The notes under the pieces are model-generated. The model saw nothing but the letters and a program-made list of their open reading frames with translations, was not told the origin of the DNA and searched no databases. A DNA stretch of 64,000 nt from Deinococcota bacterium (lineage in GTDB: Bacteria > Deinococcota > Deinococci > Deinococcales > Thermaceae), in assembly GCA_041695225.1 (NCBI GenBank), contig JBGFRI010000003.1, positions 64,001 through 128,000 on the forward strand. The letters are read 5' to 3'. Made by a program: the position numbers and the translations under genes. Below are positions 1-64,000 of this stretch, one piece after another (the stretch's first letter is position 1; the number at the start of each line of letters is the position of its first letter).

Positions 1-52
1 GCGGATGATCTGGTCACCAGATTCCTGCATCAAAGATCCGATACCCACCAGC

Positions 53-81
53 ATTTTCCCCACACACATGGGCATATACCA
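53..81 (+). repeat. Solitary degenerate type I-E-like CRISPR repeat
   Basis: ATTTTCCCCACACACATGGGCATATACCA, 29 nt, aligns without gaps to the array repeat GTGTTCCCTACGTGCGTGGGGGTGTACCG; lies at the window edge. Confidence 0.5.
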
Positions 82-140
82 AGAAACTGCTTGTGCTTGT
101 CTTCGCTACCGCATGATAGACTATTTCATGATAGGAGGAG

Positions 141-1364
141 ATGATAATGAAAATAGTCTATGGCGACCGCGGCCCCGAGATCTGGTCCCGGGGCAGCCTG
201 GTGGGGTACCACTACGAACGGGGTCCTCAGGTACCGCTAGAAATAAGCGGTGGGAACCTCGAGACCATTAAGCAAGTAGCTCTTGAGCTACACAAGCAGC
301 CTGCACACCGGCTTATGGCCCATCAGCTATACTTCTGGCTCATGGGCGCGAAACTCCCTGAGGGATATAAACCTTTAGGGGATGCTCTGGGAGTTGCCGA
401 TGGTCAGTTGTATTTCTTAGGGGCTCTAGCCAGCCGCCAGGCCATCCGAGAGAACTGGGCTCTGGCCTTGAAAAACTTCCCAATGGACTGGTGGCCAGCA
501 TTGCGGCTGTGGCTGCTCTTCCCCTGGAGAGGGCTTGATCAGAGGGTTGTAGATGGCCTGCCAGGCGGGGTTCTCTGTAATGAGCGTCTCCTCCTCTCAC
601 AGGATGGCACCCTTCTTTACGAGGAAGGAGACCTCGATCCCTACTCGGACCTTCTGGAGTGGTTGGAGGGCCAGCCCCTTGAGGCCGCCCTTGAGCTGAA
701 TATACCGGCAGTAGCTGGATGGAAAGTCAATCCAGAGGCGCCACCTATCGCTGGCGTACTGGCACACTGGTACAGGGATGGAAAACCCTGGTTGCTGGGA
801 TCGGCCTTCAATAAGGTCTGGCTCCTGGGGCCCAGAGTAACAGTCTGCCTGAAGCCATCCGCCAAAAAGGTGCTTCGGGAAGCACTCGAGGCCGATCATC
901 TATCACCAGATGACCCCACCTGTGTCTTCTGGGCGCAAGCCACTACCGGAAAAGGTCTTGCCGTAAAGCCAGGTCATGCAAACCTTGTCAGGCGCCTGGA
1001 TTCTTTCCAGTTGTTTTCTGGCAAGAAAACTCGCTGGGTTACGTTGAACAATCAGGCCTACGAAACGTCAGTACCCTTCACCAGGGCCCTGGAGGAGGGA
1101 TGGCTAAATCCCGGTGAGATGTCTACCTGGTTGCTTCGTGAGGGTGGGCAAAAGGCTCTTGAACACTCACACAAGCACCCAATGGAGTACGTTGGCCAGC
1201 TGCAAGGGAACAACGTATACCTGGGCAAAGCGTTCGACCGATGGGAGCTGAGAACTAGTAGCCATCGTATTGGCATCTACTCTTCTCGGCAAGATGCCCA
1301 TACTGCGGTAGTCCGGAACGGCCTGGCCAGCCTGTGGGCCATGGAGCGCTTGGTGGCGCTCTAA
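141..1364 (+). CDS. Unknown ~400-aa paralog family, copy 1
   Basis: 407 aa; motifs HQLYFW, LGDALG, HLSPDDPT..WAQATTG and C-terminal GLASLWAMERL shared with 7 other ORFs; GATAGGAGG leader. Confidence 0.85.
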   Translation: MIMKIVYGDRGPEIWSRGSLVGYHYERGPQVPLEISGGNLETIKQVALELHKQPAHRLMAHQLYFWLMGAKLPEGYKPLGDALGVADGQLYFLGALASRQAIRENWALALKNFPMDWWPALRLWLLFPWRGLDQRVVDGLPGGVLCNERLLLSQDGTLLYEEGDLDPYSDLLEWLEGQPLEAALELNIPAVAGWKVNPEAPPIAGVLAHWYRDGKPWLLGSAFNKVWLLGPRVTVCLKPSAKKVLREALEADHLSPDDPTCVFWAQATTGKGLAVKPGHANLVRRLDSFQLFSGKKTRWVTLNNQAYETSVPFTRALEEGWLNPGEMSTWLLREGGQKALEHSHKHPMEYVGQLQGNNVYLGKAFDRWELRTSSHRIGIYSSRQDAHTAVVRNGLASLWAMERLVAL

Positions 1365-1424
1365 GTAGCTACATCAGCTATGCGGTGCCATACCCAAAGG
1401 TATGGCGCCGCTCTGCTTAATCAC

Positions 1425-1454
1425 AAAAAAGAGACCCCAAAAGGTCTCTTTTTG
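1425..1454. terminator. Bidirectional intrinsic terminator
   Basis: AAAAAAGAGACC-CCAAAA-GGTCTCTTTTT between convergent genes. Confidence 0.7.
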
Positions 1455-1466
1455 CTCCTGCTGCGC

Positions 1467-1877
1467 CTACGGCAAAGTCGCCCAGAGAGGCCTCATCTCC
1501 CTCGAGCCGGAGTAAGAGGGCTCAAGGGTATGCCCCTCCAGCGAGGCCTCCCCTTTGTGCAGGACAACTGTAATCAGGGCCTCCTGGGCCTCGATTCCGC
1601 TCAGCCTGTCCAGTAGCTCCTGTAAGGGAAGGTCTTCCAGGTCGGCGAAGTCACCGAGCCCCTCAATCTCTGCAGCGCTGTAGACCGACGCCTCAATCTT
1701 CCGAGGCGACTTTAGAATCACCTCGAGGCCCTGGCCCTGCTCCTCCAGAACCTGGGCGGCTCTTTTTAGAAGCGCCAGCTCCTGCTGGACAGCTCCCCAG
1801 CTAGTCTCGTCCAGGGCCACTACAATTTGCCCGGACATTTGTTCGTCTGCCGTAAACCCGTATCCATGAATGAACAT
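1467..1877 (-). CDS. Small acidic hypothetical protein
   Basis: ATG at 1877 preceded by GGAGGTGA; 136 aa, D/E-rich. Confidence 0.7.
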   Translation of the reverse strand: MFIHGYGFTADEQMSGQIVVALDETSWGAVQQELALLKRAAQVLEEQGQGLEVILKSPRKIEASVYSAAEIEGLGDFADLEDLPLQELLDRLSGIEAQEALITVVLHKGEASLEGHTLEPSYSGSREMRPLWATLP

Positions 1878-1946
1878 GCTCACCTCCGATAGGGGTCTCC
1901 TATCGGCATATATTATACATCTGGCTTCCTGGTATGATCCGTTCTT

Positions 1947-1979
1947 TCTTACACCCAAACCCTAACCATGGGTGTAAGA
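1947..1979. promoter_or_regulatory. 33-bp palindromic site TCTTACACCCA-N11-TGGGTGTAAGA, copy 1
   Basis: Perfect 11-bp arms; identical arms at 57340 and 61443; lies between divergent promoters. Confidence 0.75.
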
Positions 1980-2028
1980 CGCTGCCATCTCCCACTCTGA
2001 TATATAATGCTCCCCGATAGGAGGAGTA

Positions 2029-4014
2029 ATGGAAAACAAACTCAGTTTCAAGCAGTTCATAGAGCGATTCGGCACCGAGCTGGTAGCCCAGGCCGAGGCC
2101 GCCCTCCCACCCATAGTCACCCAGCCCCTGTATCGGAAGTCTGGGCGCACTCCCAAGGGCCAGCAGGCCCTGGCTTCTGCCGGGTTGCTCCAGCGGCTTC
2201 AACAGGGCCAGGCCATCACCTATCTCCCTGCCGAGATGTCTACGGGTAAAAGCAAAATTGCCCTGGACGCAGTGCTGGCCTACCAGCCCCAAGGGCGCAC
2301 CCTGGTTCTCTGCCCACCCCACCTCGTAGAGAAGTGGAAAAGGGAGGCCGAACTCGAGGGTGCCAGGGGAATAATTCTCAACTCCCCTGCTGACGTGAGG
2401 GCCCTGGCCTCAATGGATGGCCCGTTGGTGGCCGTCCTCTCGCGGGAGAAGGCCAAGCTCGGCTCTGGGTGGAAGCCCGCCGTAACCTGGCGGCGAGGGC
2501 TCCCCACCTGCCCCGACTGCTCCCGGCTGGTTATCGACAAGGACAGGCTGCCCCTAACCCAGTCCGCACTTGAGCGAAAACGCCACTTCTGCAAGTGCGG
2601 CTCTGCCCTCTGGCAGCAGGTAGGCTCAGCCCGGGTTCCCCTGGCCGATTACCTGAAGCGCATCATCCCCAGGGGTTTCTTCAAGACTATGATCCTTGAC
2701 GAGGCCCACGAGTACAAAGCAGGGGACAGCGCTCAGGGTATCGTAGCAGGCAGCCTGGGCTTCTGGGTCGGCCAGGTGCTGGCCCTCACCGGAACCCTGT
2801 TTGGCGGCTACGCCAGCAACCTGTTCCACCTGTTATGGCGGTACATGCCCGAGTTCCGGGCGAAGTACCGCCATAACGAGGCCGCTCGCTTCGTGGCCGA
2901 GTATGGCCTGCTCGAGCGGGTCACCCGCGAGGCAGACTACCGGGATGGCCGGGTCAGCCGGCGCAAGGAGCGTAGCAGCCATACCAGGGAGCGGCCGGGG
3001 CTCTCCCCCTTGTTGCTGCCCTGGCTACTACCAGCCAGCGCCTTTGTGCGTCTGACCGATGTGGTGGAGGGTCTGCCGCCCTACGAAGAGCAAGTGCAAC
3101 TGCTCCAGATGGACGGATTCCACCAGGGGCAGATAAAGCACTTCTACGACGACCTCAAAGAAGCGGTAAACGCAGCCCTCGTCCGGGGCTCCAGGCGGCT
3201 GCTGGGAGCCTATCTGCAAGCTGGCCTATCGGTACCAGATGCACCCTGGGAACCCACCGAGGTAGTCGAGCCCGATACCAAGAGGGTAGTGGCCTCCTAC
3301 GACCCTCTGCCAGGCGAGTACCAGCACGCCAAGGAGCGCGAGCTTCTGGATCTGGTTTGCCGTGAGCAAGCAGGGGGCCGCCGGGTGCTGGTCTACGTCC
3401 AGAACACCCGGGTGCGTGACCAGCTCAGCCGCCTGAAGGCCCAGCTCGAGAACCAGGGCCTCCGGGTAGCGGTACTGCGGGCCGAGACCGTACCCGCAGC
3501 CAGGCGGGAGGCCTGGCTGGCCCAACAGGTGAACCAGGGAGTGGACGTGGTGCTCGCCCACCCCCGCCTGGTGCAGACCGGCCTGGATCTGATCGATTTC
3601 CCCACCCTGGTCTTTTACCAGGTGGAGTATTCGGTCTACACCCTGCGCCAGGCTGCCCGTCGCAGCTGGCGGATCGGGCAGACCCAGCCGGTGCGGGTAG
3701 TCTTCATGGGCTACCAGCAGACCCTGCAGGCAGGGGCTTACAGCCTGATCGCCACCAAGGCCCGCAGTAGTCTAGCCCTCGAGGGGGAGCTGGTAGAGGG
3801 TGGCCTGGTAGCCGCGGCGGAGGAGGATCCCCTGCTCCTGCTGGCCCGCAGTCTGATCAGTCAGACTGATCTGGACTGGCGGGGCAGCCGCCTGGGACTC
3901 GAGAAACTACCAGACCGACAGGTAGAGCTGCCTCTGCTTGCCACCCCCCGCTGGGTCGGTGCAGGCAAAAGCCGGGTACTCCTGCCGGCCGGGCAGCCGG
4001 TCCTGTTTTCCTGA
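2029..4014 (+). CDS. SF2 (SNF2/DEAD-like) helicase with Zn-ribbon insertion
   Basis: Walker A AEMSTGKS, LDEAH, LTGT, TGLDL, RRSWRIGQ; CPDC..CKCG. Confidence 0.85.
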   Translation: MENKLSFKQFIERFGTELVAQAEAALPPIVTQPLYRKSGRTPKGQQALASAGLLQRLQQGQAITYLPAEMSTGKSKIALDAVLAYQPQGRTLVLCPPHLVEKWKREAELEGARGIILNSPADVRALASMDGPLVAVLSREKAKLGSGWKPAVTWRRGLPTCPDCSRLVIDKDRLPLTQSALERKRHFCKCGSALWQQVGSARVPLADYLKRIIPRGFFKTMILDEAHEYKAGDSAQGIVAGSLGFWVGQVLALTGTLFGGYASNLFHLLWRYMPEFRAKYRHNEAARFVAEYGLLERVTREADYRDGRVSRRKERSSHTRERPGLSPLLLPWLLPASAFVRLTDVVEGLPPYEEQVQLLQMDGFHQGQIKHFYDDLKEAVNAALVRGSRRLLGAYLQAGLSVPDAPWEPTEVVEPDTKRVVASYDPLPGEYQHAKERELLDLVCREQAGGRRVLVYVQNTRVRDQLSRLKAQLENQGLRVAVLRAETVPAARREAWLAQQVNQGVDVVLAHPRLVQTGLDLIDFPTLVFYQVEYSVYTLRQAARRSWRIGQTQPVRVVFMGYQQTLQAGAYSLIATKARSSLALEGELVEGGLVAAAEEDPLLLLARSLISQTDLDWRGSRLGLEKLPDRQVELPLLATPRWVGAGKSRVLLPAGQPVLFS

Positions 4015-4112
4015 TCAAGCAGCCACAGCAGAAAAACCGGGGCTTCGGCCCCGGTCTTGTTGTTAATAGCGCTACAGGAATATATACTACATCGTGATAG
4101 GAGGAGAAGAAT

Positions 4113-5048
4113 ATGCGAATAGCCGCCAAAGCAAAAGCTGGTTTCTACCCCACCCCCCGGAGGGTGGTTGAACTCATCCAGTCCCGCATTGCAGGACTGG
4201 GAGATCTGCTGGATCCCTGCGCCGGAGAGGGGGATGCCATCAAGGCCCTCTCCATCAGCACCCAGTGTAGGGCACTGGCCATTGAGTTATCCCAAACCCG
4301 GGCTGCCAGGTGCCGCGAGAAGGGGCTCCAGACCCAGCAGGGAGATTCCCTGCAATACGAAGGAGGCGGCTTCGGCTTGCTCTACCTCAACCCCCCCTAC
4401 GACGATGGGGAAGGTGAGCGACTTGAGTACACCTTCCTCAAACACTGGACGCCCGCCCTGCGACCCAGTGGATTGCTGGTGTACTTGATCCCGGAACGGA
4501 TTCTGCCCCGGGTGGCCGACTTCCTGACTGCCTGGTACGGCGACCTCAGGGCAGTACGTTTTCCTGAGCCGGAGTACCAGGCCTTTAAGCAGATAGTCGT
4601 CTTCGGGAAAAAGCGGGAGGCGGTAGCCGCACCGGAAAGCCTCCAGGTTCAAGGGGTACTCGAGACCGGTAAAGACTGGAGCTACTGGTTTCCCGGAGGC
4701 ACTGGCTGGCTGATGCAGAAAACCGTCCCGGTGGAAGAAGCCCTGGCCCTAGCCAGCAAAAGCCCGCTCTGGGAGCCTTACCAAAGCCGCGCTCTCGAGG
4801 CGTTCCGGCCCCTCCTGCCTCTAAAACAGGCCCACCTGGCCCTACTAATCGCAGGTGGCATCATGGACAACCAGGTCGTGAACCTGGACGGAATGCCTCA
4901 TCTCATCAAAGGCCAGGTTCAAAAGACCGAAACCTTTGTGGAGGAAGAGGAAGAGGACGGCGGGACCAAAACGGTAGCCCGCGAGCGGTTTGAGGTCCAG
5001 GTAATAGCCCTGAACATGGCTACTGCTGAGATCCTGGAGGTGTCCTGA
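4113..5048 (+). CDS. N6-adenine-type DNA methyltransferase (DUF6094-like)
   Basis: GFYPTP, LDPCAGEG, LNPPY; adjacent to a helicase as in many ICEs/plasmids. Confidence 0.8.
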   Translation: MRIAAKAKAGFYPTPRRVVELIQSRIAGLGDLLDPCAGEGDAIKALSISTQCRALAIELSQTRAARCREKGLQTQQGDSLQYEGGGFGLLYLNPPYDDGEGERLEYTFLKHWTPALRPSGLLVYLIPERILPRVADFLTAWYGDLRAVRFPEPEYQAFKQIVVFGKKREAVAAPESLQVQGVLETGKDWSYWFPGGTGWLMQKTVPVEEALALASKSPLWEPYQSRALEAFRPLLPLKQAHLALLIAGGIMDNQVVNLDGMPHLIKGQVQKTETFVEEEEEDGGTKTVARERFEVQVIALNMATAEILEVS

Positions 5049-5548
5049 TGAAGGTCACGATCAACGGGATCCCGGTAGTGCTGGATCGGCTGGCGGTGCA
5101 TCACGCCACTGGCATCCTGGTCTCAGTCGTGGGCGCTCGTGAGGCGGTTTATGCTGCCTACGGCGCCTACCAGCGTGCGCAAGGAATTACCTTGCCTCTT
5201 GACGGCCGGGACATCCGTGTAAACAGCCCCAGCCCGGTCAAAGGCCGCTTCACTACCCTGGCCCGAGGAGTAGTTCACGGTCTGTTCGTGAGGGAGAACC
5301 TTTCCGAATACTATCTGGTTCTCGAGCCCAACAACCCCGACCTGGCGGCAGAAGCCCGCTGGCTCTCCAACCAGATCGGACTACCCATTCTGCCTCACTG
5401 GGTACCAGAAGTGCGCAAGCTGCTGCCAAACCAGGCTTTAACCAGCTGGCGCATGGAGGTGTACTACCTCCCACGCTTCCGAGCCGAGGAAGTCAAGAAG
5501 GCAGTACAGAGCGCAGTAAGGAAGGGCCACCTGACGCTCCCACAGTAG
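5048..5548 (+). CDS. Hypothetical protein
   Basis: 166 aa, coupled (TGATG) to the methyltransferase; followed by a hairpin at 5564-5590. Confidence 0.7.
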   Translation: MKVTINGIPVVLDRLAVHHATGILVSVVGAREAVYAAYGAYQRAQGITLPLDGRDIRVNSPSPVKGRFTTLARGVVHGLFVRENLSEYYLVLEPNNPDLAAEARWLSNQIGLPILPHWVPEVRKLLPNQALTSWRMEVYYLPRFRAEEVKKAVQSAVRKGHLTLPQ

Positions 5549-5617
5549 CCACAGCCCCAAAAAGAAGGAGTCCCTTTCGGGGACTCCTTCCTGCTGAGAT
5601 GGCGGCTAATCCTGCTA

Positions 5618-6151
5618 TCAAGCCGCCACTGCAGCCAGCCGCTCCTCCGGCCTATGTGCTTCAACTGCCCGGCAGACTGCCTCGAGGAACAGCCGGGGCA
5701 GGCGCGAGTAGTGCGCCAGCAGCCGCTGGCCCCGACCGGGCTGCTCCAGCCGACTGCTCACCAAAAGATCAAACTCCAGCCAGGCCCGCTCACGCACCAG
5801 CTTCTCGCTGGCTGCAAGCTGGTTGATCCAGTCCTGCGAGAGGGGCTCCTTCAAGCACCGCCTGGCGATTCCCACGGCCTCGGCCCGCTGCCACAGAACC
5901 TGGGGATCGCGCAGCGGCAGTCCCTCGGCCAGGTCGAGTTGCAGCAGGTCGGACAGACGGTACTCGATTCTGGGGTACTGGCCATTCTTTTGCAGGGCCC
6001 CATCCCGGACCAGATCCAGCAGGGCAGTGAGAATCGTGGCCTCAGCCAGCGATCCTCTGAGTCCCCAGTTATCGTGGGCGATCTTGTAGACTTGATCAAG
6101 GGTTTTCGGGCCGTCAGCAATAAGTTGTAGCAGCTGTTCACGCATGGTCAT
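5618..6151 (-). CDS. Hypothetical protein, possible N-terminal winged helix
   Basis: 177 aa, overlaps the hypX stop; N-terminus LLQLIADGPKTLDQV. Confidence 0.6.
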   Translation of the reverse strand: MTMREQLLQLIADGPKTLDQVYKIAHDNWGLRGSLAEATILTALLDLVRDGALQKNGQYPRIEYRLSDLLQLDLAEGLPLRDPQVLWQRAEAVGIARRCLKEPLSQDWINQLAASEKLVRERAWLEFDLLVSSRLEQPGRGQRLLAHYSRLPRLFLEAVCRAVEAHRPEERLAAVAA

Positions 6152-7868
6152 ACCTCTGTATCTCCTCCTGCACCCTGCGGTGCAGGGCTAGATGTGCTGG
6201 TGTACTGGTTGGAGCTATCTTGTAGACAAACTCCCGCCGGGCCTGGTGGTAAGCAGTCTCGCCCCAGAAGTTGCGGCCCATCTGGGCCAGCTCCTCAATC
6301 CGGTAACGCTCAAGGCTCTTGCGCTCTCGGTCTGCCTTTAGGCCCTGCTGCTTCAAGGCTAGAGTAGCTGAGAGGATGTCCGGGTGCAGGGCCTGCCATA
6401 GCTGTTCCTGTACCTTCTCGGCAAAAGCCCCCCTGTCTCCAGGCAGCAAAACATCTACCAGGCCAATCCGCAGCGCTTCTTCATCACCCAGGGGCAGCAA
6501 GCCGTTGGTTAATTGCTGGGCAGTGCGCTGGCCAACCCGGCGCGGCAACAGATAAGTCCAGTATTCCGAGCCATACAGGCCCCCCATCCCCTTGTAGTGG
6601 GGATTCAGCACCACACCCCGGCGCAGCAGCACCCGGTCAGCGGCCAGGGCCAGGATCACTCCACCCGCACCGGCATTTCCTCGCACCGCCGAGAAGACCA
6701 GCTGCTGCTCCATTTCCAGCAGCTCCAGCACCACGTCGTTGATAGCATTGATGCTCTCCCAGCTCTCCAGGGCTGGATCTTTCGCCGCCTCGATGGCCCC
6801 CAGATGGATGCCGTTGCAAAAAGCGTCATGGCCGCCCCACAGCACCAGGGCTGCGATGGGCCGCTGTTTAGCCGTCCGTATCGCTTCCCGCAGACTCCGA
6901 GCCTGCTCAGTGTTGAAAGCCCCGCCCTGGAACTCCCAGGCCAGGTGCCCTACCAGCTGATGGTAGGGGGCACAGTTCACTGTCTCTTCCCAGTAGCGGA
7001 TCTCCTGGTAGCCAGCAGCGCCCCACCGCTCCGGTATCCCGGCCAGGCGGTCCCCCAGCACCTGAGTAGCCGGCAGTTTAATACCGCCTTTGGTCTTCAG
7101 ATGGCTGATCCATACTGCGCCATCCAGTGTCCGCCGCAGGATCGCGCCGTTCTGGTGAGCCAGCACCTCACCCGGCCTACCCTGGCCTACCGGCTCGTAG
7201 TGCACCTGGGCCCCGTAGAGATAGCAGGTAAGGTCCAGCACCTGATCCAGTACACCAGGGGAGCCATCTGCCGCCTGGATGCGCCGGATAACCTCCTGGG
7301 TTGGCATTGTAGCCCAGTCAATCGCCCGGTCTTTCTGCTTGATCACCGGGTGCAGCACCCCCCAGGCCCCCTCGAGGTCCTTCAAAGGAGTAGGCTGCCA
7401 CTCACCCTGCCGCCAGGCTGGAAAGTGGTGAAGGGCCTCGAGGACACACTCCACCGCCGCCTCTACTACCTCATTCTGGTAGATCGAGCTTTTAGGAGCC
7501 TGGCGCATGGGAAACTCCCGCCAGGCCCAGACATCCCCGGCATCCATCTCGGCGTTGGCCTGCAACAGGGTCACTCCCCAGCGGGGCTGGCCCTGCATGA
7601 TGGCGTAATCCAGGCTGTACGCGCCTCGATCTCCGCGCACCCCAGGATGCACAATCAGGGTTGGATAGCGGCTCCAGATGCTCTCCGGCACTGCCGCTTT
7701 GAGAAATGGCGCAAGGATCAGATCGGGCTGGAAGAGTGCCACCGCCTCCTCCATCAGCACATCACTGATAGCAAATTCAACACTCACGGTATGCCCCAGC
7801 CGGGTTAGCTCGATCTGGAAGCGCTGGCTCATCGAATTGTGGGATGTAGTCAGGAACAGAACACGCAT
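6138..7868 (-). CDS. hypX: HypX/HoxX hydrogenase maturation factor (formyltransferase + crotonase fold)
   Basis: MRVLFLTTSHNSMSQR, HPG..GDRGAYSLD, EMDAGD, NAGAGG, LNPHYKGMGGLYGSEYWTYLLP. Confidence 0.9.
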   Translation of the reverse strand: MRVLFLTTSHNSMSQRFQIELTRLGHTVSVEFAISDVLMEEAVALFQPDLILAPFLKAAVPESIWSRYPTLIVHPGVRGDRGAYSLDYAIMQGQPRWGVTLLQANAEMDAGDVWAWREFPMRQAPKSSIYQNEVVEAAVECVLEALHHFPAWRQGEWQPTPLKDLEGAWGVLHPVIKQKDRAIDWATMPTQEVIRRIQAADGSPGVLDQVLDLTCYLYGAQVHYEPVGQGRPGEVLAHQNGAILRRTLDGAVWISHLKTKGGIKLPATQVLGDRLAGIPERWGAAGYQEIRYWEETVNCAPYHQLVGHLAWEFQGGAFNTEQARSLREAIRTAKQRPIAALVLWGGHDAFCNGIHLGAIEAAKDPALESWESINAINDVVLELLEMEQQLVFSAVRGNAGAGGVILALAADRVLLRRGVVLNPHYKGMGGLYGSEYWTYLLPRRVGQRTAQQLTNGLLPLGDEEALRIGLVDVLLPGDRGAFAEKVQEQLWQALHPDILSATLALKQQGLKADRERKSLERYRIEELAQMGRNFWGETAYHQARREFVYKIAPTSTPAHLALHRRVQEEIQRYDHA

Positions 7869-7917
7869 CTGTAAACCTCAATCGGCAAAACACTCTGAAG
7901 GTGGTGTGACAGCATCT

Positions 7918-8118
7918 CTACCCCAGGATCGCCACCCCCAGAACAACCAGCACAAGACCGGCCACGAACAACACTGGCCCAAGCCAGCGTGTCACCAGTG
8001 CTTCCAGCCGGGAACCACCCTGCACCGACGGCTGAAAAAATCCCGGTAGGGCGATAATCGCTGTCAACACCATGAACAACCCCACTACGATCAAGGGCCA
8101 GGCCAGCAACGTAAGCAT
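7918..8118 (-). CDS. Small two-TM membrane protein
   Basis: 66 aa with two hydrophobic stretches; GATAGGAG leader. Confidence 0.65.
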   Translation of the reverse strand: MLTLLAWPLIVVGLFMVLTAIIALPGFFQPSVQGGSRLEALVTRWLGPVLFVAGLVLVVLGVAILG

Positions 8119-8228
8119 CTCTCACTCTCCTATCAACAGAGTATATATCAGCAAAACTGGAGAGCACTACCAGCGTCTCATAAACAAAAAAGAGCAGGAC
8201 ATCCTGCTCTTTTTCTCAGCGTCTCTTG

Positions 8229-9480
8229 CTATACCCGAGCCAGCCGGTGAGCCATAATCTCACCATGATGGCGGTCCTGCGCAATTGTCGCACCAATTGC
8301 TTCCAGGCTACCAGTCAGTAGGACATGGGTGTTGACCTGCTTCACCGCTGGCTCCAGGACAGCCAGACGGTACTGGTCATCCCCGCTATCCCTTTCCAGG
8401 ATAGCCAGTGGCACACCACAAACTATGCCCAGGTAGACATATACCCGGGTTTTAGCCAGGCTGGAAAGGACCCCGAGATGACCACCCTGCCCGAACAGCT
8501 CAATGTCCTCAAGCGTCAGGCTGGAGAGAGCTTCCCAGGCGGTAGCGCCAGTCCGGTACAGAAGCCACAGCGGAATATCCCTCGCATTAGGCTCAGTGTA
8601 CCTCACTGCAATTATCTGGGAGTTTGGCGCAACTACCTCCTGAGCCTGCTTGTCCACAGTGCTCGTTAGCAATTTTCCGCTAACAGCTCTCAGCCAGTAC
8701 AGGCAGGTTGGATCATCAGGACGAAGGTGGCCCGCACGCAGCAACTTTTTCAGCCGCGGCAAGTGGGCCACCGCCTCCTGGACTTCCGGGGCCTACCAGA
8801 ATAGGTTCAGAACCGGCGTAAAAGAGCCCCCAACGGCCGTCATCCCGCATCCAGGAAGCAACATTATCCCAGCTTGGAGGAACCTCAGGCCACTCCTTCC
8901 AGTGTACCAGACGCCAGTTGTCCAGCTGCCTGACCTCCTCCAGGGTATGGTCATCCAGCCAGGCCTGCATAGCCGGGGAAAGCTCTTGGTCCTCAGTGTG
9001 GTATAGCGTTCGTCCGTTGCGATCCAATATCTCGCTGTCAACGACATACAGGTCGTCAACCGGCTTGAACTTATACCGAGGCTGCAGGCCGTGCTGGGGA
9101 AAAAGCCGCCAGACCTGCAGTCCAAGAAGCTGTGAGCTGTTTAGGCCATGTGCAGCCAGGGCCAGAGTAGGCGCTCCTCTGGCCTCGAGCTGCTCCAGGC
9201 TGACCGGCTGGCCCAGGTAGTAAACCTGCGTATAGGAGCAGCCCAACGCTGGACCGTAAGGCCGGTAGCCAGGTACTTCCCTCTCCCGCCCCCTCACCCA
9301 GAAAAAGAATCGGTGCAGAAAGTCCAGTGGAACCGGCCCGCCCGCCCGGTACTGCTGAACCAGGATGGCCAGCTCCTCCTCAGTTGCCTGGGGTGGCAGA
9401 AGCGGCTGGGTATCCCAGATGTGGGCGATAAGCTCATCCTTCCAGAAAACCTGACCCCGGATAACTTCAAGTAATTTCAT
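8229..9480 (-). pseudogene. ~400-aa paralog family, copy 2 (frameshifted)
   Basis: ORFs 8716..9480 and 8229..8771 carry the N- and C-terminal family motifs; removing one G from GGGG at 8788-8791 fuses them (LVGPEVQEAVAHLPRL). Confidence 0.8.
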
Positions 9481-9572
9481 TCTGTCCTCCTATCGGCAAT
9501 TACTATACCACTCTCTTGACAACCTACCTTGAATATACTACCATATATTTCAAGTATCGAGCAGGAAATAAC

Positions 9573-9806
9573 ATGACACCCGAACAGCGCCTCAACGCAG
9601 AACTTGACGAAGCCCAGGCCAAAGCCTGGGATGCCCTCAGTCGCTACAAATTCCAAATGTTCGGCTACTGGGCTGCCATCTGGGTACACCTCAACCGGAT
9701 CAGCGATCAGAAGCGCCCGAACCCCTGGCGGGATCTGGTGCTAACCGCCAGAAACCGCACTCCAGCTGCTCATCAAGGAGAAGACACATGCACGGCCTCT
9801 TCCTGA
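9573..9806 (+). CDS. Hypothetical protein
   Basis: 77 aa; TTGACA-N17-TACCAT upstream; first gene of the tmk operon. Confidence 0.65.
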   Translation: MTPEQRLNAELDEAQAKAWDALSRYKFQMFGYWAAIWVHLNRISDQKRPNPWRDLVLTARNRTPAAHQGEDTCTASS

Positions 9807-10441
9807 CCTTTGAAGGCCCCGAGGGCGCGGGGAAATCTACCCAGGTCCAGCTCCTGGCTGCCTGGTTACAAGAGCAAGGATTGCCAGTGGTTCAGACCCG
9901 GGAGCCTGGTGGCACCAGGCTGGGGCAGGACATTCGTCAACTGCTGCTGCACCAGGGTCAGATGTGCGCCGAGGCCGAGTATCTGCTTTACTCCGCCGAC
10001 CGCGCCGAACACATGCGAACTCTCATCCGGCCCGCCCTGGCCCAGGGCCAGATTGTGCTGTGTGACCGCTGGCTCGATTCGTCGCTGGCTTACCAGGGCT
10101 TTGGACGGGGGTTAGACCTGGACTGGTTACGGACCGTGGCCGAGAAGACAATCCAGACCGTCTGGATCGGACGCCGCTTTGCTTTCCGCCCAGACAAAAC
10201 TTTCCTGTTCGATCTGCCACCCGAGGTTGGCTTAGCGCGGCTCGCCAACCCGGACCGGCTGGAGCACGAGAGCATCGAGTTTCACCGGCGGGTGCGGCAG
10301 GGCTACTTAACGCTGGCCGCCGCTGAACCCGAGCGCTTTGTGGTGCTGGATGCAACCCAGGCTCCACAGGCCCTGCAAGCCCAGCTGCGTAAGCAGCTAC
10401 TAGATCTACTGCCTGCTGTACTAATCGGAGGTTGCAGATGA
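9788..10441 (+). CDS. tmk: Thymidylate kinase
   Basis: FEGPEGAGKST, TREPGGT, CDRWLDSSLAYQG, FHRRVRQGY. Confidence 0.95.
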   Translation: MHGLFLTFEGPEGAGKSTQVQLLAAWLQEQGLPVVQTREPGGTRLGQDIRQLLLHQGQMCAEAEYLLYSADRAEHMRTLIRPALAQGQIVLCDRWLDSSLAYQGFGRGLDLDWLRTVAEKTIQTVWIGRRFAFRPDKTFLFDLPPEVGLARLANPDRLEHESIEFHRRVRQGYLTLAAAEPERFVVLDATQAPQALQAQLRKQLLDLLPAVLIGGCR

Positions 10442-10893
10442 ACCGTGAAACAATAGCAGAACAAGCATACAGGCGATTTACCAAGCACATGGAGCGCTGC
10501 CAGCAGTGTGCTCAGGATGATCTGTGTCCTACCGGCCGTATACTCGAGTCCACCTGGTCACAGGCTGAGGACTCAGCTCAGCAGGTATTGTCAAATTGGT
10601 TTCCTGTCGAAGGGCAAGTTGTTTTTATAACTGGGCCCAGACCTTTATGCAGAACCGCGTCTGGCCTGGCTAACCCCGCTTTTCCTGGTGTTTTCATCTG
10701 CCAGCTTGAGCCGTTACAACGCTGGTACCTGATTCATCGGCAGAGTGGGCTAACAATTACTATAGCCGGCTACGCCACAGCCAATGAGGCTATAGCTGCC
10801 GCAGCTGCGTTGCAACATATAGACTGGCAGCGTTCTGCTACAGATTTCCAACGAGACGCCGAGGTCAGACGCACTGTAAGAAATATCAGCTAA
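10432..10893 (+). CDS. Hypothetical protein
   Basis: 153 aa, overlaps the tmk stop; H..C..C...C motif near the N-terminus. Confidence 0.6.
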   Translation: MQMNRETIAEQAYRRFTKHMERCQQCAQDDLCPTGRILESTWSQAEDSAQQVLSNWFPVEGQVVFITGPRPLCRTASGLANPAFPGVFICQLEPLQRWYLIHRQSGLTITIAGYATANEAIAAAAALQHIDWQRSATDFQRDAEVRRTVRNIS

Positions 10894-10905
10894 AAGGAGC
10901 AGTGT

Positions 10906-11457
10906 ATGGATCACAAAACAAGGCAGGCATTTACCACAGCCCACCGACTGGCCCAGTTTTACGGGCACGAATGGGCCCAGCGGGAACTGGAATTCCCAAC
11001 CTGGGCTAAAAGCCCGCGTGACCTTCAGGCCCACATCCGGGTAGAGACCCTGAAGGCCCGGGGTAATAACCTGCCCGGTATTGCAGAGCCAAACCTGCAC
11101 TGGGAACACCGGGCCCAGATGTGGGCAATATCCCACACGACCGCTACGGGCCGGACTATGTACCACATCACATGGGGAAAGGACAACCCCGCATGTCTCA
11201 CCGTTAACGTTTTCAGGCCGAATGACCTCGGGATGATTTACTACCGTCACCAAGCTGGAGCATCTGATGCAGAGGGATGGTGTAGCGGCACCCTCGAGGC
11301 CCGCCACTGGCTGGCCCTGGTCGAACCAATACACTGGCTCGACGGCAACCTGAACCAGCTCAAGATGGCCTTCCCAGACCGGCCCTGGGAGGCCTTCATT
11401 GAACCCTACGAGGAGGGGGAAGTCAGCTGGTGCAGCTATGCCATCAAGACACCCTAA
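10906..11457 (+). CDS. Hypothetical protein
   Basis: 183 aa with AAGGAG RBS. Confidence 0.7.
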   Translation: MDHKTRQAFTTAHRLAQFYGHEWAQRELEFPTWAKSPRDLQAHIRVETLKARGNNLPGIAEPNLHWEHRAQMWAISHTTATGRTMYHITWGKDNPACLTVNVFRPNDLGMIYYRHQAGASDAEGWCSGTLEARHWLALVEPIHWLDGNLNQLKMAFPDRPWEAFIEPYEEGEVSWCSYAIKTP

Positions 11458-11644
11458 CTGGGGTGGACGCCGGCCCGGCGCCGGTCGTCCACCTACCCTT
11501 AGCAAAAAGCGCATCACCGCTATTGCCCTCTCCCCTGCTCTGCTGCAAGAGCTGGATAAGCTACGCGGGAGTATGTCCCGCTCAGCCTTTATCGAGCAGC
11601 TGCTGCGCGATGCCCTGGCCGGCAGACAGACCGAACAACCTTAA
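11438..11644 (+). CDS. Ribbon-helix-helix (CopG-like) DNA-binding protein
   Basis: WGGRRPGAGRP followed by ITAIALSPALLQELD..MSRSAFIEQLL. Confidence 0.7.
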   Translation: MPSRHPNWGGRRPGAGRPPTLSKKRITAIALSPALLQELDKLRGSMSRSAFIEQLLRDALAGRQTEQP

Positions 11645-12198
11645 CTGCCCGCCTTGCCAGGCGCCAGTTTTTTCTGCGCCAGATAATGGGCCCTGGTAAT
11701 ACCCACCAGAAAAGCATCGAAGGCCTGGTAAGCGGTCTCCGGGCTTTTCCAGCGTTTCTTAGCCCGGTCCAGAATCCGCTCGCAGAGATAGACCTCGCCG
11801 GTAGTTAGTTTGGTGATGGTCTTGCGAGTCCGGGCGAGCTGTTCCTCAGGTACAGTCCCGACCAGCGTAGTCACGTAGTCCAGCAGTTTTTTGCGATACC
11901 GGACAGAGATATAACGCCGGTAACTGCGCCCACCCAGATAGCGTGTAGCCTCCTGCAACGCTAGCTCGGTAGCTTCCCGCAGGGAAAAACCCATGTACTG
12001 AGGGGCCTCGAGCTGCACCGCCATCTGCCAGCGCTGCCACGGCTTCAGGTGTTCTAAAGCCAGCAGGAACGTATGGGCAGTAGAATACTCTTCTGCCGAA
12101 AGAGCCAGCAAAATCGCTTCCTCCACAATAGCCCGGGAGTCCAAACGCCGGGTGTGGGCAATTAGAGCGTAAAGCAGATCACAGGCTACTGTCGGCAT
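11641..12198 (-). CDS. Hypothetical protein coupled to recD2
   Basis: ATG 1 nt after the recD2 stop, AAGGAG RBS; 185 aa, basic and helical. Confidence 0.65.
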   Translation of the reverse strand: MPTVACDLLYALIAHTRRLDSRAIVEEAILLALSAEEYSTAHTFLLALEHLKPWQRWQMAVQLEAPQYMGFSLREATELALQEATRYLGGRSYRRYISVRYRKKLLDYVTTLVGTVPEEQLARTRKTITKLTTGEVYLCERILDRAKKRWKSPETAYQAFDAFLVGITRAHYLAQKKLAPGKAGS

Positions 12199-12199
12199 C

Positions 12200-14116
12200 T
12201 TACACTCCTTGCTGCAGCCAGGTTTCACGCTGGCTGGCCCGGCGGGTCAGGGCAGCCTGGTAGGCTTCCAGGTCACCATAGAGCCAGGCGCTCTGCTGGG
12301 CCCGGGTCAGGGCGGTATACAGCATCTCCCGGTTAGGAAAATGACCCTGCTCAGAGGAAAGGGCTATCAGGATATGAGGCCACTGGCTGCCCTGGGAACG
12401 GTGGATACTGATCGCATAGGCGTGGCGCAGGTGCTTGACGGCCTGGTGGGGAATGTGCTGACGACTGCTATCATCCAGCCGTACCAGCAGGGTATCCCTG
12501 TCCACCGCCTCCACCTCCATCATCTGCCCGTTGGCCAGGCCTAAGCTGTAATCATTACGCAGCTGGATCAGCGGATCGCCTACCGCCACTGGCAGCCCAT
12601 TCAACCAGAGAGACTCCCCACCAGGGTTCAGCTGTTCTTTGAGCGCTTTGTTCAGAGCGTCGATCCCCAGCTCACCCCGGTAAACCGGAGAAAGCACCTG
12701 AGGCCGGGTACCCTGCTGGTGCAAACGCCTTACATCCTCCAGAAGAGCAGCCTGGGCCTCGATAGGTTTACCCAGCCGCCAGGCCAGTCCCGGCTGGTTA
12801 TGCAGGGGTGGCAGTCGGCCCGCCTTGATCTCATAGGAGGCCAGGGTTACCGGGTGCTGCTGGCTACGCCGCTGTAGCTGGGTCAGCTGCACCTGTGGCA
12901 TACTCAACCGTAGCAGATCCTGAAAGGGAGCACCTGGCCCCACCGGGGGCAGCTGATCGGCATCTCCCACCAGCAACAGATGGGCCTGGGGAGGCAGGGC
13001 CCGCACCAGCGATGCCAGCAGCTCCACATCCGCCATGCTGGCCTCATCCACCACCACCAGATCGGCCTGGAGGGGGTTCTCTGCGGTATGGGCAAAGCTC
13101 TCCCCGTTCCAGCCCAGCTGGGCATGGATGGTATGGGCACCCCGCCGGGTCAGCTCCATCAGACGTACCGCAGCCTTACCGGTAGGAGCTAACAAAAGTA
13201 CCTCCTGCCGGGCTCGTTCGGCAGCCTCCACCAGGGCTGCACAGGTGAAGCTCTTGCCGGTACCAGGACCGCCGGTAAGCAGGGCGTGGCCGCGCTCCAC
13301 CAGGGGCCACAGGCTGCGCTGTTCCCCGGTCAACCCAGACGGAGGTGTAGTCAGCCGCAAGGGCGCTAGAGCGCGACGGCGGAAAAAGTCCAGTATGGTC
13401 CGCTCAGACTGAAAGTAACGCTCCAGGCCGAGGCGGGAACCTTTTTGGTGTATCACCGAGCCTACCAGGGGCCGGGCCCCCTCAGGCAACGGCTGGGAGT
13501 AGTCAGGCAGGGTGTGCCCTTGCTGGGACTGCTCTAGTAGCCAGACCAGCACCACTCCTTGAGGACGTAAGTGCTGTAGCTGGCGCCGCTGGGCCACCTG
13601 GTCTGCTTCAGCCAGGGGAAGGCCCTCGAGTACAAACAGATAAGGATTCTGAGCCAGCCGGCCCAGGTCTACCCGCCATAAGACGCGAGCCGACTCGGGA
13701 GACAGGCCCTGTTCCAACAGTGCGTACTCATTCTGAATACGCGGCCAGTCGGTCAGAATCTGCTGCAAGCGACGGCTGCTGGCAAAAGGTGCCAGTGCCA
13801 TAGGATTACCTTTCAATGCCTCACAGGCCACTGCCTCGCTCGGCCTGCGACGCAGATCCAGGCGCTCCTCAAGCCAGGCGGCAGCCTCGAGGCTTACCTC
13901 GACCTCCTTCAAGGCCCGCACCTGGTAGGTCAGGCCATAACGCGGATGCTCAAAACTGCTGAATATACCCTGCACCCAGGTTCCCGGCAACAGCGGAGGC
14001 AGCTCTCCTGCCAGCCGCACCCGTGCCCCTTCGAGCAGGATCTCCAGAACGGCAAAACTACCCTGGCGGTAGATTTCCTTTTCAACACGGGCCCGGCCAG
14101 AGGAAGCTTCTACCAT
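12200..14116 (-). CDS. recD2: RecD2-like SF1B helicase
   Basis: GGPGTGKS, VVDEASM, VGDADQLPPVGPG, AYAISIHRSQGS, LYTALTRA; N-terminal HPRYG and NPY motifs. Confidence 0.9.
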   Translation of the reverse strand: MVEASSGRARVEKEIYRQGSFAVLEILLEGARVRLAGELPPLLPGTWVQGIFSSFEHPRYGLTYQVRALKEVEVSLEAAAWLEERLDLRRRPSEAVACEALKGNPMALAPFASSRRLQQILTDWPRIQNEYALLEQGLSPESARVLWRVDLGRLAQNPYLFVLEGLPLAEADQVAQRRQLQHLRPQGVVLVWLLEQSQQGHTLPDYSQPLPEGARPLVGSVIHQKGSRLGLERYFQSERTILDFFRRRALAPLRLTTPPSGLTGEQRSLWPLVERGHALLTGGPGTGKSFTCAALVEAAERARQEVLLLAPTGKAAVRLMELTRRGAHTIHAQLGWNGESFAHTAENPLQADLVVVDEASMADVELLASLVRALPPQAHLLLVGDADQLPPVGPGAPFQDLLRLSMPQVQLTQLQRRSQQHPVTLASYEIKAGRLPPLHNQPGLAWRLGKPIEAQAALLEDVRRLHQQGTRPQVLSPVYRGELGIDALNKALKEQLNPGGESLWLNGLPVAVGDPLIQLRNDYSLGLANGQMMEVEAVDRDTLLVRLDDSSRQHIPHQAVKHLRHAYAISIHRSQGSQWPHILIALSSEQGHFPNREMLYTALTRAQQSAWLYGDLEAYQAALTRRASQRETWLQQGV

Positions 14117-14210
14117 AACTATATGGTATATGAAGTGTCTACAGGAGACTGGGTAGCGTGAGAAGGTACTGGTATGGGTGTAAGAAAACTAACGGCTCTG
14201 CACGCAGAAA

Positions 14211-14543
14211 CAGGCATGTCCCCCACACAGTAGGGAAACAACAAACAGCTCGAGATCAGTCCTCGTCAGCTTGGTTTACCCCCACGGACGTAGGGAGAAC
14301 GGTGTTGATGTAAATCCCCAGTGCAGTAGCGACGGTACACCCCCACGCACGTAGGGGACATGAAACACACCGACTTCGCTAGGGTCATAGCGCGGTAAAC
14401 CCCCACGCACGTAGGGAACACCTGGGTGTGATCCTGGCGCTGACCTGGCCGCACGGTACACCCCCACGCACGTAGGGAACATCAGGTTGCTTCTGCTGGG
14501 CATTCACGTCCGGGCGGTACACCCCCACGCACGTAGGGAACAC
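14211..14543 (-). CRISPR. Cas-less CRISPR array, type I-E-like repeat, 6 repeats and 5 spacers
   Basis: 29-bp repeats (minus-strand consensus GTGTTCCCTACGTGCGTGGGGGTGTACCG) at 14515, 14454, 14393, 14333, 14272 and a degenerate one at ~14212; spacers 31-32 nt; degeneration towards the left and a G-U-compatible stem support minus orientation with the leader at 14544-14645. Confidence 0.95.
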
Positions 14544-14645
14544 ACTTGACCAGCACAGCAATCACGCCGTGCTAACCCCCTGAAGTCTCCACCCTGTCAA
14601 AATCCGCAGGCCTGAAGCGTTGCCTGGCTAACAGCATATCACCAT

Positions 14646-15137
14646 CTACCCAGCCCGCAAGGAAGTTTCTGAGACCTCCCACAAACGATGCAATGCAATT
14701 CCCACCATCATGGCATCGCGCTCATCGGCATTGCTGCGCGGTAGCCCTACCACTAGCCGCTCCAGGATAGCCCGCGAAGTACGATCCGCCTCAGCAGCCC
14801 GCAGGAAGCTGCCTTTCCCCAACAACAAGCGCCGCCAGGAAAGAGGGCCGCTCGAAGGCACTCCCCGGTAGCCCAAGGCCAGCAGTCCCCCCACCGTGTA
14901 GGCAGTACGGTACAGGGCAGCCACCCGGGCCCCCCGTGGCAGATATTCTCCCAACAACTCCACCCCTGGCCGTGCCCCAGGAAAACGTTTTAGCAGCTCC
15001 TGGCCAGCCTGTAAAACCTGGCCGGCATCTTCCAGAAGCACCCGGCCCTTGTCCAGAAGTAAATAACGCCCACCTCTGGGCTCCAGTGCAGCCCAGGCAA
15101 ATCCTAGTGGGCGGGGATCAACCCCGAGTAGAACCAT
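14646..15137 (-). CDS. RuvC-like (RNase H fold) nuclease, copy 1
   Basis: LLGVDP ... GVE ... NADERDA acidic pattern; 163 aa. Confidence 0.75.
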   Translation of the reverse strand: MVLLGVDPRPLGFAWAALEPRGGRYLLLDKGRVLLEDAGQVLQAGQELLKRFPGARPGVELLGEYLPRGARVAALYRTAYTVGGLLALGYRGVPSSGPLSWRRLLLGKGSFLRAAEADRTSRAILERLVVGLPRSNADERDAMMVGIALHRLWEVSETSLRAG

Positions 15138-15183
15138 GCTACTAAACATTATAGTATACTGTTTGACGATAGGAGGAAGAAAA

Positions 15184-15606
15184 ATGGGAACAGACTGCTA
15201 CTATAACCTAAGCCAGGTTCAGGTGATGCCCGAAAAGCGGGCAATACTTGAGACACTGATCACCTCCGCCGGACAGAATACGCTCGGCCAGGATCACCTG
15301 CTCCTGGCGGCCCCCGCACTGCCAGCAGAAATGGCAGACGACATGCGTCTCGAGCCGTTAGCCCGTCTGGTGATTGAACCAGACGGTTCGCTGATCTTCG
15401 AGACAGAGGATCTGCCATGGAGAAACCTCTCCCCCGGCTCTATGGCAACGTTTTTGTCACACTTCTGCCAGCCGGGAGGGGTGCTGCTCGTCACAGTTGA
15501 TGACGAGCACTGGGGGTACCGACTCGAGGGAGCTGGCGCAATAAAACGCCTGGAACCGGCGCTAGTAGATCCGGACACGAAGGAGTTCGTGGAATGGCTC
15601 TACTAG
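15184..15606 (+). CDS. Small acidic hypothetical protein
   Basis: 140 aa; TATACT-N7-GATAGGAGG leader. Confidence 0.75.
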   Translation: MGTDCYYNLSQVQVMPEKRAILETLITSAGQNTLGQDHLLLAAPALPAEMADDMRLEPLARLVIEPDGSLIFETEDLPWRNLSPGSMATFLSHFCQPGGVLLVTVDDEHWGYRLEGAGAIKRLEPALVDPDTKEFVEWLY

Positions 15607-15726
15607 CACTTGCTGGGACTGGGAGGGAGATCCGCCAGGGCCGGCTCTACACCCTGGCCCGGTTCAAGCGCCTTCCCAGGCCCCCAATTCAGCTAACGCG
15701 GCAAAGCCGGAGAAGGGAGATGCTCC

Positions 15727-16263
15727 ATGCTGATCCTGGGCCTCGACCCTGATCCGGTGGGCGCCACCATCGTGTTTCTGCAGCCGGCCGGGGAGGCCTT
15801 CCGGCTGGTACGCTGGGGACTGGTGCGACCCCCAGGCGCCCCCAGCCAGCACACCTACCAGATCACCCCGGAGGAGTTGCAGGCTCTCCTCCCGGGGACG
15901 GTGGTGGGCGTCGAAGTCATCGACAAGCTCTTCTCCCCCACCAAAGAGGAGGTGGCCCAGCTGCAGGCCACCCGGCAGATGGGCCAGAGCCTGGCCGAGC
16001 TGGCTGAGGAGACCGCCCTGGCCTGCTACACCTTCCCCGGATGCTTCCGGGGCCAGGAAGAGGAGCTTTTCACCGGGGGCTCCTGGCCCAGCCGCCTCAC
16101 CGGCCTGCGCTACCCTGGCGCAAAGGATGTCCGGCGGGAAATCCGCCAGCAGGTGCCTACCATTGCCCGCTGGCTGAGCAATCCCCATGTCCGGGACGCC
16201 CTGGGAGTAGCCCTGCTGGCCGCCCGGCTGGCCCAGCGGGAGGGCCGCTGGACAGCCTGCTGA
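15727..16263 (+). CDS. RuvC-like nuclease, copy 2
   Basis: ILGLDP ... VGVEV ... PHVRDALGVA. Confidence 0.7.
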   Translation: MLILGLDPDPVGATIVFLQPAGEAFRLVRWGLVRPPGAPSQHTYQITPEELQALLPGTVVGVEVIDKLFSPTKEEVAQLQATRQMGQSLAELAEETALACYTFPGCFRGQEEELFTGGSWPSRLTGLRYPGAKDVRREIRQQVPTIARWLSNPHVRDALGVALLAARLAQREGRWTAC

Positions 16264-16316
16264 AGCCACAGCAATAACAGAAGGCCCCTCACCGGGGCCT
16301 TCCTTTTTCGTCTTCT

Positions 16317-17048
16317 TCAGGCCGCCTCGTAGCCAAACCCGGTCTTGCGCACCAAGTTTTTGGCCTCGAGGGCCCCGCAGATCCCGATAATGTCCCTGGT
16401 CTGAAGCCTGGTCCTGCCCGCCAGCTCGGTTATATCGTAGATTCCCTGGGCAATCAGGCCCATCACCAGCCGCTCAGGCCCATTCAGCGCAGCCTCCGCA
16501 CCAGGCTGGGCCTGGGTGTGTATGTGATTCTCCACCCGCACCATAGCCGCGGCAACCGCCCCGGCCTGGGCCGGCGGGGCCAAGCTAGAGGACTGGCTCG
16601 AGCGCACCCCCATCTGGATGGCGGTCTCCTCCTCCGGCGCCTCGCTCAAGGCACCCAGCACCTGGCCGATCCGCATGGCCGTGAGAGGCACGAAGGTCGA
16701 AAGAATAAAGCCCACCGCCGCATCAGCCCAGCGGGCCGCCAGCAGGTGGTCCCAGACCATCGAGTAGGCCACCGCAAACCAGACCAGCAGCATTGCCGAG
16801 ACCGCCGCCTGCTTGGCCATCGCCGCCCCCATCCCCCGCAAACGCACCGAAAGGTACGAAAAATACAGGATGGCCATATCCAGGCCCAGCGCCACCCCCA
16901 CCGCCCCGATCCAGCCAGGAATCATCAGATCCCCCAGCTGCACCGGGTGCGAGTAGCGCAGCAGCGCATGTAGCAGGTGCAAAAACGAGGTCACCAGAAT
17001 GGTGGTGTAGACGAACAGGCCAATCCAGATCAACTGTCTCTTGTTCAT
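16317..17048 (-). CDS. Multi-pass membrane protein with C-terminal winged helix
   Basis: About four hydrophobic segments, then ITELAGRTRL..IIGICGALEAKNLV. Confidence 0.7.
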   Translation of the reverse strand: MNKRQLIWIGLFVYTTILVTSFLHLLHALLRYSHPVQLGDLMIPGWIGAVGVALGLDMAILYFSYLSVRLRGMGAAMAKQAAVSAMLLVWFAVAYSMVWDHLLAARWADAAVGFILSTFVPLTAMRIGQVLGALSEAPEEETAIQMGVRSSQSSSLAPPAQAGAVAAAMVRVENHIHTQAQPGAEAALNGPERLVMGLIAQGIYDITELAGRTRLQTRDIIGICGALEAKNLVRKTGFGYEAA

Positions 17049-17159
17049 ACTGCGCCATCTCCTGTGCAACCATTATATATCATATTTTCTGCCCTCTCAT
17101 CCGTCTCAGGCCATATTGGGCCTGGGCAGCAGTCGGCGCCCTCTGAGGCAATGAGGTCC

Positions 17160-17296
17160 TTCCCTCTCTCATACTGTCTCATCAAGTGGTGAGCAAAAAC
17201 GACCTCTTTTTCCCGTCCCAGACGGCAGTATTCTCCAAACGGGCCACACCCATCCAGCCCCATCACCCCGCCCGCTTCCGCATCACCCAGGGATCC
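17160..17296 (+). repeat. 137-bp direct repeat, copy 1
   Basis: Identical to 19389-19525. Confidence 0.95.
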
Positions 17297-18294
17297 ACCC
17301 CGTAGCCACCAAACACCCGTTCCAGGGCAGCAAATGCCTGCTCCGCTGTCCGCAGCATCTCCTCCGCCTCCTCCCGCTGCTGGGGGTCCAGGATATGCCG
17401 CAGATTCCGGCGCAGCTGCCGCAGCCCTGCCATCATCCGTGTGCGTTGCACGGGCTCGGAGCGCTGCCCCAGCAGGCGGCGGCGCTCCTGCTCCAGTGTT
17501 TTGACCAGATCCCCCCGCCGGCCCTCCTCCCGAATAAACTCGGCGAGCACCTCATCCTCGAGGTCGGGATGGTCGGGTAGGGCCCGCCTCATTTTTTTGA
17601 TCCAGGCGCTCATCCGCCGGCCAGGCTCCCAGGCCAGATGCCCCTCCTGCAGGGCCTCCTGTACCAGGGGGTGCAGGTTCTGGTAGGCAGCCAGATAAGC
17701 GGCCATCTCCTCCAGCTCCAGCCCCTGCAGAGCGAACATCTGCCGCAGCTCCTGCCGCAGCCAGGCGTACCGCTCCAGCACCCAGTCGGGAGGCGGGGGC
17801 ACCCGCGCCTTCTCGGGATCGACCACATACCGGACGATGTTAGCCCACTCCTCGCGGGAGAGTGTTTGCCCCGAGGCTGCATTGATAAAGTCCAGGCTGT
17901 GGCCCCAGGCCATCCAAAACTCCTCGAAGACCTCCAGCCGGGTCTGGCGGTTGCTGGCCGTCAGAATCTCCTTTCCCATACTGGTCTCGAACAGGACGCA
18001 GGGCACGAACCGCAACCCGGCCGCTTTTGCCGCCCGCCAGCGCCGCTCGCCAGAAACGATATAGCAGCGGTTGTTCACCACCGAGATCACCAGTGGGGTC
18101 AGGACGCCCACATCGCGGATGCTCTCCTCCAGCTCCCGCATCAGAACGGGATCAAAAGTCTTGCGGGGCTGGTGAGGGTGGGGCTCGAGGTCATTCACAT
18201 TCATGGGAAAAATCTTGCGGTCGTTCTCCTGGGCGTACAGGTCAGGGATGGCACGTACAAACTCCAGCTCAGGGTTGTCAGTTTTATCAGGCAT
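17263..18294 (-). CDS. ParB/Spo0J N-terminal domain protein (second ParB-like)
   Basis: PHPHQPRKTF, GVLTPL, IVSGERRWRAAK. Confidence 0.85.
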   Translation of the reverse strand: MPDKTDNPELEFVRAIPDLYAQENDRKIFPMNVNDLEPHPHQPRKTFDPVLMRELEESIRDVGVLTPLVISVVNNRCYIVSGERRWRAAKAAGLRFVPCVLFETSMGKEILTASNRQTRLEVFEEFWMAWGHSLDFINAASGQTLSREEWANIVRYVVDPEKARVPPPPDWVLERYAWLRQELRQMFALQGLELEEMAAYLAAYQNLHPLVQEALQEGHLAWEPGRRMSAWIKKMRRALPDHPDLEDEVLAEFIREEGRRGDLVKTLEQERRRLLGQRSEPVQRTRMMAGLRQLRRNLRHILDPQQREEAEEMLRTAEQAFAALERVFGGYGVDPWVMRKRAG

Positions 18295-18370
18295 AACCTT
18301 CCTCCAACGCAGAGTTTAGCAACTATGAGATTCGATTGTCTACTATCACAACCGGGTATATAATTAACCC

Positions 18371-19009
18371 ATGAAGCTATCCACCCTCTCCAAAACCACC
18401 GGCATCTCCGAACGCACCATCAACCGCGCCGTCAAACAGCTGGCCCAGAGTGACGGCCTGGCCCTGAGCAATGGGGAGGTATCCGGGCCGGACCTCCCTT
18501 ACTTGCTGGCTACCCTGGACGAGCTGAAGGGGATGCCAGCCTCCGCACGGCTGCCGGTAGTAGAGCGCTTCCGGGAGTTGAAGCAGCGGGGTGGCGGCCA
18601 GACTCCTGCCCCCTCCGGGGAAACAGGCCAGGCCGGGCCTGGTGGTGAGCAGCAGGTACAGCAGGTGCTGGCAGAGCTGCGCCAGGCGGTTGCGGGCCTC
18701 GAGAAAAACCAGCGCAGCCAGCAGGCTGATCTGCACAAGCGGCTGGTGGCGCTCGAGGAGCGGTTTGCCCGGGTGAATAAAGCCATGACCGCTATTGAGC
18801 TGATGCTGGAGGATGAGGATGTGGACAATAACCTCTATAACATCCTGGTTGGGCATATCGGGGCCTTCAACCACCGGCTGACCCGGAATGAGCAATACTG
18901 GAGTGAGCTAGGGCGGGGGTTGACCGCGGCCTACGTGAAGCTGGCGGATGACAAGCGGGAGATCAAGAACTTGATCAAAGATTTGATCGCACTCCTGAGC
19001 CCCAAGTAG
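18371..19009 (+). CDS. HTH + coiled-coil protein
   Basis: LSKTTGISERTINRAVK helix-turn-helix; heptad-rich C-terminal half. Confidence 0.75.
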   Translation: MKLSTLSKTTGISERTINRAVKQLAQSDGLALSNGEVSGPDLPYLLATLDELKGMPASARLPVVERFRELKQRGGGQTPAPSGETGQAGPGGEQQVQQVLAELRQAVAGLEKNQRSQQADLHKRLVALEERFARVNKAMTAIELMLEDEDVDNNLYNILVGHIGAFNHRLTRNEQYWSELGRGLTAAYVKLADDKREIKNLIKDLIALLSPK

Positions 19010-19388
19010 AGCCTGGCTGGCCCGGAAAGTTTAGACCGGCGTGTCACGGCGCGTTGGTCTAATTTCGTCTGGGGAGGCAGAGCAGTTGGGAGGAGTGGGG
19101 GTATGTCGGAAGCGCTCGAGCGACAAAATGACCAACGTGTCATGACAGGTTGGTCAAACTCTCTGGAAAAAAAGGTTTGAGTTTGGGGGGTGGTTGGATG
19201 CCCTGGAGAGGGGCAGGCCGCCCTCCCCGGCATCGCCAGCTGAACCTGTCCCGCTATGGCTGCCTCTGTCGTTGTCCCGGTGGTGGCTGCTGTGGTCGCA
19301 GTCTTTCCAGCTGTTGCCGCGGCTGTTCTGGTTGAAAATGCTGGGCGCCATTTCGCAGCACCTCCTTCGCCTCCTCCCACCCTACTCT

Positions 19389-19525
19389 TTCCCTCTCTCA
19401 TACTGTCTCATCAAGTGGTGAGCAAAAACGACCTCTTTTTCCCGTCCCAGACGGCAGTATTCTCCAAACGGGCCACACCCATCCAGCCCCATCACCCCGC
19501 CCGCTTCCGCATCACCCAGGGATCC
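19389..19525 (+). repeat. 137-bp direct repeat, copy 2
   Basis: Identical to 17160-17296. Confidence 0.95.
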
Positions 19526-19624
19526 CCCATACCCGCAGAATGTCCGCACCAGATATATGAAGTCTTGGGTCTGGGATCGCGGTACCATTTCTTACACCCA
19601 TACCGCTGAGACGAGGCACAAGTA

Positions 19625-20020
19625 TCAGGACTTTTTGCACCACATTCCGCACCGGCCCTCGCCTTCAAAGCGGATCAGGGTGACATAGCCCTGGCGCTTA
19701 CCTTCGACGCCTTCTTCTTCAAACTGCCAGGCGCCACGGGAATACTTGGTGACCTCGGGCAGGCCATTACGGGCGCTCAAGAAGCGTTTCCGCCAGTGGT
19801 AGCCAAAGGCGGTAACTGTCCCGTTGGTATCCTGTGTGGCTCCCAGAAACGCCCAGTCAAAGCAGTCGTGGCAGGCTTTAGGTAGTACAAAACCACCAGG
19901 GGGCGGGCCAGCCGAACGGAAGCCTTTCTTCCCCCAGATCCGGAGGGTCTCGAGCCAGTTGTCTTCAGTAGTCTCGACCTCAATGATATGTCCTAGCGGG
20001 CTAAACAGCTCGATGCGCAC
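19625..20020 (-). CDS. ddrB: DdrB-like ssDNA binding/annealing protein
   Basis: Colinear with Deinococcus DdrB motifs: P.GG(F/Y)..P, FDW...GA, LP...KYSRGA, YVTL..F.G. Confidence 0.8.
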   Translation of the reverse strand: MRIELFSPLGHIIEVETTEDNWLETLRIWGKKGFRSAGPPPGGFVLPKACHDCFDWAFLGATQDTNGTVTAFGYHWRKRFLSARNGLPEVTKYSRGAWQFEEEGVEGKRQGYVTLIRFEGEGRCGMWCKKS

Positions 20021-20048
20021 AGCATCAGTTTAGCACCACTCATCCAGT

Positions 20049-20077
20049 TTGACAGATGCGTTGCGATCTGTTAATCT
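20049..20077 (+). promoter_or_regulatory. Sigma-70-type promoter with internal inverted repeat
   Basis: TTGACA-N17-TAATCT; ACAGAT/ATCTGT inverted repeat; ATG 6 nt downstream (leaderless). Confidence 0.6.
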
Positions 20078-20083
20078 TGTGTT

Positions 20084-20305
20084 ATGGTACGACGACGTAG
20101 AGGATCTAAAACCCCGGCCCGTACCCTGGCAGCAGCTAAGGCCCGCTCCCATATCACCAGCCGGGCCCCACTGCCGGGCCATATCCGGCGTCAGCTCTGG
20201 GTCTATGCGCCGGAGAAGGCAGTGTTGTGGTTTCGGAGTCTGGGCTCGAGGGAGATGGGTCGGATTATTGCCCGGTTGTATCAAGAGCGGGAGGACGCAA
20301 AATGA
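20084..20305 (+). CDS. Small basic hypothetical protein
   Basis: 73 aa; overlaps the next gene by ATGA. Confidence 0.55.
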   Translation: MVRRRRGSKTPARTLAAAKARSHITSRAPLPGHIRRQLWVYAPEKAVLWFRSLGSREMGRIIARLYQEREDAK

Positions 20306-20640
20306 ACCGTGAAGCAACAACGTTACATCGCCAGGCCATGGAGGCTGCCGATAAAGCCTTTTTAGCCAAGTTGCGCGGTGATTTGGAGGTAGCCCAGGAG
20401 TTTGCCGCGAAAGCCTTTGAGTTGGAAAAGCGAGCCGCTGAGCAGCTTATTAATAGTCAGCCTGGGGCTGAACCATCAAGATCAGTGTTGTTGCGTAGTG
20501 CAGCAGCACTGGCCTTGGCTATTGCAAACTACCAGGAAGCTCGTCGCCTGGTTCATATTGCACTTGAGGGTAATCCACCCGCTGAGATTGCCGTTGAGCT
20601 GGGTGATCTCAAAGAAGAGATAGACCGACATTGTTTCTAG
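20302..20640 (+). CDS. Helical (TPR-like) hypothetical protein
   Basis: GGAGG RBS; LHRQAM...EPSRSVLLRSAA...GNPP.EI motif. Confidence 0.7.
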   Translation: MNREATTLHRQAMEAADKAFLAKLRGDLEVAQEFAAKAFELEKRAAEQLINSQPGAEPSRSVLLRSAAALALAIANYQEARRLVHIALEGNPPAEIAVELGDLKEEIDRHCF

Positions 20641-21680
20641 GAACCGCTGTGAACTACCCCCACCCAGCCCTGCCAGCAGTGATAACGAGCCTGCGTGAAC
20701 TCGAGCAGGACCGCGCCCTGGTGGTAGACCTGAGTAAGGTAATCTACCAGGAGCAGCCCAGGCACCCGGCAGTGCCAATAACGGTAAGCCAGGTCTTCGA
20801 GCTTCTAGCAAAGCACGGCTACCACCGGCTGCCCATGCCCTCGGCTCTGATGTTCGGCTCGGTAGCCGCCGCCCTGGCTACCTGGCGGCTCACCAAAGGA
20901 GCTTACCTATTCGATGCCAGCATCTGGGAGCAGATCCGGGAGACGCCTTTGACGAAGCTACCCCAGGCCCTGCTCCAGCGCCTGCCCGAGCCAGCGCCGC
21001 TTTTGCTCTTCCCTACCCCACTGGACTGGTTAGGCCACCAGGTAGATGCCGCCCACGCCTACTTTGACTGGGACAGCCGGGGCGAGCCTCACCTGGAGCT
21101 GCGCTTTCTCTGCTGGGTACGCCAGGAAGTAGGGCATACAACTCTCTCGGTCGTCCTGGATCTGGACGCCGAGACCCTGGACGACTGCCTGGAGCGCACC
21201 ATGCAGCGCACCTGGAAGGAGCTGGCTGGTGTTCCCAGGTCGGATAAGCTGGTGGGAACCCTTGAGGAGTCGAAGGCATCGGTACGTAACTTGCTCCTGG
21301 CACTGCTCAACACTGTGCTATTTCTCTGTCAGGAGGAGCCGGATCTCTCCGATACACCCCGCCAGCGGCCTCCATCACGAGCCAAGCTCAAGCTGTTGCA
21401 GACTCCCAGGACGCCAAGGGTCATTCAGACCGGTTGGCGGTGGGGTGCTGCGCTGCGCCAGCACCAGGACGAGCAAGCAGCCCAGGCTGGTAAAAAGACG
21501 CTACCCACCGGACGGTCGGTGCAGCCCCATGTACGCAGAGCGCACTGGCATCTGTACTGGACAGGGGAAGGTAGCCGTAAAGACCCCAACAAGGCAACAC
21601 CCCGGCTGAAGTGGGTGGGGGCTACGCTAGTTGGAGGCGAGGTCGAGGCTGTGACGGTGCGCAAAATGGAGGCGTCATGA
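20631..21680 (+). CDS. AcrVA2/FinQ-like protein
   Basis: LATWRLTKGAYLFD, LP..LL.RLPE and the hallmark PHVRRAHWHLYWTG; start may be GTG at 20649. Confidence 0.75.
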   Translation: MFLGTAVNYPHPALPAVITSLRELEQDRALVVDLSKVIYQEQPRHPAVPITVSQVFELLAKHGYHRLPMPSALMFGSVAAALATWRLTKGAYLFDASIWEQIRETPLTKLPQALLQRLPEPAPLLLFPTPLDWLGHQVDAAHAYFDWDSRGEPHLELRFLCWVRQEVGHTTLSVVLDLDAETLDDCLERTMQRTWKELAGVPRSDKLVGTLEESKASVRNLLLALLNTVLFLCQEEPDLSDTPRQRPPSRAKLKLLQTPRTPRVIQTGWRWGAALRQHQDEQAAQAGKKTLPTGRSVQPHVRRAHWHLYWTGEGSRKDPNKATPRLKWVGATLVGGEVEAVTVRKMEAS

Positions 21681-22033
21681 GCAGTGCTCCCACTTATAAG
21701 GCTACCCTCGAGCTCTTCGAGCTGCTTTCAGGCTCTCCCGCCGATACCCACTGGCGGGCCCTGCTCAGAATAGCCACCGCCAGCGATGCAGCCTGGACGC
21801 TCTTTGAGCCATTCCTGGAGATGGAGCAGCGCCGGGTGGAGATGGAAGAGATCGAGCAGGCCCTCCCCGGGCTGAACCTGATCCAGGCCCGGCTGGTGGG
21901 GCTGGCCCTGCATTTTTACCAGGGCTACGGGGCGGTGGATATGGCCGCCCTGGCCGAGGGCCTGGATACCCAGCACTGGGAGGCGGTGCTGGAGGCCCTG
22001 GAGATCTACCGTGCTGGTTTTGTGGAACATTAG
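21677..22033 (+). CDS. Acidic hypothetical protein
   Basis: ATGA overlap with the previous gene, GGAGG RBS, 118 aa. Confidence 0.7.
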   Translation: MSSAPTYKATLELFELLSGSPADTHWRALLRIATASDAAWTLFEPFLEMEQRRVEMEEIEQALPGLNLIQARLVGLALHFYQGYGAVDMAALAEGLDTQHWEAVLEALEIYRAGFVEH

Positions 22034-22069
22034 GCACCTAGTAGATGACGGTGGGGCCTGCATTGAAAC

Positions 22070-22648
22070 GTTTAAGCCAGGTCCTATTTTGGACCTGGCC
22101 CCAGGATGCAGTCGCCAGTTGCATCCCGTTCCCCTTCCCCTCTGGCCTTTTGGCCAGAGCGCCGGCCATCGTCGTGCCTTGATCAGGCTGCCGGCTTCAG
22201 GTTTGTAGCGGTAGCGGGGCCTTAGGGTGTGGCCCTGGTGCAGCCGCGCCTTTGGTACTGCCAGAGACGGACATCGGCCAGCCCGCCCTCCATTCCCGCT
22301 CCACCAGGTGGCGTATAGCTAGCAGGCAAGAGGCCTGTCTACTTAGCCTTCCCATTCCTGGTGTCCTCATGGGAGCCGCAGCTCCCTTAGCCCTACTAGG
22401 TATCCGGTCTTCGTAGGCCCAGAAGGGGGCCCGCCGGACTTGCAACCCGCCTCGGGACGGCAAGGCTCATGGAAATGCAGATGGGAGATTACCCGAGAAG
22501 CCCCCTCCACCTGCTACCGACCACTCACCGTTTGCTAAGCTTTATTGTTTAGCCCAGCAGGCTTCTTTGCGTCTTTACCCCTTTCCCGGTAGCGAAAGGG
22601 GAACTCAGGCACAGGACTAACCCGTTAAACTACCTGAGCGACCATAAG
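22070..22648 (-). ncRNA. Candidate large structured ncRNA
   Basis: No credible ORF; many hairpins and nested stems; minus-strand promoter TTGACA-N16-TATATT at 22681-22654. Confidence 0.45.
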
Positions 22649-22787
22649 TCTGTAATATACCCAACCCACACTGGATGTCAAGTGGAGCTACAGGGTGTCT
22701 GTCATGATGTCGGACTGGACCCATAACAGCTTCAGTCTAGGCAGTGGTCGTATTAGCGATATAATGCACTGTGATAGGAGGTAATAT

Positions 22788-24020
22788 ATGCTGGAAATCA
22801 GAAAAGGCATAATGTACTGGAAAGAAGACTCGCTCGGTCCAATATGGGCTGAAAAACCGACCCAGGCAGTTCAGGCAACTGAAGAGGAGCTGGCCACCCT
22901 GGCCACAAGCCACGGTGAGGAAGGCCCCATCCCCCGCCATCTCCTGCACCAGTGCTTCTTCTGGGTCAGGGGGGAGAGCGTGCCAGAGGACTATATCCCC
23001 TTCAGCAGCACCCTGGGGGTGGGAGTCCCGGGCGTCTACTTCCTGGGCCGCAAGATACAGCCCAGGGATCTGGAAAGTGCTGATGTGCTGAGACTGGCTC
23101 AGTACAAGCTGCACCCCAATCAGCACCAGGGTCTAGCCGCCTGGCGGAGGTTTCCTTGGCTGGGACTACACGACAGAGTCGACTTTCGGGCGGTGGAGGG
23201 AGGCATCTATAAGTGCGATGGCCTCCTGTTGGACTCGAGTGGCGATGTAATCTACCAGTCTGGTGTAGCCCAGCCTAGCGCAGCCTTGCTAGACTGGTTG
23301 GCCCAACAACCGCTATGGGCAGTTAAGGAGTTAAAGACCCGGGCAATCACTGGGTGGAAGATTCACCCGGAGGTACATCCAGGGTGGAAAGAACTTGCCA
23401 CCTGGGAACGAAACCAGGGTAGAGAAGCCTGGGGCCTGTACCAGCATGAGTCCTCGCTTTACCTGGCAGGACCGGGAGTGCTGGTAGAACACAAAACCAG
23501 CAAGCGCAGCCTCCAGCGTATGCTGGAGGCTGGCTACCTGCGCCCTAACGATCCTACCCGCCTGCTCTGGTTGGAGGCCGTTACGGGTAAGCGGCTGGCA
23601 GACGCCCAGCACGGACACACGCAACCAACGGAGGTTTTGTTGCTGGGGGAAAATCTCCTCCTGACGCATTACCATTTTTGGCGTGCGTGTCGTCCCAAGC
23701 AAAAACGCTGGGTCGTAAATTACTCCGGCAACGAGCAGCTGACCCCAGAAGAAATAGACCTGATTGGTCAGCATAATCTGGAGGCGCTTAAAGACTGGGC
23801 GGGGGGTTCCTACGCTTTCCAGGCCTACCTCGGTCTGGTGCGGGGCCAGCCACTGGCTATCTGGAAGCACCGGAACGGGGATCCAGGCTGCAGTACGGTA
23901 CTGACAGCGCTCGACAAAAAGCCAGGCCATGGGCGAGTGTTGCTGCAAGGCTCGCTGAAGGAGGTTGTCGCAGCCGACCACGAAAGCCTCCTGGCCATGG
24001 AGATGCTGACCAGGATCTAG
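22788..24020 (+). CDS. ~400-aa paralog family, copy 3
   Basis: LHQCFFW, GWKIHP, GYLRPNDPT..WLEAVTG, LLAMEMLTRI. Confidence 0.85.
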   Translation: MLEIRKGIMYWKEDSLGPIWAEKPTQAVQATEEELATLATSHGEEGPIPRHLLHQCFFWVRGESVPEDYIPFSSTLGVGVPGVYFLGRKIQPRDLESADVLRLAQYKLHPNQHQGLAAWRRFPWLGLHDRVDFRAVEGGIYKCDGLLLDSSGDVIYQSGVAQPSAALLDWLAQQPLWAVKELKTRAITGWKIHPEVHPGWKELATWERNQGREAWGLYQHESSLYLAGPGVLVEHKTSKRSLQRMLEAGYLRPNDPTRLLWLEAVTGKRLADAQHGHTQPTEVLLLGENLLLTHYHFWRACRPKQKRWVVNYSGNEQLTPEEIDLIGQHNLEALKDWAGGSYAFQAYLGLVRGQPLAIWKHRNGDPGCSTVLTALDKKPGHGRVLLQGSLKEVVAADHESLLAMEMLTRI

Positions 24021-24192
24021 GCAAGGCACAGGTAGAGCACCCGGCTAAGGCTTGTCCCTAGCCGGGTTCTTGTCTAGTTTGCTCCCGCTCATCCCTGGAA
24101 ATAAAGTTACCCCAATTCCTTCTTCTGTAGTATCGCCTTGTCCATCCACGCCGCCCCGGTCTGCAGCCGGCGCAGTTGCGCCACTAGCTGCT

Positions 24193-25122
24193 TCACGCCA
24201 AGAGTTCATCGATTTCTTTAAGTAAGCGGTCAAGTTTGCGGTGCTGTGAAGGTGTCAACTTGCCAACCTTTGCCGGTGCTAGCTTCCGCTTTACCCTGGT
24301 TAGGAAGGAACTAAGCTCGGCTGCAGGCTGCCGATTCAAGCCTTGTTTCAAGACCGCTATCTCGTTCTGTAGTTGCTGTCGGCTAAGGCCCTCGTCGATT
24401 GCCCGCCGGAGTAACAGTGATCGTGGCTCATCTTCCAGTCCTACCAGGAGCTTCGCCTTTGAGTATTCGATCTGACCCTCGCGCACTGCCTTAAGCACCT
24501 CACCGGGGAACTTAAGGATCGGAAGCCGGTGACTGTAGAACGAACTGACGGTAAAGCGCCCAATGGCCTCAAAGAAGCGCTCAACCTCGGCAATAGCCGC
24601 ATTGTAAACACCGGTGTTTACATCTCTTCCTTGAGCCCTATAATAGCCAACACGAACAATCTCGATTATCTCTTCCACGGGCTTCTTGAGCTTCAGACTA
24701 AGCAGTTTGAGGGTGCTGTCGGTCTCGTCGATTGGGTTCAGATCTTCTCTGTTGAGATTCTCCATCAAAGCGATTTCGAGCGCCTCTTCATCGGTAAGGT
24801 CCAGGACAATTGCAGGTACGGTGTCCAGGCCAATAAGCTTGGCTGCATGGTAGCGTCTCTCCCCCGCCACAAGCTCAAACCCCTCGGCGGCCTCACGAAC
24901 AAGTAGTGGCTGCAACACGCCTTTCGCCTTGATACTGGCTGCAAGCTTGTCAAGCATTTCCTGGTCCAGGTACCGGCGGGGTTGGCTAGGACCTGGCCGA
25001 AGCTCGGCCACGGGGATCTGGCGCACGACACTACGCTCGGTCGGCACGCGCGTTTTGCTAAGGATCGCGGTGAATAAATCGCCGCGGTTGATCTTAGGCT
25101 TGGTGGCCATGTCAGCGGGCAA
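24193..25122 (-). CDS. parB: Plasmid partition protein ParB
   Basis: QPRR, GVLQPLLV, AGERRY, ENLNREDLNP; downstream of parA. Confidence 0.92.
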   Translation of the reverse strand: MPADMATKPKINRGDLFTAILSKTRVPTERSVVRQIPVAELRPGPSQPRRYLDQEMLDKLAASIKAKGVLQPLLVREAAEGFELVAGERRYHAAKLIGLDTVPAIVLDLTDEEALEIALMENLNREDLNPIDETDSTLKLLSLKLKKPVEEIIEIVRVGYYRAQGRDVNTGVYNAAIAEVERFFEAIGRFTVSSFYSHRLPILKFPGEVLKAVREGQIEYSKAKLLVGLEDEPRSLLLRRAIDEGLSRQQLQNEIAVLKQGLNRQPAAELSSFLTRVKRKLAPAKVGKLTPSQHRKLDRLLKEIDELLA

Positions 25123-25900
25123 CCTCTATACCCAAGACTTCAAGGAGATCGTTTGTGGCAGAGCGAATCTCTTGATCGGCAGCTTCACCGGGCTTAAACA
25201 CAGGGATGGGCAGACCGGCAAGCTGGGCATCTTTATAGGTAGCCGGGCGGTTATGTAAGGGTGATGAAACGCAGGCTATCGATCTGAGCTGCGTGCGGAT
25301 AGCCTCCAGCGACTCTTGGTCATGCCGGGTACGCTGGTCAAACTGCGTTAAAAGGAACAGACTGATCCGAAGTCTCGGGGAGAGTTCACTGAAACGATCA
25401 ACCATTGTTACGACGGTGTTGATCCCCCGCAAGCCCTTGCTATTGGTCGGAAGCGGAACAATCACGTGGTCAGCCGCAATGACGCTCAAGGTTGAAAGTT
25501 GGCCCAGGCTCGGTGGGGGATCGATCAGCACAAAGTCGTAACCCTCTAACTTCCCCACCGCGTTGCGTAACCGGACGAGGCCGTTAAGCTCGCCCACAAG
25601 CAGCACGTCCAATCGGGCAACATCGAGCTGGCTCGGAATCAGATCAAGGCCGTGAACCCGTAGCGGTCTGGGCAGCTTGAGGTCGGATCGGTTACCGCCG
25701 CTGCTGATGACCGCTGGGAAGATGGTCTGCTCCAGTGCAACATCATCCATGACCCCCAACCATTCGGTGAGGTTGGCTTGCGGGTCGGCATCGATAAGCA
25801 AGACCCGGAAGCCTTGGGCCGCGAGGGTGTACCCTACATCGCGCACGCCGCTGGTTTTACCTACCCCACCCGCATGGTTAAAGAATACTAGAGACCGCAT
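25112..25900 (-). CDS. parA: Plasmid partition ATPase ParA
   Basis: NHAGGVGKT, LIDADPQANLT, IDPPPSLG. Confidence 0.92.
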   Translation of the reverse strand: MRSLVFFNHAGGVGKTSGVRDVGYTLAAQGFRVLLIDADPQANLTEWLGVMDDVALEQTIFPAVISSGGNRSDLKLPRPLRVHGLDLIPSQLDVARLDVLLVGELNGLVRLRNAVGKLEGYDFVLIDPPPSLGQLSTLSVIAADHVIVPLPTNSKGLRGINTVVTMVDRFSELSPRLRISLFLLTQFDQRTRHDQESLEAIRTQLRSIACVSSPLHNRPATYKDAQLAGLPIPVFKPGEAADQEIRSATNDLLEVLGIEVAR

Positions 25901-26333
25901 CACCGCTATCTCCTTCCTCGGCCTTGGCCAACCAGCACTCGCGCCGAAGCGATCCACGCGCCTCACAACTTTTAACCGTGCCCCTGGCGTGCTTTAACCG
26001 CACGGTAGCACCCGCCACCTTCATTACGACCAAGCGGTTAGCAAAGACACTGCGCCCCTTTGTGTCGTCTCTAGGCGTGCAGCATAACGCACTCCAGAAT
26101 CTAGCCCCGCTCGGAGCAAAACAGTAGGTGCGATACATTACGGAAATTATCATAACATCATCTGACTAAACGTTGCGACTCTTGTTTCATCGCAGTGTCC
26201 TCCCCGCGTGCGAGTCTAAAATCTGCGGCCCAAACGTTTAGGGAGCCGGCAATCCCCCGCTCGACCAGCGTTAAATCGACTAGTGTGTGGCTAGCGGCGT
26301 ACAAATGCGTTGATTCCACGGCTACTAACGCAA

Positions 26334-26702
26334 TTGAAACAAAAACCGGGGGGTGCCGACAACGCGCCTTTTTGCCTTAGGAGTTAGACATCTTCGGCTT
26401 CGCGGCTAGCTTTAGAGTCCAGCCACCGGTGTTGATGAAAATTAAAATTTAGTACAACACCATCAGTATTGTTTGTACCTTTAGGTCGGTGCGCCACGCC
26501 GACTCGCGTCTGCTACGCGAAACCCCACGTTATATTGCAACAAAAACCGGCGGCTACGGCTTCAAAAACCGTGGGTTCCTGCTACAAAAACCGGTGGCTA
26601 TTGCAACAAGAACCGGAAAGGCTACTGCAACAAGAACCGGAGCCAAAACAAAAAACGGAGGCGAAGGCTACAAAAACCGGAGGATACTGCAACAAAAACC
26701 GG
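26334..26702 (+). repeat. Iterons / replication origin
   Basis: About nine copies of (T)GC(A/T)ACAA(A/G)AACCGG, mostly ~21-24 bp apart in 26535-26702; AT-rich tract at ~26436-26475. Confidence 0.85.
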
Positions 26703-26790
26703 AGGCATGGACAAGCAACATTTCTTCGTAGAGCACGCAAAATAATCACTCGACTTTTGCAGAAAGGTGTGGTATGGTTCGACGAATATC

Positions 26791-28209
26791 ATGGAGAATG
26801 TGGTATTACAGGAAGCAAAAACCGTAGCAATCCAGCCGCGGCTAATCCCAGGTGATACGGATATTCTCAAAGTTGTTCAGGCTAATGCCTTAGCAACTAG
26901 CGTCCAGGACATGACATTATTAGAGCGCCGCATCATCCTGCTTGCTCTAGCTGTCATTAATCGCTCGGACCAGGAACTTCCTTACGTGCGAATCTACACC
27001 TCGGATATAAAGCGGACTTTTGGCGTAGCATACAACTCGCTTGGTGCGGAACTCAATGAGGCAACTGGAAAATTAATGACGCGCTACGCGGTGTTCTTGC
27101 GAACCAGGCACGGGAGCTACAGTAAAATCAGCTGGGTTAATGAGGTGCATTTTACCTCCGGTCTCGATAGTGAGGACGGCATGTCCTATATCGACATTCA
27201 GCTTCACCCAGCGATAAGTCGTTATGTATTGCAACTTACTGGCCGCTTCTTCTCAGTCCCCGTAGGAGTGCTTGCCAGGTTCCGCAGTATGTACAGCCTG
27301 CGGCTCTGTGAGATCCTCATGGCCGAGTCGCGGGGGGGAAAAGTGCGCCAGGTCAACTTCGACCTGCCTGAGCTTAAGGAAATACTGGGCTGTAATACAA
27401 AGGCATATCACAACTTTAGCAACTTTAGGCAACGCGTGCTGGAGCCAAGCCAAACTGAGAACAAAGAGGCCGGGTTTCTCACCTTTGACTGGGAAACGAT
27501 TAACCGTGGACGCCAGGTGATCGGACTCAAGTTTAGTGTACAGGTGAATCATGGCGCTATGAGTATTGACGACTTCAGGGAGTTTGAGTCGCAGGATCAG
27601 GATATTCGGCGACTGGCGCTAGAAAACTCCATGCGTGAAAGCGGTTTTACGGAGAATCCACGGGCCTATACCGACCGCCTTGGCGTGGATCTGGTGGAAA
27701 GGATCTACACAGAGTGCCGCCAGGTACAGATGCAAAATAAAGGAACGAAGAGCGAAATCCGGAACTTTGGCGGTTTCCTGCACTCACAGTTGAAGCAAGC
27801 GCTTGAGAACCCACCCCCAGCAAAAGGAGCTATTGCTGATGATGGTTTCGAGCACCTCACCCCACAACAGTTGCAGGCTGTGGCTGACAGGCTTGTTCAG
27901 GCATTAGCCGCCGCACGACTCGAATACGTTATGCAGAGGTGGGCAGAACTTGGCGAAGGTGAACAGAATGCCCTCCGCGAGAGAATGATGCGCGAACTCG
28001 ATGAATGGACACTAGCAGCTTTGCGTAAAGCGGGTGGTGAGGAGGGAGTAGCTTTCCACAGCGCTATACGCCGCATCCTAGAAGCAGAGGGCCTTACGTA
28101 CCCAGCACCCTTAGCATCCATCCGAGCCTTTGTCTCAGATGATGGTCTCGCCAAATACCGGCCTGATCTGCGCCAGAAAATTCTGCGGTACGCCGAGGAA
28201 GCGGAGTAG
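26791..28209 (+). CDS. Rep_3-family replication initiator
   Basis: VVQANAL, F.S.YS.RL.E.L, NF.QRVLEP, GRQVIGLKF; directly after the iterons. Confidence 0.9.
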   Translation: MENVVLQEAKTVAIQPRLIPGDTDILKVVQANALATSVQDMTLLERRIILLALAVINRSDQELPYVRIYTSDIKRTFGVAYNSLGAELNEATGKLMTRYAVFLRTRHGSYSKISWVNEVHFTSGLDSEDGMSYIDIQLHPAISRYVLQLTGRFFSVPVGVLARFRSMYSLRLCEILMAESRGGKVRQVNFDLPELKEILGCNTKAYHNFSNFRQRVLEPSQTENKEAGFLTFDWETINRGRQVIGLKFSVQVNHGAMSIDDFREFESQDQDIRRLALENSMRESGFTENPRAYTDRLGVDLVERIYTECRQVQMQNKGTKSEIRNFGGFLHSQLKQALENPPPAKGAIADDGFEHLTPQQLQAVADRLVQALAAARLEYVMQRWAELGEGEQNALRERMMRELDEWTLAALRKAGGEEGVAFHSAIRRILEAEGLTYPAPLASIRAFVSDDGLAKYRPDLRQKILRYAEEAE

Positions 28210-28516
28210 CAGGAGTCTCCGGTTTTTGTTGCAATGCAGATCGCCGCACCCAGGCCGGATGCAAAGTCTCTCATGAAGGCTGAATATACCTGACCAATTT
28301 TATCGCGCAAGCCACTCCCTTCAGGAATGTGGGCTCCCCGCGCTAAAGCGCAAGGCTTTCTGGCGCAGATCCTGTAAGCGCCGGGCGTCCAGGCAGCACA
28401 CCTGGTCTATCGCCGCGTAATCCTTTTTGTCGCAAAAACACTAACTGGATGCGGTTAGGAACAACCTCTCATAGAAGCTGACTATACCTAACACCGATAG
28501 GAGATAATAAGCAAAT

Positions 28517-30541
28517 ATGAAACGATACCTGCTTGCTTTGATGGTTTCTGGCGGCTTGGCTCAGGCTCAGTTCAGTGATGTACCCGCTGGCCACTGGGCC
28601 CGTGAGGCCATAACCCGGCTGGTGGCCCAGGGAGTTATCAGCGGTTTTCCAGACAATCGTTTTAAGGGCGACAACCCTCTAAGCCGGTATGAGGCTGCGC
28701 TGATGATTTATCGGGTCATCCGGGGGCTAGAAGCTGACCGCCTGAGCCCAGCCGATCTCGAAGTCCTTTCTAAGGCAATGCTGGAACTGCGCAGTGAGCT
28801 AATGCGCCTGGGTATGCAAATGGAGGGGCTAGTTACTCGTGAAGAGCTAGAAGAGGTGCAACGGAAGTTAGCTTTACTCGAGGCCAACCAACAGGGGGTA
28901 GACCTGGCTGCTCTACAAGAGCTGCGAAGCCTGCTGGAACAAACCGGCCTCACCGCTACCCAGGCCCTGGTACAAACCAACCTGGCACTAGAACGCATCC
29001 AGGCCCTTGGGGGTAAGATTGAACACCTTGAACGGGACCTGACCTTACTACGCGACCAGCAGACCGGCAGCATACAGACCTTGCAGGCCAGTTTAAGTAG
29101 CCTGCGCTCCGAACTAAGTGCCTTGCAGCAAGAGCTACAGACTCTGGCTGGCCGCCCAACCACCCCAGTTAGCGATCCAGCTTTCCAGCTGGCTCTGAAC
29201 CAGCAGGCCGAACGTCTGGCTGCATTTGAGCAGGCCCTGACCCGACTGGAGCGTGAGCAGACCGCCCGGCAGGCTGCCCTGGCTGCTCGCTTGCTGGCCC
29301 TGGAAGAAGCCCAGCGGCCCCGCTTTAGCCTGGAAGGGAGCCTGGCCTGGCGACAGGGTTTTGGCTATGCTCTGGGACGAGAAGGTCCAGACTCCAGCGC
29401 TGAGCGGGTACTGGGGCGCCTGCTGCTTTCTACCGAGCGGGGGAATAACCGCTTCGGCCTGGCGCTGTACTCGGGCGGGGGAGTGGGTTATACCGCCGTT
29501 GGTCTGGAGGCCCGGCTTGATAACCTCACGGTGAGGACAGTCTGGGGTGCAGGAGGGGAGTACGCTTACACCCTGGGTTATCGCCTGGGAGTAGGGGAGA
29601 GCTACCTGGCTCTGCGGGGCCAGCTGGCTAGCAAGAACATTCCGCCCCAGCTAGCGGTACCCCGGGTGGAAGCTGAAGTGCAGGGACAGTGGCAGGTTAA
29701 TTTTGCCACCTTCAGTAGGCTGGCGGCAGCAGTGCGAGTAGGTCGGGAGGCCGGGGGAGAGGTGAATAGCGACTACTTGCTGGCAAAAGCCAGCACCTGC
29801 GCACTGGAATCCTCACTGCTGGGGGCTGGCCTGGGAATGGATCTACCGTTTGGCTACCAGGGTTGGCTGCGCTTTAGCCAGCTCGAGGAGCGCACACCGC
29901 CAGGCTGCCCTACCCCCCTGGTGCTGGTGCGCCCGGTAATGGAGGCCCGGCTGCGTAGCGACGGTTTTCTGGTCAGCGACGTGTCTTATCGCACTGAGGG
30001 CCACCGGGGAGATGGCCTGGGTCAGACCTTTACCCGCAATGTGCTGGAAGCCGAGGTTGGTTTCCGCTTCGCCTTTGGCCGTGCCCAGATAGTGCCGGTT
30101 GTTGGCTACAGCCGGATCTGGTTCAGTGAGATACAGGGAGCGGCAGGAGTCTGGCCGCAGACCGAGCTGGACCATCCGGGTAGGGGAGACCGGACTACCT
30201 ACCGCCTGCGTCTGGGCTTCAGTGGCCGCTTTGACCCGGTGCAGCTGGAGGCGGAAGCCCTGTGGCGCAATACCACCTACCCTACTTATATCGCAAGCCA
30301 GTATGGGGGCAAGGGTGCTCTGATCTGGCGGTTAGATCCCTTACGGCTAACACTTGAAGGAGGTTTCTACGCAGGCAGTAACTTTAACCTGCTTACCTTT
30401 ACTCCCATCGACACCCCAGGTCTAAATACCAGCCTGGGCTGGCTGGGTCTGCGCCTGGGCTGGCCGCAGGGGGAGGTCAGCTACAGCACTGATACAGCAG
30501 GAGGAATCCGCTTTGGCCTGAGGTATAACTGGCAGTTCTAA
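28517..30541 (+). CDS. SlpA/OmpM-like outer-membrane protein (SLH + coiled coil + beta-barrel)
   Basis: Signal peptide, FSDVPAGHWA..GFPD..F.G...LSRYEAA, heptad region, beta-rich C-terminus ending in F. Confidence 0.85.
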   Translation: MKRYLLALMVSGGLAQAQFSDVPAGHWAREAITRLVAQGVISGFPDNRFKGDNPLSRYEAALMIYRVIRGLEADRLSPADLEVLSKAMLELRSELMRLGMQMEGLVTREELEEVQRKLALLEANQQGVDLAALQELRSLLEQTGLTATQALVQTNLALERIQALGGKIEHLERDLTLLRDQQTGSIQTLQASLSSLRSELSALQQELQTLAGRPTTPVSDPAFQLALNQQAERLAAFEQALTRLEREQTARQAALAARLLALEEAQRPRFSLEGSLAWRQGFGYALGREGPDSSAERVLGRLLLSTERGNNRFGLALYSGGGVGYTAVGLEARLDNLTVRTVWGAGGEYAYTLGYRLGVGESYLALRGQLASKNIPPQLAVPRVEAEVQGQWQVNFATFSRLAAAVRVGREAGGEVNSDYLLAKASTCALESSLLGAGLGMDLPFGYQGWLRFSQLEERTPPGCPTPLVLVRPVMEARLRSDGFLVSDVSYRTEGHRGDGLGQTFTRNVLEAEVGFRFAFGRAQIVPVVGYSRIWFSEIQGAAGVWPQTELDHPGRGDRTTYRLRLGFSGRFDPVQLEAEALWRNTTYPTYIASQYGGKGALIWRLDPLRLTLEGGFYAGSNFNLLTFTPIDTPGLNTSLGWLGLRLGWPQGEVSYSTDTAGGIRFGLRYNWQF

Positions 30542-30550
30542 GCCTACACA

Positions 30551-30630
30551 GTGCTATACTGGCTTTGCCGGGCCTTTCAGGCCGGGTGTCTCCTTCGGGG
30601 GACACCCGGGAGACTGTGAAGGAGGGCGCG
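30551..30630 (+). promoter_or_regulatory. Conserved promoter and structured 5' leader, copy 1
   Basis: TATACT, then 12-bp stem with UUCG loop (30582-30609); near-identical to 58095-58176 on the minus strand. Confidence 0.75.
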
Positions 30631-30960
30631 ATGGAGAAGACCTTGGAGGAGCGGGTGGTAAAGCTGGAGCAGGCTTACGAGTTTGTAGGCAAAGAGCTGA
30701 CCGGGCTAAATAGCCGGGTGGAGGGCCTGCGCCAGGAGATGGGTGGGCTGCGCCAGGAAATCGGTGGGCTAACCAACCGGATGGATAGCCTGAACAGCCG
30801 GGTAGATGTCTTGAACAACCGGATGGATAGCCTGAACAGCCGGGTAGACAAGGTGCAGGCCAGCCTGAGCCAGCACACTCTGGCCATAGCGCTGGGGGCC
30901 ATAGGTATTGTGGTGACCATGGTGGCAGGCTTTATCAGTGTGGTAACCACATTGTCCTAA
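30631..30960 (+). CDS. Coiled-coil repeat protein with C-terminal TM anchor
   Basis: 7/14-aa repeats (GLRQE, NRMDSLNSRVD), hydrophobic C-terminus; terminator GCCCCACTTCGGTGGGGC at 30983-31000. Confidence 0.8.
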   Translation: MEKTLEERVVKLEQAYEFVGKELTGLNSRVEGLRQEMGGLRQEIGGLTNRMDSLNSRVDVLNNRMDSLNSRVDKVQASLSQHTLAIALGAIGIVVTMVAGFISVVTTLS

Positions 30961-31248
30961 CCTGCCAGGTACAGGTTGCAACGCCCCACTTCGGTGGGGC
31001 TTCTTGTTGATTTGCTGGTTGAAGGCCGTAAACCAGCTTTCCCTGGTTCAGATAGCTAGGGCCTGTTGGGTGCCCGATGTACCGCGCCCCATTTTGAGAC
31101 CGCCAATGGTTCAATGGCTCTCATGAAGGCCCGGAGCCTGGGCCAATACGGTGCTACCATTCAAGTATGGTGTCTGGCAAACTGTTGCAAACAGCTCAGC
31201 TGGCAGTCTGGGTGTTTGTAGCTCCACCGGCAAGACTGAGCTAATTGT

Positions 31249-32109
31249 ATGCAAACGATTTCGGCAACTACCCCTACCCGGCCCCCACTCCGCTACTTCG
31301 GTGGGAAGTGGCAGATTGCACCGTTCATTCTGGCCCACTTCCCACCGCATCAGAGCTATCTCGAGCCTTTCAGTGGCGGAGCCTCAATTCTGCTGCAAAA
31401 GCCTCGTGTCAAGATCGAGACCTACAACGATCTGGACTCCGGTGTGGTTAATTTCTTCCGGGTTTTGCGGGAAAGGCCGAATGAACTGGTCCGATTGCTC
31501 CAGCTAACTCCCTGGGCGCGGGAGGAGTACGAGCTTTCCAGCGAACCCACCGAGGATCCCTTAGAAGCTGCCCGGCGCTTCTTTGTCCTGTCCTGGATGG
31601 GGATCGGGATGAATGCCGTTGACGGCAAGCGCAGCTTCCGCTACATAGCCAAGGCCACTGGCATCTGGAAGGCACCGGCCATGCTTTGGGATCTGAGCCA
31701 CCTCTACCAGGTAGCCGAGCGACTAATCGGTGTACAGATCATGCACGATAACGCCTTTGACCTGATTCCCCGCTTTGATCAGCCAGATACTCTCATTTAC
31801 TGCGATCCGCCCTACCTGCGGTCTACGCGGAAGAAGAAGTCTGCCAGTTACCGTGAGGAGATGGGCGAGGACGACCACCTGCGCCTGGCCGGGATACTGA
31901 ACAGCCTCAGCGCCAGCGTGGTGCTCTCCGGCTATCCCAGCGAGCTGTACGCCGACTTGTACGAGATCCACGGCTGGCAGCGCCTCGAGACCCAGACCTT
32001 CGCCAACAACTCCCGCCAGAGCGCCCGCACCGAGGCCATCTGGCTCAGTCCGCTAACCTGGCAGCGTTTGCGGCAACAGCAGCCGTTGCTTCTGAAGGAA
32101 GCAGGCTAG
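31249..32109 (+). CDS. Dam/D12-class DNA adenine methyltransferase (orphan)
   Basis: LRYFGGK, YLEPFSG, YNDLD, YCDPPY, LSGY. Confidence 0.92.
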   Translation: MQTISATTPTRPPLRYFGGKWQIAPFILAHFPPHQSYLEPFSGGASILLQKPRVKIETYNDLDSGVVNFFRVLRERPNELVRLLQLTPWAREEYELSSEPTEDPLEAARRFFVLSWMGIGMNAVDGKRSFRYIAKATGIWKAPAMLWDLSHLYQVAERLIGVQIMHDNAFDLIPRFDQPDTLIYCDPPYLRSTRKKKSASYREEMGEDDHLRLAGILNSLSASVVLSGYPSELYADLYEIHGWQRLETQTFANNSRQSARTEAIWLSPLTWQRLRQQQPLLLKEAG

Positions 32110-32129
32110 CCGCAGAGGAGGAAAACACC

Positions 32130-32471
32130 GTGTTGATACGTCCGCGTTCCCGGATCCTATCCCTCTCGATTCGGATGCCTACCGGAGGCTTAATCCTCAG
32201 TGTAGCTTCCAGCGAAGAGGTTGTTCTGTCCCAGGCTACTACCGCAGGTGGGGAGGTCTTCCGCGAGATCCGTATCCGCGAATCCACTGGTTTCCGCAGC
32301 CTGCTTGAGGTAGTGGCCGAGACCTCCTTTGAGCAGTGGTTGCTGCAAAGTCAGGCTCACTATGAGCGCTTGATCGACAATGGGCAGGTGCGCCACCAGT
32401 GGCGGATGGGCAAAATGGGCGGCAAGGGGAAGGAGGCGCGGAAAGAGGTGGCCAATTCACAGCCAACCTAG
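32130..32471 (+). CDS. Hypothetical protein
   Basis: GAGGAGG RBS, GTG start, 113 aa. Confidence 0.55.
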   Translation: MLIRPRSRILSLSIRMPTGGLILSVASSEEVVLSQATTAGGEVFREIRIRESTGFRSLLEVVAETSFEQWLLQSQAHYERLIDNGQVRHQWRMGKMGGKGKEARKEVANSQPT

Positions 32472-32502
32472 TCTGCCCGGACTCTTCTACAATCACCTTA
32501 TC

Positions 32503-33237
32503 CTAGCCTGCCAGGCACAGGGGCTTCTGTGTTTGTTGCCCAACATCGGGCATCTCATCCCAGGTACGGCCATCCAGAATCCGGCCACCCGCTTTTGGGT
32601 TCTCACCGCCCCACTGCTTGAAAAAGAAAGCAGCGCCCGCAGCGTGGGTCTGTTTTTTAATTGATCTTACCCAGCCAGCTTCAATGGGCCTGTGTCCCTG
32701 CCCTGACTCGCCGCCAACGATTACCCAGTGGATGCCCTCAAGGTTCATCTCGAGCGGCCCCAGCAGTGGCTCACAGGAAAGAAACCTTATCTTGGCGGGC
32801 ACTTTTCGCAGATAGTCAACTCGATGGGCATACTTCTGGTTTTCGACTGAAACACCCATCCAGACATTATCTGGCCACTCAAACAGGGGTGCGAGTTCAA
32901 CTAATCGCTCGTGGCGCTTGGTTAGAATCTGGTAGATATGATGGGGGGTTTCCCGCATGACTTGAAAGATGTTCTGAAGGTACGAAAAGGGCATCTGCTC
33001 GTGAAAAAGGTCGCTCATCGAATTGACAAAAACCCGACTGGGTTTGCGCCAGCGGCGGGGCTCATCTAGCCGGCCAGGATGCAAAGTAAAACGAAAGCCA
33101 CTTTGAAAGTGCTGATGAAAGCGCTTGGTTATGGTTTCCGCATAGCAGTGCTTGCACCCAGGGCTTACCTTGGTGCATCCGGTACTTGGATTCCAGGTTT
33201 TGTCTGTCCATTCAATTCCTGTGTGTGCGCTGGCCAT
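32503..33237 (-). CDS. DUF5131 / phage Gp37-Gp68 family radical-SAM-like protein
   Basis: IEWTDKTWNP.TGCTKVSPGCKHCYA, FVNSMSDLFH, SCEPLLG, VGGESG, FFFKQWGG. Confidence 0.92.
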   Translation of the reverse strand: MASAHTGIEWTDKTWNPSTGCTKVSPGCKHCYAETITKRFHQHFQSGFRFTLHPGRLDEPRRWRKPSRVFVNSMSDLFHEQMPFSYLQNIFQVMRETPHHIYQILTKRHERLVELAPLFEWPDNVWMGVSVENQKYAHRVDYLRKVPAKIRFLSCEPLLGPLEMNLEGIHWVIVGGESGQGHRPIEAGWVRSIKKQTHAAGAAFFFKQWGGENPKAGGRILDGRTWDEMPDVGQQTQKPLCLAG

Positions 33238-33427
33238 ACGCTCTAAACATAACAGCTTTTGAGCAGTGTTAAACGACTGCATCTCATGATGGTCGGTTGA
33301 GCTGAACAGCTAGGCAGAAATGCCCCTCCCCATCAGTGCCGGAGCTAGACCCGTAACAAGTTTAGGGATTCAGCCCCAAAATGTAACAAAAGAGGGGTTG
33401 CAAAACCCCTCTTTTTCCTACCTGTGC

Positions 33428-34729
33428 CTACAGGTTGACTAGCTGGTGCGTAACAACCAGCTGGGTCAAACCTTCCCGGGCAACCCGCTGCTGCAGTTCT
33501 TCACGACTACCTCGGGCGATGATTTGTTTCCTCTCTGGCAGATCGGCTGATCCTATGGCCCATCGACCACCCGCAGCACCACCCAGCATGTAGTGCGCCC
33601 CATCCACACAACCCAGATACTCCATAGGAGTATAAATCCGGTTGGGTGCTGGCAACGCCGCAAGGCTTAAGACCCCAGCCTCAATGACGGGCATGACCTC
33701 TCTGGGCAATGGCTGACGTACTTGCCAGTGCTTGTTTGCCCGATCATGGAAAAGCCAGGTAACCCCACCTTGCCGAGTCTTCAACAGGAGCCAGCACCCA
33801 TGCTGATGGACCTGGGCCCATTTAGTGCGCAAGACCCCTTTGGGAAGTCTGGCTCCAGAAGTTGCCACAACCCAGAATGCACAGCTTGGGTCGTCGGGGC
33901 GCAAATGGCCTGCCTTGAGCAAAACCCCCAGCCGCTTCTTGTGGAAAGGCCAGATCTTTTCGATCAGGCCTGGCCCGACAAGCCAGAGCGCCTTGTCCGG
34001 ATCCTCCGTTATGGCCCAGGTCTGGTCCTCGCGCTGCCAGGTTCGTTCGATCCGGTGGTTGTCGGGCAGCTGCGGATAGGCGTACAGCAGCCGTAGCCGG
34101 TTGACATTGACGAAGCGCTCCAGATCCTGGCAGAGTTCCTCCAGCGTTTCCGCTGCTTGCTGGTGGAGCCAGGCTCTAAACCCCTCCAGAAGTTGTAGCG
34201 ACCGGTCTTCCCCACCGTATATGGAGATATTCAACAAACCCTTCCCCTGGCGATCATGCAGATGGCCATTAATCAGGAGGTAGTTTTTCCTTACGACCAG
34301 ATTGCAGATACCCAGGTAGCTTTCCCCGGAGGTCTGAACCAGCAGTTCCAGGCCTGGCCGGTGGTTCGGCGACAGGGCCGGCTGGGGCCGGGCCAGCTCA
34401 GCTGCTACCTGGGTCGGAGTGGCCAGCCGGCCCAGATAATAGACCAGCCGGGAGTCCTCCAGCCCCAGCCGTGCGCTGATCGGGACGTACCGGTCTGGCA
34501 GCGCAACTCCCCTGGCCCGGAAGTAAAGCAGGTGGGCTGCCCGAAAAAGGGGACATTCCTCGGCATTAAGACCATAAGTGCCGGTCTTCGGCTCCAGCCA
34601 GGCGGCCAGCTCCTCCACTTCAGGGTTGCTTAGCAAGGGGTACTCCTCGGGTTCCAGCCAGAGAGAAAAAGATGGCAGGTCCTTGTAGGACATCTGCGGG
34701 CCGTTGTCGGTGTAACACACTTTTAGCAT
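33428..34729 (-). CDS. ~400-aa paralog family, copy 4
   Basis: Y...GP N-terminus, HLLYF, YYLG, AGHLRPDDPS..WVVATSG, GLTQLVVTHQL. Confidence 0.85.
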   Translation of the reverse strand: MLKVCYTDNGPQMSYKDLPSFSLWLEPEEYPLLSNPEVEELAAWLEPKTGTYGLNAEECPLFRAAHLLYFRARGVALPDRYVPISARLGLEDSRLVYYLGRLATPTQVAAELARPQPALSPNHRPGLELLVQTSGESYLGICNLVVRKNYLLINGHLHDRQGKGLLNISIYGGEDRSLQLLEGFRAWLHQQAAETLEELCQDLERFVNVNRLRLLYAYPQLPDNHRIERTWQREDQTWAITEDPDKALWLVGPGLIEKIWPFHKKRLGVLLKAGHLRPDDPSCAFWVVATSGARLPKGVLRTKWAQVHQHGCWLLLKTRQGGVTWLFHDRANKHWQVRQPLPREVMPVIEAGVLSLAALPAPNRIYTPMEYLGCVDGAHYMLGGAAGGRWAIGSADLPERKQIIARGSREELQQRVAREGLTQLVVTHQLVNL

Positions 34730-35025
34730 GATTCTCCTCCTATCAAGACGTAATATATACTACTCAGAGCAACCTTGGAAAGCGCCACTCCTGTTACCAG
34801 CATTCTTACACCCAAACTTGCAACAGCCACCACGCTACCCTGACCTCCTCCCTTCCTGGTCTGGTTGAATGTGCAGGCGCAAGCACAGGCGCTTGTGCTG
34901 AAGTGAGATTGTCATATAGGGGATAGAGGAGAGAAAGTTCTCTCAATGTAAGGTAGGGAGTAAAATAAAGCGTAAAGAGTAAAAGATCACTATGGTGATA
35001 TACTGGGTGGCGATAGGAGGCTACC

Positions 35026-36414
35026 ATGAAATATACGCAAGAAGAGCTAAGTAGCCCTGCTGTCTACCAGCAGGACCCGGCACTGGCTACCCTGGCCCGC
35101 CGGCTGGCCGATGCCAGCTACGAGCGCGAAGGCCGGGGGCAGATGGGTATGGGCGAGTACAAGCGCCTCTTCCTCTCCGGTCAACGGGCTGAGCAGGTCT
35201 ACGCTGCGCTGTTAGAGCAGGAAGCAGCCCAGCAGCGTAGCGAGGCGGCCCGCGAGGCGGCCCGGACCCGGCGGGAAAAGCCCGTCAACCAGGTGGCGGA
35301 AGCCCCCACCAGCTTGCCCAGGGGTGAGCCGGGCCAGTTCACCCTCGAGGTAGTGAAGCGAGGGCGGCTGTACTGGGCGGTCCGGTTACCCGGAAAGGAG
35401 TACCAGATGCGGGCCGCGATCAACACCGAAAGCCAGCACTGGGCAGAGGGTCAGACCGTTACCTTCAGCGGGGTAAAACAGCAAGACCACTCCCGCTACG
35501 GCACCCAGACGACCTATATCCCGGTCACTTCCGCGCTGGTGGAGGCCGCTGCGGCCCAGTGGGCCCGTGCTAAAGCCGAGCCGGTTGTACAGGAGATCGA
35601 GCGGGCTGCTACCGAGGGCTGGTATCCCGATCTCAAGGCCGACAAGGTGCAACAACTGGCCGGCAACTTCTTCAATGACCGGCTAGCGGCAGCCCAGCAG
35701 TTGGCCGGCAAGGTCAGGGCCGAGCAGGAGGCCAGGCGCTCTGCCGAGAAGGCTGCCCAACGGCAGCGCTGGGCGGAGGAGAAGGCCGCCCGCAAGCCTG
35801 AGCCGGCCCAGATCCGCCACCTGACCGCTGTCGAGACCGCCTATCCCCTGAATGAGCCAGTGCGGCTCTGGAACAAGGTGGTGGTTTTTACCGGCAACGG
35901 CAAATGGGTACGGATCAGCGAGGACGACCCCTCGCTCTGGGGCCACCACCTGCTGGGCTTCGAGGGAAGCCGGGGCTTCATCCAGTATGGTCGCCCCGCT
36001 ACTCCGGAGGAGACTGCTGACCTCGAGGCCCGCGAGGCCCGGGCAAAAGCCCTCAACCAGATAAGGCGGGAAGGGCTGAAGAGGCTGGAGGAGCTGTACC
36101 GTGAGGTCAGGGTAGGGGAGAACATGCTGCCCCATGAGCCGACCCACGATCCCCGAAGCCTCGGGGCAGAAGCGATCAGCTGGAACAACCGTTCGGCCAT
36201 CTACGGCACCGAGTTCTACCTGATCCTGGATGTCGTGGACGGCCAGCACTGGATCTACGCGGTGGACCGCAACCACGCGGACGGGGATGACTGGAGCCGG
36301 AACAATACCTTTCTGGGTATTACCTGGCGGCGGGCCTCGAGCCCGGCGGAGCACCAGCAGGTCCGGCGCTGGCTGGCCCAGCACCAGAAGCCCGAGGACT
36401 TCCTTGGAGAGTAA
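35026..36414 (+). CDS. Hypothetical protein
   Basis: 462 aa; TATACT-N7-GATAGGAGG leader; downstream hairpin. Confidence 0.8.
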   Translation: MKYTQEELSSPAVYQQDPALATLARRLADASYEREGRGQMGMGEYKRLFLSGQRAEQVYAALLEQEAAQQRSEAAREAARTRREKPVNQVAEAPTSLPRGEPGQFTLEVVKRGRLYWAVRLPGKEYQMRAAINTESQHWAEGQTVTFSGVKQQDHSRYGTQTTYIPVTSALVEAAAAQWARAKAEPVVQEIERAATEGWYPDLKADKVQQLAGNFFNDRLAAAQQLAGKVRAEQEARRSAEKAAQRQRWAEEKAARKPEPAQIRHLTAVETAYPLNEPVRLWNKVVVFTGNGKWVRISEDDPSLWGHHLLGFEGSRGFIQYGRPATPEETADLEAREARAKALNQIRREGLKRLEELYREVRVGENMLPHEPTHDPRSLGAEAISWNNRSAIYGTEFYLILDVVDGQHWIYAVDRNHADGDDWSRNNTFLGITWRRASSPAEHQQVRRWLAQHQKPEDFLGE

Positions 36415-36637
36415 CAGACCAAAGGACCCCCTGGCTACCAGGGGGTCAATGTTAAGAAGACCGGGATGCTACTCGAAGCCATTCATCCACACCACCAGCA
36501 CAAGCGCCTCTTGTTCCTGGAGAATGTCAACCACCCCTTCCTGAAGGGAGAGGTTTCTCGCGTAACATTATGAGCCTCCACAAAACGATTCTGGCTTCGT
36601 AGGTGGCTGGTATACTATTCCCCGATAGGAGGACAAA

Positions 36638-37792
36638 ATGATCGAGATTCAATACACCGCCATCGGCCCCCGGATCTCCTTCCGGGGTCAGGATCTGGGC
36701 TACCTGTGGGATGAAAAGCCCGCAGTATGGCCTAAGCTCTCAAGGCAGGATCTGATTGACCTGGCCCAGGGCCAGGACTGGCTTCCAGCAAGGAAGCTCC
36801 ACCAGGTGTTCTTCTGGGCCAACCAGAAGGAGATGCCAGAAGATTACCGGCCTTTAGGAGCAGTCCTGGGCTCACTAAGTAATCTTGAATCGGCCCAGCT
36901 CTGCTTCCTGGGCTATCCCACCACCCCAGAGGAAATCAAGGCTAACTGGAAGGCGGCAAGCCGGGGAATGTTGCGAGGATTCTATCTGCGCCTCAAGGCA
37001 TGGCTGGCAAATCCAGTCTCGGACTTTGACATCCGGGGGGCCCTGGCGGAATCTGATCGACCCCATCCTCAAGTACGGGGCAAGGATCTGTCCCAGGGCC
37101 GGGCAGTATGGCTAGATCCTGGTTCCAGCGACCAGGACCAGGACTGGTTGACCGTTGAGCCTGCCTGGCTGCGAGGCGACAAGCTCTGGGGGTTTGCACA
37201 TTCCCCCAGAACGCGGCGGATCTGGCTAGTAGGGCCGGAACTGGCCGCACTGGTCTCACCTGCTAATAAAGAGGTTCTTCAAGACCTTTTCCGGCAGGGG
37301 CATCTTCGCCTGGACGATCCCACGGTCTATCTCTGGCTCCAGGCCACCTCCGGCGAGGCAGTACCGGGGGTTGGGCCAACTCACTATGTTCGGGGGTGTC
37401 AGATTGGCAAGCGGTATGTCCTGAGAACCAGTTACGGGCACTGGGATGCTTGGCAGCCCGGTGGGGAGATCACCAAACTTTCCCAACTGGATGTTGAGGA
37501 GACCACCCGGCTCTTCGAGCAGGTGGGACCGCAGGCGGTGGCTCAACTGGTGTTTGAGCTAACTCGCAATAGCCACTCTGAGACTAGTTCTGCTTACTTC
37601 CTGGGCCTGGGCCGGCATAAAAAGCAGGCCTGGTTTGCCGGAAATCTCGCTGGGATTGGGTGGAGGTTGACCAGCCCTCAGCTGGGTGGGCAGACCGTCC
37701 TGGAGACCTGCTCGCTGGAAGAGCTACTCAGGGAGGTAGAACGGGTCGGGCTAGACGGGCTGCTGGCCATACACCGGCTGGCCAGGCTCTAG
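36638..37792 (+). CDS. ~400-aa paralog family, copy 5
   Basis: LHQVFFW, GHLRLDDPT..WLQATSG, GLDGLLAIHRL; first 67 aa identical to copy 7. Confidence 0.85.
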   Translation: MIEIQYTAIGPRISFRGQDLGYLWDEKPAVWPKLSRQDLIDLAQGQDWLPARKLHQVFFWANQKEMPEDYRPLGAVLGSLSNLESAQLCFLGYPTTPEEIKANWKAASRGMLRGFYLRLKAWLANPVSDFDIRGALAESDRPHPQVRGKDLSQGRAVWLDPGSSDQDQDWLTVEPAWLRGDKLWGFAHSPRTRRIWLVGPELAALVSPANKEVLQDLFRQGHLRLDDPTVYLWLQATSGEAVPGVGPTHYVRGCQIGKRYVLRTSYGHWDAWQPGGEITKLSQLDVEETTRLFEQVGPQAVAQLVFELTRNSHSETSSAYFLGLGRHKKQAWFAGNLAGIGWRLTSPQLGGQTVLETCSLEELLREVERVGLDGLLAIHRLARL

Positions 37793-37932
37793 GAACAGAG
37801 ACCATAGATGGACCGCACCCCAGGGTGCGGTCTTCTGTTGCTGTACTTTTCGGTGGAGTCTGGTAGTGCTACGGGACTTGTTAAGCATTAGGGAGTGTGG
37901 TAAGTTTGTGGTTAGTGAGAGGGACCAAATCT

Positions 37933-38166
37933 ATGACACAGCCGCTGGAGCATTACCTGAAGCTACACTACCCTGCTACTCTGGTTGCGGAGCCGGAAGG
38001 GGGCTACACTGCGCTGATTCCCGATCTGCCTGGCTGTGTTACGGTGGGACAGACGGGGGACCAGGCTATGGAGATGCTTGAGGATGCCCGGCATCTGTGG
38101 CTCGAGACCGCCTATCAGTATGGAGATGCCATCCCCCTCCCCAACATCGCTGGTCAGGACCAATAA
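37933..38166 (+). CDS. hicB: HicB-like antitoxin (orphan)
   Basis: EGGY...IPDLPGC.T.G.T...A...L.DA...W. Confidence 0.85.
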   Translation: MTQPLEHYLKLHYPATLVAEPEGGYTALIPDLPGCVTVGQTGDQAMEMLEDARHLWLETAYQYGDAIPLPNIAGQDQ

Positions 38167-38253
38167 AGGAGAGAGCATAGAACTACGCAAAAACCTCCGC
38201 ATGGTAAAAGAAAGCCCGGTCAGTGAGGAGCTGGAGGAGCCAGTGGAGGACTA

Positions 38254-39204
38254 GTGCTGCTCGAGGCCACCCCTTTTGACAACCCCAGCAGCCGCCGCCA
38301 GATCATAGAGGAGGCCCTGCACGGCTGGGACCGCCAGCGCATGGCCGGGGCGGTGGTCTATGCCAGCCAGCTTTTTGGCTGGCACGAGCGGCAGACCTTG
38401 AACGTGCTGCACAATCTATTCTACTGGCTAGGGGAGCAAGGCTATCGCTGGGAGGCCCTGCCCCCCAATGCGCTGCTGCTCTTCTGGCAGGAGATCACCA
38501 CCCAGCGGCCACCCCTTTCCCAGCGGCCGCTCAAACGGGACTTCACCCTCTATGCCTGGTGGCGGGGGCTGCGGCGGGTACTGGAGGTAATCCAGTGGGG
38601 AGGGGTCAAACTGCCCCCACTGGAACTGCCTCCCAAGCCGAGCTATGCCATGGTGCGACCCCATTTACAGGAGCGAGAGTTTGAAGCGCTTTTAGCCGGG
38701 GCCCAGCAGCACCCCGACGGGCGGCTGCGGCGGCTGGGGGTAGCGGTGCTCTACCTGCTGGGGGAAACAGGGCTCTGGCCTCAGGAGCTTTTTACCCTCC
38801 GGCTGGGGGACTTTGACCCAGCGGGGCCAAGTCTGCAGGTGCGAGGCCAGAAGGCCCGCATGGTGCCGTTAAGCAAGGAGGCGGCCCGGGCACTGAGCGT
38901 CTACCTGGAAGACCGGGAAGCGGTGGTCTCGCTAACCCCGCTCCCCAGTCCCTATCTGCTGGTGCGTATGACCAATAAGAAAGGCGGTCTCGGCAAGCCC
39001 TTCAACCTGAACAGTCTGCGGCCATTGCTGGGGCGGGCTGCCGAGATAGCTGGGGTCTTCCCGGAGCGGATGGTGGGCAGTCTGCGCTGGCGGGCAGTAC
39101 GGCGCTATCTGCGCCAGGGACACCCCCCGGCTGAGGTGGCCACCCGGATGGGACTCTCAAGTGTAGCCCAATTGGCGCGGGAACAGACTGCAGAAAGATA
39201 TTAA
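38254..39204 (+). CDS. Tyrosine recombinase fold protein with degenerate catalytic residues
   Basis: ETGLWPQEL..L, VRG.K.R.VPL, SLRW, MGLSS in place of TGxR, HxxR and LGH. Confidence 0.75.
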   Translation: MLLEATPFDNPSSRRQIIEEALHGWDRQRMAGAVVYASQLFGWHERQTLNVLHNLFYWLGEQGYRWEALPPNALLLFWQEITTQRPPLSQRPLKRDFTLYAWWRGLRRVLEVIQWGGVKLPPLELPPKPSYAMVRPHLQEREFEALLAGAQQHPDGRLRRLGVAVLYLLGETGLWPQELFTLRLGDFDPAGPSLQVRGQKARMVPLSKEAARALSVYLEDREAVVSLTPLPSPYLLVRMTNKKGGLGKPFNLNSLRPLLGRAAEIAGVFPERMVGSLRWRAVRRYLRQGHPPAEVATRMGLSSVAQLAREQTAERY

Positions 39205-39797
39205 AGCTGCTTGCTCACCCGTCTACGGACAACCGGGGCTGGCGGCGGGGGAGCAGGCTTTTCTAAAACCGGCTGTTTTGGAGCTGGCGCCGGCTTCTTC
39301 ACGGGCTTAGCTGGTTCTGGGCGCGGCTTCCTGACAATCTCAGGCCAGTCCAGCGGATAGGCTCGTTCGGCAACCAGCTGCATCCCCTCCAGGCGTCCAT
39401 CCACCCGGTAAGGCTTGTTGAGTTCCAGGTGCTCGGTAAGTTCCGGCGCCCGTCTGAGATGGATGCGAAAAGGTTTTCCCTTCTTTGCCCTGGGCTCGAT
39501 CCGAAGAGTAAGGGTTGCGTCCGTAACCCGCAGCAAAATCCCCTGCACACGGACTACCGAGTCTGGCGCCTGTTTTACACGGCCCGCCAGGGTCAGGGAG
39601 GTAATCTCGCCAGCGGTATTCGTGCGGGGCCAGTGGCTATAGATACCTTCTCCCACCAGATGCTCCGGCTCAACATAGGCCTGGCCTCCCAGCCGGACCT
39701 CCAAGCCCGCAGGAAGACAGGGGGAGCTGAACCGTCCTTCCTCAAAGCGGCCTGGCAAAAGGAGTGTCGCCTGAAACATAACTGGTGAGGCAGACAT
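39201..39797 (-). CDS. Hypothetical protein with Pro/Lys-rich tail
   Basis: 198 aa, beta-rich core. Confidence 0.65.
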   Translation of the reverse strand: MSASPVMFQATLLLPGRFEEGRFSSPCLPAGLEVRLGGQAYVEPEHLVGEGIYSHWPRTNTAGEITSLTLAGRVKQAPDSVVRVQGILLRVTDATLTLRIEPRAKKGKPFRIHLRRAPELTEHLELNKPYRVDGRLEGMQLVAERAYPLDWPEIVRKPRPEPAKPVKKPAPAPKQPVLEKPAPPPPAPVVRRRVSKQL

Positions 39798-39828
39798 ATT
39801 TTCAGTCTAGCAAAATCCAGCAGCTTCT

Positions 39829-40473
39829 CTACAACTCATGCAACCGATAAATCGTCAGCAGCTCCGGATAAGACGGCTGGGCCCAGTCCTCAAGTACCTG
39901 CCGCAGAGAGAGTCGCGCTGGCAGGGGATAGCGGTTCAGTACGATGGGGCCCAGATGGGTAGCAACCAGGTGGGCCCGGTCAACCGTGAGCAGAACTGCC
40001 CCACCCCGGCTTACGTCGTAGTCACGAACCGGCGGCTGATTCAGCATCAACGGAGTCTGGAAGGCAGGCGGGAGCTTTTCCTGCCAGCTTGAGTAGTAAC
40101 TGGCAGGATCTTTCGCAAAAACCCGGTGCCAGCGGCGCAGAGCCAGCCGGTTGCAAGCCTGGGTGTAGGTTCGGGCCCGCTCGGGAATAACCTCCAGAAT
40201 CTCCGAACCCGCCGGACTAAAAAAGGGATCTTTAAGTGGGTACTCCATTGTATGTGCGCTTAGAACAAAACAGCGCTGGTTGCGCAGCTGTTTCCAGGCC
40301 AGTCTGCCCACCAGCGCCGGGCCTTTAGCTGGATGATACAAGACCCAGCGCAAGCAACCTCGCGGCCAGGCCAGGTAAGCCTGCAAGCCAATCTGGCCTT
40401 CAGAAAAAGGCTCCAGTAGGGAAGCCAGCTCTTGATAGCTTCGACCGTAATGTTTTTCCTGGCTCAATCCCAT
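39829..40473 (-). CDS. Hypothetical protein
   Basis: 214 aa; C-terminus LLTIYRLHEL resembles the paralog-family tail. Confidence 0.6.
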   Translation of the reverse strand: MGLSQEKHYGRSYQELASLLEPFSEGQIGLQAYLAWPRGCLRWVLYHPAKGPALVGRLAWKQLRNQRCFVLSAHTMEYPLKDPFFSPAGSEILEVIPERARTYTQACNRLALRRWHRVFAKDPASYYSSWQEKLPPAFQTPLMLNQPPVRDYDVSRGGAVLLTVDRAHLVATHLGPIVLNRYPLPARLSLRQVLEDWAQPSYPELLTIYRLHEL

Positions 40474-40736
40474 AGTTGACCCAGGCGGGCCTTTACCAGA
40501 CGCATTGGCAGCATATCATCCGGCTGGGAATCATCCTGCATGACTTCGCGCAGATCCGCCAGCGAGACTGCAAGACCCTGCTTGAACAAAGCCCGGCGTA
40601 CTGCCTCCGGGGTCCAGTCCGGGTGACGCATCTGGAGCTGCTCGACCCGTCGGCGCAATACTGAATCATGCCTGGACAGCAAAAAAGCGGGACCCTTTTC
40701 GGGCAAGGGAAGTTGGGTTAGCACACTGTGACTCAT
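40464..40736 (-). CDS. Hypothetical protein
   Basis: 90 aa, AAGGAG RBS. Confidence 0.6.
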   Translation of the reverse strand: MSHSVLTQLPLPEKGPAFLLSRHDSVLRRRVEQLQMRHPDWTPEAVRRALFKQGLAVSLADLREVMQDDSQPDDMLPMRLVKARLGQLWD

Positions 40737-40864
40737 TCTGTGACTCCTTCCAGGATAATCTCCTGTCAGGTTCTAATATAGCAATACATTACCTGGAACG
40801 CAACTAAAGACACAGTAGAAGAAGGCCGCACTTCACAAGTGCGGCCCGTCCATTGTTCCTGTTC

Positions 40865-42100
40865 CTAGAAGTGAACCAGCAGATGCTGTGCCGTCAGCAC
40901 AGCCAGACCATTCCGCTCCAGTTGGCCAAGTACCTCCTCAAGAGATCCGCTGGTACAAACCCGCCGATCCTTTGGCAGATTGGGAGCGCTGATTCTGTAG
41001 CACACTCGATCTGCACGGGAGAAGTCTGCTTCCAGGAACCAGAACCGACCTGCCACTACTCCCAGATACTTGGAGGAGACCTGGGCGCTACGGGAGTTAC
41101 TGGTTGGAGCCAGACCCTCTTCCAGCAGCACTCGAACATCGGGGTGTTTGAGCACATCCAGGCCGACGGTTGTCCAGTTGCCTCCGGCGCGGGCATAGAG
41201 GTCGATGATCCGGTAGTTCTCCTGGTAGCAGGCCAGAAGGTTCCCCTCGAGCCGGGCCCGTGCATACACCCCTCGGTATGTGTGGCGCAGCCTGGTTCCG
41301 ATGGTGGCCTCCACCCAGTGGACGCAGGTGGGATCATCCGGTGACAGGTAGCCAGCTTCCAGATGCTGCTTCAGGGCCCTGCGACTCATTGGAAGTCGCT
41401 GTTTGATCCCAGGTCCCAGCAACCAGGTGTTCTTGGAGTCCTTGAAGTACCCCCAGAACTGACCGGTACGCTCCCACAACGAGACCACCTTGCTCATAGC
41501 AGGGGCCTCTGGGTTTATTTTCCAGCCAATCATGGCTGGACACGTGCTCTGGCGAATGTCGGCCATAGAGACCGAGGGTAGCCAGTCCCTCAGAGCCCAC
41601 CGGGGCGCACTATCGCCCTTCTGGTACAGGAGCGTCCCATTGCTCGCCCAGGCAGTGTCTCCCAGCTCTTCCCACCAAGCAGTGTTTGCCTGCTCCTGCC
41701 AGCGGTGGGGTCTCTGGGATCGGACTGGCTCGTGTCTGGCTCGCCACTTCTCGACAAAGTGATTGCCGAACTCGTCCAGGCCCACACAGGCCAGCTCCCA
41801 AGAGAGCTGTTCCGGCACGATTACTGGCCTCCCCAGATAGTAGAGAACATCTCCCACCTTCCCGAGTGCAAGCCCAAGCCACTCGTAAATGGCTGGTGCG
41901 ACCTTACCGTCCGCCCAGAAATAAAACCGGTGCAGGGTGGGCCAGTGGCTGGGCTGTAGCCTAAAGTCTGCGGCAATCCCAGCCAGCTGGCTGGGATCAA
42001 GCCGTGGCCAGACCCTGGGCTCGGAAGCCAAGGTGCTGCCGATGGTCTGGCCGTTGAGAACCCAGTTGGGCCCTTGGTCTGTGTACTCTATGATCAACAT
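40865..42100 (-). CDS. ~400-aa paralog family, copy 6
   Basis: LHRFYFW, GWKINPEAP, AGYLSPDDPT..WVEATIG, GLAVLTAQHLL. Confidence 0.85.
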   Translation of the reverse strand: MLIIEYTDQGPNWVLNGQTIGSTLASEPRVWPRLDPSQLAGIAADFRLQPSHWPTLHRFYFWADGKVAPAIYEWLGLALGKVGDVLYYLGRPVIVPEQLSWELACVGLDEFGNHFVEKWRARHEPVRSQRPHRWQEQANTAWWEELGDTAWASNGTLLYQKGDSAPRWALRDWLPSVSMADIRQSTCPAMIGWKINPEAPAMSKVVSLWERTGQFWGYFKDSKNTWLLGPGIKQRLPMSRRALKQHLEAGYLSPDDPTCVHWVEATIGTRLRHTYRGVYARARLEGNLLACYQENYRIIDLYARAGGNWTTVGLDVLKHPDVRVLLEEGLAPTSNSRSAQVSSKYLGVVAGRFWFLEADFSRADRVCYRISAPNLPKDRRVCTSGSLEEVLGQLERNGLAVLTAQHLLVHF

Positions 42101-42261
42101 ATGTCCTCCTATCAATATCTAGTATATAGCACTTGTTTGCTTGCACCTGGGCAAAAAGTTCTAGTTGAGATTAGCTAGCTACCTTAAAGCGCATATTCCG
42201 GTTGAGGTGCTATAAAAAGAAAGAAGAAATCTGCTATATTGTTTTCCGATAGGAGGACAAA

Positions 42262-43443
42262 ATGATCGAGATTCAATACACCGCCATCGGCCCCCGGATC
42301 TCCTTCCGGGGTCAGGATCTGGGCTACCTGTGGGATGAAAAGCCCGCAGTATGGCCTAAGCTCTCAAGGCAGGATCTGATTGACCTGGCCCAGGGCCAGG
42401 ACTGGCTTCCAGCAAGGAAGCTCCACCAGGTGTTCTTCTGGGCCAACCAGAAGGAGATGCCTAAAAATTACGACCTTCTGGGAACAGCCCTGGGAGCAGT
42501 GGGTAGGAAACCTTATCTACTTGGCCGTCCCACCAGCCCAGAAGAGGTCAAGGCCAACTGGGATCTGGCCACGGATAAGGTAGACCTGGGGCGCCGCTGG
42601 GGCTTGGAGGTGTGGAACATCTGTCCTGAGCCAGGACTGAGATGGCTGGAAAGTCCTCTATTCCGGCCTTACCGTCATATACACGGTCTGGTGATTGATG
42701 CTGCTGGCAAGATTCTCTACGCCCCTGGCGACAGTAGCCCCCGTGACCCAGACTGGCTGGCGGCCACTCCTTATCAGGATCTGGAGGCTCTGAAAGCGGA
42801 CGCCCTCCTAGCCTGGAAGATTAATCCTGCGGCCCCAACTGGCAAAGTAAAAAGGAGCTGGTTGCGCGGAAAAGAGCGGTGGGGATTTGTCCAGTCAGAC
42901 AAAAAGACCTGGCTGGTAGGACCTGACCTGGTAGAACAGGTCAACCCAGCCCGAGAAACCGTTCTCAGGAGGCTTCTCCAAAAGGAAATTCTCCGCCTGG
43001 AGGATCCTACTGCCTACCTCTGGTTTCAGGCTATGACCGGGAGCAAGATTCACAAAGCTTCTGTCTGGGACTATGGCCGTGGTTACCAGGTAGGAGAAAT
43101 CACTGTGCTGGGAAAACCCTTCTGGCACAACTGGGGGTGTTTTAGCTCCTGTGGGAGATCTGCTGAGGTAGAAAAGCTTCACCCTGAGCAGATCAAGGCC
43201 CTGTTCGAGCAAGTCGGACCAGAGAGCATTAATCGCAGGAACATCTCTACTGGCTACTTCCTGAGCTCGGAAGCAGGGGTATCCTGGTTTGTCCGCCGGG
43301 ACTCGCCCCATGGCTGGCAGCTAAACACGCCCACAGCCACAACGCCCGTCCTGAAAGGCGACACCCTGGAAGACCTCCTGGCCCTGGTGGAGCGTCATGG
43401 ACTAAGCCAGTTGCTAGCCATGTACCAGCTGACCAGAGTCTAG
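42262..43443 (+). CDS. ~400-aa paralog family, copy 7
   Basis: LHQVFFW, AWKINP, LRLEDPT..WFQAMTG, GLSQLLAMYQL. Confidence 0.85.
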   Translation: MIEIQYTAIGPRISFRGQDLGYLWDEKPAVWPKLSRQDLIDLAQGQDWLPARKLHQVFFWANQKEMPKNYDLLGTALGAVGRKPYLLGRPTSPEEVKANWDLATDKVDLGRRWGLEVWNICPEPGLRWLESPLFRPYRHIHGLVIDAAGKILYAPGDSSPRDPDWLAATPYQDLEALKADALLAWKINPAAPTGKVKRSWLRGKERWGFVQSDKKTWLVGPDLVEQVNPARETVLRRLLQKEILRLEDPTAYLWFQAMTGSKIHKASVWDYGRGYQVGEITVLGKPFWHNWGCFSSCGRSAEVEKLHPEQIKALFEQVGPESINRRNISTGYFLSSEAGVSWFVRRDSPHGWQLNTPTATTPVLKGDTLEDLLALVERHGLSQLLAMYQLTRV

Positions 43444-43707
43444 GCACAGTTTTTACTAACCCCCATTGCTGTTAGCAATGGGGGTTATCTTTTTTCCGTT
43501 TTCCAAGAACCACCTGGTGCCCCTGTGGTCCGAGACGAGGCTGCTACCGTAACCCGGCTGCACATGCTGTAGACGAACAATAAAAGGGCCAGCCGCTTAG
43601 CGGCTCGCAGGCACAGTAAGCGGCAGGGATTTCTCCCTGCCGCACCTTGTTTAATATGCACTAGTAATACCGGACTATATGCCATAAGGTGTAATATAGT
43701 ATTATCT

Positions 43708-44409
43708 ATGGCTAAAGTTAGCTTTGGCAACGATGAGTCTGGACGGGCCTGGGCAAAATTGTTTCGGGTAAAACGCGCAGCGCTCAAATTATCGCGTCAA
43801 AAACTTGCTAATACGGTAAATATCTCACCATCTTTAATTAGTAAAATCGAGAATGGGCTACACGATCCCCGGGATATGAGCATGGGCCGCCTTATGGCTT
43901 TCATGCGTGCCTTGCGCATTACGCCTGAAGAACTTGGCCTCAGCAGCTTTACCGTATTGGTTGGCAGTGGAACTATTACAGTACAAACCTACCCGTCGTT
44001 AAATGCCGCATGTGTTAACGAAGGGGCTGTGCCAGGCTACCTGGATCCCCGTACTCTGCCCCCATCAGGAAACGTTGAGAATTTCTCGCTTGTCCCTTAT
44101 CTTGCAGCAGTCAACTCTCCTCCCATCCTTGTGGCGGAGAACTTACCTCTTAAGGCCGGCTCCTGGCTAATCATTGAGCGTGGCCAGCTAACTGATGACA
44201 AATTAACGCTTGGTTACCTGGCCGAGACCAGACAGCCGATAATTTTCCACTGGCGCTACAACCTCGAACCTACTTTATTGCGCCCGGTAAACGACGTAGG
44301 CCAGGTCTACTGGTTGAGACCGGACGGTTCCCTCGAAGTGGCTGGCAGCTTTTCCAAGCTACGCCCGCTGATTATTGGGCCAATACACTCCGAAATCCGA
44401 CACTTTTAA
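43708..44409 (+). CDS. XRE-family HTH transcriptional regulator
   Basis: LSRQKLA..VNISPSLISKIENG. Confidence 0.85.
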   Translation: MAKVSFGNDESGRAWAKLFRVKRAALKLSRQKLANTVNISPSLISKIENGLHDPRDMSMGRLMAFMRALRITPEELGLSSFTVLVGSGTITVQTYPSLNAACVNEGAVPGYLDPRTLPPSGNVENFSLVPYLAAVNSPPILVAENLPLKAGSWLIIERGQLTDDKLTLGYLAETRQPIIFHWRYNLEPTLLRPVNDVGQVYWLRPDGSLEVAGSFSKLRPLIIGPIHSEIRHF

Positions 44410-44426
44410 CTTTCAATTCCAAGATT

Positions 44427-45083
44427 ATGTCCCGCAAACCCAAGCCTCCCAAACCACCCATGATCAGCCCCTCGGGCTTGAAGTACCGGGGCAGCTGGAC
44501 ACCAGCGCTGATCAAGCAGTTTCTGGGCGAGCCAGACGCCACAGCAGTCAACCCGCACTACCGCAGCGGGCCGCGTATGCAGCTGTATCTCCTCGAGCGG
44601 GTGGAGAAAGCGGAAGCCAGCCCAGAGTTCCAGGAGGCGCTGGTAAAAGCCCGGGCCCGACAGAAATCGGCAGAAAAGGCAGTTCAGACCAGGACAAAGC
44701 ACACCGTTGCCCTGGCCCGGCAGCTAGAGCTAACAGTTGAGAAAATACCGCTGGGCATGTTAAAGAAACTGGCAGTAGAGCACTGGCTGGCGTTCAAGAG
44801 AGAGCGGGACTGGTACGAGGACCGCCCACAGCTAGAGCCGTGGGACAAGCCCGATCCTTTCAGAGACCGAATCTGCGTTAACTTCCTGCGCCACCAGGCC
44901 AGCGAGTATCACGTCAATCTCGAGATTGTCTCGGGTAAAACCGGGATCGGGGAGGCGTACTACATTTTCTGGCAACAGATAGGCGTAGCGATCAAAGAGG
45001 CTTATCCGGTTCTTGCAGAGGAGATGGATCGCCAGTTTGCCGAGCGTTTTGGAGCAGAGGTTCAGGACAAATCAGGCGCCTGA
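44427..45083 (+). CDS. Hypothetical protein
   Basis: 218 aa; WT..LI..FLGEPD...NPHY motif. Confidence 0.75.
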   Translation: MSRKPKPPKPPMISPSGLKYRGSWTPALIKQFLGEPDATAVNPHYRSGPRMQLYLLERVEKAEASPEFQEALVKARARQKSAEKAVQTRTKHTVALARQLELTVEKIPLGMLKKLAVEHWLAFKRERDWYEDRPQLEPWDKPDPFRDRICVNFLRHQASEYHVNLEIVSGKTGIGEAYYIFWQQIGVAIKEAYPVLAEEMDRQFAERFGAEVQDKSGA

Positions 45084-45171
45084 GTCTTCCTGAGTGGTAA
45101 AGCCATGAGAAGCTCAGTGTATGCAAAGAAGAGCCAGGGGGGTAAACCCTCCCTGGCAACTGCGCCTGTGC

Positions 45172-45756
45172 CTAGAAGAGGTAGCCGTGGTCGGCCACCT
45201 TCCGCACCTGGTATTGCTGGTCGAAGCACATCCGCTCCGCCAACTCCTGGGCGGAGAGCTTCTTGCCCCGGTCCTCGGGGCGCTGGTTGAGGACCGGGGC
45301 AAGGACACCCCGGGCGTAGATGGCCAGCTCGAGGGGGATCGAGCCGGCCACCACTTTCCCCTCGATGTCCTCGGGCTTCAGGGCCCCGGACTTGACCGGC
45401 ACAGCCGGAAAGTGCTTCCCGACCGCCTCGGCCATCTCCGGGGCGAACCCGAAGGCCAGATCCGGGGCCTCCACGGGCCCGGCCTCGACCTGGTAGGTGG
45501 CACAACCGGTCACCCGGGTACGCAGCACCTCCACGGGGAGGTCGGCCTTCACCTCATCCTGGGTCAGCTTCAGCCCCAGGACGGTGACAGCGCCTGCCAG
45601 AGCAGCCAGGTCAAGGGGCAGCACGCCGAAAACGTGCTTGCCCCGGACCTGATCGGCCGTGGCGTGCTCGAGGACGGGGGTCTTGGTTCTCACCAGCCCG
45701 GACTCAATCAGAAGAGCCCGGGTGCCTTTGTGGCGCGTAACGACAAGTCTTTCCAT
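45172..45756 (-). CDS. Tandem two-domain Csx16-like protein (ring nuclease candidate)
   Basis: VVTRH, G.HV.G.LPL.LAA and YQV, then a second copy GKVVAGSIPLELA..RGKKLSA..YQV; resembles Csx16 (Cas_VVA1548). Confidence 0.7.
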   Translation of the reverse strand: MERLVVTRHKGTRALLIESGLVRTKTPVLEHATADQVRGKHVFGVLPLDLAALAGAVTVLGLKLTQDEVKADLPVEVLRTRVTGCATYQVEAGPVEAPDLAFGFAPEMAEAVGKHFPAVPVKSGALKPEDIEGKVVAGSIPLELAIYARGVLAPVLNQRPEDRGKKLSAQELAERMCFDQQYQVRKVADHGYLF

Positions 45757-45995
45757 ATATTCTCCTCCTATCACTATTCAGCATACAATACCGTCCGTGC
45801 AGGAAAACAAAAATAATGCGAATCCATCGTCACTGCGTCACCAGACCACTTGTTTCCGCTTTGGAGCGCTACTTATCAATGTGACGCATGGTGACGCAAC
45901 GCATGGACTGCCGGACTTTCACAGCGCACTCACCCAGGCTAAGCAAGAAAAGTGAGGTAGGATAGCCTATCTGTGAAATATGACCTTTCACAGAT

Positions 45996-46535
45996 ATGCT
46001 AATCGGGAGGCCTCCAGTGGAACTTAGAGTTGGTTATCCCTACGGTAGTCCCGGGCCCCGGCTGCCAGGTGTGGAGCTGCGTCTAAGCGATACCAGCCCT
46101 ACTCTTCTGATGGTGCTGCCGGAGTTGCGACAGCAGGAAGTTGCGGCAGTTGCAAAAGGTGAGTGCAGGTTTGGCGTCTATGAGGAGGGCCCGATGCTCT
46201 TTTTTCTCTATTGTTTTGATCCGGTCTTTTCCTGGTCCGATACGCCTTACCACCGGGCACTGGAAGAAGCCCGGCGACCCGTCCAGCTAAGCCTCCTTTC
46301 CGAGCGGTCTCGAGCACTGCTGATGGTTGTCCTGGTCAGCGCTGAGGATGGACTGATACAGGTCTTGCGAGCAGTGACCCTGGACCCCCAGGTTACCCGG
46401 GCTTTGTGGCAGGCCGTCCTGTTGCAGGAGACCCTGCCACCCAATTACGACCAGCGGCTCGAGCAGATCTACGCCCGCCTTACCAGCGCACAGATGGCCC
46501 GAAATGGAATTACCTGCCGGGGAGGAGCTGATTGA
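45996..46535 (+). CDS. Hypothetical protein
   Basis: 179 aa; overlaps the recombinase start. Confidence 0.7.
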   Translation: MLIGRPPVELRVGYPYGSPGPRLPGVELRLSDTSPTLLMVLPELRQQEVAAVAKGECRFGVYEEGPMLFFLYCFDPVFSWSDTPYHRALEEARRPVQLSLLSERSRALLMVVLVSAEDGLIQVLRAVTLDPQVTRALWQAVLLQETLPPNYDQRLEQIYARLTSAQMARNGITCRGGAD

Positions 46536-47434
46536 AAAACAAACCAGGAATACAGAACCAGATCTTTTCACCCGAACTAACCCCCTTTGTCCGCTACCTT
46601 GAAAGCGAGCGCGGCCATACTCCCCAGGGCATCCGGCGCTACCGCTATGACGTACAGTTATGGCTCTCCTGGCTGGCGGCGCAGGGTCAGGAAGCCAACC
46701 AGGAGGCTTTACGAACCTTTCTAGGCGAACGCAGCCTGAGCCCCCGCCGTACCCAGGGCTTTATGGCAGCCCTGCGGGCCTACTATCGCTGGCGACAGGA
46801 AGTGTGCGGCGAGGTGGTGGAAGACCCCACCAAAGGGGTGGGCCGCCCCCGGGCCGGGCGCCGCATTCCCAAGCGCCCCAGCCGAGAGGATCTGCAAAAA
46901 CTGCTAAGCGTTCTAAAAGGAGAACCGGAAGTCCGGCTGCTTTCCACTTTCCTACCGTTTCTCTACGGCACTGGCCTGCGGGTCTCGGAGGCCCTGGGGC
47001 TCCGGCTGGAACACCTGATTCTCGAGCAGAGACGGCCAGTAGCCCTGCGGGTGATCGGCAAGGGCGACAAGGAGCGCCTGGTTCCCCTCTCTCCCCTGGC
47101 CCAGCAAGCCCTGGAGGCCTGGCTGACAGCCCGGAGTAGCCGCCGGGGACCGCTCTGGGTCTATCAGCAGAAAAAATACCAGGGCCGCCCGGTCGGCATT
47201 TCCTGGCTGCAAAAGAAACTAGCCAGCCTGGCCCTGCGGGCGGGCCTGGAGGTCTCCCGTTGCAGCCCGCATAAGTTCCGCCATGCCTACGCCACCGAGT
47301 TGGCCGATGGCGGAGTGGGGTTGGATGCGATCAAGGAGCTGCTGGGCCACAGCTACATCAGCACTACCCAGATTTACCTGCATACCGGCTACCAGCGGCT
47401 GCGGCAGGCGGTAGCGCAGCTAAAGACTATCTGA
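46532..47434 (+). CDS. XerC/XerD-like tyrosine recombinase
   Basis: TGLRVSE, GKGDKER, HKFRH, LGH, TTQIY all intact. Confidence 0.92.
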   Translation: MKNKPGIQNQIFSPELTPFVRYLESERGHTPQGIRRYRYDVQLWLSWLAAQGQEANQEALRTFLGERSLSPRRTQGFMAALRAYYRWRQEVCGEVVEDPTKGVGRPRAGRRIPKRPSREDLQKLLSVLKGEPEVRLLSTFLPFLYGTGLRVSEALGLRLEHLILEQRRPVALRVIGKGDKERLVPLSPLAQQALEAWLTARSSRRGPLWVYQQKKYQGRPVGISWLQKKLASLALRAGLEVSRCSPHKFRHAYATELADGGVGLDAIKELLGHSYISTTQIYLHTGYQRLRQAVAQLKTI

Positions 47435-47487
47435 GACACATCTCATCGGCCGGTACTCTGATATACTCTACTCCGATAGGAGGAGAT

Positions 47488-48744
47488 ATGATACAGATTC
47501 GGTACGGCCCCAGCGGGCCAGTTCTTCGGCTCAAAGACCAGGATCTCGGCCCGGTCTGGAAACCAGAGCGGAAAAAGGTTCCCCGCCTCAGCGAGAATGA
47601 GCTTTTCGAGCTAGCTAGTTGGGGTGAGCGGGCCTGGCCCTGGCGCAAGCTAGAGCTGCACCAGCTCTATTTTTTGGCCCGTGGTAGGGAATGCCCGGCC
47701 GAGTACGTGGATATTGGAGCTGCGTTGGGCCGTGATGGGAGCCAGCTCTACCTGCTGGGCCGGCCGATCAACGCTGCTGAGGCCCTGGACTGCTGGCCGG
47801 CAACCCAGCTGGGCATGGAGGAGCCGGGGGAAGTCTACAACCGCCTTCTCTACCAGAAGATGTACGGCTCTGACTGGGGAAAAAACTGGCGCATAGAGAA
47901 TCTGGGAGATCTGGTGATCTCCACCGGCCCGCACAATGCCCGGCTGAACACCCCTCGGGGTGATCTGCTGTTCAGCGGGTATGAGGACACACTGCCCAGG
48001 CCAGCATTGCAAAAGTGGTTGAAGACCACCGATTGGGGGCGGCTACAGATGCTTTCTAAGTACCTGTTTAGCCGCTTGCTGGCCTGGAAGCTCCAGCCGA
48101 GCTTCCGAGTTACGGATACCACCGAAAGCATTAACTTCTGGTGGGAAGGCCAGGAGCCCCGGGTCCTGGTAACCAGGTCGGAAGGAGACTGCTGGTTACT
48201 CACTCCTGCCCGGGCAGACCGGCTCAGCTGGAAGAACCTGCCCCGCCTTCTGGCCGACGGACTGCTGGCGCCCCACAATCCCACTGCCCCTTTCTGGGTG
48301 CAGGCGGTAAGTGGGCTGGAGCTCGAGCCTCTCTTCCTTGCCCGGGCCAGGCAGGCCTGGCTACTTCCAGAGGCCCTCTGCCTGCAACAGGACTCCAACT
48401 TCCATTTTATGGAACCTGGAATAGCGGGAACCTGGGTAGCCATGGAGGCTGGCCTCGAGCGGGGCTTCCTGCCCCGGTTTGTAGAGGAAGCGGGGATGAC
48501 TCCTACCAGCATGAGCCGCTGCTTCGACTTCAGCGAGGGGTACTACCTGGGGCAGGTACATGACGCGGAAATACATCTAAACTATGACCGCACCACCGGG
48601 GAAGAAGAGACGGAGCTTTGGATCTACCAGCAGGGTGCGTGGAAAAGGCCCCCGCTAAGAGGCAAGGCACAGGAGATCCTGGCCAGGCTGGAGCAGGAGG
48701 GCCTGGAAAAGATGCTGGCTATATATCAGCTGGTCAGCATTTAG
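47488..48744 (+). CDS. ~400-aa paralog family, copy 8
   Basis: LHQLYF, LYLLG, AWKLQP, GLLAPHNPT..WVQAVSG, GLEKMLAIYQL. Confidence 0.85.
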   Translation: MIQIRYGPSGPVLRLKDQDLGPVWKPERKKVPRLSENELFELASWGERAWPWRKLELHQLYFLARGRECPAEYVDIGAALGRDGSQLYLLGRPINAAEALDCWPATQLGMEEPGEVYNRLLYQKMYGSDWGKNWRIENLGDLVISTGPHNARLNTPRGDLLFSGYEDTLPRPALQKWLKTTDWGRLQMLSKYLFSRLLAWKLQPSFRVTDTTESINFWWEGQEPRVLVTRSEGDCWLLTPARADRLSWKNLPRLLADGLLAPHNPTAPFWVQAVSGLELEPLFLARARQAWLLPEALCLQQDSNFHFMEPGIAGTWVAMEAGLERGFLPRFVEEAGMTPTSMSRCFDFSEGYYLGQVHDAEIHLNYDRTTGEEETELWIYQQGAWKRPPLRGKAQEILARLEQEGLEKMLAIYQLVSI

Positions 48745-48875
48745 CCACAAGCCACAGGCGATATACAGGGGAGGCCATCTCCCCTGTGTTTTTCTTGTGC
48801 TTTTCCTACAAAAAACAGATCCTTGCTAGCCTGCTGCTCGCGCATCATATATAATCAATCGTGATAGGAGGAGTT

Positions 48876-49400
48876 ATGAAGAAAAAGGAAGTAATCATTG
48901 GATTGGACCCGAACCAGTTTGGGGCCTACGGGGTCGCCTTCACGGAAGGGGACCACCGGGTCTACCCCTTCCGGCTGTCCCAGCAGCCCCAACAGCCGGG
49001 GGACTACCACATCGACTACCTGGTGCGGCTGCTGGCCCGCACCTCGGTGGTCGGGATAGAGGTCATTGAGGGCCTCGAGGAGCATCTGGCCAAGCGGGAC
49101 TACCAGATGCTGCTCCAGGCGCAGGTAATGGCCGAGTCCCTCGCCGACATCTGCGAGGAAGCCGGGGTAGAGGTACGCCGCTACTCCGGCCGCTGGCCAG
49201 CCCGGGTGGGGCTGGAGGAGATCCGTCAGGGCCAGGGGGCCTGGATGCAGCTTCTGCTGCATCGGCCCTGGGTATCCAAGGGCTATCTCCAAAAAAGCCT
49301 GGGTAAACAGTTCCGGCCGATGCTCCCGATGACGGAGCATCACTGGGACGCCTTGGGGCTGGCCGCCCTGGCCCAGCGCGAGACCGAGAGGTACAGGTAG
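48876..49400 (+). CDS. RuvC-like nuclease, copy 3
   Basis: IIGLDP ... VGIEV ... HHWDALGLA; GATAGGAGG leader. Confidence 0.7.
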   Translation: MKKKEVIIGLDPNQFGAYGVAFTEGDHRVYPFRLSQQPQQPGDYHIDYLVRLLARTSVVGIEVIEGLEEHLAKRDYQMLLQAQVMAESLADICEEAGVEVRRYSGRWPARVGLEEIRQGQGAWMQLLLHRPWVSKGYLQKSLGKQFRPMLPMTEHHWDALGLAALAQRETERYR

Positions 49401-49478
49401 ATCGGGAGGCCGGGTAATCCCCGGCCTCTCACACTTGTGCAACCAGATGTCCTGCAAGCCGCTATAATCATTCCTGCT

Positions 49479-49757
49479 ATGACCAGCACGCACCAGTATT
49501 CTGGAAGCCTCTGGACGCGCCTGCCCGAGAGTCTGGCCTGTGTACTGCCCCTTGATACCAGGAAGTGGGAGGCGGTTGCCGAACTGTCGCCGGCTGAACA
49601 GCTATACTGGCTGGGTATTGAAGATGTAATCCTGGAGGTGGTTAGCCGTCAGGGCAAGGTACTGGGAATAGGCCCGTTGATACTCTCTTTGACTCTGTTA
49701 CCTCAGCTCAACCAGGACGAGGCTTATTTCCGCCAGCACGGTGGAGTACAGGCCTGA
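49479..49757 (+). CDS. Hypothetical protein
   Basis: TATAAT shortly upstream of the ATG; 92 aa. Confidence 0.45.
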   Translation: MTSTHQYSGSLWTRLPESLACVLPLDTRKWEAVAELSPAEQLYWLGIEDVILEVVSRQGKVLGIGPLILSLTLLPQLNQDEAYFRQHGGVQA

Positions 49758-49799
49758 GCAGGGACAGGCTTCTCGCTCCCATTCGTAATACTTGGGGAA

Positions 49800-50678
49800 T
49801 CAGGCCAGCTGTTCCAGTAGGCCCCGCCGTACCAGCCGGGCATCGCCCAGATAACGGCCCAGCAGCTGCTCGAGCCCCGCTACCGGGTGCAGGCTCTGGG
49901 GGGCCCGGGGGTCTCTGCCAGGAGTGGTGGCCGTGAGACAGAACAGGCTGACCGAGAGGTCTGCCAGGGTTGTGGGCAGTTCCGGACCAGCAGGAGTTTC
50001 TACTCGCAGCAATCCCGTACCAGGGGCAAAGATCGAAGGCAGGGGAAGCCGCACATACCAGGAGTGGGAGGCCTCAAGCAGGAAGATAGGTGTACGTTCC
50101 CCAGCTTGCAGCTTATTTAGCAAAGGCAGGGCCTCCGGGGGCAGATACCGGACGGCCTGGGCTTTGGTATATCCCAGCACTCCCGGCCGGTGGGCCCGGG
50201 TCAGCTGTCCATCGGCCACTACCAGGCCCTCCGGCAGGCGCTCGATCAGCGCGGCCTCCTGTCTGCGTAAAAGGGCGGTCAGAGCAGCAGGCATCTGCTC
50301 TGGAGACATCTCCGGCAGAGGTACCGGGGTGTAGCCCGGCGCTGCTGGGGCGGTCAGGCTGTTGTGCAACAGCAACCGGTGAATCACAGGAGTCTCCCAG
50401 AGGCGCAAACCTTCTGCGTCACGCACCAGGGCCCCCACCACCAGACTGGCCAGGAGGCCGGCCTCCCCGCCGGTTCCCCACACCCGGGCCTCTATCCGCA
50501 GCCGCCCATCCACGAAGTACAGCAGGGGCCAGTCCTCAGGGGCTACAGGCGGGGGCCGCCGGGCCTCCCAGGAACCTTCCAGGCCCAACACGGCAGGACA
50601 GGCCGCCTCGACAGACTCATCCAGTGCGGCCCGGCTGGGTAGCCGGTAGTCAGGATTCCAGGAATCAAGCTGCCACAT
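49800..50678 (-). CDS. nurA: NurA-like nuclease
   Basis: FVDG, ADG, YTK, GERTP, RAPQ.L.PV..LE..L. Confidence 0.8.
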   Translation of the reverse strand: MWQLDSWNPDYRLPSRAALDESVEAACPAVLGLEGSWEARRPPPVAPEDWPLLYFVDGRLRIEARVWGTGGEAGLLASLVVGALVRDAEGLRLWETPVIHRLLLHNSLTAPAAPGYTPVPLPEMSPEQMPAALTALLRRQEAALIERLPEGLVVADGQLTRAHRPGVLGYTKAQAVRYLPPEALPLLNKLQAGERTPIFLLEASHSWYVRLPLPSIFAPGTGLLRVETPAGPELPTTLADLSVSLFCLTATTPGRDPRAPQSLHPVAGLEQLLGRYLGDARLVRRGLLEQLA

Positions 50679-50909
50679 ATCTTACCTGTGCTTTTTGCCG
50701 TGCTTCTTGCGTCCCAGGTACCGGGCCGTCTGGCCTTCCTCTACCAGCAGCTCCTGAATCAAGTAATGCCCTTTGGTACCGATCGGAATACGCCGGGTTA
50801 ACTGCATCCACTGACCCTTTTTCCCTGCACACTGCCAGCTCATAGCTAACTGTATTATATATCAGACAGTGATAGGAGTACAGAGGCAAGCATAACTCCA
50901 TGCTCAACT

Positions 50910-53900
50910 TCAGGATAAAGGCGGCAGTCCCTTTACAATCGCCTCAGTTCGCAAACTTACGGTCACTAAGCGCCGGATAAGATCCACAATGTAGCGAGGG
51001 TTGCCTGCCTCACGGCACCACTCGTTGGGGTCACTCACAATTCCGCTGTCTTTGTCTTCTGAGATCGAGTACCGCTCCATTGCCCATTCGATGGCGCTCT
51101 TACCATTCACAACGTACTGGTATGCCGCAAGCGGAATGTCGCGTAGCGTGAGATTCTGGTTGTAGACGATAACGGTCTTGTCCACTTTACCGTCTGCACC
51201 TTTCCCAAAGGCGATCTTTCTGACACGGTAGAACTGCCAGGGCTCAAGCTCAAGGATCCTTGCCTCCTCAGTAAGTGGATAAGGCTCTACCGTTTCGTAA
51301 TTGAGGTGCAGGTGTCCTAAATCCTTTCCAGCCCGACTGAAAGCCCAGAAGTCCGTAGCGAAAGGTACACGGGGCAGCATCTTCTTGAGGTTTGCTGCAA
51401 AGCGACTGCGGTAGTCCGGCGAGTGCAGGATGCCATATACATACCAGAAGATGTCCTCTTTGGTAATGGTGCCATCGGCATAATGCTTGCGGAACTCCTC
51501 GAGCGCCCAGTCAGTTATAGCCTCACGCCGAATATAGCCGTTAGTATCCGGCGGGGCGCTGTCAGCAAGTATTTCTTGTTGGGGAGATGAGGTGTTGTCA
51601 ATTTTGTCATACCAGTAAAGGGGAAAGCACTGGCCAGTATCGTGAAGGTGGAGATTAGGTACACAATCGCTCACCAGCGCTGAAAACGGCCTCGCTGCTC
51701 CGACGCCGGTGACAGAAATTACGATGTTGTGATGCCTGGGCGTTGGGAAGAGCTTGGGTTGTTTTAGAATCCTCTCAATGAAACTTCTGTTGAAGTACAA
51801 CCATTGCTTGACAAAAGGCCGGTACATCCCAGTTACAATGGAAGTCTCTTCAAACTTATACTTTTTACTGCGCTTAAGGTCTTCCTTAAGGTTAACCGTC
51901 CAGCTAATGCGTTTTGGGTCTGAATCTATTACTTCCTCAACACTTGGCCACTGCTCCCTGGGTTTAGACTCGCAGGCCCTGGCGTAGCGCTCCTGTTCTT
52001 CGTTGTAGACGCCGATCATGCGACGCATATTAGCTTCCAGCGCCTGACGACCCATGTTGTAAGCCCAGGCGTCTCGACCCGTTGATACACCAAGCGAGTA
52101 AACCCCGAAGATCGTCTTTGCTTCCTCATCTTCCTTATTGCCCAGGGGAATAAAGGTTTCAAACTCAGGATCGCGCTGGTTGATCCAGTCTGCTTCTGCA
52201 TTTGGTTGCAGGCGCTGCCAGGGGATAGCATCAATACTGGCAAACCGTCCGATCAGGGTAAGCTTCTCTTCCTGCGTCAGGTAGTCACCGATGTCATGGT
52301 AGTAAAGCTCCCCAGGGCCCTGGTGCCTGGGATCCTTGACCATGATTGTGATGACTACGGGTGTGCGGGAGCCTGAGCCAAATATTTTACTGCCCTCTCG
52401 CTTTGATTCCTCGCCAGATGTGCGTTGATTACCCCTCAGATTGAACACATAAAGCTGGCTGTGCTCTTCCACCAGACACTTACGCAGCCCGTCCATGTTT
52501 CTGGCGTCCAGAAAGGATCCATTGGTGACAAATGCCACGACGCCGCGTTCGCCTATGCGATCCGATGCCCAGCGGATGGCGCGGATGTAGGAATCGTATA
52601 GATTCTTGAGCAGTTTTGCGTTTGATTGCGCTGCATAGGTCTCGCGGATGCGAGTGTCCAGCTCGGGATAGGAGAGATTCCGGTTATTGTCGTTCTGACT
52701 TTCCTGTTGCGCCGAATAAGGCGGATTCCCCACGATCACCCGGATGGGCTGCGCCAGCTGTCGCTCAACTCGAGCGTTGTTCTCTGGAAGAATGATACGG
52801 TCAATGAGATCGCCTTTCTCGGTCATCTGGAAGGTATCGGTGAGCACCATCCCTTCAAACGGGAGGTACTCACCGGTTGCTCCGTGGTAGGCCGTCTCGA
52901 TGTTGACTGTGGCGATATAGTAGGCCAGGAGCACAATCTCGTTGGCATGTATCTCCGTCAGGTATTTCTCAGGGAGCTTATCCCTGGGAATGAGCCCCAG
53001 CTGTAGGAGCCGCACAAAGAATGTGCCGGTGCCTGCAAATGGATCAAGGATCTGTACGCCGGGCGAACCGAGACTTTCGCCAAAGTGCTTTCTGAGGGCT
53101 GCGTCAGCGCTTTTCAGGATATAGTCAACTACCTCGATGGGAGTGTAAACGATTCCCAACCGCTCTGACATCTTTGGGAATGCGGTATTGAAAAAGGTGT
53201 CGTAGAGATTGCGGATGATCTCCTGCTTTGACTTATCGCTCCTGGCCAGGCTGATCCGCTCGCGCACGTTCTGATAGAACTTCTCCAGGCCCTCAGTCTC
53301 AGACGCCACGGCAGCGGCATCGAGCTTTTCCACCATACGCTGCAACGCCTTGCCGACGGCGTTGTTTTCCGGGAAGTTGGTCTCAGCAAACAGGGCCTGG
53401 AAGACTGGCAGCGTCAGGATATGCTGCACCAGCATCTCAATGGCCTCTTCCCGCGTAACAGCCGGGTTGAGGGTCTCCTGAAGGCCCTTGAGGAACCTGG
53501 CAAGCTCTTCTGCCACCACTGGACTGGCCTGGATGAGCGTCGTGATCCGTGCAGTGAGAGTGTTAGCCACCCTGGCGATGTCTTTAGCCCAGTCTGCCCA
53601 GTATTCGCGGTCTCCCAGCTTCTTGGGAATTGCGGCATAGACCGCTTCGTTAATGGCTTCAATCGGCAAAAACGGAATTTCAAGCGGCAGCTCGCCTTGT
53701 TCTGACGTTTCCCAGCCTTCTTTTTTTCTACCGGGATCAGAGATAACCGTTATCCTCCGTCGAAACTCCGCCTCGTCCACCAGGCGTTCGTCGTGTGCCC
53801 GAAGCGCTTTGATAACCTGCCAGATGCCTTTGAACTGCGGGTCATTCTCAATATAGTCGTTATAGTTCGTGACCTTTTCTGACGGGATACATACCGGTAG

Positions 53901-55718
53901 CACGATATACCCGTACTGCTTCCCAGGTGCCATACGCATTACACGCCCCACCGACTGAACAATGTCAACAATGGAGTCGCGGGTATCGAAAAACACCACC
54001 GCATCAAGCGCGGGAACATCAATGCCCTCAGAAAGGCAGCGGGCATTGGAAAGAATCCGGCACTCTCCATCCTCCGGTCCCCCTTTGAGCCAGCCGAGCG
54101 CTTCCTGGCGCTGGAGGGCATTCATGGTTCCGTCAACGTGCTGTAGACGCACACTGACCATATCCGATTGATCTGCACTGTCCAGATGTCCTTCCTGGTA
54201 GCGTTCCACCAGGCTGGTGAAGATCTCTGTAACCAGCTGAGAATCCTTGATGGAGCGTGAGAATGCTATCGCACGGCGCATGGGCTGGAGGTCGTCTTTC
54301 GCCTCCTCCTCCCCATCCTCACCAATCAGCACCAGGCCACGTTTGGAGAGTCCTTTCCAACTACCGATGATTTTGGTGGCGAACGCAACATTAATTGCCT
54401 TCTTGTTGTTTACTTTGAATGCCTTGTTGAAATTATTTGCCAGGGCCGCCATCTCTGCCTCTCGCACTGCGACGATGAGTACCTTGTACTCAGCAAGAAG
54501 ACCGAGCGATGCGGCCTTGTCAAAACCAAGCCGGTAGAATTCGCTGCCGTAAGTCTCCTCATCGTCCATTGAGTACAGCACTGCTTCGTGGCGGCTGGCC
54601 TTGGTCTTGGAGGCTTCCCCGAAGATCCGGGGGGTGGCAGTCATATAAACTCGTTTTCTGCCCCGCACAATGATGTTATCGTGTACCTTAACGAATTCCG
54701 AGGGATCCTCTCCAGGTAGGGTAAGTCCAGTAGTGCGGTGTCCTTCGTCGCAGATGATGAGATCAAACTCTGGTAGACCCATGTTCTGGGCATCGGCTAT
54801 GACTTGAATGGACTGATAGGTGGAAAACACCACCGTGCGGCGGTCTGGGGATACCATCGCCATGTGGCTAGCAAGTCTGTCTGGATCAGTCGTTGCCGGG
54901 TAAGCAAGGTCTCGAGTACTGATGTCTTCCTCATCGCGCCCAACTTTGCTATCCGAACAGACGGCAAAAGCATGAACCGGCTCTTCGGCTTCACCAGTCC
55001 ACTCCCGTAAGGTTTGCGCTACCAGGGAGATCGAGGGAGCGAGGAAGAGAATCCGTCCACCCTGGGGAACTATACGCTCGGCAAGACGCAAAGAGGTAAG
55101 CGTTTTGCCGGTTCCACAGGCCATGATAAGCTTTCCGCGCTCCGCGTTGCCAAGTCCAGTGAGAACTGCTTTAACCGCTTCTTCCTGGTGGGGGCGTAAA
55201 ACTTTCCTTTTCCTCAGTTGGAGGGTCTCGAGGTTTTCGAGACTGAACACACCCCAGTCAATTGGGCTCTCGGCAAGATCCTTAACCCAAAGCCGCATAA
55301 CTGGAATCGTCTGGTCTACAAGTGCTTCCTCTGCGTGCTTACTCCACCTATCGGTCGTGGAGACGATAAGGCGATAACTGAACCCGCGCTCGCCTTCCTC
55401 GGTTTGGAAGTGTTTGCCCGATGTAGTAAAAAACGAGTCAATATCTGCCTTTTGAACGGTATGGGTAGAGTCGAAAAACTTGCACTGTACTGCCCAGTAA
55501 TCGCCGGTAGCACGTTCGCGGGCAATAAGGTCAATACCTGTATCGTGTGGCGTCCAGCGCCCCGGCCACTCGGGCCACAGCCAAACGTTCGAGAGACGAG
55601 TAGCGTACTGGGGATCTGTGAGTAGAAACTTCTGGATCAATCGCTCAAAGAGCGTACCCTTGTCGCGGTTAGTACGAGCGTAGGAGGAGAACTGAGTCAG
55701 GAGATCTTCAAAAGTCAC
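50910..55718 (-). CDS. Type ISP restriction-modification enzyme (Mrr-like nuclease + SF2 helicase + N6 methyltransferase + TRD)
   Basis: GIDL..VQCK, MACGTGKT, CDEGH, EGIDVP, ILDPFAGTG, GNPPY; 1602 aa. Confidence 0.93.
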   Translation of the reverse strand: MTFEDLLTQFSSYARTNRDKGTLFERLIQKFLLTDPQYATRLSNVWLWPEWPGRWTPHDTGIDLIARERATGDYWAVQCKFFDSTHTVQKADIDSFFTTSGKHFQTEEGERGFSYRLIVSTTDRWSKHAEEALVDQTIPVMRLWVKDLAESPIDWGVFSLENLETLQLRKRKVLRPHQEEAVKAVLTGLGNAERGKLIMACGTGKTLTSLRLAERIVPQGGRILFLAPSISLVAQTLREWTGEAEEPVHAFAVCSDSKVGRDEEDISTRDLAYPATTDPDRLASHMAMVSPDRRTVVFSTYQSIQVIADAQNMGLPEFDLIICDEGHRTTGLTLPGEDPSEFVKVHDNIIVRGRKRVYMTATPRIFGEASKTKASRHEAVLYSMDDEETYGSEFYRLGFDKAASLGLLAEYKVLIVAVREAEMAALANNFNKAFKVNNKKAINVAFATKIIGSWKGLSKRGLVLIGEDGEEEAKDDLQPMRRAIAFSRSIKDSQLVTEIFTSLVERYQEGHLDSADQSDMVSVRLQHVDGTMNALQRQEALGWLKGGPEDGECRILSNARCLSEGIDVPALDAVVFFDTRDSIVDIVQSVGRVMRMAPGKQYGYIVLPVCIPSEKVTNYNDYIENDPQFKGIWQVIKALRAHDERLVDEAEFRRRITVISDPGRKKEGWETSEQGELPLEIPFLPIEAINEAVYAAIPKKLGDREYWADWAKDIARVANTLTARITTLIQASPVVAEELARFLKGLQETLNPAVTREEAIEMLVQHILTLPVFQALFAETNFPENNAVGKALQRMVEKLDAAAVASETEGLEKFYQNVRERISLARSDKSKQEIIRNLYDTFFNTAFPKMSERLGIVYTPIEVVDYILKSADAALRKHFGESLGSPGVQILDPFAGTGTFFVRLLQLGLIPRDKLPEKYLTEIHANEIVLLAYYIATVNIETAYHGATGEYLPFEGMVLTDTFQMTEKGDLIDRIILPENNARVERQLAQPIRVIVGNPPYSAQQESQNDNNRNLSYPELDTRIRETYAAQSNAKLLKNLYDSYIRAIRWASDRIGERGVVAFVTNGSFLDARNMDGLRKCLVEEHSQLYVFNLRGNQRTSGEESKREGSKIFGSGSRTPVVITIMVKDPRHQGPGELYYHDIGDYLTQEEKLTLIGRFASIDAIPWQRLQPNAEADWINQRDPEFETFIPLGNKEDEEAKTIFGVYSLGVSTGRDAWAYNMGRQALEANMRRMIGVYNEEQERYARACESKPREQWPSVEEVIDSDPKRISWTVNLKEDLKRSKKYKFEETSIVTGMYRPFVKQWLYFNRSFIERILKQPKLFPTPRHHNIVISVTGVGAARPFSALVSDCVPNLHLHDTGQCFPLYWYDKIDNTSSPQQEILADSAPPDTNGYIRREAITDWALEEFRKHYADGTITKEDIFWYVYGILHSPDYRSRFAANLKKMLPRVPFATDFWAFSRAGKDLGHLHLNYETVEPYPLTEEARILELEPWQFYRVRKIAFGKGADGKVDKTVIVYNQNLTLRDIPLAAYQYVVNGKSAIEWAMERYSISEDKDSGIVSDPNEWCREAGNPRYIVDLIRRLVTVSLRTEAIVKGLPPLS

Positions 55719-55825
55719 GGTTACGCCTCCTTACCAGACCGGGTTAAGACTCCTCAGCTTGGTGAGTATTGCAGCAGGCAATGGTTTAATTAATGTCCTG
55801 TTTACCATAGTTTTCCTTAATCGTG

Positions 55826-56992
55826 CTAAACCTCCACCGGACTATTTTCTCGCAAGCGGTGAGCCCGCTCAAGCGCTTCCAGAGCCCCCCGATCCCCCAG
55901 AGCATAGCGGGCGGCTTGCTGGAGTACATAGTAGTCCAGGAGCATCCCTTCAATGAACAAGCTTGGCAGGCTGCCATCGCGGGCCTCCTGAATTAGCCTG
56001 CGGTACTTCTCAAAGTCATACTGAGCAACGCTCTTACCCTCAAAGCCCAGCAGGATAGGCTCCGGTTGCTGTCCCTGCAACAAAGTATCAACTGCGCTGG
56101 AAAGATCGTTGTAAACCGCAAACTTACCCTTGCCCCGCACCTCCAGCGCCATACTGAAAACCGGCCGGCCCAGACGGCGCCTGTTGGGTACATCGGGCCG
56201 ACCAATCAGAGGCCATAAGACCGGGTTCTCCAGTACATCCCGCAGGGTGCGTCCATGTACGGTCACAATGCCTTTGATGCCACGCTTACCAATAGTCTCT
56301 ACAATAGCCACATCCTCGGGGTAGCCCACCTCATCACCAATAATGACCTGGGGACCGTGGTTAGCCAAAGCCTCCAGGTAGGTGCGGGCCAGCATGGCCT
56401 GGAAGGTTTCCCCGATAGCATAGTCCGGTGTGGGTACTTGCAGGCGGCGGGCATTGCCCAGGGTAGGGTGGGGAATCAGACCCTCGCCCCCAATCTCATT
56501 GGAGGTATCCACCACCACCACCTTAGGACCAATCTGCAGGGCATACTGACGTACCACATCTCGCAGCAAGGTAGTTTTCCCTACTCCCGGCGGACCGATA
56601 ATCAGCACCCCATCCCCCTGCAACAGGTAGGGCATCACCGGATCAGCCACCCCCTCCACCACCCGGGCCAGCCGGATGGTCAGTCCAGCCAGGCTCTTGT
56701 AACGGTCTTTGATCGCGCTGATGCGGTGCAGGGTACCACCTATACCCACCCGGCCATCCTCGCGGAAACTAACCTGGTAGCGGCTAGATAGCTTGGCCTG
56801 GATATTGGCCAGATCAGCCTCACTGAAAAGCTGGCTGCCCACCTGCGCCGGCGGTACACCACACCAGTAGCCGGGGATGCGCCCGATGTCCAGGGCGATC
56901 TCCTCCAGATTACTCTTGAGCGCCCGGCTTTCTGCCGCTATCCAGTCTGGCAAAACCTCCAGGATGCGCTCCAGCTGGTCAATGGGCACCAT
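55826..56992 (-). CDS. SpoIIIAA/Ycf45-like AAA ATPase
   Basis: TLHRIS, GPPGVGKTTLLRD, VDTSNEIGG, IIGDE, TVHG. Confidence 0.85.
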   Translation of the reverse strand: MVPIDQLERILEVLPDWIAAESRALKSNLEEIALDIGRIPGYWCGVPPAQVGSQLFSEADLANIQAKLSSRYQVSFREDGRVGIGGTLHRISAIKDRYKSLAGLTIRLARVVEGVADPVMPYLLQGDGVLIIGPPGVGKTTLLRDVVRQYALQIGPKVVVVDTSNEIGGEGLIPHPTLGNARRLQVPTPDYAIGETFQAMLARTYLEALANHGPQVIIGDEVGYPEDVAIVETIGKRGIKGIVTVHGRTLRDVLENPVLWPLIGRPDVPNRRRLGRPVFSMALEVRGKGKFAVYNDLSSAVDTLLQGQQPEPILLGFEGKSVAQYDFEKYRRLIQEARDGSLPSLFIEGMLLDYYVLQQAARYALGDRGALEALERAHRLRENSPVEV

Positions 56993-57005
56993 GCTGGTAC
57001 CTGTT

Positions 57006-57185
57006 CTAGTCCTCCAGCGCGGTAGCCTTGCGCAGCTTGATCAGCTCACTGGCAATGATAGCCAGCAGAATCGTAGAGATACCCTGTACCGGGCGCTCGG
57101 TCACGATCCAGATCAGACCCAGGCCCATACTCAGGTAGTAGGTAACCAGGAACAGCTTGCTTTGAATCTTACGCAGAATCTCCAT
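57006..57185 (-). CDS. Small membrane protein
   Basis: GGAGG RBS; two hydrophobic segments. Confidence 0.55.
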   Translation of the reverse strand: MEILRKIQSKLFLVTYYLSMGLGLIWIVTERPVQGISTILLAIIASELIKLRKATALED

Positions 57186-57339
57186 CAGTTGCCTCCGCAG
57201 AAAGATAGAGATTCTCTTGTGCATTGCAAGGATTTAAGCAGTAGATAGTGCCAGGCGTACATGTCTGCATTGTAAGCGAGGCTGAGAAGGCTCGCGGACA
57301 AACATGAGAGGATGGGGGCAGAAGACCAGGAAGGCGAAA

Positions 57340-57372
57340 TCTTACACCCATAAATTTGCTATGGGTGTAAGA
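57340..57372. promoter_or_regulatory. 33-bp palindromic site, copy 2
   Basis: TCTTACACCCA-TAAATTTGCTA-TGGGTGTAAGA. Confidence 0.75.
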
Positions 57373-57500
57373 AGCTCCGGCGGACTGAGCCCTACACCAC
57401 TTTGTTGGCGAGCTAAGCTCGACATCTGATGAGGAGCGGCATTTCTGCCAATGTCCAAATGAGGAAGCCCCACCGAAGTGGGGCTGGGTGCTGCCTGTGC

Positions 57501-58094
57501 CTAGCGGGTAAAGATAGCGGTAATCACTACCGTGACCACAATACCCAGAAATCCGACAATCAGGCCGATAGTCTGTAGCCGCAGAGCAGCCTGGACATCA
57601 TACAACCTGGTATCTACCCCCTTGATCTCGGTTCGGAGGTTGTTCTCCACCGTCTTGATCTCGGTTCGCAGGTTGGTTTCCACCTGGCCGATCCTGGTAT
57701 CCACCGCCTTGATCTCATTCCGCAGGTTGGTTTCCACCGTCTTGATCTCGGTTCGCAGGTTGGTCTCCACCTGGCCGATCCTGGTATCCAGTTTGCCATC
57801 CAGCTTGGTATCCAGTCTCCCGATCTCGGTCCGGAGGTCGCTGAAGCCCTGCCGCATATCATCCCGCAGGTTGGTCTCCACCTGGCCGATCCTGGTATCC
57901 AGTTTGCTATCCAGCTTGGTATCCAGTCTCCCGATCTCGGTCCGGAGGTCGCTGAAGCCCTGCCGCATATCATCCCGCAGGTTGGTCTCCACCTTCCCCA
58001 GATCAGCCCGCAATCCTACCAGCTGCTGACCTACAAACTCGTCGGCCTGCTCCAGTCGGTCTGCTTGCTTCTCTAGTTCCACAATCCTCTCCAT
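57501..58094 (-). CDS. Coiled-coil tandem-repeat protein with C-terminal TM anchor
   Basis: VETNLR.EI repeats including a near-exact 111-bp duplication; hydrophobic C-terminus. Confidence 0.85.
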   Translation of the reverse strand: MERIVELEKQADRLEQADEFVGQQLVGLRADLGKVETNLRDDMRQGFSDLRTEIGRLDTKLDSKLDTRIGQVETNLRDDMRQGFSDLRTEIGRLDTKLDGKLDTRIGQVETNLRTEIKTVETNLRNEIKAVDTRIGQVETNLRTEIKTVENNLRTEIKGVDTRLYDVQAALRLQTIGLIVGFLGIVVTVVITAIFTR

Positions 58095-58176
58095 CGCGCC
58101 CTCCTTTCAGTCTCCTCCGGGTGTCCCCCGAAGGAGACACCCGGCCCTGAAAGGCCCGGCCAGGTCAGTATAGCAC
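58095..58176 (-). promoter_or_regulatory. Conserved promoter and structured 5' leader, copy 2
   Basis: Near-identical to 30551-30630. Confidence 0.75.
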
Positions 58177-58218
58177 CCGATAGACACCCATCAGCTGCCC
58201 TTGTGAGAATGTGCGACT

Positions 58219-58746
58219 TCAGAAACGGCAACGCAGTATGAGCTGCTCCCCCGCCATTAGGGCTGATGGGCGGCAGGGGGGCGCCTGCCGCCAGACCCGG
58301 TTGAAACGCTCTATCTCTACCTCAAGATCGGCCCGCTTAGTAGAAACCCAGGTAGGCCTGGGGCTGAAGGACTCCCCGGCTACCAGGGGACCGCTGAGTA
58401 ACACCCGCGAGTCCAGCAACAACCGGGGCTCCAGTCGCACCACCTCTATCACCCGAACATGCAGCGGCCGCTCCGGGGCCAGGAAACTGAAAACAGCCCC
58501 ATAACTGGCTGGCTCATTGATGTGCTCCGCCTCCAGTAGTAGCAGAACCTGGACGCCCCGCTGTACTGCCGCCTGGTGCAACGCAGTAGCAATGGGCGGG
58601 CTGAACAATCCCGGGGCTACCAGAACGATCTGCCGCTGGGCCTGGCCAATAAGCCGCACCACTTCCTCAACGGTATTGACCGGCCGCACTTCCTGGGCCA
58701 GCACTGGCCCCAGCAGCCATAGCAGCAGCCAGCCCCAGCGTCTCAT
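58219..58746 (-). CDS. Exported PLD-fold-like protein lacking HKD
   Basis: Signal peptide; I..A...I.L..P.....IA.AL..AA..RGV.V pattern; coupled to the coupling-protein gene. Confidence 0.6.
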   Translation of the reverse strand: MRRWGWLLLWLLGPVLAQEVRPVNTVEEVVRLIGQAQRQIVLVAPGLFSPPIATALHQAAVQRGVQVLLLLEAEHINEPASYGAVFSFLAPERPLHVRVIEVVRLEPRLLLDSRVLLSGPLVAGESFSPRPTWVSTKRADLEVEIERFNRVWRQAPPCRPSALMAGEQLILRCRF

Positions 58747-60992
58747 GCCGACTGGGCCTCCCCTTCGTCAGCCCCGGTACGGTAGCTTACATAAGCCTCA
58801 GCCTCCCACAGGCTCAGCTCGGGCTTTCCCCAAGGGCATTTGCCGGGAACGATATAGTATAAACCACGCTTGGAGCGGATGTAGCCATACTGCAAAAACA
58901 GCTTCTTGGTTTCTTCCTCTGGCGGCGCGAGTTGAAGGGCCTGGTTAACAATAAAGCGGGTTACCCGGCCAGGCCGTCCTTCAGCCTGCACCATCACTCG
59001 CTCGGCTACCAGGCGTTGCATCCAGCTGGCAAACTGCTCACGTACTGCATCCTGGTCGACCAGCTGGCCTGCTGCAATTACCGGTTTCACGGGTGCAGCT
59101 TCCAGCTCTGGTACAACGGGCGTTTCCTTAGCGTCAGACAGTACCTTCTGCGCCGCAGCCAACCAGTCATTATGTATGGCCTGCTGGAGATGCTGATTTT
59201 TCCAGGCCAGCATACTTTCCCGGATCCAGGCGATGGGGTTACCCTCCTTTGCGGAAAACTCAATAGGGTAGCTCCGCAGTCGGATGGGGGGAAACCCGCG
59301 CAACACTGCGATCAGCTCCCCCAGCTCCATCCGCTGAAGCTCATCGATATTGATCAGGGCGGTGGTCTTCTCGCTTACGTTCAGGCTGCGGTTAACTTTC
59401 TTCATGAGGTCGTCGGGAACCTGAATCTCCCCCACGCTGTACTGTTCAATAGAGACCTCACCCAGGGTCTCTGACCAGAATTTGGCGTCATTCTGGGTAA
59501 AGGAGCCGGGCAGAATAATGGTGGTGCCGATGTTGTTATCCACCGTGGCCGCCCAGCCCATCTCCCCATAGATATTCATAGCCTGGCTACGGTTTTGCAG
59601 TGCCATGTGCAGGCTGATATTCCTCGAGCGCAGAGTAGCCAGGTCATCATTGAGGTTAGGCAGGAATCCAAACAGGGCAAACTCGTCGTAGTAGTAGTTG
59701 ATATGCACCGGCAGCCGGTCGCCGAGCCGCTCTGCCAGTGAGAGCATCCGTCCGTCCAGGTAGCGCTTGAAGAAACGCAGGATGGCCCGGCCCGACGAAC
59801 CACGGACATAAGACTCGGGCAGAACCAGATGAATCAGACCAGGGGTGATCAGAACCCGGTCCAGGTCTACCTCCCGGTCCCCGGGAGAAAAGGTCTCCAC
59901 CGCCGAGTCCATGCGGAAGATGGTCAGGTCTTCTACCAGACGGTTGATGGCGCCTGAGAAGATCTTCTTGTCGGTCTCCAGGGTGCTCCGGATCTCGTCG
60001 GCAGCCTGGCGACGGCCGGTAAACCAGTGGCGCACAGAGTCCATGCCCAGGTTGGCCACATTATAGACCTCACGAAAGTTGCGCATATCGCGGGGTCCCA
60101 GCGAAAGACCGTGAATGATTCCGGCCAGTAACAGACGGGCATTGGAGATGTACACCTTGGCCCCTGAATCCTCCGCAGCCTCAAGGTCGGGAGGATAGAT
60201 CAGGCGGGCGATGTCCAGAGCCTGGTCATACCCCCGCACCTCGGCCAGCACCGGAATCTGAATGCCGATCCCAGCCTCAAAAGGGCTGATGATAAGCATC
60301 TGGCGGCCAAAGGCGCGAAAGTAATCGCGCATGTCCAGATAGGAGTCATTGGGATTGGGGTACTTGGTGTCCAGCACCACCGCGATATTTCCTTCGGCGG
60401 CATCCAGCGCAATACGGGGCCGGAAGGAACCTACCGTCTTACCCCCACCAGTACCGGCATAGGTCAGGGAGTGAATGTCGTTGATGCGCTTAGTAGGGCG
60501 CAGGAAGTAGCGTCTTTTGGGGTTGGCGGGGTCAGTCCAGACCCCCAGGTAGCCGCTCAGGGTATGGCCGTCGGGGTTTCTGATGGCCGCGTTGATAATC
60601 TCTTTAGGGCTGCGTTTTTCTACTAAGGGACGAATATCGGCCTCACCAGCCCAGCGCTGGGACAGAGTGCGCCTGGGAGTATAGCGCTGAGGGCGTATGA
60701 CTACCCCCAGACCCAGGGCCAGCACCAGCACAAATACCGTGATGGTAGTGTTATCCAGGGTGTCCTGACCCAGAATCTGCGAACACTGGGTATGATTCAG
60801 ACAGCGCCAGTAAAACTGTCCTTTATCGGTAGCCTCCAGATACCGGCCCCAGCCGGCTTGCTCGAGCCTGATCCGCTGCCCCTCCATCTGGCGGTAGGTA
60901 TGGTAGGCCAGGCCGGCCATGGTCAGAATGACCCAGGCAATACCCAGGGCCAGCCGGGTCGGGTGAAGGCGCCGGAAAACTACTGTGCTCAC
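58743..60992 (-). CDS. VirD4/TraG-like type IV coupling protein
   Basis: Two N-terminal TMs, AGTGGGKT, LDTK, DEFA, LRSR...LQN.SQ...YG. Confidence 0.85.
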   Translation of the reverse strand: MSTVVFRRLHPTRLALGIAWVILTMAGLAYHTYRQMEGQRIRLEQAGWGRYLEATDKGQFYWRCLNHTQCSQILGQDTLDNTTITVFVLVLALGLGVVIRPQRYTPRRTLSQRWAGEADIRPLVEKRSPKEIINAAIRNPDGHTLSGYLGVWTDPANPKRRYFLRPTKRINDIHSLTYAGTGGGKTVGSFRPRIALDAAEGNIAVVLDTKYPNPNDSYLDMRDYFRAFGRQMLIISPFEAGIGIQIPVLAEVRGYDQALDIARLIYPPDLEAAEDSGAKVYISNARLLLAGIIHGLSLGPRDMRNFREVYNVANLGMDSVRHWFTGRRQAADEIRSTLETDKKIFSGAINRLVEDLTIFRMDSAVETFSPGDREVDLDRVLITPGLIHLVLPESYVRGSSGRAILRFFKRYLDGRMLSLAERLGDRLPVHINYYYDEFALFGFLPNLNDDLATLRSRNISLHMALQNRSQAMNIYGEMGWAATVDNNIGTTIILPGSFTQNDAKFWSETLGEVSIEQYSVGEIQVPDDLMKKVNRSLNVSEKTTALINIDELQRMELGELIAVLRGFPPIRLRSYPIEFSAKEGNPIAWIRESMLAWKNQHLQQAIHNDWLAAAQKVLSDAKETPVVPELEAAPVKPVIAAGQLVDQDAVREQFASWMQRLVAERVMVQAEGRPGRVTRFIVNQALQLAPPEEETKKLFLQYGYIRSKRGLYYIVPGKCPWGKPELSLWEAEAYVSYRTGADEGEAQSA

Positions 60993-61240
60993 TAAGCCTC
61001 CTTAACTGGCCTGGCCTTGACTGCTTGAAGCAGCAGGTTCTGTATCTCCCGCAGCTGCTCAGGGCCCTCAAATACCGCTTGCGGCAGAGCAATGACCAGC
61101 CCGGTCTCCCGGATCTCAATCACCAAAGGCTCCCCGTAATGGGCAGCCAGATCCAGCAACTCGGTGGCAAACTCCTGTAACATCTCAAGCGCCTGGGCCT
61201 CATCCATAGATCGAATATAGAGGAAAAAGCGAAACTGCAA
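60992..61240 (-). CDS. Small acidic hypothetical protein
   Basis: Stop abuts the coupling-protein start; start may be 61207. Confidence 0.55.
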   Translation of the reverse strand: MQFRFFLYIRSMDEAQALEMLQEFATELLDLAAHYGEPLVIEIRETGLVIALPQAVFEGPEQLREIQNLLLQAVKARPVKEA

Positions 61241-61442
61241 CCGGGAAAGATGAGAAGAGACCTGGTCAAAGCAATGCCAGCCTGCCTCCAGCTACCGACC
61301 CAGGGTCCAGGCCAGGCCGACCGGGGCCAGCAGACCCGCTGTTGGCAGGCTGGTTAGCAAGTAGCACCAGGCATACATGCTCTAATTGTAGGCAAGAGTG
61401 GGACGGCTGGCAGGCAAAAATGAGAAGACCGGGAAGAGCGAG

Positions 61443-61475
61443 TCTTACACCCATGGAATGGACATGGGTGTAAGA
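61443..61475. promoter_or_regulatory. 33-bp palindromic site, copy 3
   Basis: TCTTACACCCA-TGGAATGGACA-TGGGTGTAAGA. Confidence 0.75.
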
Positions 61476-61538
61476 AACCCCGGCAACTCCCCAGACAAAA
61501 ACAGCCCCACCGAAGTGGGGCCTTGTTACTTGTACCTG

Positions 61539-61649
61539 CTAGGCAAAGTTAATCGCAGCCACAATACCCACGGCGCCCAGCACTATAGCCAGGACGTGGT
61601 GGTTCAGGCTGGTCTGCGTCTGCAACCGGGTCTCCGATACTTTTTTCAT
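61539..61649 (-). CDS. 36-aa minimal homolog of the TM-anchored coiled-coil family (not in the ORF track)
   Basis: MKKVSETRLQTQTSLNHHVLAIVLGAVGIVAAINFA versus VQASLSQHTLAIALGAIGIV; same GGGCGCG-ATG start context and same terminator. Confidence 0.55.
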   Translation of the reverse strand: MKKVSETRLQTQTSLNHHVLAIVLGAVGIVAAINFA

Positions 61650-61656
61650 CGCGCCC

Positions 61657-62514
61657 CTAGAACCGCAGCTCGTTGAGCCTCCAAAAGGCCGGGGTGTCCC
61701 TCAGTTCTGGGTTTTGCTGGATAAGAGTCCAGGGCGTCTCACCCATAGCGGTACGAGCTCTGGGGTCGGCCCCCAACTCCAGCAGCTTCAGAACCACATC
61801 AGAGCTTCTTCCGAAGCGTGTTGCCAGGTGAAACGGCGTCCGACCATCCCGATCCCGTGTATTCACCTCTATACCCAGCCTGACCAGGGTCTCGATGACG
61901 GCAGGATTGGTGTTCCTGCTTGCAGCAAAGTGAAGCGGCGTCCAACCAAACGGATCCCGCGCACTCACCTCTGCACCCAGCCTGACCAGGGTCTCGATGG
62001 CGGCAGGATTGGTATTGCTGCTTGCAGCACGGTGAAGTGGTGTCTGACCAAACAGACGATCCCGCACATTCACCTCTGCACCCAGCCTGACCAGGGTCTC
62101 GATGATGGCGGGGTTGGCGTTGCGATGTGCAGCAAAGTAAAGCGGCGTCCAATCAGTCTGATCCCGCACATTCACCTCTGCACCCAGCCTGACCAGGGTC
62201 TCGATGATGGCGGGGTTGGTATTAGTGAGAGCGGCATAGTGAAGCGGTGTCCCACCACCCTGATCCCGGGCATTCACCTGGGCACCCAGTCGCACCAGGG
62301 TCTCGATGACGGCAGGGTTGGTATTAATGAGAGCAGCATAGTGAAGCGGTGTCCCACCACGCTGACTCCGCGCATTCACCTGGGCTCCGGTCTGAACGGC
62401 CTGCTCCAGACTGGCTGGAGTTGCGGTTCGCCAGAACTCGGGGGTCAGCAAAGGGTTAGCCAGGGCAGTGCCAGAGAAGAGAATGGTCAGTACGATAGGT
62501 AAAAGTGTCCTCAT
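61657..62514 (-). CDS. Secreted ankyrin-repeat protein
   Basis: Signal peptide; six TPLH.AA..N.NPA.IETLVRLGA-type repeats. Confidence 0.92.
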   Translation of the reverse strand: MRTLLPIVLTILFSGTALANPLLTPEFWRTATPASLEQAVQTGAQVNARSQRGGTPLHYAALINTNPAVIETLVRLGAQVNARDQGGGTPLHYAALTNTNPAIIETLVRLGAEVNVRDQTDWTPLYFAAHRNANPAIIETLVRLGAEVNVRDRLFGQTPLHRAASSNTNPAAIETLVRLGAEVSARDPFGWTPLHFAASRNTNPAVIETLVRLGIEVNTRDRDGRTPFHLATRFGRSSDVVLKLLELGADPRARTAMGETPWTLIQQNPELRDTPAFWRLNELRF

Positions 62515-62670
62515 CGGAGCCTCCTTGTAAACAAGCGAAATTGTAGCAGCATTGGCGGACTGTGGGATGGACTTTCAGGATGGTTCTCATGATTGATCTG
62601 TCAGGAAGGCCTACCCCACAAGTGCGCACAAGATACAAACAGCGAACTATTTGTGCTATCCTGATGGCAT

Positions 62671-63423
62671 ATGAACCTCCAAACCTCTCTAAAACTGACT
62701 GAAGTGCGTGGTCAGAAATCGAAAGCGAACTCTGAACTCGAGTGGGTGATCGGAGAGACCACCCGCCTCTGGCGCAAGGCTCACCTGGACTACGACCAGA
62801 CCAAGTATGTAGTCGAGCGGGTACGCCGGGCCCTGGAACTCACCCAGCCCTCCAACCGCCGGCGGACGGTGGAGCGCCTGAGCGCCCAGGAGATCGAGCA
62901 GCTGCTCGAGGCGGCCTACCGCCTGAACCAGAAGAAGCCGGTCTACGGTCTGATGCTCAAGACTCTGTTTTATACCGGGGCCCGGGTCAGCGAGTTTGTG
63001 AACCTCCGGGTGGAGGATGTATCCCTCGACGGCCAGGCTCCCCAGGCATACATCTCCAAGGCCAAGAAAGACTCGGTGCGCTACGTGCCTATCCTGACCG
63101 GCCTGGCCCAGGAGTTGCGGATGCACCTCGGAGGAAGGACCCGGGGCTACCTCTTTGAGAGCAACCGGCATAACCGCTACTCCCAGCGGGCTATCCAGAA
63201 GCTGATCCACCAGGCCGCACTGGCAGCAGGCATTAACAAAAGAGTCTACCCCCACCTGCTGCGCCACTCCATCGCCCAGATTCTGTTAGACCGGGGGATG
63301 CCGCAGGAGCAGTTGCAGAAATTCCTGGGCCACCTCAATCCCAAGACCACCCAGATCTACGCCGAAAGCTCTCTTGTCCAGGTGGCGGAGAGTTACTCGA
63401 GGGCGCTGGGGCGGAATGGTTGA
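62671..63423 (+). CDS. Tyrosine recombinase/integrase (short)
   Basis: TGARVSE, HLLRH, LGH, TTQIY. Confidence 0.9.
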   Translation: MNLQTSLKLTEVRGQKSKANSELEWVIGETTRLWRKAHLDYDQTKYVVERVRRALELTQPSNRRRTVERLSAQEIEQLLEAAYRLNQKKPVYGLMLKTLFYTGARVSEFVNLRVEDVSLDGQAPQAYISKAKKDSVRYVPILTGLAQELRMHLGGRTRGYLFESNRHNRYSQRAIQKLIHQAALAAGINKRVYPHLLRHSIAQILLDRGMPQEQLQKFLGHLNPKTTQIYAESSLVQVAESYSRALGRNG

Positions 63424-63620
63424 TCCAACTAACGAGAAGGAGACCGCAATGAAAACCTGCTACTGCCATACCTGCAAGCGCCATTTTCACTACCTGGGCA
63501 TTAATCGCCACAGAGCGATGCACCGGGATCGCCGGGAGTTATGTACAATCACCTACACAACCGGCAACACACTCACGTTCGACTGGCGGCCTGAAAGGCC
63601 CGGCCAGGCCGGTGCTTCTG

Positions 63621-64000
63621 CTAAAACCGTATCTCGCTGAGCCGCCGAAAGGCCGGGGTGTTTTGCAGTGTCTGATTCCGTTGAATCAGATCCCAGGCGG
63701 TGCTGCCCGCCGAGGTACGCACTCTGGGGTCGGCCCCCAGCTCCAGCAGTGTCACGGGAATGGCCGAAGTAGTGCTTTTGGCTGCCGCATAGTGCAGGGG
63801 GGTCATTCCTCGCTGATTCCGCGCATTTATCTCGGCCCCCCGCCGAACCAGAGCCTCAATGATGGCGGGGGTAGCGCTTAAGCCCGCAGCAAAATGAAGG
63901 GGTGTCGAACCCACTGGAGTCCGTGCATTCACCTGAGCACCCAGCCGAACCAGGGCCTCGATAATTGCTGGGTTGGTACTGATGGCCGCAGCAAAGTGCA
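63621..64000 (-). CDS. Second ankyrin-repeat protein (5' end outside the window)
   Basis: TPLH repeats; C-terminus TPAFRRLSEIRF homologous to 61657..62514. Confidence 0.88.
   Translation of the reverse strand, partial: HFAAAISTNPAIIEALVRLGAQVNARTPVGSTPLHFAAGLSATPAIIEALVRRGAEINARNQRGMTPLHYAAAKSTTSAIPVTLLELGADPRVRTSAGSTAWDLIQRNQTLQNTPAFRRLSEIRF

Follow-up and report, generated by a model that had tools for sequence, protein, structure and literature searches.

The composite motif TAnnnT-N7-GATAGGAG, carried by a conjugative plasmid of about 150 kb in a hot-spring bacterium of the Deinococcota, is supported as a plasmid-specific promoter/leader. What is new here is that each motif-bearing plasmid appears, from its sequence, to carry exactly one small-RNA (sRNA) gene complementary to the shared leader. 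We lean slightly towards a reading in which about 35 plasmid genes are under the control of this single anti-leader sRNA, by a mechanism that we infer. The stretch of DNA analysed (the window, 64 kb) is part of the plasmid contig, C8, which encodes Rep3, ParAB, a coupling protein and a VirB4-like ATPase.

Distribution of the motif

Exact copies of GATAGGAG number 20 in the window, compared with 2.0 ± 1.5 in 100 shuffles (maximum 6). Eighteen of them lie just ahead of a start codon and downstream of a -10-like hexamer (15 exact, 3 imperfect). An earlier sequence-only reading had listed 18 motif coordinates; all were found, and the repeat is real. Its description of the sites also held: a TAnnnT hexamer ends exactly 7 nt upstream at 15 of the 18, and those at 8134 (TATATA), 28496 (TATACC) and 50871 (TATATC) are imperfect. 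The remaining two copies, 52667+ and 60338+, are inside opposite-strand genes, have neither a -10 hexamer nor a start codon at the site, and are at chance level. A weight matrix trained on the 32 strict sites of the plasmid added two degenerate sites to the window, 18347- and 40767- (Table 1). The predicted transcript from the site at 50858..50879 is antisense to the 3' end of a Type ISP restriction gene.

Table 1. Motif sites in the window, with the genes that follow them.
Position	Strand	Site	Following gene(s)	Matrix score	Remarks
117..138	+	TAGACT-N7-GATAGGAGG	paralog (141 or 147 to 1364)	35.1	
1896..1917	-	TATAAT-N7-GATAGGAGA	136-aa acidic protein (1467-1877)		variant leader
2003..2024	+	TATAAT-N7-GATAGGAGG	SNF2-like helicase (2029-4014)		
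4083..4104	+	TATACT-N7-GATAGGAGG	DUF6094 methyltransferase (4113-5048), then gene 5048-5548		
8126..8147	-	TATATA-N7-GATAGGAGA	66-aa gene (7918-8118), then formyltransferase/enoyl-CoA-hydratase fusion (6138-7868)	15.5	imperfect
9486..9507	-	TATAGT-N7-GATAGGAGG	254-aa paralog-like gene (8716-9480)		
15155..15176	+	TATACT-N7-GATAGGAGG	140-aa acidic protein (15184-15606)		motif kept at G045, G046 homologs
18339..18360	-	TATACC-N7-GATAGTAGA	ParB_N gene (17263-18294), 53 nt downstream	18.1	degenerate
22760..22781	+	TATAAT-N7-GATAGGAGG	paralog (22788-24020)		
28483..28504	+	TATACC-N7-GATAGGAGA	SLH-domain protein (28517-30541)		imperfect; motif kept at G041 homolog
34736..34757	-	TATATT-N7-GATAGGAGG	paralog (33428-34729)		
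34999..35020	+	TATACT-N7-GATAGGAGG	462-aa gene (35026-36414)		doubtful paralog, 15% identity
36611..36632	+	TATACT-N7-GATAGGAGG	paralog (36638-37792)		
40759..40780	-	TATATT-N7-GACAGGAGA	90-aa gene (40464-40736)	22.8	degenerate
42105..42126	-	TATACT-N7-GATAGGAGG	paralog (40865-42100)		back-to-back with 42235..42256
42235..42256	+	TATATT-N7-GATAGGAGG	paralog (42262-43443)		then terminator-like hairpin 43457-43487
45764..45785	-	TATGCT-N7-GATAGGAGG	Cas_VVA1548 (Csx16-like) (45172-45756)		
47462..47483	+	TATACT-N7-GATAGGAGG	paralog (47488-48744)		then terminator-like hairpin 48763-48789
48850..48871	+	TATAAT-N7-GATAGGAGG	174-aa gene (48876-49400)		motif kept at G041, G046 homologs
50858..50879	+	TATATC-N7-GATAGGAGT	only a 26-codon ORF (50900-50980)	22.7	imperfect

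A motif scan of the plasmid against the host chromosome, proposed in the same reading, showed the motif to be plasmid-specific, with 32 strict copies on C8 and 0 in the other 49 contigs (2.68 Mb); at a matrix score of at least 18 the numbers were 37 and 0. Among 68 genomes of the host family, 12-32 copies were found only in G000 (the present genome), G041, G045 and G046, and the other 64 had at most 2; among 363 genomes of the order, all 359 besides these four had at most 1. The reversed pattern, used as a control, occurred 0-2 times per genome. Viral contigs gave 52 hits, every one single, and of the 116 loci among the matches listed for genome contigs, one had a cluster, which was in the same plasmid family. 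The copies are not DNA that has been duplicated, as neither their flanks nor their spacers are related. An ordinary explanation would be the usual promoter/ribosome-site consensus of the host, a repeat due to chance, or a recombination site or mobile repeat spread over the plasmid. In its favour, GGAGG, the universal core, and a -10 of generic type are present in the motif. The plasmid-only distribution, the control counts and the unrelated flanks contradict this explanation, the single viral hits also speak against it, and we give it hardly any credence.

The motif also follows its genes. When a motif gene had a homolog in another plasmid, the homolog bore the motif in 19 of 24 cases, compared with 2 of 67 for non-motif genes. 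Upstream of homologous pairs, identity was 91-100% inside the motif and about 25% outside it; across related plasmids, the proteins of motif-led homologs share about 43% identity and the flanking DNA is randomised. These homologs include SSB, UvrD, an ArdC-like protein, a sliding clamp, an exonuclease, a methyltransferase, MoxR/VWA and the paralog family, and functions in DNA metabolism and anti-restriction abound in the motif gene set. Within the window, membership was largely as previously proposed: the eight paralogs, Cas_VVA1548, the DUF6094 methyltransferase, the helicase and two acidic proteins (pI 4.4) have the motif, and the backbone (Rep3, ParA/ParB, the coupling protein and three tyrosine recombinases) lacks it. 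A motif gene described as RuvC-like was not identified, Pfam and PHROG giving zero matches.

Promoter architecture and predicted transcript start

The -10 hexamer is near the consensus TATAmT and often TG-extended, and no -35 element was recognisable at the motif promoters. The spacer between hexamer and box is 7 nt long and ends in a pyrimidine (position -1 is a pyrimidine in 31/32 sites). The hexamer lies exactly 7 nt upstream in 29/33, 12/16, 15/18 and 13/18 of the start-linked copies in the four genomes, whereas the distance from the G of the box to the start codon varies between 12 and 17 nt; this fixed spacing on one side and variable distance on the other suggest that the motif goes with the start of transcription and not with the start codon. 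In leaderless genes of the host the -10 hexamer ends 6 nt (174) or 7 nt (89) before the start codon, over a background of about 25, from which plasmid transcripts would be expected to begin at the G. An mRNA start at the Shine-Dalgarno G fits this host spacing as well as the pyrimidine(-1)/G(+1) signature. In NC_014214.1 the RefSeq start codons are exactly 14 nt past the G at 6 sites. At the variant leader 1896..1917, GAUAGG pairs with a downstream CCUAUC to give a 6-bp hairpin from the predicted +1, and the acidic protein gene has its own separate GGAGGUGA site upstream.

A predicted small-RNA gene with an anti-leader seed

The predicted sRNA gene (G000:C8:37268-37364, + strand) lies 26.7 kb upstream of the window. 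Its strict pattern has 1 copy in each of the four motif genomes and 0 in the other 64 of the 68 family genomes; a fifth copy of the gene, in G020, adjoins a single motif-led gene. The promoter is full (TTGACx-17/18-TGn-TAnnnT), and the RNA is predicted to consist of a 5' hairpin, a GAAA-tetraloop hairpin, the single-stranded ACCUCCUAUC, which complements the shared leader perfectly, and a long terminal hairpin. In DNA that has otherwise diverged, the promoter, the seed and the hairpins are kept. In an alignment fitted to the model, comprising four distinct but related sequences (the G045 and G046 sRNAs are identical), 94% of the cells pair, compared with 70% in shuffles (0/500), and 16 of 25 pairs have changes at both positions (1/500 shuffles); slid controls were 34-50% paired. 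The GAAA loop, the U-tracts and 13 G-U or U-G cells (our own count from pair types) fit the sRNA strand only. Only G020 and G045/G046 show a clear U-tract past the last hairpin. Minimum-energy folding leaves the seed of the C8 and G041 sRNAs unpaired, and the loop of the 5' hairpin (GGAGGU) could pair with the RNA's own seed.

The predicted duplex energy at 37 °C is -16.7/-17.6 kcal/mol for leader and seed, compared with -12.3/-13.2 kcal/mol for leader and 16S tail, and the order flips when the leader U is replaced by A; at 55-65 °C the predicted energy falls to about -9 to -12 kcal/mol. The sequence-only reading had proposed a single controlling factor. The conserved sRNA, with its perfect anti-leader seed, is a candidate for that role that differs from the proteins named there. 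Of these, the XRE gene 43708 has a homolog in only 1 of 3 related plasmids, ORF 11430 (the nearest to the named "RHH 11438") has zero homologs in these three, and 38254 is an integrase-family gene.

Related systems, alternatives and proposed control

Plasmid antisense or small RNAs and divergent type I toxin-antitoxin pairs, such as FinP/traJ, CopA/repA, Sok/hok and OrzO/zorO, have one mRNA each, mostly on the opposite strand of the same DNA. The predicted sRNA is likewise encoded on a plasmid, has a constitutive promoter and is rich in hairpins, and its exposed bases would cover the target's ribosome site; as in the type I pairs, it and a conserved neighbour (a 135-aa gene) are divergently transcribed. 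It differs in its reach: through the 5'-terminal leader common to them all, about 35 unlinked mRNAs would be accessible to a single seed. The start-associated sequences (SAS, 5'-GGGATAGGAGCCC) of Cluster K mycobacteriophages have an identical GATAGGAG core and, like the plasmid motif, are conserved beyond the Shine-Dalgarno core (Pope et al. 2011, PMC3203893). A genome has 11-19 copies of SAS, each placed a few bases ahead of the start codon of a non-structural gene; the genes are of unrelated families, and the host lacks SAS (PMC3203893, PMC11373665, PMC12699233), and their role is still called unknown in 2024-2025 (PMC11373665, PMC12699233). In phage Anaya a single reverse-oriented SAS copy forms the apical loop of a long intergenic hairpin, which parallels the plasmid's single anti-leader copy; the last 9 kb of Pixie and of ZoeJ have no anti-SAS copy. 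However, SAS are flanked by GG...CCC (the plasmid motif has G at -1 in 1/32 and C at +8 in 0/32 sites), and they are tied to the start codon, whereas the plasmid motif is tied to the -10. In Anaya the -10 of the upstream promoter ends some 18-20 nt ahead of the SAS, and many SAS are promoterless. In addition, SAS lie on one strand in phages of Actinobacteria, and the plasmid sites on both strands in Deinococcota.

Most of the data also fit a cis-only module, in which a strong promoter and a 5'-terminal extended Shine-Dalgarno site act as a shield against RNase J, similar to STAB-SD (GAAAGGAGG), without a dedicated trans regulator; the 30S subunit would be recruited at the 5' site, and the sRNA would regulate only its neighbour or do something else. 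STAB-SD of Bacillus thuringiensis cry3A (Agaisse and Lereclus 1996, as outlined in the review PMC4113751) is a 5' stabiliser, a strong Shine-Dalgarno-like site near the mRNA 5' end that can hold 30S and block RNase J. The plasmid leader is similarly Shine-Dalgarno-like and near the predicted 5' end, GAUAGGAGG matches the last 10 nt of host 16S rRNA at 8/9 positions, and an RNase J is encoded by the host (541 bits). In two variant leaders a 5'-terminal hairpin and a separate site take the place of the free 5' Shine-Dalgarno; 5' hairpin and 5' Shine-Dalgarno site are the two classical 5' stabilisers (for STAB-SD, PMC4113751). The motif -10 hexamers are nearer consensus than those of host leaderless promoters, and each motif gene forms an insulated unit of its own, with terminator-like hairpins present. 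The plasmid site differs from STAB-SD in being followed by a start codon 3-8 nt on, at the predicted very 5' end, and in having U for A, the base favouring the sRNA. A cis-only module leaves unexplained the invariant third-base U, a 16S mismatch; the GATA, which is not a general Shine-Dalgarno context in the host (197 chromosomal GGAGG sites); and the single-copy, perfectly complementary RNA co-occurring in 4/4 motif plasmids. We consider it rather unlikely, though the most serious of the alternatives.

Operators of KorA/KorB (IncP RK2) and of the R388 network are palindromic, protein-binding and at variable positions. Like them, the plasmid box is a short sequence repeated in many promoters that would join accessory and establishment genes in one circuit; it differs in being asymmetric, fixed at the predicted +1 and complementary to an RNA. 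That the GATAGGAG box (+1 to +9) is the DNA operator of a KorA/KorB-like regulon, bound by a plasmid-encoded repressor, seems improbable to us. The candidate, the 90-aa protein (40464-40736), has its gene, each time behind the motif, in C8, G041, G045, G046 and three metagenome contigs; C8 and G045 have a degenerate copy of the motif there, and the protein's model suggests three helices, with weak helix-turn-helix leads; but it has zero significant family or fold matches (Pfam E=0.03, best Foldseek E=0.4, pLDDT 63.7), and the box is always oriented with transcription and doubles as a ribosome site. T7-type promoters have an AT-rich block and TATA ahead of GG, and the motif bears a superficial likeness to these phage-type promoters with conserved +1 regions. 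Reading by a plasmid-encoded polymerase or sigma factor is nevertheless very improbable: such families are absent among the 168 plasmid proteins scanned, the hexamer rule (T1, A2, T6) with TGn extension is of sigma-70 type, and conservation is lacking in the 7 bases to be read by a T7-type enzyme. Against control by the sRNA itself, the seed is only 9-10 nt, its ACCUCC would also make contact with the usual GGAGG sites on chromosomal mRNAs, and the action of the sRNA might be limited to the divergent 135-aa neighbour gene. The lower predicted duplex energy at 55-65 °C, the four related sequences behind the covariation, the U-tract that is clear in only some of the sRNAs and the possible pairing of the 5' loop with the seed weigh on the same side.

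About 37 C8 transcription units use one cis module (-10 hexamer, 7-nt spacer, GATAGGAGG), at which the host main RNA polymerase would start at the G. Each mRNA would begin 5'-GAUAGGAGG and reach the start codon after a further 3-8 nt (a 12-17-nt leader), so that its first nine bases would double as the ribosome-binding site. If the sRNA does control the set, it would pair with this common 5' end and mask that site, and the expression of the whole set would thus be set at once: SSB, UvrD, the sliding clamp, a DnaQ-like exonuclease, the ArdC-like anti-restriction protein, the methyltransferase, the MoxR/VWA pair and the eight paralogs. The GAU, and above all its 16S-mismatching U, would be invariant because it raises the match with the sRNA to 10/10, compared with 8/9 for the ribosome, the U at leader +10 that completes the 10-bp match being present in only 9/32 C8 leaders. 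One may speculate that a freshly transferred plasmid lacks the sRNA and shows a burst of expression of the set. If this reading is true, one RNA switch would govern the plasmid's DNA-handling and anti-restriction genes.

A motif confined to one plasmid family

The box GATAGGAG occurs 20 times in the 64-kb window, where dinucleotide-preserving shuffles predict 2.0 +/- 1.5 copies. All 18 copies that the sequence-only reading had listed as a promoter/leader motif were present, and in 15 of these 18 a TAnnnT hexamer ended exactly 7 nt upstream, the other three having the near-hexamers TATATA, TATACC and TATATC. The two further copies (52667 and 60338) are intragenic, lack a hexamer and are at chance level, and a weight matrix added two degenerate sites, 18347 and 40767, both on the minus strand. 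A scan of plasmid versus chromosome showed the motif to be specific to the plasmid. TAnnnT-N7-GATAGGAG was found 32 times on C8, the plasmid contig that contains the window, and 0 times in the other 49 contigs (2.68 Mb) of the source genome (G000), and the sites with a matrix score of at least 18 numbered 37 on C8 and none on the remaining contigs. Among 68 genomes of the family, many copies were present only in G000 (32) and in three others with related plasmids, G041 (12, all on a single 124-kb contig), G045 (15) and G046 (13). The remaining 64 had at most two, the same as a reversed-pattern control, and with a stricter TATnnT version the other 359 of 363 genomes of the order had at most one. 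No clusters were found in viral contigs, where every one of 52 matches was single. In genome contigs at least 116 loci matched and, among the matches listed, the one clustered locus came from the same plasmid family.

C8 has 150,324 bp, of which 64001-128000 are the window, and its ends overlap by 121 bp within a 72-nt tandem repeat, which is compatible with a circular replicon but is no proof of one. The end repeat (C8 1-200 and 150125-150324) lies within a coiled-coil-like gene related to window 57501-58094. The backbone includes Rep3, ParA/ParB, a second ParB_N protein, a type IV coupling protein and a VirB4-like ATPase, and the plasmid also carries a secretin, type II/IV-pilus-like genes, a Type ISP restriction enzyme and type I-E Cascade genes. 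The latter (Cas6e-like, Cse1, Cse2, Cas7 and Cas5) are located at C8:59657-63666 (locus L004), directly ahead of the window, and a stray Cse2-like gene is found at C8:1989-2654; Cas3, Cas1 and Cas2 families were absent from the plasmid proteins scanned. A gene for a DdrB-like single-strand-annealing protein (window 19628-20020, minus strand; Pfam PF12747, E=3e-13) is of the leaderless type by crude call. A tblastn search with the coupling protein identified NC_014214.1, the circular 124,421-bp plasmid of Allomeiothermus silvanus DSM 9946, as the nearest annotated public plasmid (73.6% identity). PLSDB yielded nothing by megablast with window 22000-46999, nor by tblastn with a paralog of the ~400-aa family described below.

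The backbone is common to the four plasmids (coupling protein 68-75% identical, VirB4-like ATPase 75-79%), and the motif has been conserved in front of homologous genes. When a C8 motif gene had a homolog in another plasmid, a motif-bearing homolog was found in 19 of 24 cases, compared to 2 of 67 for genes without the motif (Fisher p = 4e-13, for plasmids that are kin and not independent). The proteins of motif-motif pairs have a median identity of 43%, and their upstream DNA is about 25% identical at -50 to -17 and in the spacer, compared to 91-100% at TA...T and GATAGGAGG, the sites being anchored by the matrix. In NC_014214.1, six motif sites lie exactly 14 nt ahead of RefSeq start codons. 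At 19402 on the minus strand of the same plasmid (L238), an unannotated ORF start (MGIN...), directly next to an IS982 insertion, comes after a canonical motif. Since homologous starts on G045:C8 and G046:C77 are likewise motif-led, the gene appears to be interrupted in NC_014214.1. All three metagenome contigs with a full-length relative of a 90-aa protein (window 40464-40736) have the motif directly upstream, and two of them contain 5 motif sites in at most 19 kb. The motif was absent from 36 loci that matched this protein only in part.

By crude gene calls, the motif precedes 36 of 129 first genes. Those with a family match include SSB, UvrD, an SNF2-like helicase, a DnaQ-like exonuclease (the gene that follows it is staphylococcal-nuclease-like), the DNA polymerase III beta clamp, a dNMP phosphatase, an ArdC-N-like anti-restriction protein, a DUF6094 methyltransferase, a MoxR ATPase with its VWA/DUF2201 partner, a Gp3-like recombination directionality factor, Cas_VVA1548, an SLH protein and a ParB_N protein. 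Several small motif-led proteins, two of them acidic, had no family match. Eight paralogs (see the table) share 24-31% mutual identity, except for a doubtful one at 15%, and the family had no match in Pfam, PHROG or Atlas. Several of the paralogs checked are single units, each followed by a terminator-like hairpin. One further copy each was found on G045:C1 and G046:C166, both motif-led. An imperfect copy of the motif on the plus strand (window 50858-50980) has only a 26-codon ORF behind it; its transcript would be antisense to the 3' end of the Type ISP gene (1602 aa, 50910-55718, minus strand).

Promoter anatomy and predicted transcription start

Like a sigma-70-type (extended) -10 promoter, the hexamer has T1, A2 and T6 in 32/32 sites of C8, which were partly selected on the hexamer, and the commonest forms are TATACT and TATAAT; the leaderless promoters of the host are mainly TAGACT-like. 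It is located at exactly 7 nt in 69 of the 85 start-linked copies of GATAGGAG in the four genomes (29/33, 12/16, 15/18 and 13/18 per genome). Ten of the 85 lack any TAnnnT hexamer, and most of those listed have a near-hexamer. The promoter-less copies inspected closely were intragenic or the complement carried by the small-RNA gene described below. TGn directly precedes the hexamer at 12/32 sites of C8, 6/12 of G041:C3 and 7/11 of G045:C8, versus 36/263 host leaderless-type promoters and 92/1330 random TAnnnT, and is enriched but not universal. There is no conserved -35 element, the best TTGACA match of the motif sites being at background level, and a standard -35/-10 scan of window 33000-51000 recovered only 1 motif promoter. 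The 7-nt spacer is unconserved except for its final base, a pyrimidine in 31/32 sites. GATAGGAG is invariant in the 32 sites of C8 and is followed by G in 28.

The G of the box lies 12-17 nt from the start codon in 27 of 30 strong C8 sites (mode 14), which leaves 3-8 nt past the box. Since the spacing to the hexamer is fixed and the distance to the start codon is variable, the box is locked to the promoter and not to the start codon. A hexamer just before the start codon, the leaderless signature, is known from Deinococcus (PMC4007540). Among 2780 long ORFs of the host chromosome, TAnnnT preceded the first start codon at 6 nt (174 cases), 7 nt (89), 8 nt (67) and 9 nt (57), and the background at other distances was about 25. 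A G at the 7-nt position, preceded by a pyrimidine (-1), makes this G the expected +1; the adjacent A is less likely. Promoters of the sigma-70 type start transcription 6-8 nt downstream of the hexamer, and we infer that it begins at the G of the box in the plasmid. Several motif sites are back-to-back divergent pairs. At C8 50605-50643 (L003), 23 bp separate the starting Gs of the divergent promoters 50612 and 50635, whose -10 hexamers overlap within the palindrome AGTATACT, so that both could not be occupied at the same time.

A start at this G would place a ribosome-binding site at the very 5' end of the mRNA. The 16S rRNA of the host ends in ...GGAUCACCUCCUUUCU. Against these last ten bases, GAUAGGAGG shows complementarity at 8 of 9 positions, and its U falls in a U-U mismatch. 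GATA was not found as the context of GGAGG at 197 chromosomal sites, where only A at -1 was enriched (89/197), and hence the extension is not a habit of the host. Eight canonical leaders are unstructured. Two variant leaders (window 1904 and C8 47781, both minus strand) can form a 6-bp hairpin, GAUAGG/CCUAUC, that starts exactly at the predicted +1 G, and both have a separate GGAGGUGA site downstream of it.

A candidate small-RNA gene beside uvrD

One copy of GATAGGAGG without a hexamer lies between uvrD and the gene for a 135-aa protein, at C8 37315 (minus strand) and at 29185 of NC_014214.1. The surrounding DNA, some 110 nt, is conserved between C8 and NC_014214.1, which other intergenic DNA is not. 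The pattern GATAGGAGGT-N4-7-TTTC-N10-22-ACCTCC has one copy each in G000, G041, G045 and G046 and 0 in the remaining 64 genomes of the family. A covariance model gave one match in the host genome, at 103.7 bits, which is 26.7 kb upstream of the window, and no copy inside it. At 44.3 bits (E = 1.4e-7), the model also detected a fifth copy in G020, which belongs to the same genus; weak matches in further genomes, of 27 bits or less, do not have the seed, the stretch complementary to the leader, and were set aside. Rfam had nothing at this position at E<=1, and nothing in the window at gathering score.

Coordinates of the paralog family and of the candidate small-RNA genes
Feature	Location	Strand	Remark
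Paralog family, ~400 aa	window 147-48744		eight genes
Paralog family, additional	window 8716-9480		
Candidate sRNA gene	G000:C8:37268-37364 = L243:1501-1597	+	26.7 kb upstream of window
sRNA copy in G020	G020:C6 (L244) 483-579	-	
135-aa-gene homolog in G020	G020:C6 (L244) 620-917	+	motif-led

The promoter is of one type in 5/5 copies, TTGAC(T/A/G), 17-18 nt, TGn and TA(CGC/TTT/GCC)T (TTGACT-17-TACGCT in C8), and its hexamer lies 7-8 nt from the first hairpin. This 5' hairpin has the loop GGAGGU and stems GCCGCU/AGCGGC, GCCGUC/GACGGC or GCUCACG/CGUGAGC; a second one has a GAAA tetraloop and stems CUCC/GGAG, GCUC/GAGC or CCACC/GGUGG. It is followed by single-stranded ACCUCCUAUC, the seed, and then by a GC-rich hairpin of 10-15 bp. 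The seed is present in 5/5 copies, and the minimum-energy folds computed for C8 and G041 leave it unpaired. The long terminal hairpin is found in all copies, with a clear U-tract only in G020 and G045/G046. In the alignment, which is model-fitted and contains 4 distinct sequences, 94% of cells pair versus 70% in shuffles (0/500), and 16 of 25 pairs are altered on both sides (1/500), slid controls giving 34-50%. A reading of the element on the GATAGGAGGT strand, as a decoy or leader with an anti-Shine-Dalgarno loop, was rejected. The opposite strand is preferred because of the promoter, the GAAA loop, the U-tracts and the G-U pairs; by our own count 13 cells are G-U or U-G on the sRNA strand, and these would be A-C mismatches on the other. 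The element is conserved, structured and promoter-bearing, has a seed complementary to the leader and co-occurs with the motif, and it is presumably expressed as an RNA.

The G020 copy has the same promoter type and seed, a different 5' hairpin and a UUUUU terminator. Its neighbor is a single motif-led homolog of the 135-aa gene, apparently decayed after about 25 codons; otherwise GATAGGAG is at background level in this genome, and there is no regulon. The persistence of the sRNA beside this homolog where the regulon is lacking suggests that the two are the ancestral core pair.

Proposed regulation and comparison with known systems

The seed and GAUAGGAGGU are perfectly complementary, and conservation in the leader (G+1 to G+9, often U+10) extends just as far as the seed does. 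At 37 C the predicted duplex between leader and seed has -16.7 kcal/mol with A at +10 and -17.6 with U at +10, compared to -12.3 or -13.2 kcal/mol for leader and 16S tail, and the gap in favor of the seed persists at 55 and 65 C. When the U of the leader is replaced by A the order reverses (seed -13.3, 16S tail -16.5 kcal/mol). The invariant GAU would thus be explained, because the seed pairs with the leader perfectly and better than the 16S tail does. The sRNA would imitate the anti-Shine-Dalgarno end of the 16S rRNA while matching the leader one base better, and we infer that it forms duplexes with the leaders and reduces translation or stability. It may be evaded by the two hairpin-variant leaders, in which GAUAGG is sequestered in cis and another ribosome site is used.

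The sequence-only reading had suggested a common 5' end at the Shine-Dalgarno site and a programme possibly controlled by one DNA- or RNA-binding factor. That interpretation is partly supported, as a promoter specific to the plasmid family plus a 5'-terminal leader module, and the candidate anti-leader sRNA now makes it more specific. Candidate protein regulators were set aside. Only G041 carries a homolog of the XRE gene at 43708, and only G046 a match to the ORF at 37966; for the ORFs at 11430 and 10906 there was no homolog on the related plasmid contigs. The helix-turn-helix leads for the 90-aa protein were weak. Recognition by a T7-like or other plasmid-encoded polymerase was also rejected, since the plasmid proteins scanned include no RNA polymerase or sigma family and the spacer bases are unconserved. 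The 5' site may also act like a STAB-SD stabilizer. The host has the 5'-to-3' exonuclease RNase J (TIGR00649, 541 bits, cut-off 400; G000:C30:6167-7783), so a ribosome on the 5'-terminal site could protect the mRNA in this manner. However, a STAB-SD is a 5'-end Shine-Dalgarno-like site that does not start translation, and the plasmid box has a start codon 12-17 nt from its G in 27/30 sites. STAB-SD (PMC4113751), plasmid antisense RNAs and repeated-operator regulons each have one aspect in common with the module, and its regulation is probably a variant of such known kinds of control, with the predicted sRNA as the candidate regulator.

No description of the motif or the sRNA was found in the literature, supplements aside, on GATAGGAG or on Meiothermus plasmids and promoters. 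Among described elements, the start-associated sequence (SAS) of Cluster K mycobacteriophages comes closest. Its GATAGGAG core is identical, and its role has been unexplained since 2011 (PMC3203893, PMC11373665 and PMC12699233). The 13-bp SAS, GGGATAGGAGCCC, is unmatched here with up to 2 mismatches, and only the central GATAGGAG is common to both; its flanks are rare at the 32 C8 sites (G at -1, 1/32; C at +8, 0/32; C at +9, 4/32). The SAS is tied to start codons and the plasmid box to the -10 hexamer, although the 3-8 nt to the start codon would fit an SAS. The Cluster K1 phage Anaya (JF704106, L197) has a single reverse-oriented SAS, at 59870-59882 in the 385 bp between gp96 and gp97. There it forms the 10-nt apical loop, CCUCCUAUCC, of a long hairpin, possibly an anti-SAS RNA. 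The last 9 kb of Pixie and of ZoeJ contained no anti-SAS copy. By analogy, a single anti-motif copy displayed in a hairpin may lie behind the SAS of Cluster K1 mycobacteriophages.

In the model that we propose, a single sRNA would act as a master off-switch, and about 35 unlinked genes, all of them beginning with one 5'-terminal ribosome site, would be under its control. Since these genes share that site, a plasmid that has just been transferred would produce a burst of replication, repair and anti-restriction functions until the sRNA builds up; the burst following transfer is speculative. We hold this one-seed/one-leader regulon, with its off-switch, its post-transfer burst and possibly the same principle behind the SAS, only tentatively and consider it rather doubtful as a whole. 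The prediction can be tested at the bench because the close relative NC_014214.1 resides in a cultured type strain, and the one U by which the leader distinguishes ribosome from sRNA provides a design rule that is precise and testable. The common GATAGGAG core and the Anaya hairpin provide a new experimentally testable idea for the role of the SAS. The leader is also a direct route to unknown members of the programme, such as the eight paralogs, the two acidic proteins and the Csx16-like protein. If the model is true, a single promoter type, a common 10-nt leader and a single small RNA would form a compact circuit, fully defined by sequence, that links establishment, DNA-repair and anti-restriction genes across the plasmid family.

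Follow-up and report, generated by a model that had tools for sequence, protein, structure and literature searches.

A plasmid-borne tandem Csx16-family protein in Thermaceae with one conserved polar residue set divided between its two domains

Why does a plasmid-like replicon of the Thermaceae carry, away from any cas gene, a protein in which two Csx16 domains are joined in a single chain, and what could such a protein do to type III CRISPR signalling? Csx16 was confirmed in 2025 as a metal-independent ring nuclease specific for cyclic tetra-adenylate (cA4), an alarm signal of type III CRISPR, in assays run in EDTA that yielded small linear products (Hoikkala et al. 2025, PMC12409355), a result that bears out the link to cyclic oligoadenylate (cOA) turnover drawn by an earlier, sequence-only reading of this DNA. 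In the same paper the canonical Csx16 homodimer is an AF3 model, with the conserved residues on one face. Our PDB sequence and fold searches found no solved Csx16 structure, and the literature searched reports neither a structure nor catalytic residues for the family. Here we analyse a 194-aa tandem protein encoded in a stretch of 64,000 nucleotides (the window), and the residues that its two halves have kept.

The gene occupies positions 45172..45756 on the minus strand (ATG start; stop codon at 45172-45174), according to the list of open reading frames and its translation, and its frame is intact. The sequence-only reading had extended the feature to 45790; its coding part stands, and the extra nucleotides take in an upstream cassette (45764..45790, minus strand), in which a -10-like box, 7 nt, GATAGGAGG and another 7 nt precede the ATG. 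The GATAGGAGG motif that had been ascribed to the gene is indeed there (45764-45772, minus strand), as a ribosome-binding motif with a consensus Shine-Dalgarno sequence 7 nt from the ATG, and the -10-like box TATGCT (45780-45785, minus strand) lies 7 nt upstream of it. The window holds 14 copies of GATAGGAGG against 0.59 expected, a number reached in 0 of 100 shuffles; the contig that contains the window holds 29, compared with 9 across the remaining 2.68 Mb of the assembly. When the upstream regions of the copies were aligned, a TATAnT-like box appeared at a fixed distance. A scan with the sigma-70 consensus found no site upstream of the tandem gene. The cassette is a plasmid-wide module of promoter, short leader and Shine-Dalgarno sequence, in which the promoter role is putative; since it is common to 29 plasmid genes, it says nothing specific about early expression of this one. 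The gene is alone on its strand, flanked on one side by an XRE-type regulator and a gene of no known family and on the other by a similarly unassigned gene and an XerC-like recombinase. PHROGs gave no match for the 194-aa protein and little for the neighbouring genes, and the ESM Atlas gave none for a neighbouring paralogue.

The protein is a Pfam Csx16 member in a non-canonical, single-chain form. It matched PF09652 (Cas_VVA1548, Csx16) in two stretches with 53.4 bits (cut-off 25; E 3e-14), the sole match in a Pfam scan at E up to 10, in which neither DUF1874 nor SAVED appeared. Against NCBIfam TIGR02620 (Csx16) it scored 17.8 bits, under the cut-off of 46.35, and over residues 5-52 only; the assignment proposed from the sequence thus holds by the Pfam profile but not by the NCBIfam one. 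The duplication is equally real. Residues 35-90 align with residues 129-184 at a Smith-Waterman score of 54, which none of 2000 shuffles of the second half reached (24.5±4.5). A Csx16 profile of our own, built on 25 single-domain relatives, matched half 1 (residues 1-92) at 107 bits across profile positions 1-92, and half 2 (residues 127-188) at 44 bits across positions 33-94 only (conditional E 9e-16). The two homologous halves described earlier are thus two Csx16 domains in one chain of 194 aa, as against the single domain of about 90-110 aa of canonical Csx16.

The fused double domain that had been proposed was also recovered in structure prediction. AlphaFold2 gave no usable model from the single sequence (pLDDT 32.3); with an alignment of 46 sequences it gave a compact two-domain model of high confidence (pLDDT 95.8, pTM 0.88), with the order of strands and helices identical in both halves. 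Domain 1 (residues 1-93; 45478..45756, minus strand) keeps T7-R8-H9, H31 and G39-K40-H41, and has V69-K70 in place of the family R-G. A linker of 6 residues (residues 94-99; 45460..45477, minus strand) separates the model strands E82-93 and E100-103. Domain 2 (residues 100-194; 45175..45459, minus strand) has the full fold in the model and keeps G133-K134, G138, P141 and R163-G164; it has no TRH and no H31, and V135 replaces H41. The T-R-H motif (residues 7-9) is thus confined to the first half, as the sequence-only reading had noticed, and the matching strand and loop of the second half are hydrophobic. Because the model is confident and the two halves are alike in it, half 2 is a complete domain whose N-terminal motif was replaced, rather than a truncated one.

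Fold searches yielded no significant match: the PDB sequence search with the 194-aa protein gave none at E up to 10, Foldseek with the tandem model gave none at E ≤ 0.001 in PDB and BFVD, and a wide VIA-align search gave no chain with Z ≥ 5 among 48,161. We therefore make no fold assignment beyond Rossmann/CARF-like. Domain 1 weakly resembled DUF1874 2j6c_A (Z 4.5, rmsd 2.5 over 71 residues), and the Crn2 part of 8y7g_B gave Z 3.6; both values are within the range of unrelated Rossmann-like rows. Among the weak top Foldseek rows were the SAVED proteins 9r8s (E 0.016, TMq 0.28) and 8fmh (E 0.039, TMq 0.35), which would fit a change of specificity, with an asymmetric pocket for a ligand that lacks two-fold symmetry (cA5, cA3, linear A4>P or another nucleotide signal). 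Tandem CARF proteins do have asymmetric pockets: Csm6-2 prefers cA5, and SAVED binds cA3 or cA4 (PMC13187428). Nevertheless, we consider such a change improbable, given that the SAVED matches fall under any significance threshold, that the residues lining the ligand cradle are still pseudo-symmetric, that the Csx16 tested was specific for cA4 even at a tenfold higher enzyme concentration (PMC12409355), and that no CD-NTase was found in the assembly (92% complete).

To place the divided residues in their family, we turned to its relatives. A search of 1.84 billion representative proteins returned 605 at E ≤ 0.001, and two Csx16 domains were found in 20 of 157 proteins, counted among the top matches listed plus earlier matches. 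With 4 more from a profile search and 1 from a genome of the same genus, the tandem set comprised 25 proteins, including one annotated on the plasmid pMESIL02, so the architecture is not unique to this gene. Two of them, with a partial domain, were set aside, leaving 23 that could be scored. Positions are given in profile numbering, which is the residue numbering of half 1, and the N-site was counted as kept when at least three of T7, R8, H9 and H31 were present.

Single-domain relatives almost always combine everything: T7, R8, H9, H31 and R69 are each present in 130-134 of 139, and the N-site and R69 are both kept in 127 of 139. The 194-aa protein has the N-site residues and H41 in domain 1, and the arginine (R163, equivalent to Arg69 of the family) in domain 2 only. 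There is, in other words, one copy per protein of the conserved polar set T7-R8-H9, H31 and R69, divided between the halves. Strict complementarity of this kind, with one domain keeping only the N-site and the other only the arginine, was found in 19 of the 23 scorable tandems, a count that overstates the number of independent events because close kin are among the 19 (P0086 with P0159-P0162; the G007 protein with P0030). Several tandem lineages are nevertheless indicated by the nearest neighbours of the tandem domains, which are mostly different single-domain proteins. The order of the domains is as in the 194-aa protein in 8 of the 19 and reversed in 11. No tandem (0/23) had both sets in both halves. 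As for the four exceptions, two combine an R-only first domain with a complete second domain, one has an N-only first domain and a second domain with both sets (N-site 3 of 4), and in the last the N-terminus of the record could not be scored.

Columns outside the class definition followed the same division. H41 is present in 13 of the 19 N-site domains against 2 of the 19 partner domains, T58 in 18 against 7, and E/D72 in 17 against 7; G39 (17 against 16) and P47 (18 against 18) stay in both halves. The literature that we searched (titles, abstracts and passages) describes neither a tandem Csx16 nor a complementary residue pattern, which suggests that the complementary decay of two fused Csx16 copies is a new point and that the single-chain form has been little described.

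The erosion of one half, together with the aberrant N-terminus in the record of the closest relative (P0002, 83% identity), could be taken to mean that the protein is a decaying relic without function. This is extremely improbable: the frame is intact and preceded by a consensus Shine-Dalgarno sequence at 7 nt, both halves are modelled with very high confidence, and the same ordered loss recurs in many lineages.

The complementary decay points to an active site across the dimer interface, of which one of two has survived. From the residue patterns we infer that a Csx16 half-site would combine the TRH/His cluster of one protomer with Arg69 of the other. In a single-chain pseudo-dimer, with two copies fused through the 6-residue linker, selection would keep one half-site, and both contributions to the second half-site would be free to decay. 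The half-site retained in the 194-aa protein would be made of T7, R8, H9, H31 and H41 from domain 1 and R163 from domain 2, while the G-K...G..P residues of the putative ligand cradle persist in both halves.

The reading that we favour, and that we hold to be evenly balanced between right and wrong, is that the protein is a plasmid-borne, cA4-degrading counter-defence with one such trans-built active site. After binding cA4 from the type III system of its host, it would cut the ring once and so produce linear A4>P; for this product to be cut again, it would have to be bound anew, rotated by 180 degrees. Expressed from the plasmid-specific promoter and Shine-Dalgarno cassette, in hosts whose lineage has type III systems that signal through cOA, the protein would bring cA4 down and weaken the RNase response of the CARF-HEPN effector, and would thereby act as a plasmid anti-CRISPR. 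The earlier interpretation, a fused Csx16 pseudo-dimer co-opted by the plasmid against cA4, is thus supported in part: the fusion and its setting are observed, and binding, cleavage and an anti-CRISPR effect are predicted.

The main mechanistic uncertainty of this counter-defence concerns its product. A4>P still supports activation of HEPN RNases, and it is the second cut that inactivates (PMC8284326). An enzyme with one site may therefore leave the signal on unless it recuts or holds its product, and this requirement keeps alive the alternative that the protein is a cOA sponge or sensor, whose catalysis decayed after fusion and which would sequester cA4 (or A4>P) in an asymmetric pocket. Indeed, half of the conserved polar residues are missing from each domain, the cradle positions G39, K40, G44 and P47 are retained in both, and Csx15, a small CARF-like protein, proved effective as a cA4 sponge but very slow as a nuclease (PMC13148439). 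With one half-site of conserved polar residues, a sponge or a single-cut enzyme has to be considered as much as a normal two-cut ring nuclease. However, the survivors amount to exactly one full conserved complement in those 19 tandems, in both domain orders. This is the pattern expected from selection for one working site, and a pure binder need not keep TRH, H31, H41 and the partner arginine together. We regard the sponge as rather unlikely.

The window is part of a contig of 150,324 bp (C8) in an assembly of 50 contigs. This contig encodes a Rep3-type initiator, ParA, two ParB-like proteins and a type IV coupling protein (T4CP), along with a type ISP restriction enzyme, orphan methyltransferases, three tyrosine recombinases, ankyrin-repeat proteins and a DdrB-like protein. 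The two ends of the contig fall within one and the same 72-nt coding repeat, a pattern that a circular molecule would show if the assembler had opened it there; CRISPR arrays were considered at these ends and rejected, the repeats being the 72-nt coding ones. The T4CP shares 73.6% identity, across 99% of the protein, with its counterpart on the Allomeiothermus silvanus plasmid pMESIL02, and its matches (16 records) are to plasmids of Thermus, Deinococcus and Allomeiothermus only. These features suggest that the contig is a large conjugative plasmid, a plasmid-like replicon of about 150 kb, in agreement with the plasmid setting away from type III cas genes that had been proposed. A plasmid collection contained no near-identical DNA.

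A Pfam scan of 57 window ORFs, chosen from 101 of at least 120 aa, found no cas family other than PF09652. The claim that type III cas genes are absent is, thus, correct for the window but not for the assembly, in which another contig (C50) carries a type III-A operon: csm1/cas10, csm2-5, a PIN-domain gene, cas6, a gene for a 383-aa CARF protein, and cas1. The Cas10 encoded there is the only one in the assembly and has an intact GGDD motif. The 383-aa protein has a C-terminal R-x4-H HEPN motif, and its CARF domain is weakly similar to that of the cA4-binding Csx1-Crn2 (E 1e-4). Family searches of the assembly matched neither a CD-NTase nor a Card1-type effector. None of 52 spacers from two CRISPR arrays matched the plasmid contig; this set comprised 30 intervals of the C10 array, the last two of which (340 and 931 nt) are array-flanking stretches, and 22 spacers of the C37 array. 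All 24 listed sequencing runs that hold window DNA are metagenomic, with no RNA run among them, so that the assembly is probably a bin and the plasmid contig and the type III-A contig possibly come from different cells.

Thermaceae have much of their CRISPR machinery on megaplasmids. The tandem protein could be a cellular off-switch acting in trans, a regulatory ring nuclease that resets the host type III-A system and is encoded by chance on a resident megaplasmid. Several observations speak for this. No ring nuclease is recognisable in the type III-A locus itself, where csm5 and cas6 are separated by the gene for the PIN-domain protein; PF09652 is matched only once in the whole assembly; and plasmids like pMESIL02 are carried stably by sequenced strains. 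Furthermore, 31 ring nucleases were found in loci without a known effector, for which action in trans was suggested (PMC12409355).

The distribution of the tandem form argues the other way. No cas gene lies within 6 kb of the tandem gene, and 6 kb from a type III locus was the limit within which Csx16 was surveyed (PMC12409355). PF09652 was found in 7 of 364 Deinococcota genomes and the tandem form in only 4, all in the Thermaceae, the family of the window; wherever the context is visible, the setting is mobile or plasmid. In the three other Thermaceae genomes with a tandem Csx16, Cas10 is on different contigs or replicons. One of these genomes (G196) is complete, with Cas10 genes on the chromosome and on a second megaplasmid and the tandem gene on a third replicon, apart from both. 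The tandem gene of G007 neighbours a transposase, an AAA_15 ATPase, a UvrD helicase, a serine recombinase and an XRE regulator. On pMESIL02 (NC_014214.1), WP_013159883.1, a tandem protein of 261 aa annotated 'CRISPR-associated protein Csx16', has its gene among those for conjugation, with a coupling-protein gene on one side, hypothetical genes on the other and no cas gene near; a second Csx16-domain protein of this plasmid, 671 aa long, adjoins an ankyrin gene. Together with pMESIL02, our contig suggests that tandem Csx16 away from cas loci is routine cargo of conjugative plasmids in Thermaceae. The plasmid-specific expression cassette in front of the gene also counts against a cellular off-switch, which we judge unlikely; elsewhere, tandem forms may lie inside type III loci.

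Searches for relatives in other collections were negative: tblastn gave no match among 50,697 records of a phage collection, two scans of genome_contigs found no close relatives, and neither metagenome_contigs (two tandem queries) nor viral_contigs (three tandem queries) gave a match. The single-domain form does occur in viruses: a narrow pattern found it in IMG/VR viral contigs, where all 26 loci encode single-domain Csx16, and two phage genomes have been reported (PMC12409355).

The tandem protein extends the list of candidate type III anti-CRISPRs by one that is plasmid-borne and made of a single chain. The idea of a ring nuclease serving as an anti-CRISPR is by now conventional, and the interest lies rather in the catalytic unit that is predicted for a family in which our searches found no solved structure. 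The natural decay of tandem proteins resembles mutagenesis carried out by evolution: it nominates T7, R8, H9, H31 and H41, together with R69 of the partner, as one functional unit, predicts that one site per dimer would be sufficient, and gives a short list of point mutants. A bolder view would make tandem Csx16 a distinct class of single-chain ring nucleases of mobile elements, whose obligate asymmetry, with one trans-built site in a pseudo-symmetric cradle, is adaptive and not a sign of decay, and suits them to ligands that lack two-fold symmetry, such as cA5, cA3 or the linear intermediate A4>P, which is still active. We think this quite unlikely; if true, such proteins would catch signals that escape the known stand-alone ring nucleases specific for cA4.

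Among known systems, canonical Csx16 is the closest, as it shares the family profile of both halves, the one full polar set and the small Rossmann/CARF-like fold. It is a protein of roughly 95 aa, modelled as a homodimer, and a neighbour of type III loci, whereas our protein has two domains in one chain, scores below the TIGR02620 cut-off and is encoded by a gene that does not adjoin a type III locus. WP_013159883.1 of pMESIL02 is likewise a tandem Csx16 of a related conjugative plasmid with no cas genes nearby. Its identity to the 194-aa protein is only about 32% over residues 5-167, it is extended at the C-terminus, and its gene adjoins the coupling-protein gene, which in our window is about 13 kb away from the tandem gene. 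P0030 of the tandem set (261 aa) has the domain order of the 194-aa protein, with the N-site in domain 1 and the arginine in domain 2; judging by length and family only, it is probably the same protein as WP_013159883.1.

Ring nucleases of mobile elements are established as anti-CRISPRs for AcrIII-1 and AcrIII-2, and were proposed to be so for phage and plasmid orthologues of Crn4 (PMC8284326, PMC12830947, PMC12751052). The tandem gene, too, lies on a mobile element, as seen from Rep3, ParAB and the T4CP in the window and from the repeat shared by the contig ends. AcrIII-1/Crn2 (DUF1874) is a small, dimeric, metal-independent cA4 nuclease that viruses and plasmids use against type III systems. 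The weak resemblance of its fold to domain 1 (the Z of 4.5 with 2j6c_A) is close to the Z of 4.8 reported between Csx16 and 2J6B, a viral homologue of Crn2 (PMC12409355). However, AcrIII-1 is a homodimer with two equivalent sites, and it has no sequence-family match to tandem Csx16.

SAVED proteins share a principle with the tandem protein, namely two CARF-like domains in one chain that form a pseudo-symmetric pocket for a cyclic nucleotide. One of them, AcrIII-2 (PDB 9r8s; PMC12751052), is a viral ring nuclease of mobile elements with a composite active site. In AcrIII-2, however, the site lies between two molecules that sandwich cA4, and tandem Csx16 is about 60 residues shorter and has no Pfam SAVED match. 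The sensor is duplicated in one polypeptide, instead of forming a homodimer, also in Can1 of Thermus thermophilus and Csm6-2 of Actinomyces procaprae, and in Csm6-2 the duplicated sensor makes an asymmetric pocket that prefers cA5 (PMC13187428). Can1 and Csm6-2 are effectors with nuclease output domains, whereas tandem Csx16 is the sensor/ring-nuclease module alone.

The nonamer GATAGGAGG occurs 14 times in the window, where 0.59 copies would be expected, and 29 times on the whole 150-kb plasmid-like contig, C8; the remaining 2.68 Mb of the assembly hold nine copies. In the window, start codons lie 5–9 nt downstream of the copies, six of which are found at positions 130–138, 2016–2024, 22773–22781, 42248–42256, 45764–45772 (upstream of the Csx16 gene) and 47475–47483, and a TATAnT-like box is located ~7–9 nt upstream of the motif. 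GATAGGAGG and the box look like a plasmid-specific cassette of promoter, very short leader and Shine-Dalgarno sequence.

Eight of the genes carrying the cassette encode paralogous proteins of ~250–430 aa, with pairwise identities of 22–43%. In window coordinates they lie at 141–1364 (+), 8716–9480 (−), 22788–24020 (+), 33428–34729 (−), 36638–37792 (+), 40865–42115 (−), 42262–43443 (+) and 47488–48744 (+). The region around the Csx16 gene is bordered by two of the eight, and some of the eight adjoin tyrosine recombinase genes. The paralogues had no match in Pfam or PHROG, and a search of the ESM Atlas with one of them returned none.

The same 72-nt tandem coding repeat is present at both ends of C8 (1–220 and 149,900–150,324, outside the window), which suggests that C8 is a circular replicon broken within a repeat-rich coiled-coil gene. 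A k-mer screen had raised a CRISPR array at these ends as a candidate, which was ruled out, the repeats being this coding repeat. The plasmid also encodes a single-chain type ISP restriction-modification enzyme of 1602 aa (window 50910–55718, −), comprising an Mrr-like nuclease, helicase, coupler, methylase and specificity domain, and a DdrB-like protein (19625–20020, −), whose gene lies near ParB-like and HTH genes; DdrB is a Deinococcus single-strand annealing/SSB family.

Elsewhere in the assembly, the type III-A operon on contig C50 contains a gene for a 156-aa PIN-domain protein between csm5 and cas6 (2735–3205, −). A CRISPR array with a 36-nt repeat and 22 spacers lies on contig C37 (61583–63278). 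Three of its spacers match contig C12, at 59747–59782, 82881–82917 and 87491–87526 (identities of 36/36, 35/36 and 34/37 bases), and one of these three also matches contig C38 (6161–6190, 29/30 bases). The C12 region, which encodes methyltransferases, an anti-restriction protein, ParB, a helicase, a sliding clamp, a DnaC loader, ribonucleotide reductase and a DNA polymerase, looks like another large mobile element. The matches reflect either self-targeting inside a bin or an arms race among members of the same population.

In addition to its tandem Csx16 protein, the Allomeiothermus silvanus plasmid pMESIL02 (NC_014214.1) encodes a 671-aa protein (99–2114, −) that has a Csx16 domain at its N terminus, followed by a long uncharacterized extension. 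The adjoining genes encode an ankyrin-repeat protein and a series of small hypothetical proteins; ankyrin genes occur in our window as well (61657–62514 and from 63621). Single-domain Csx16 genes were found on 26 contigs catalogued as viral in IMG/VR (L016–L041), and several of their open frames run well past the domain, up to 295 aa. These 26 contigs exceed the two phage genomes in which Csx16 is reported in a 2025 paper on Csx16 as a cA4 ring nuclease (PMC12409355).
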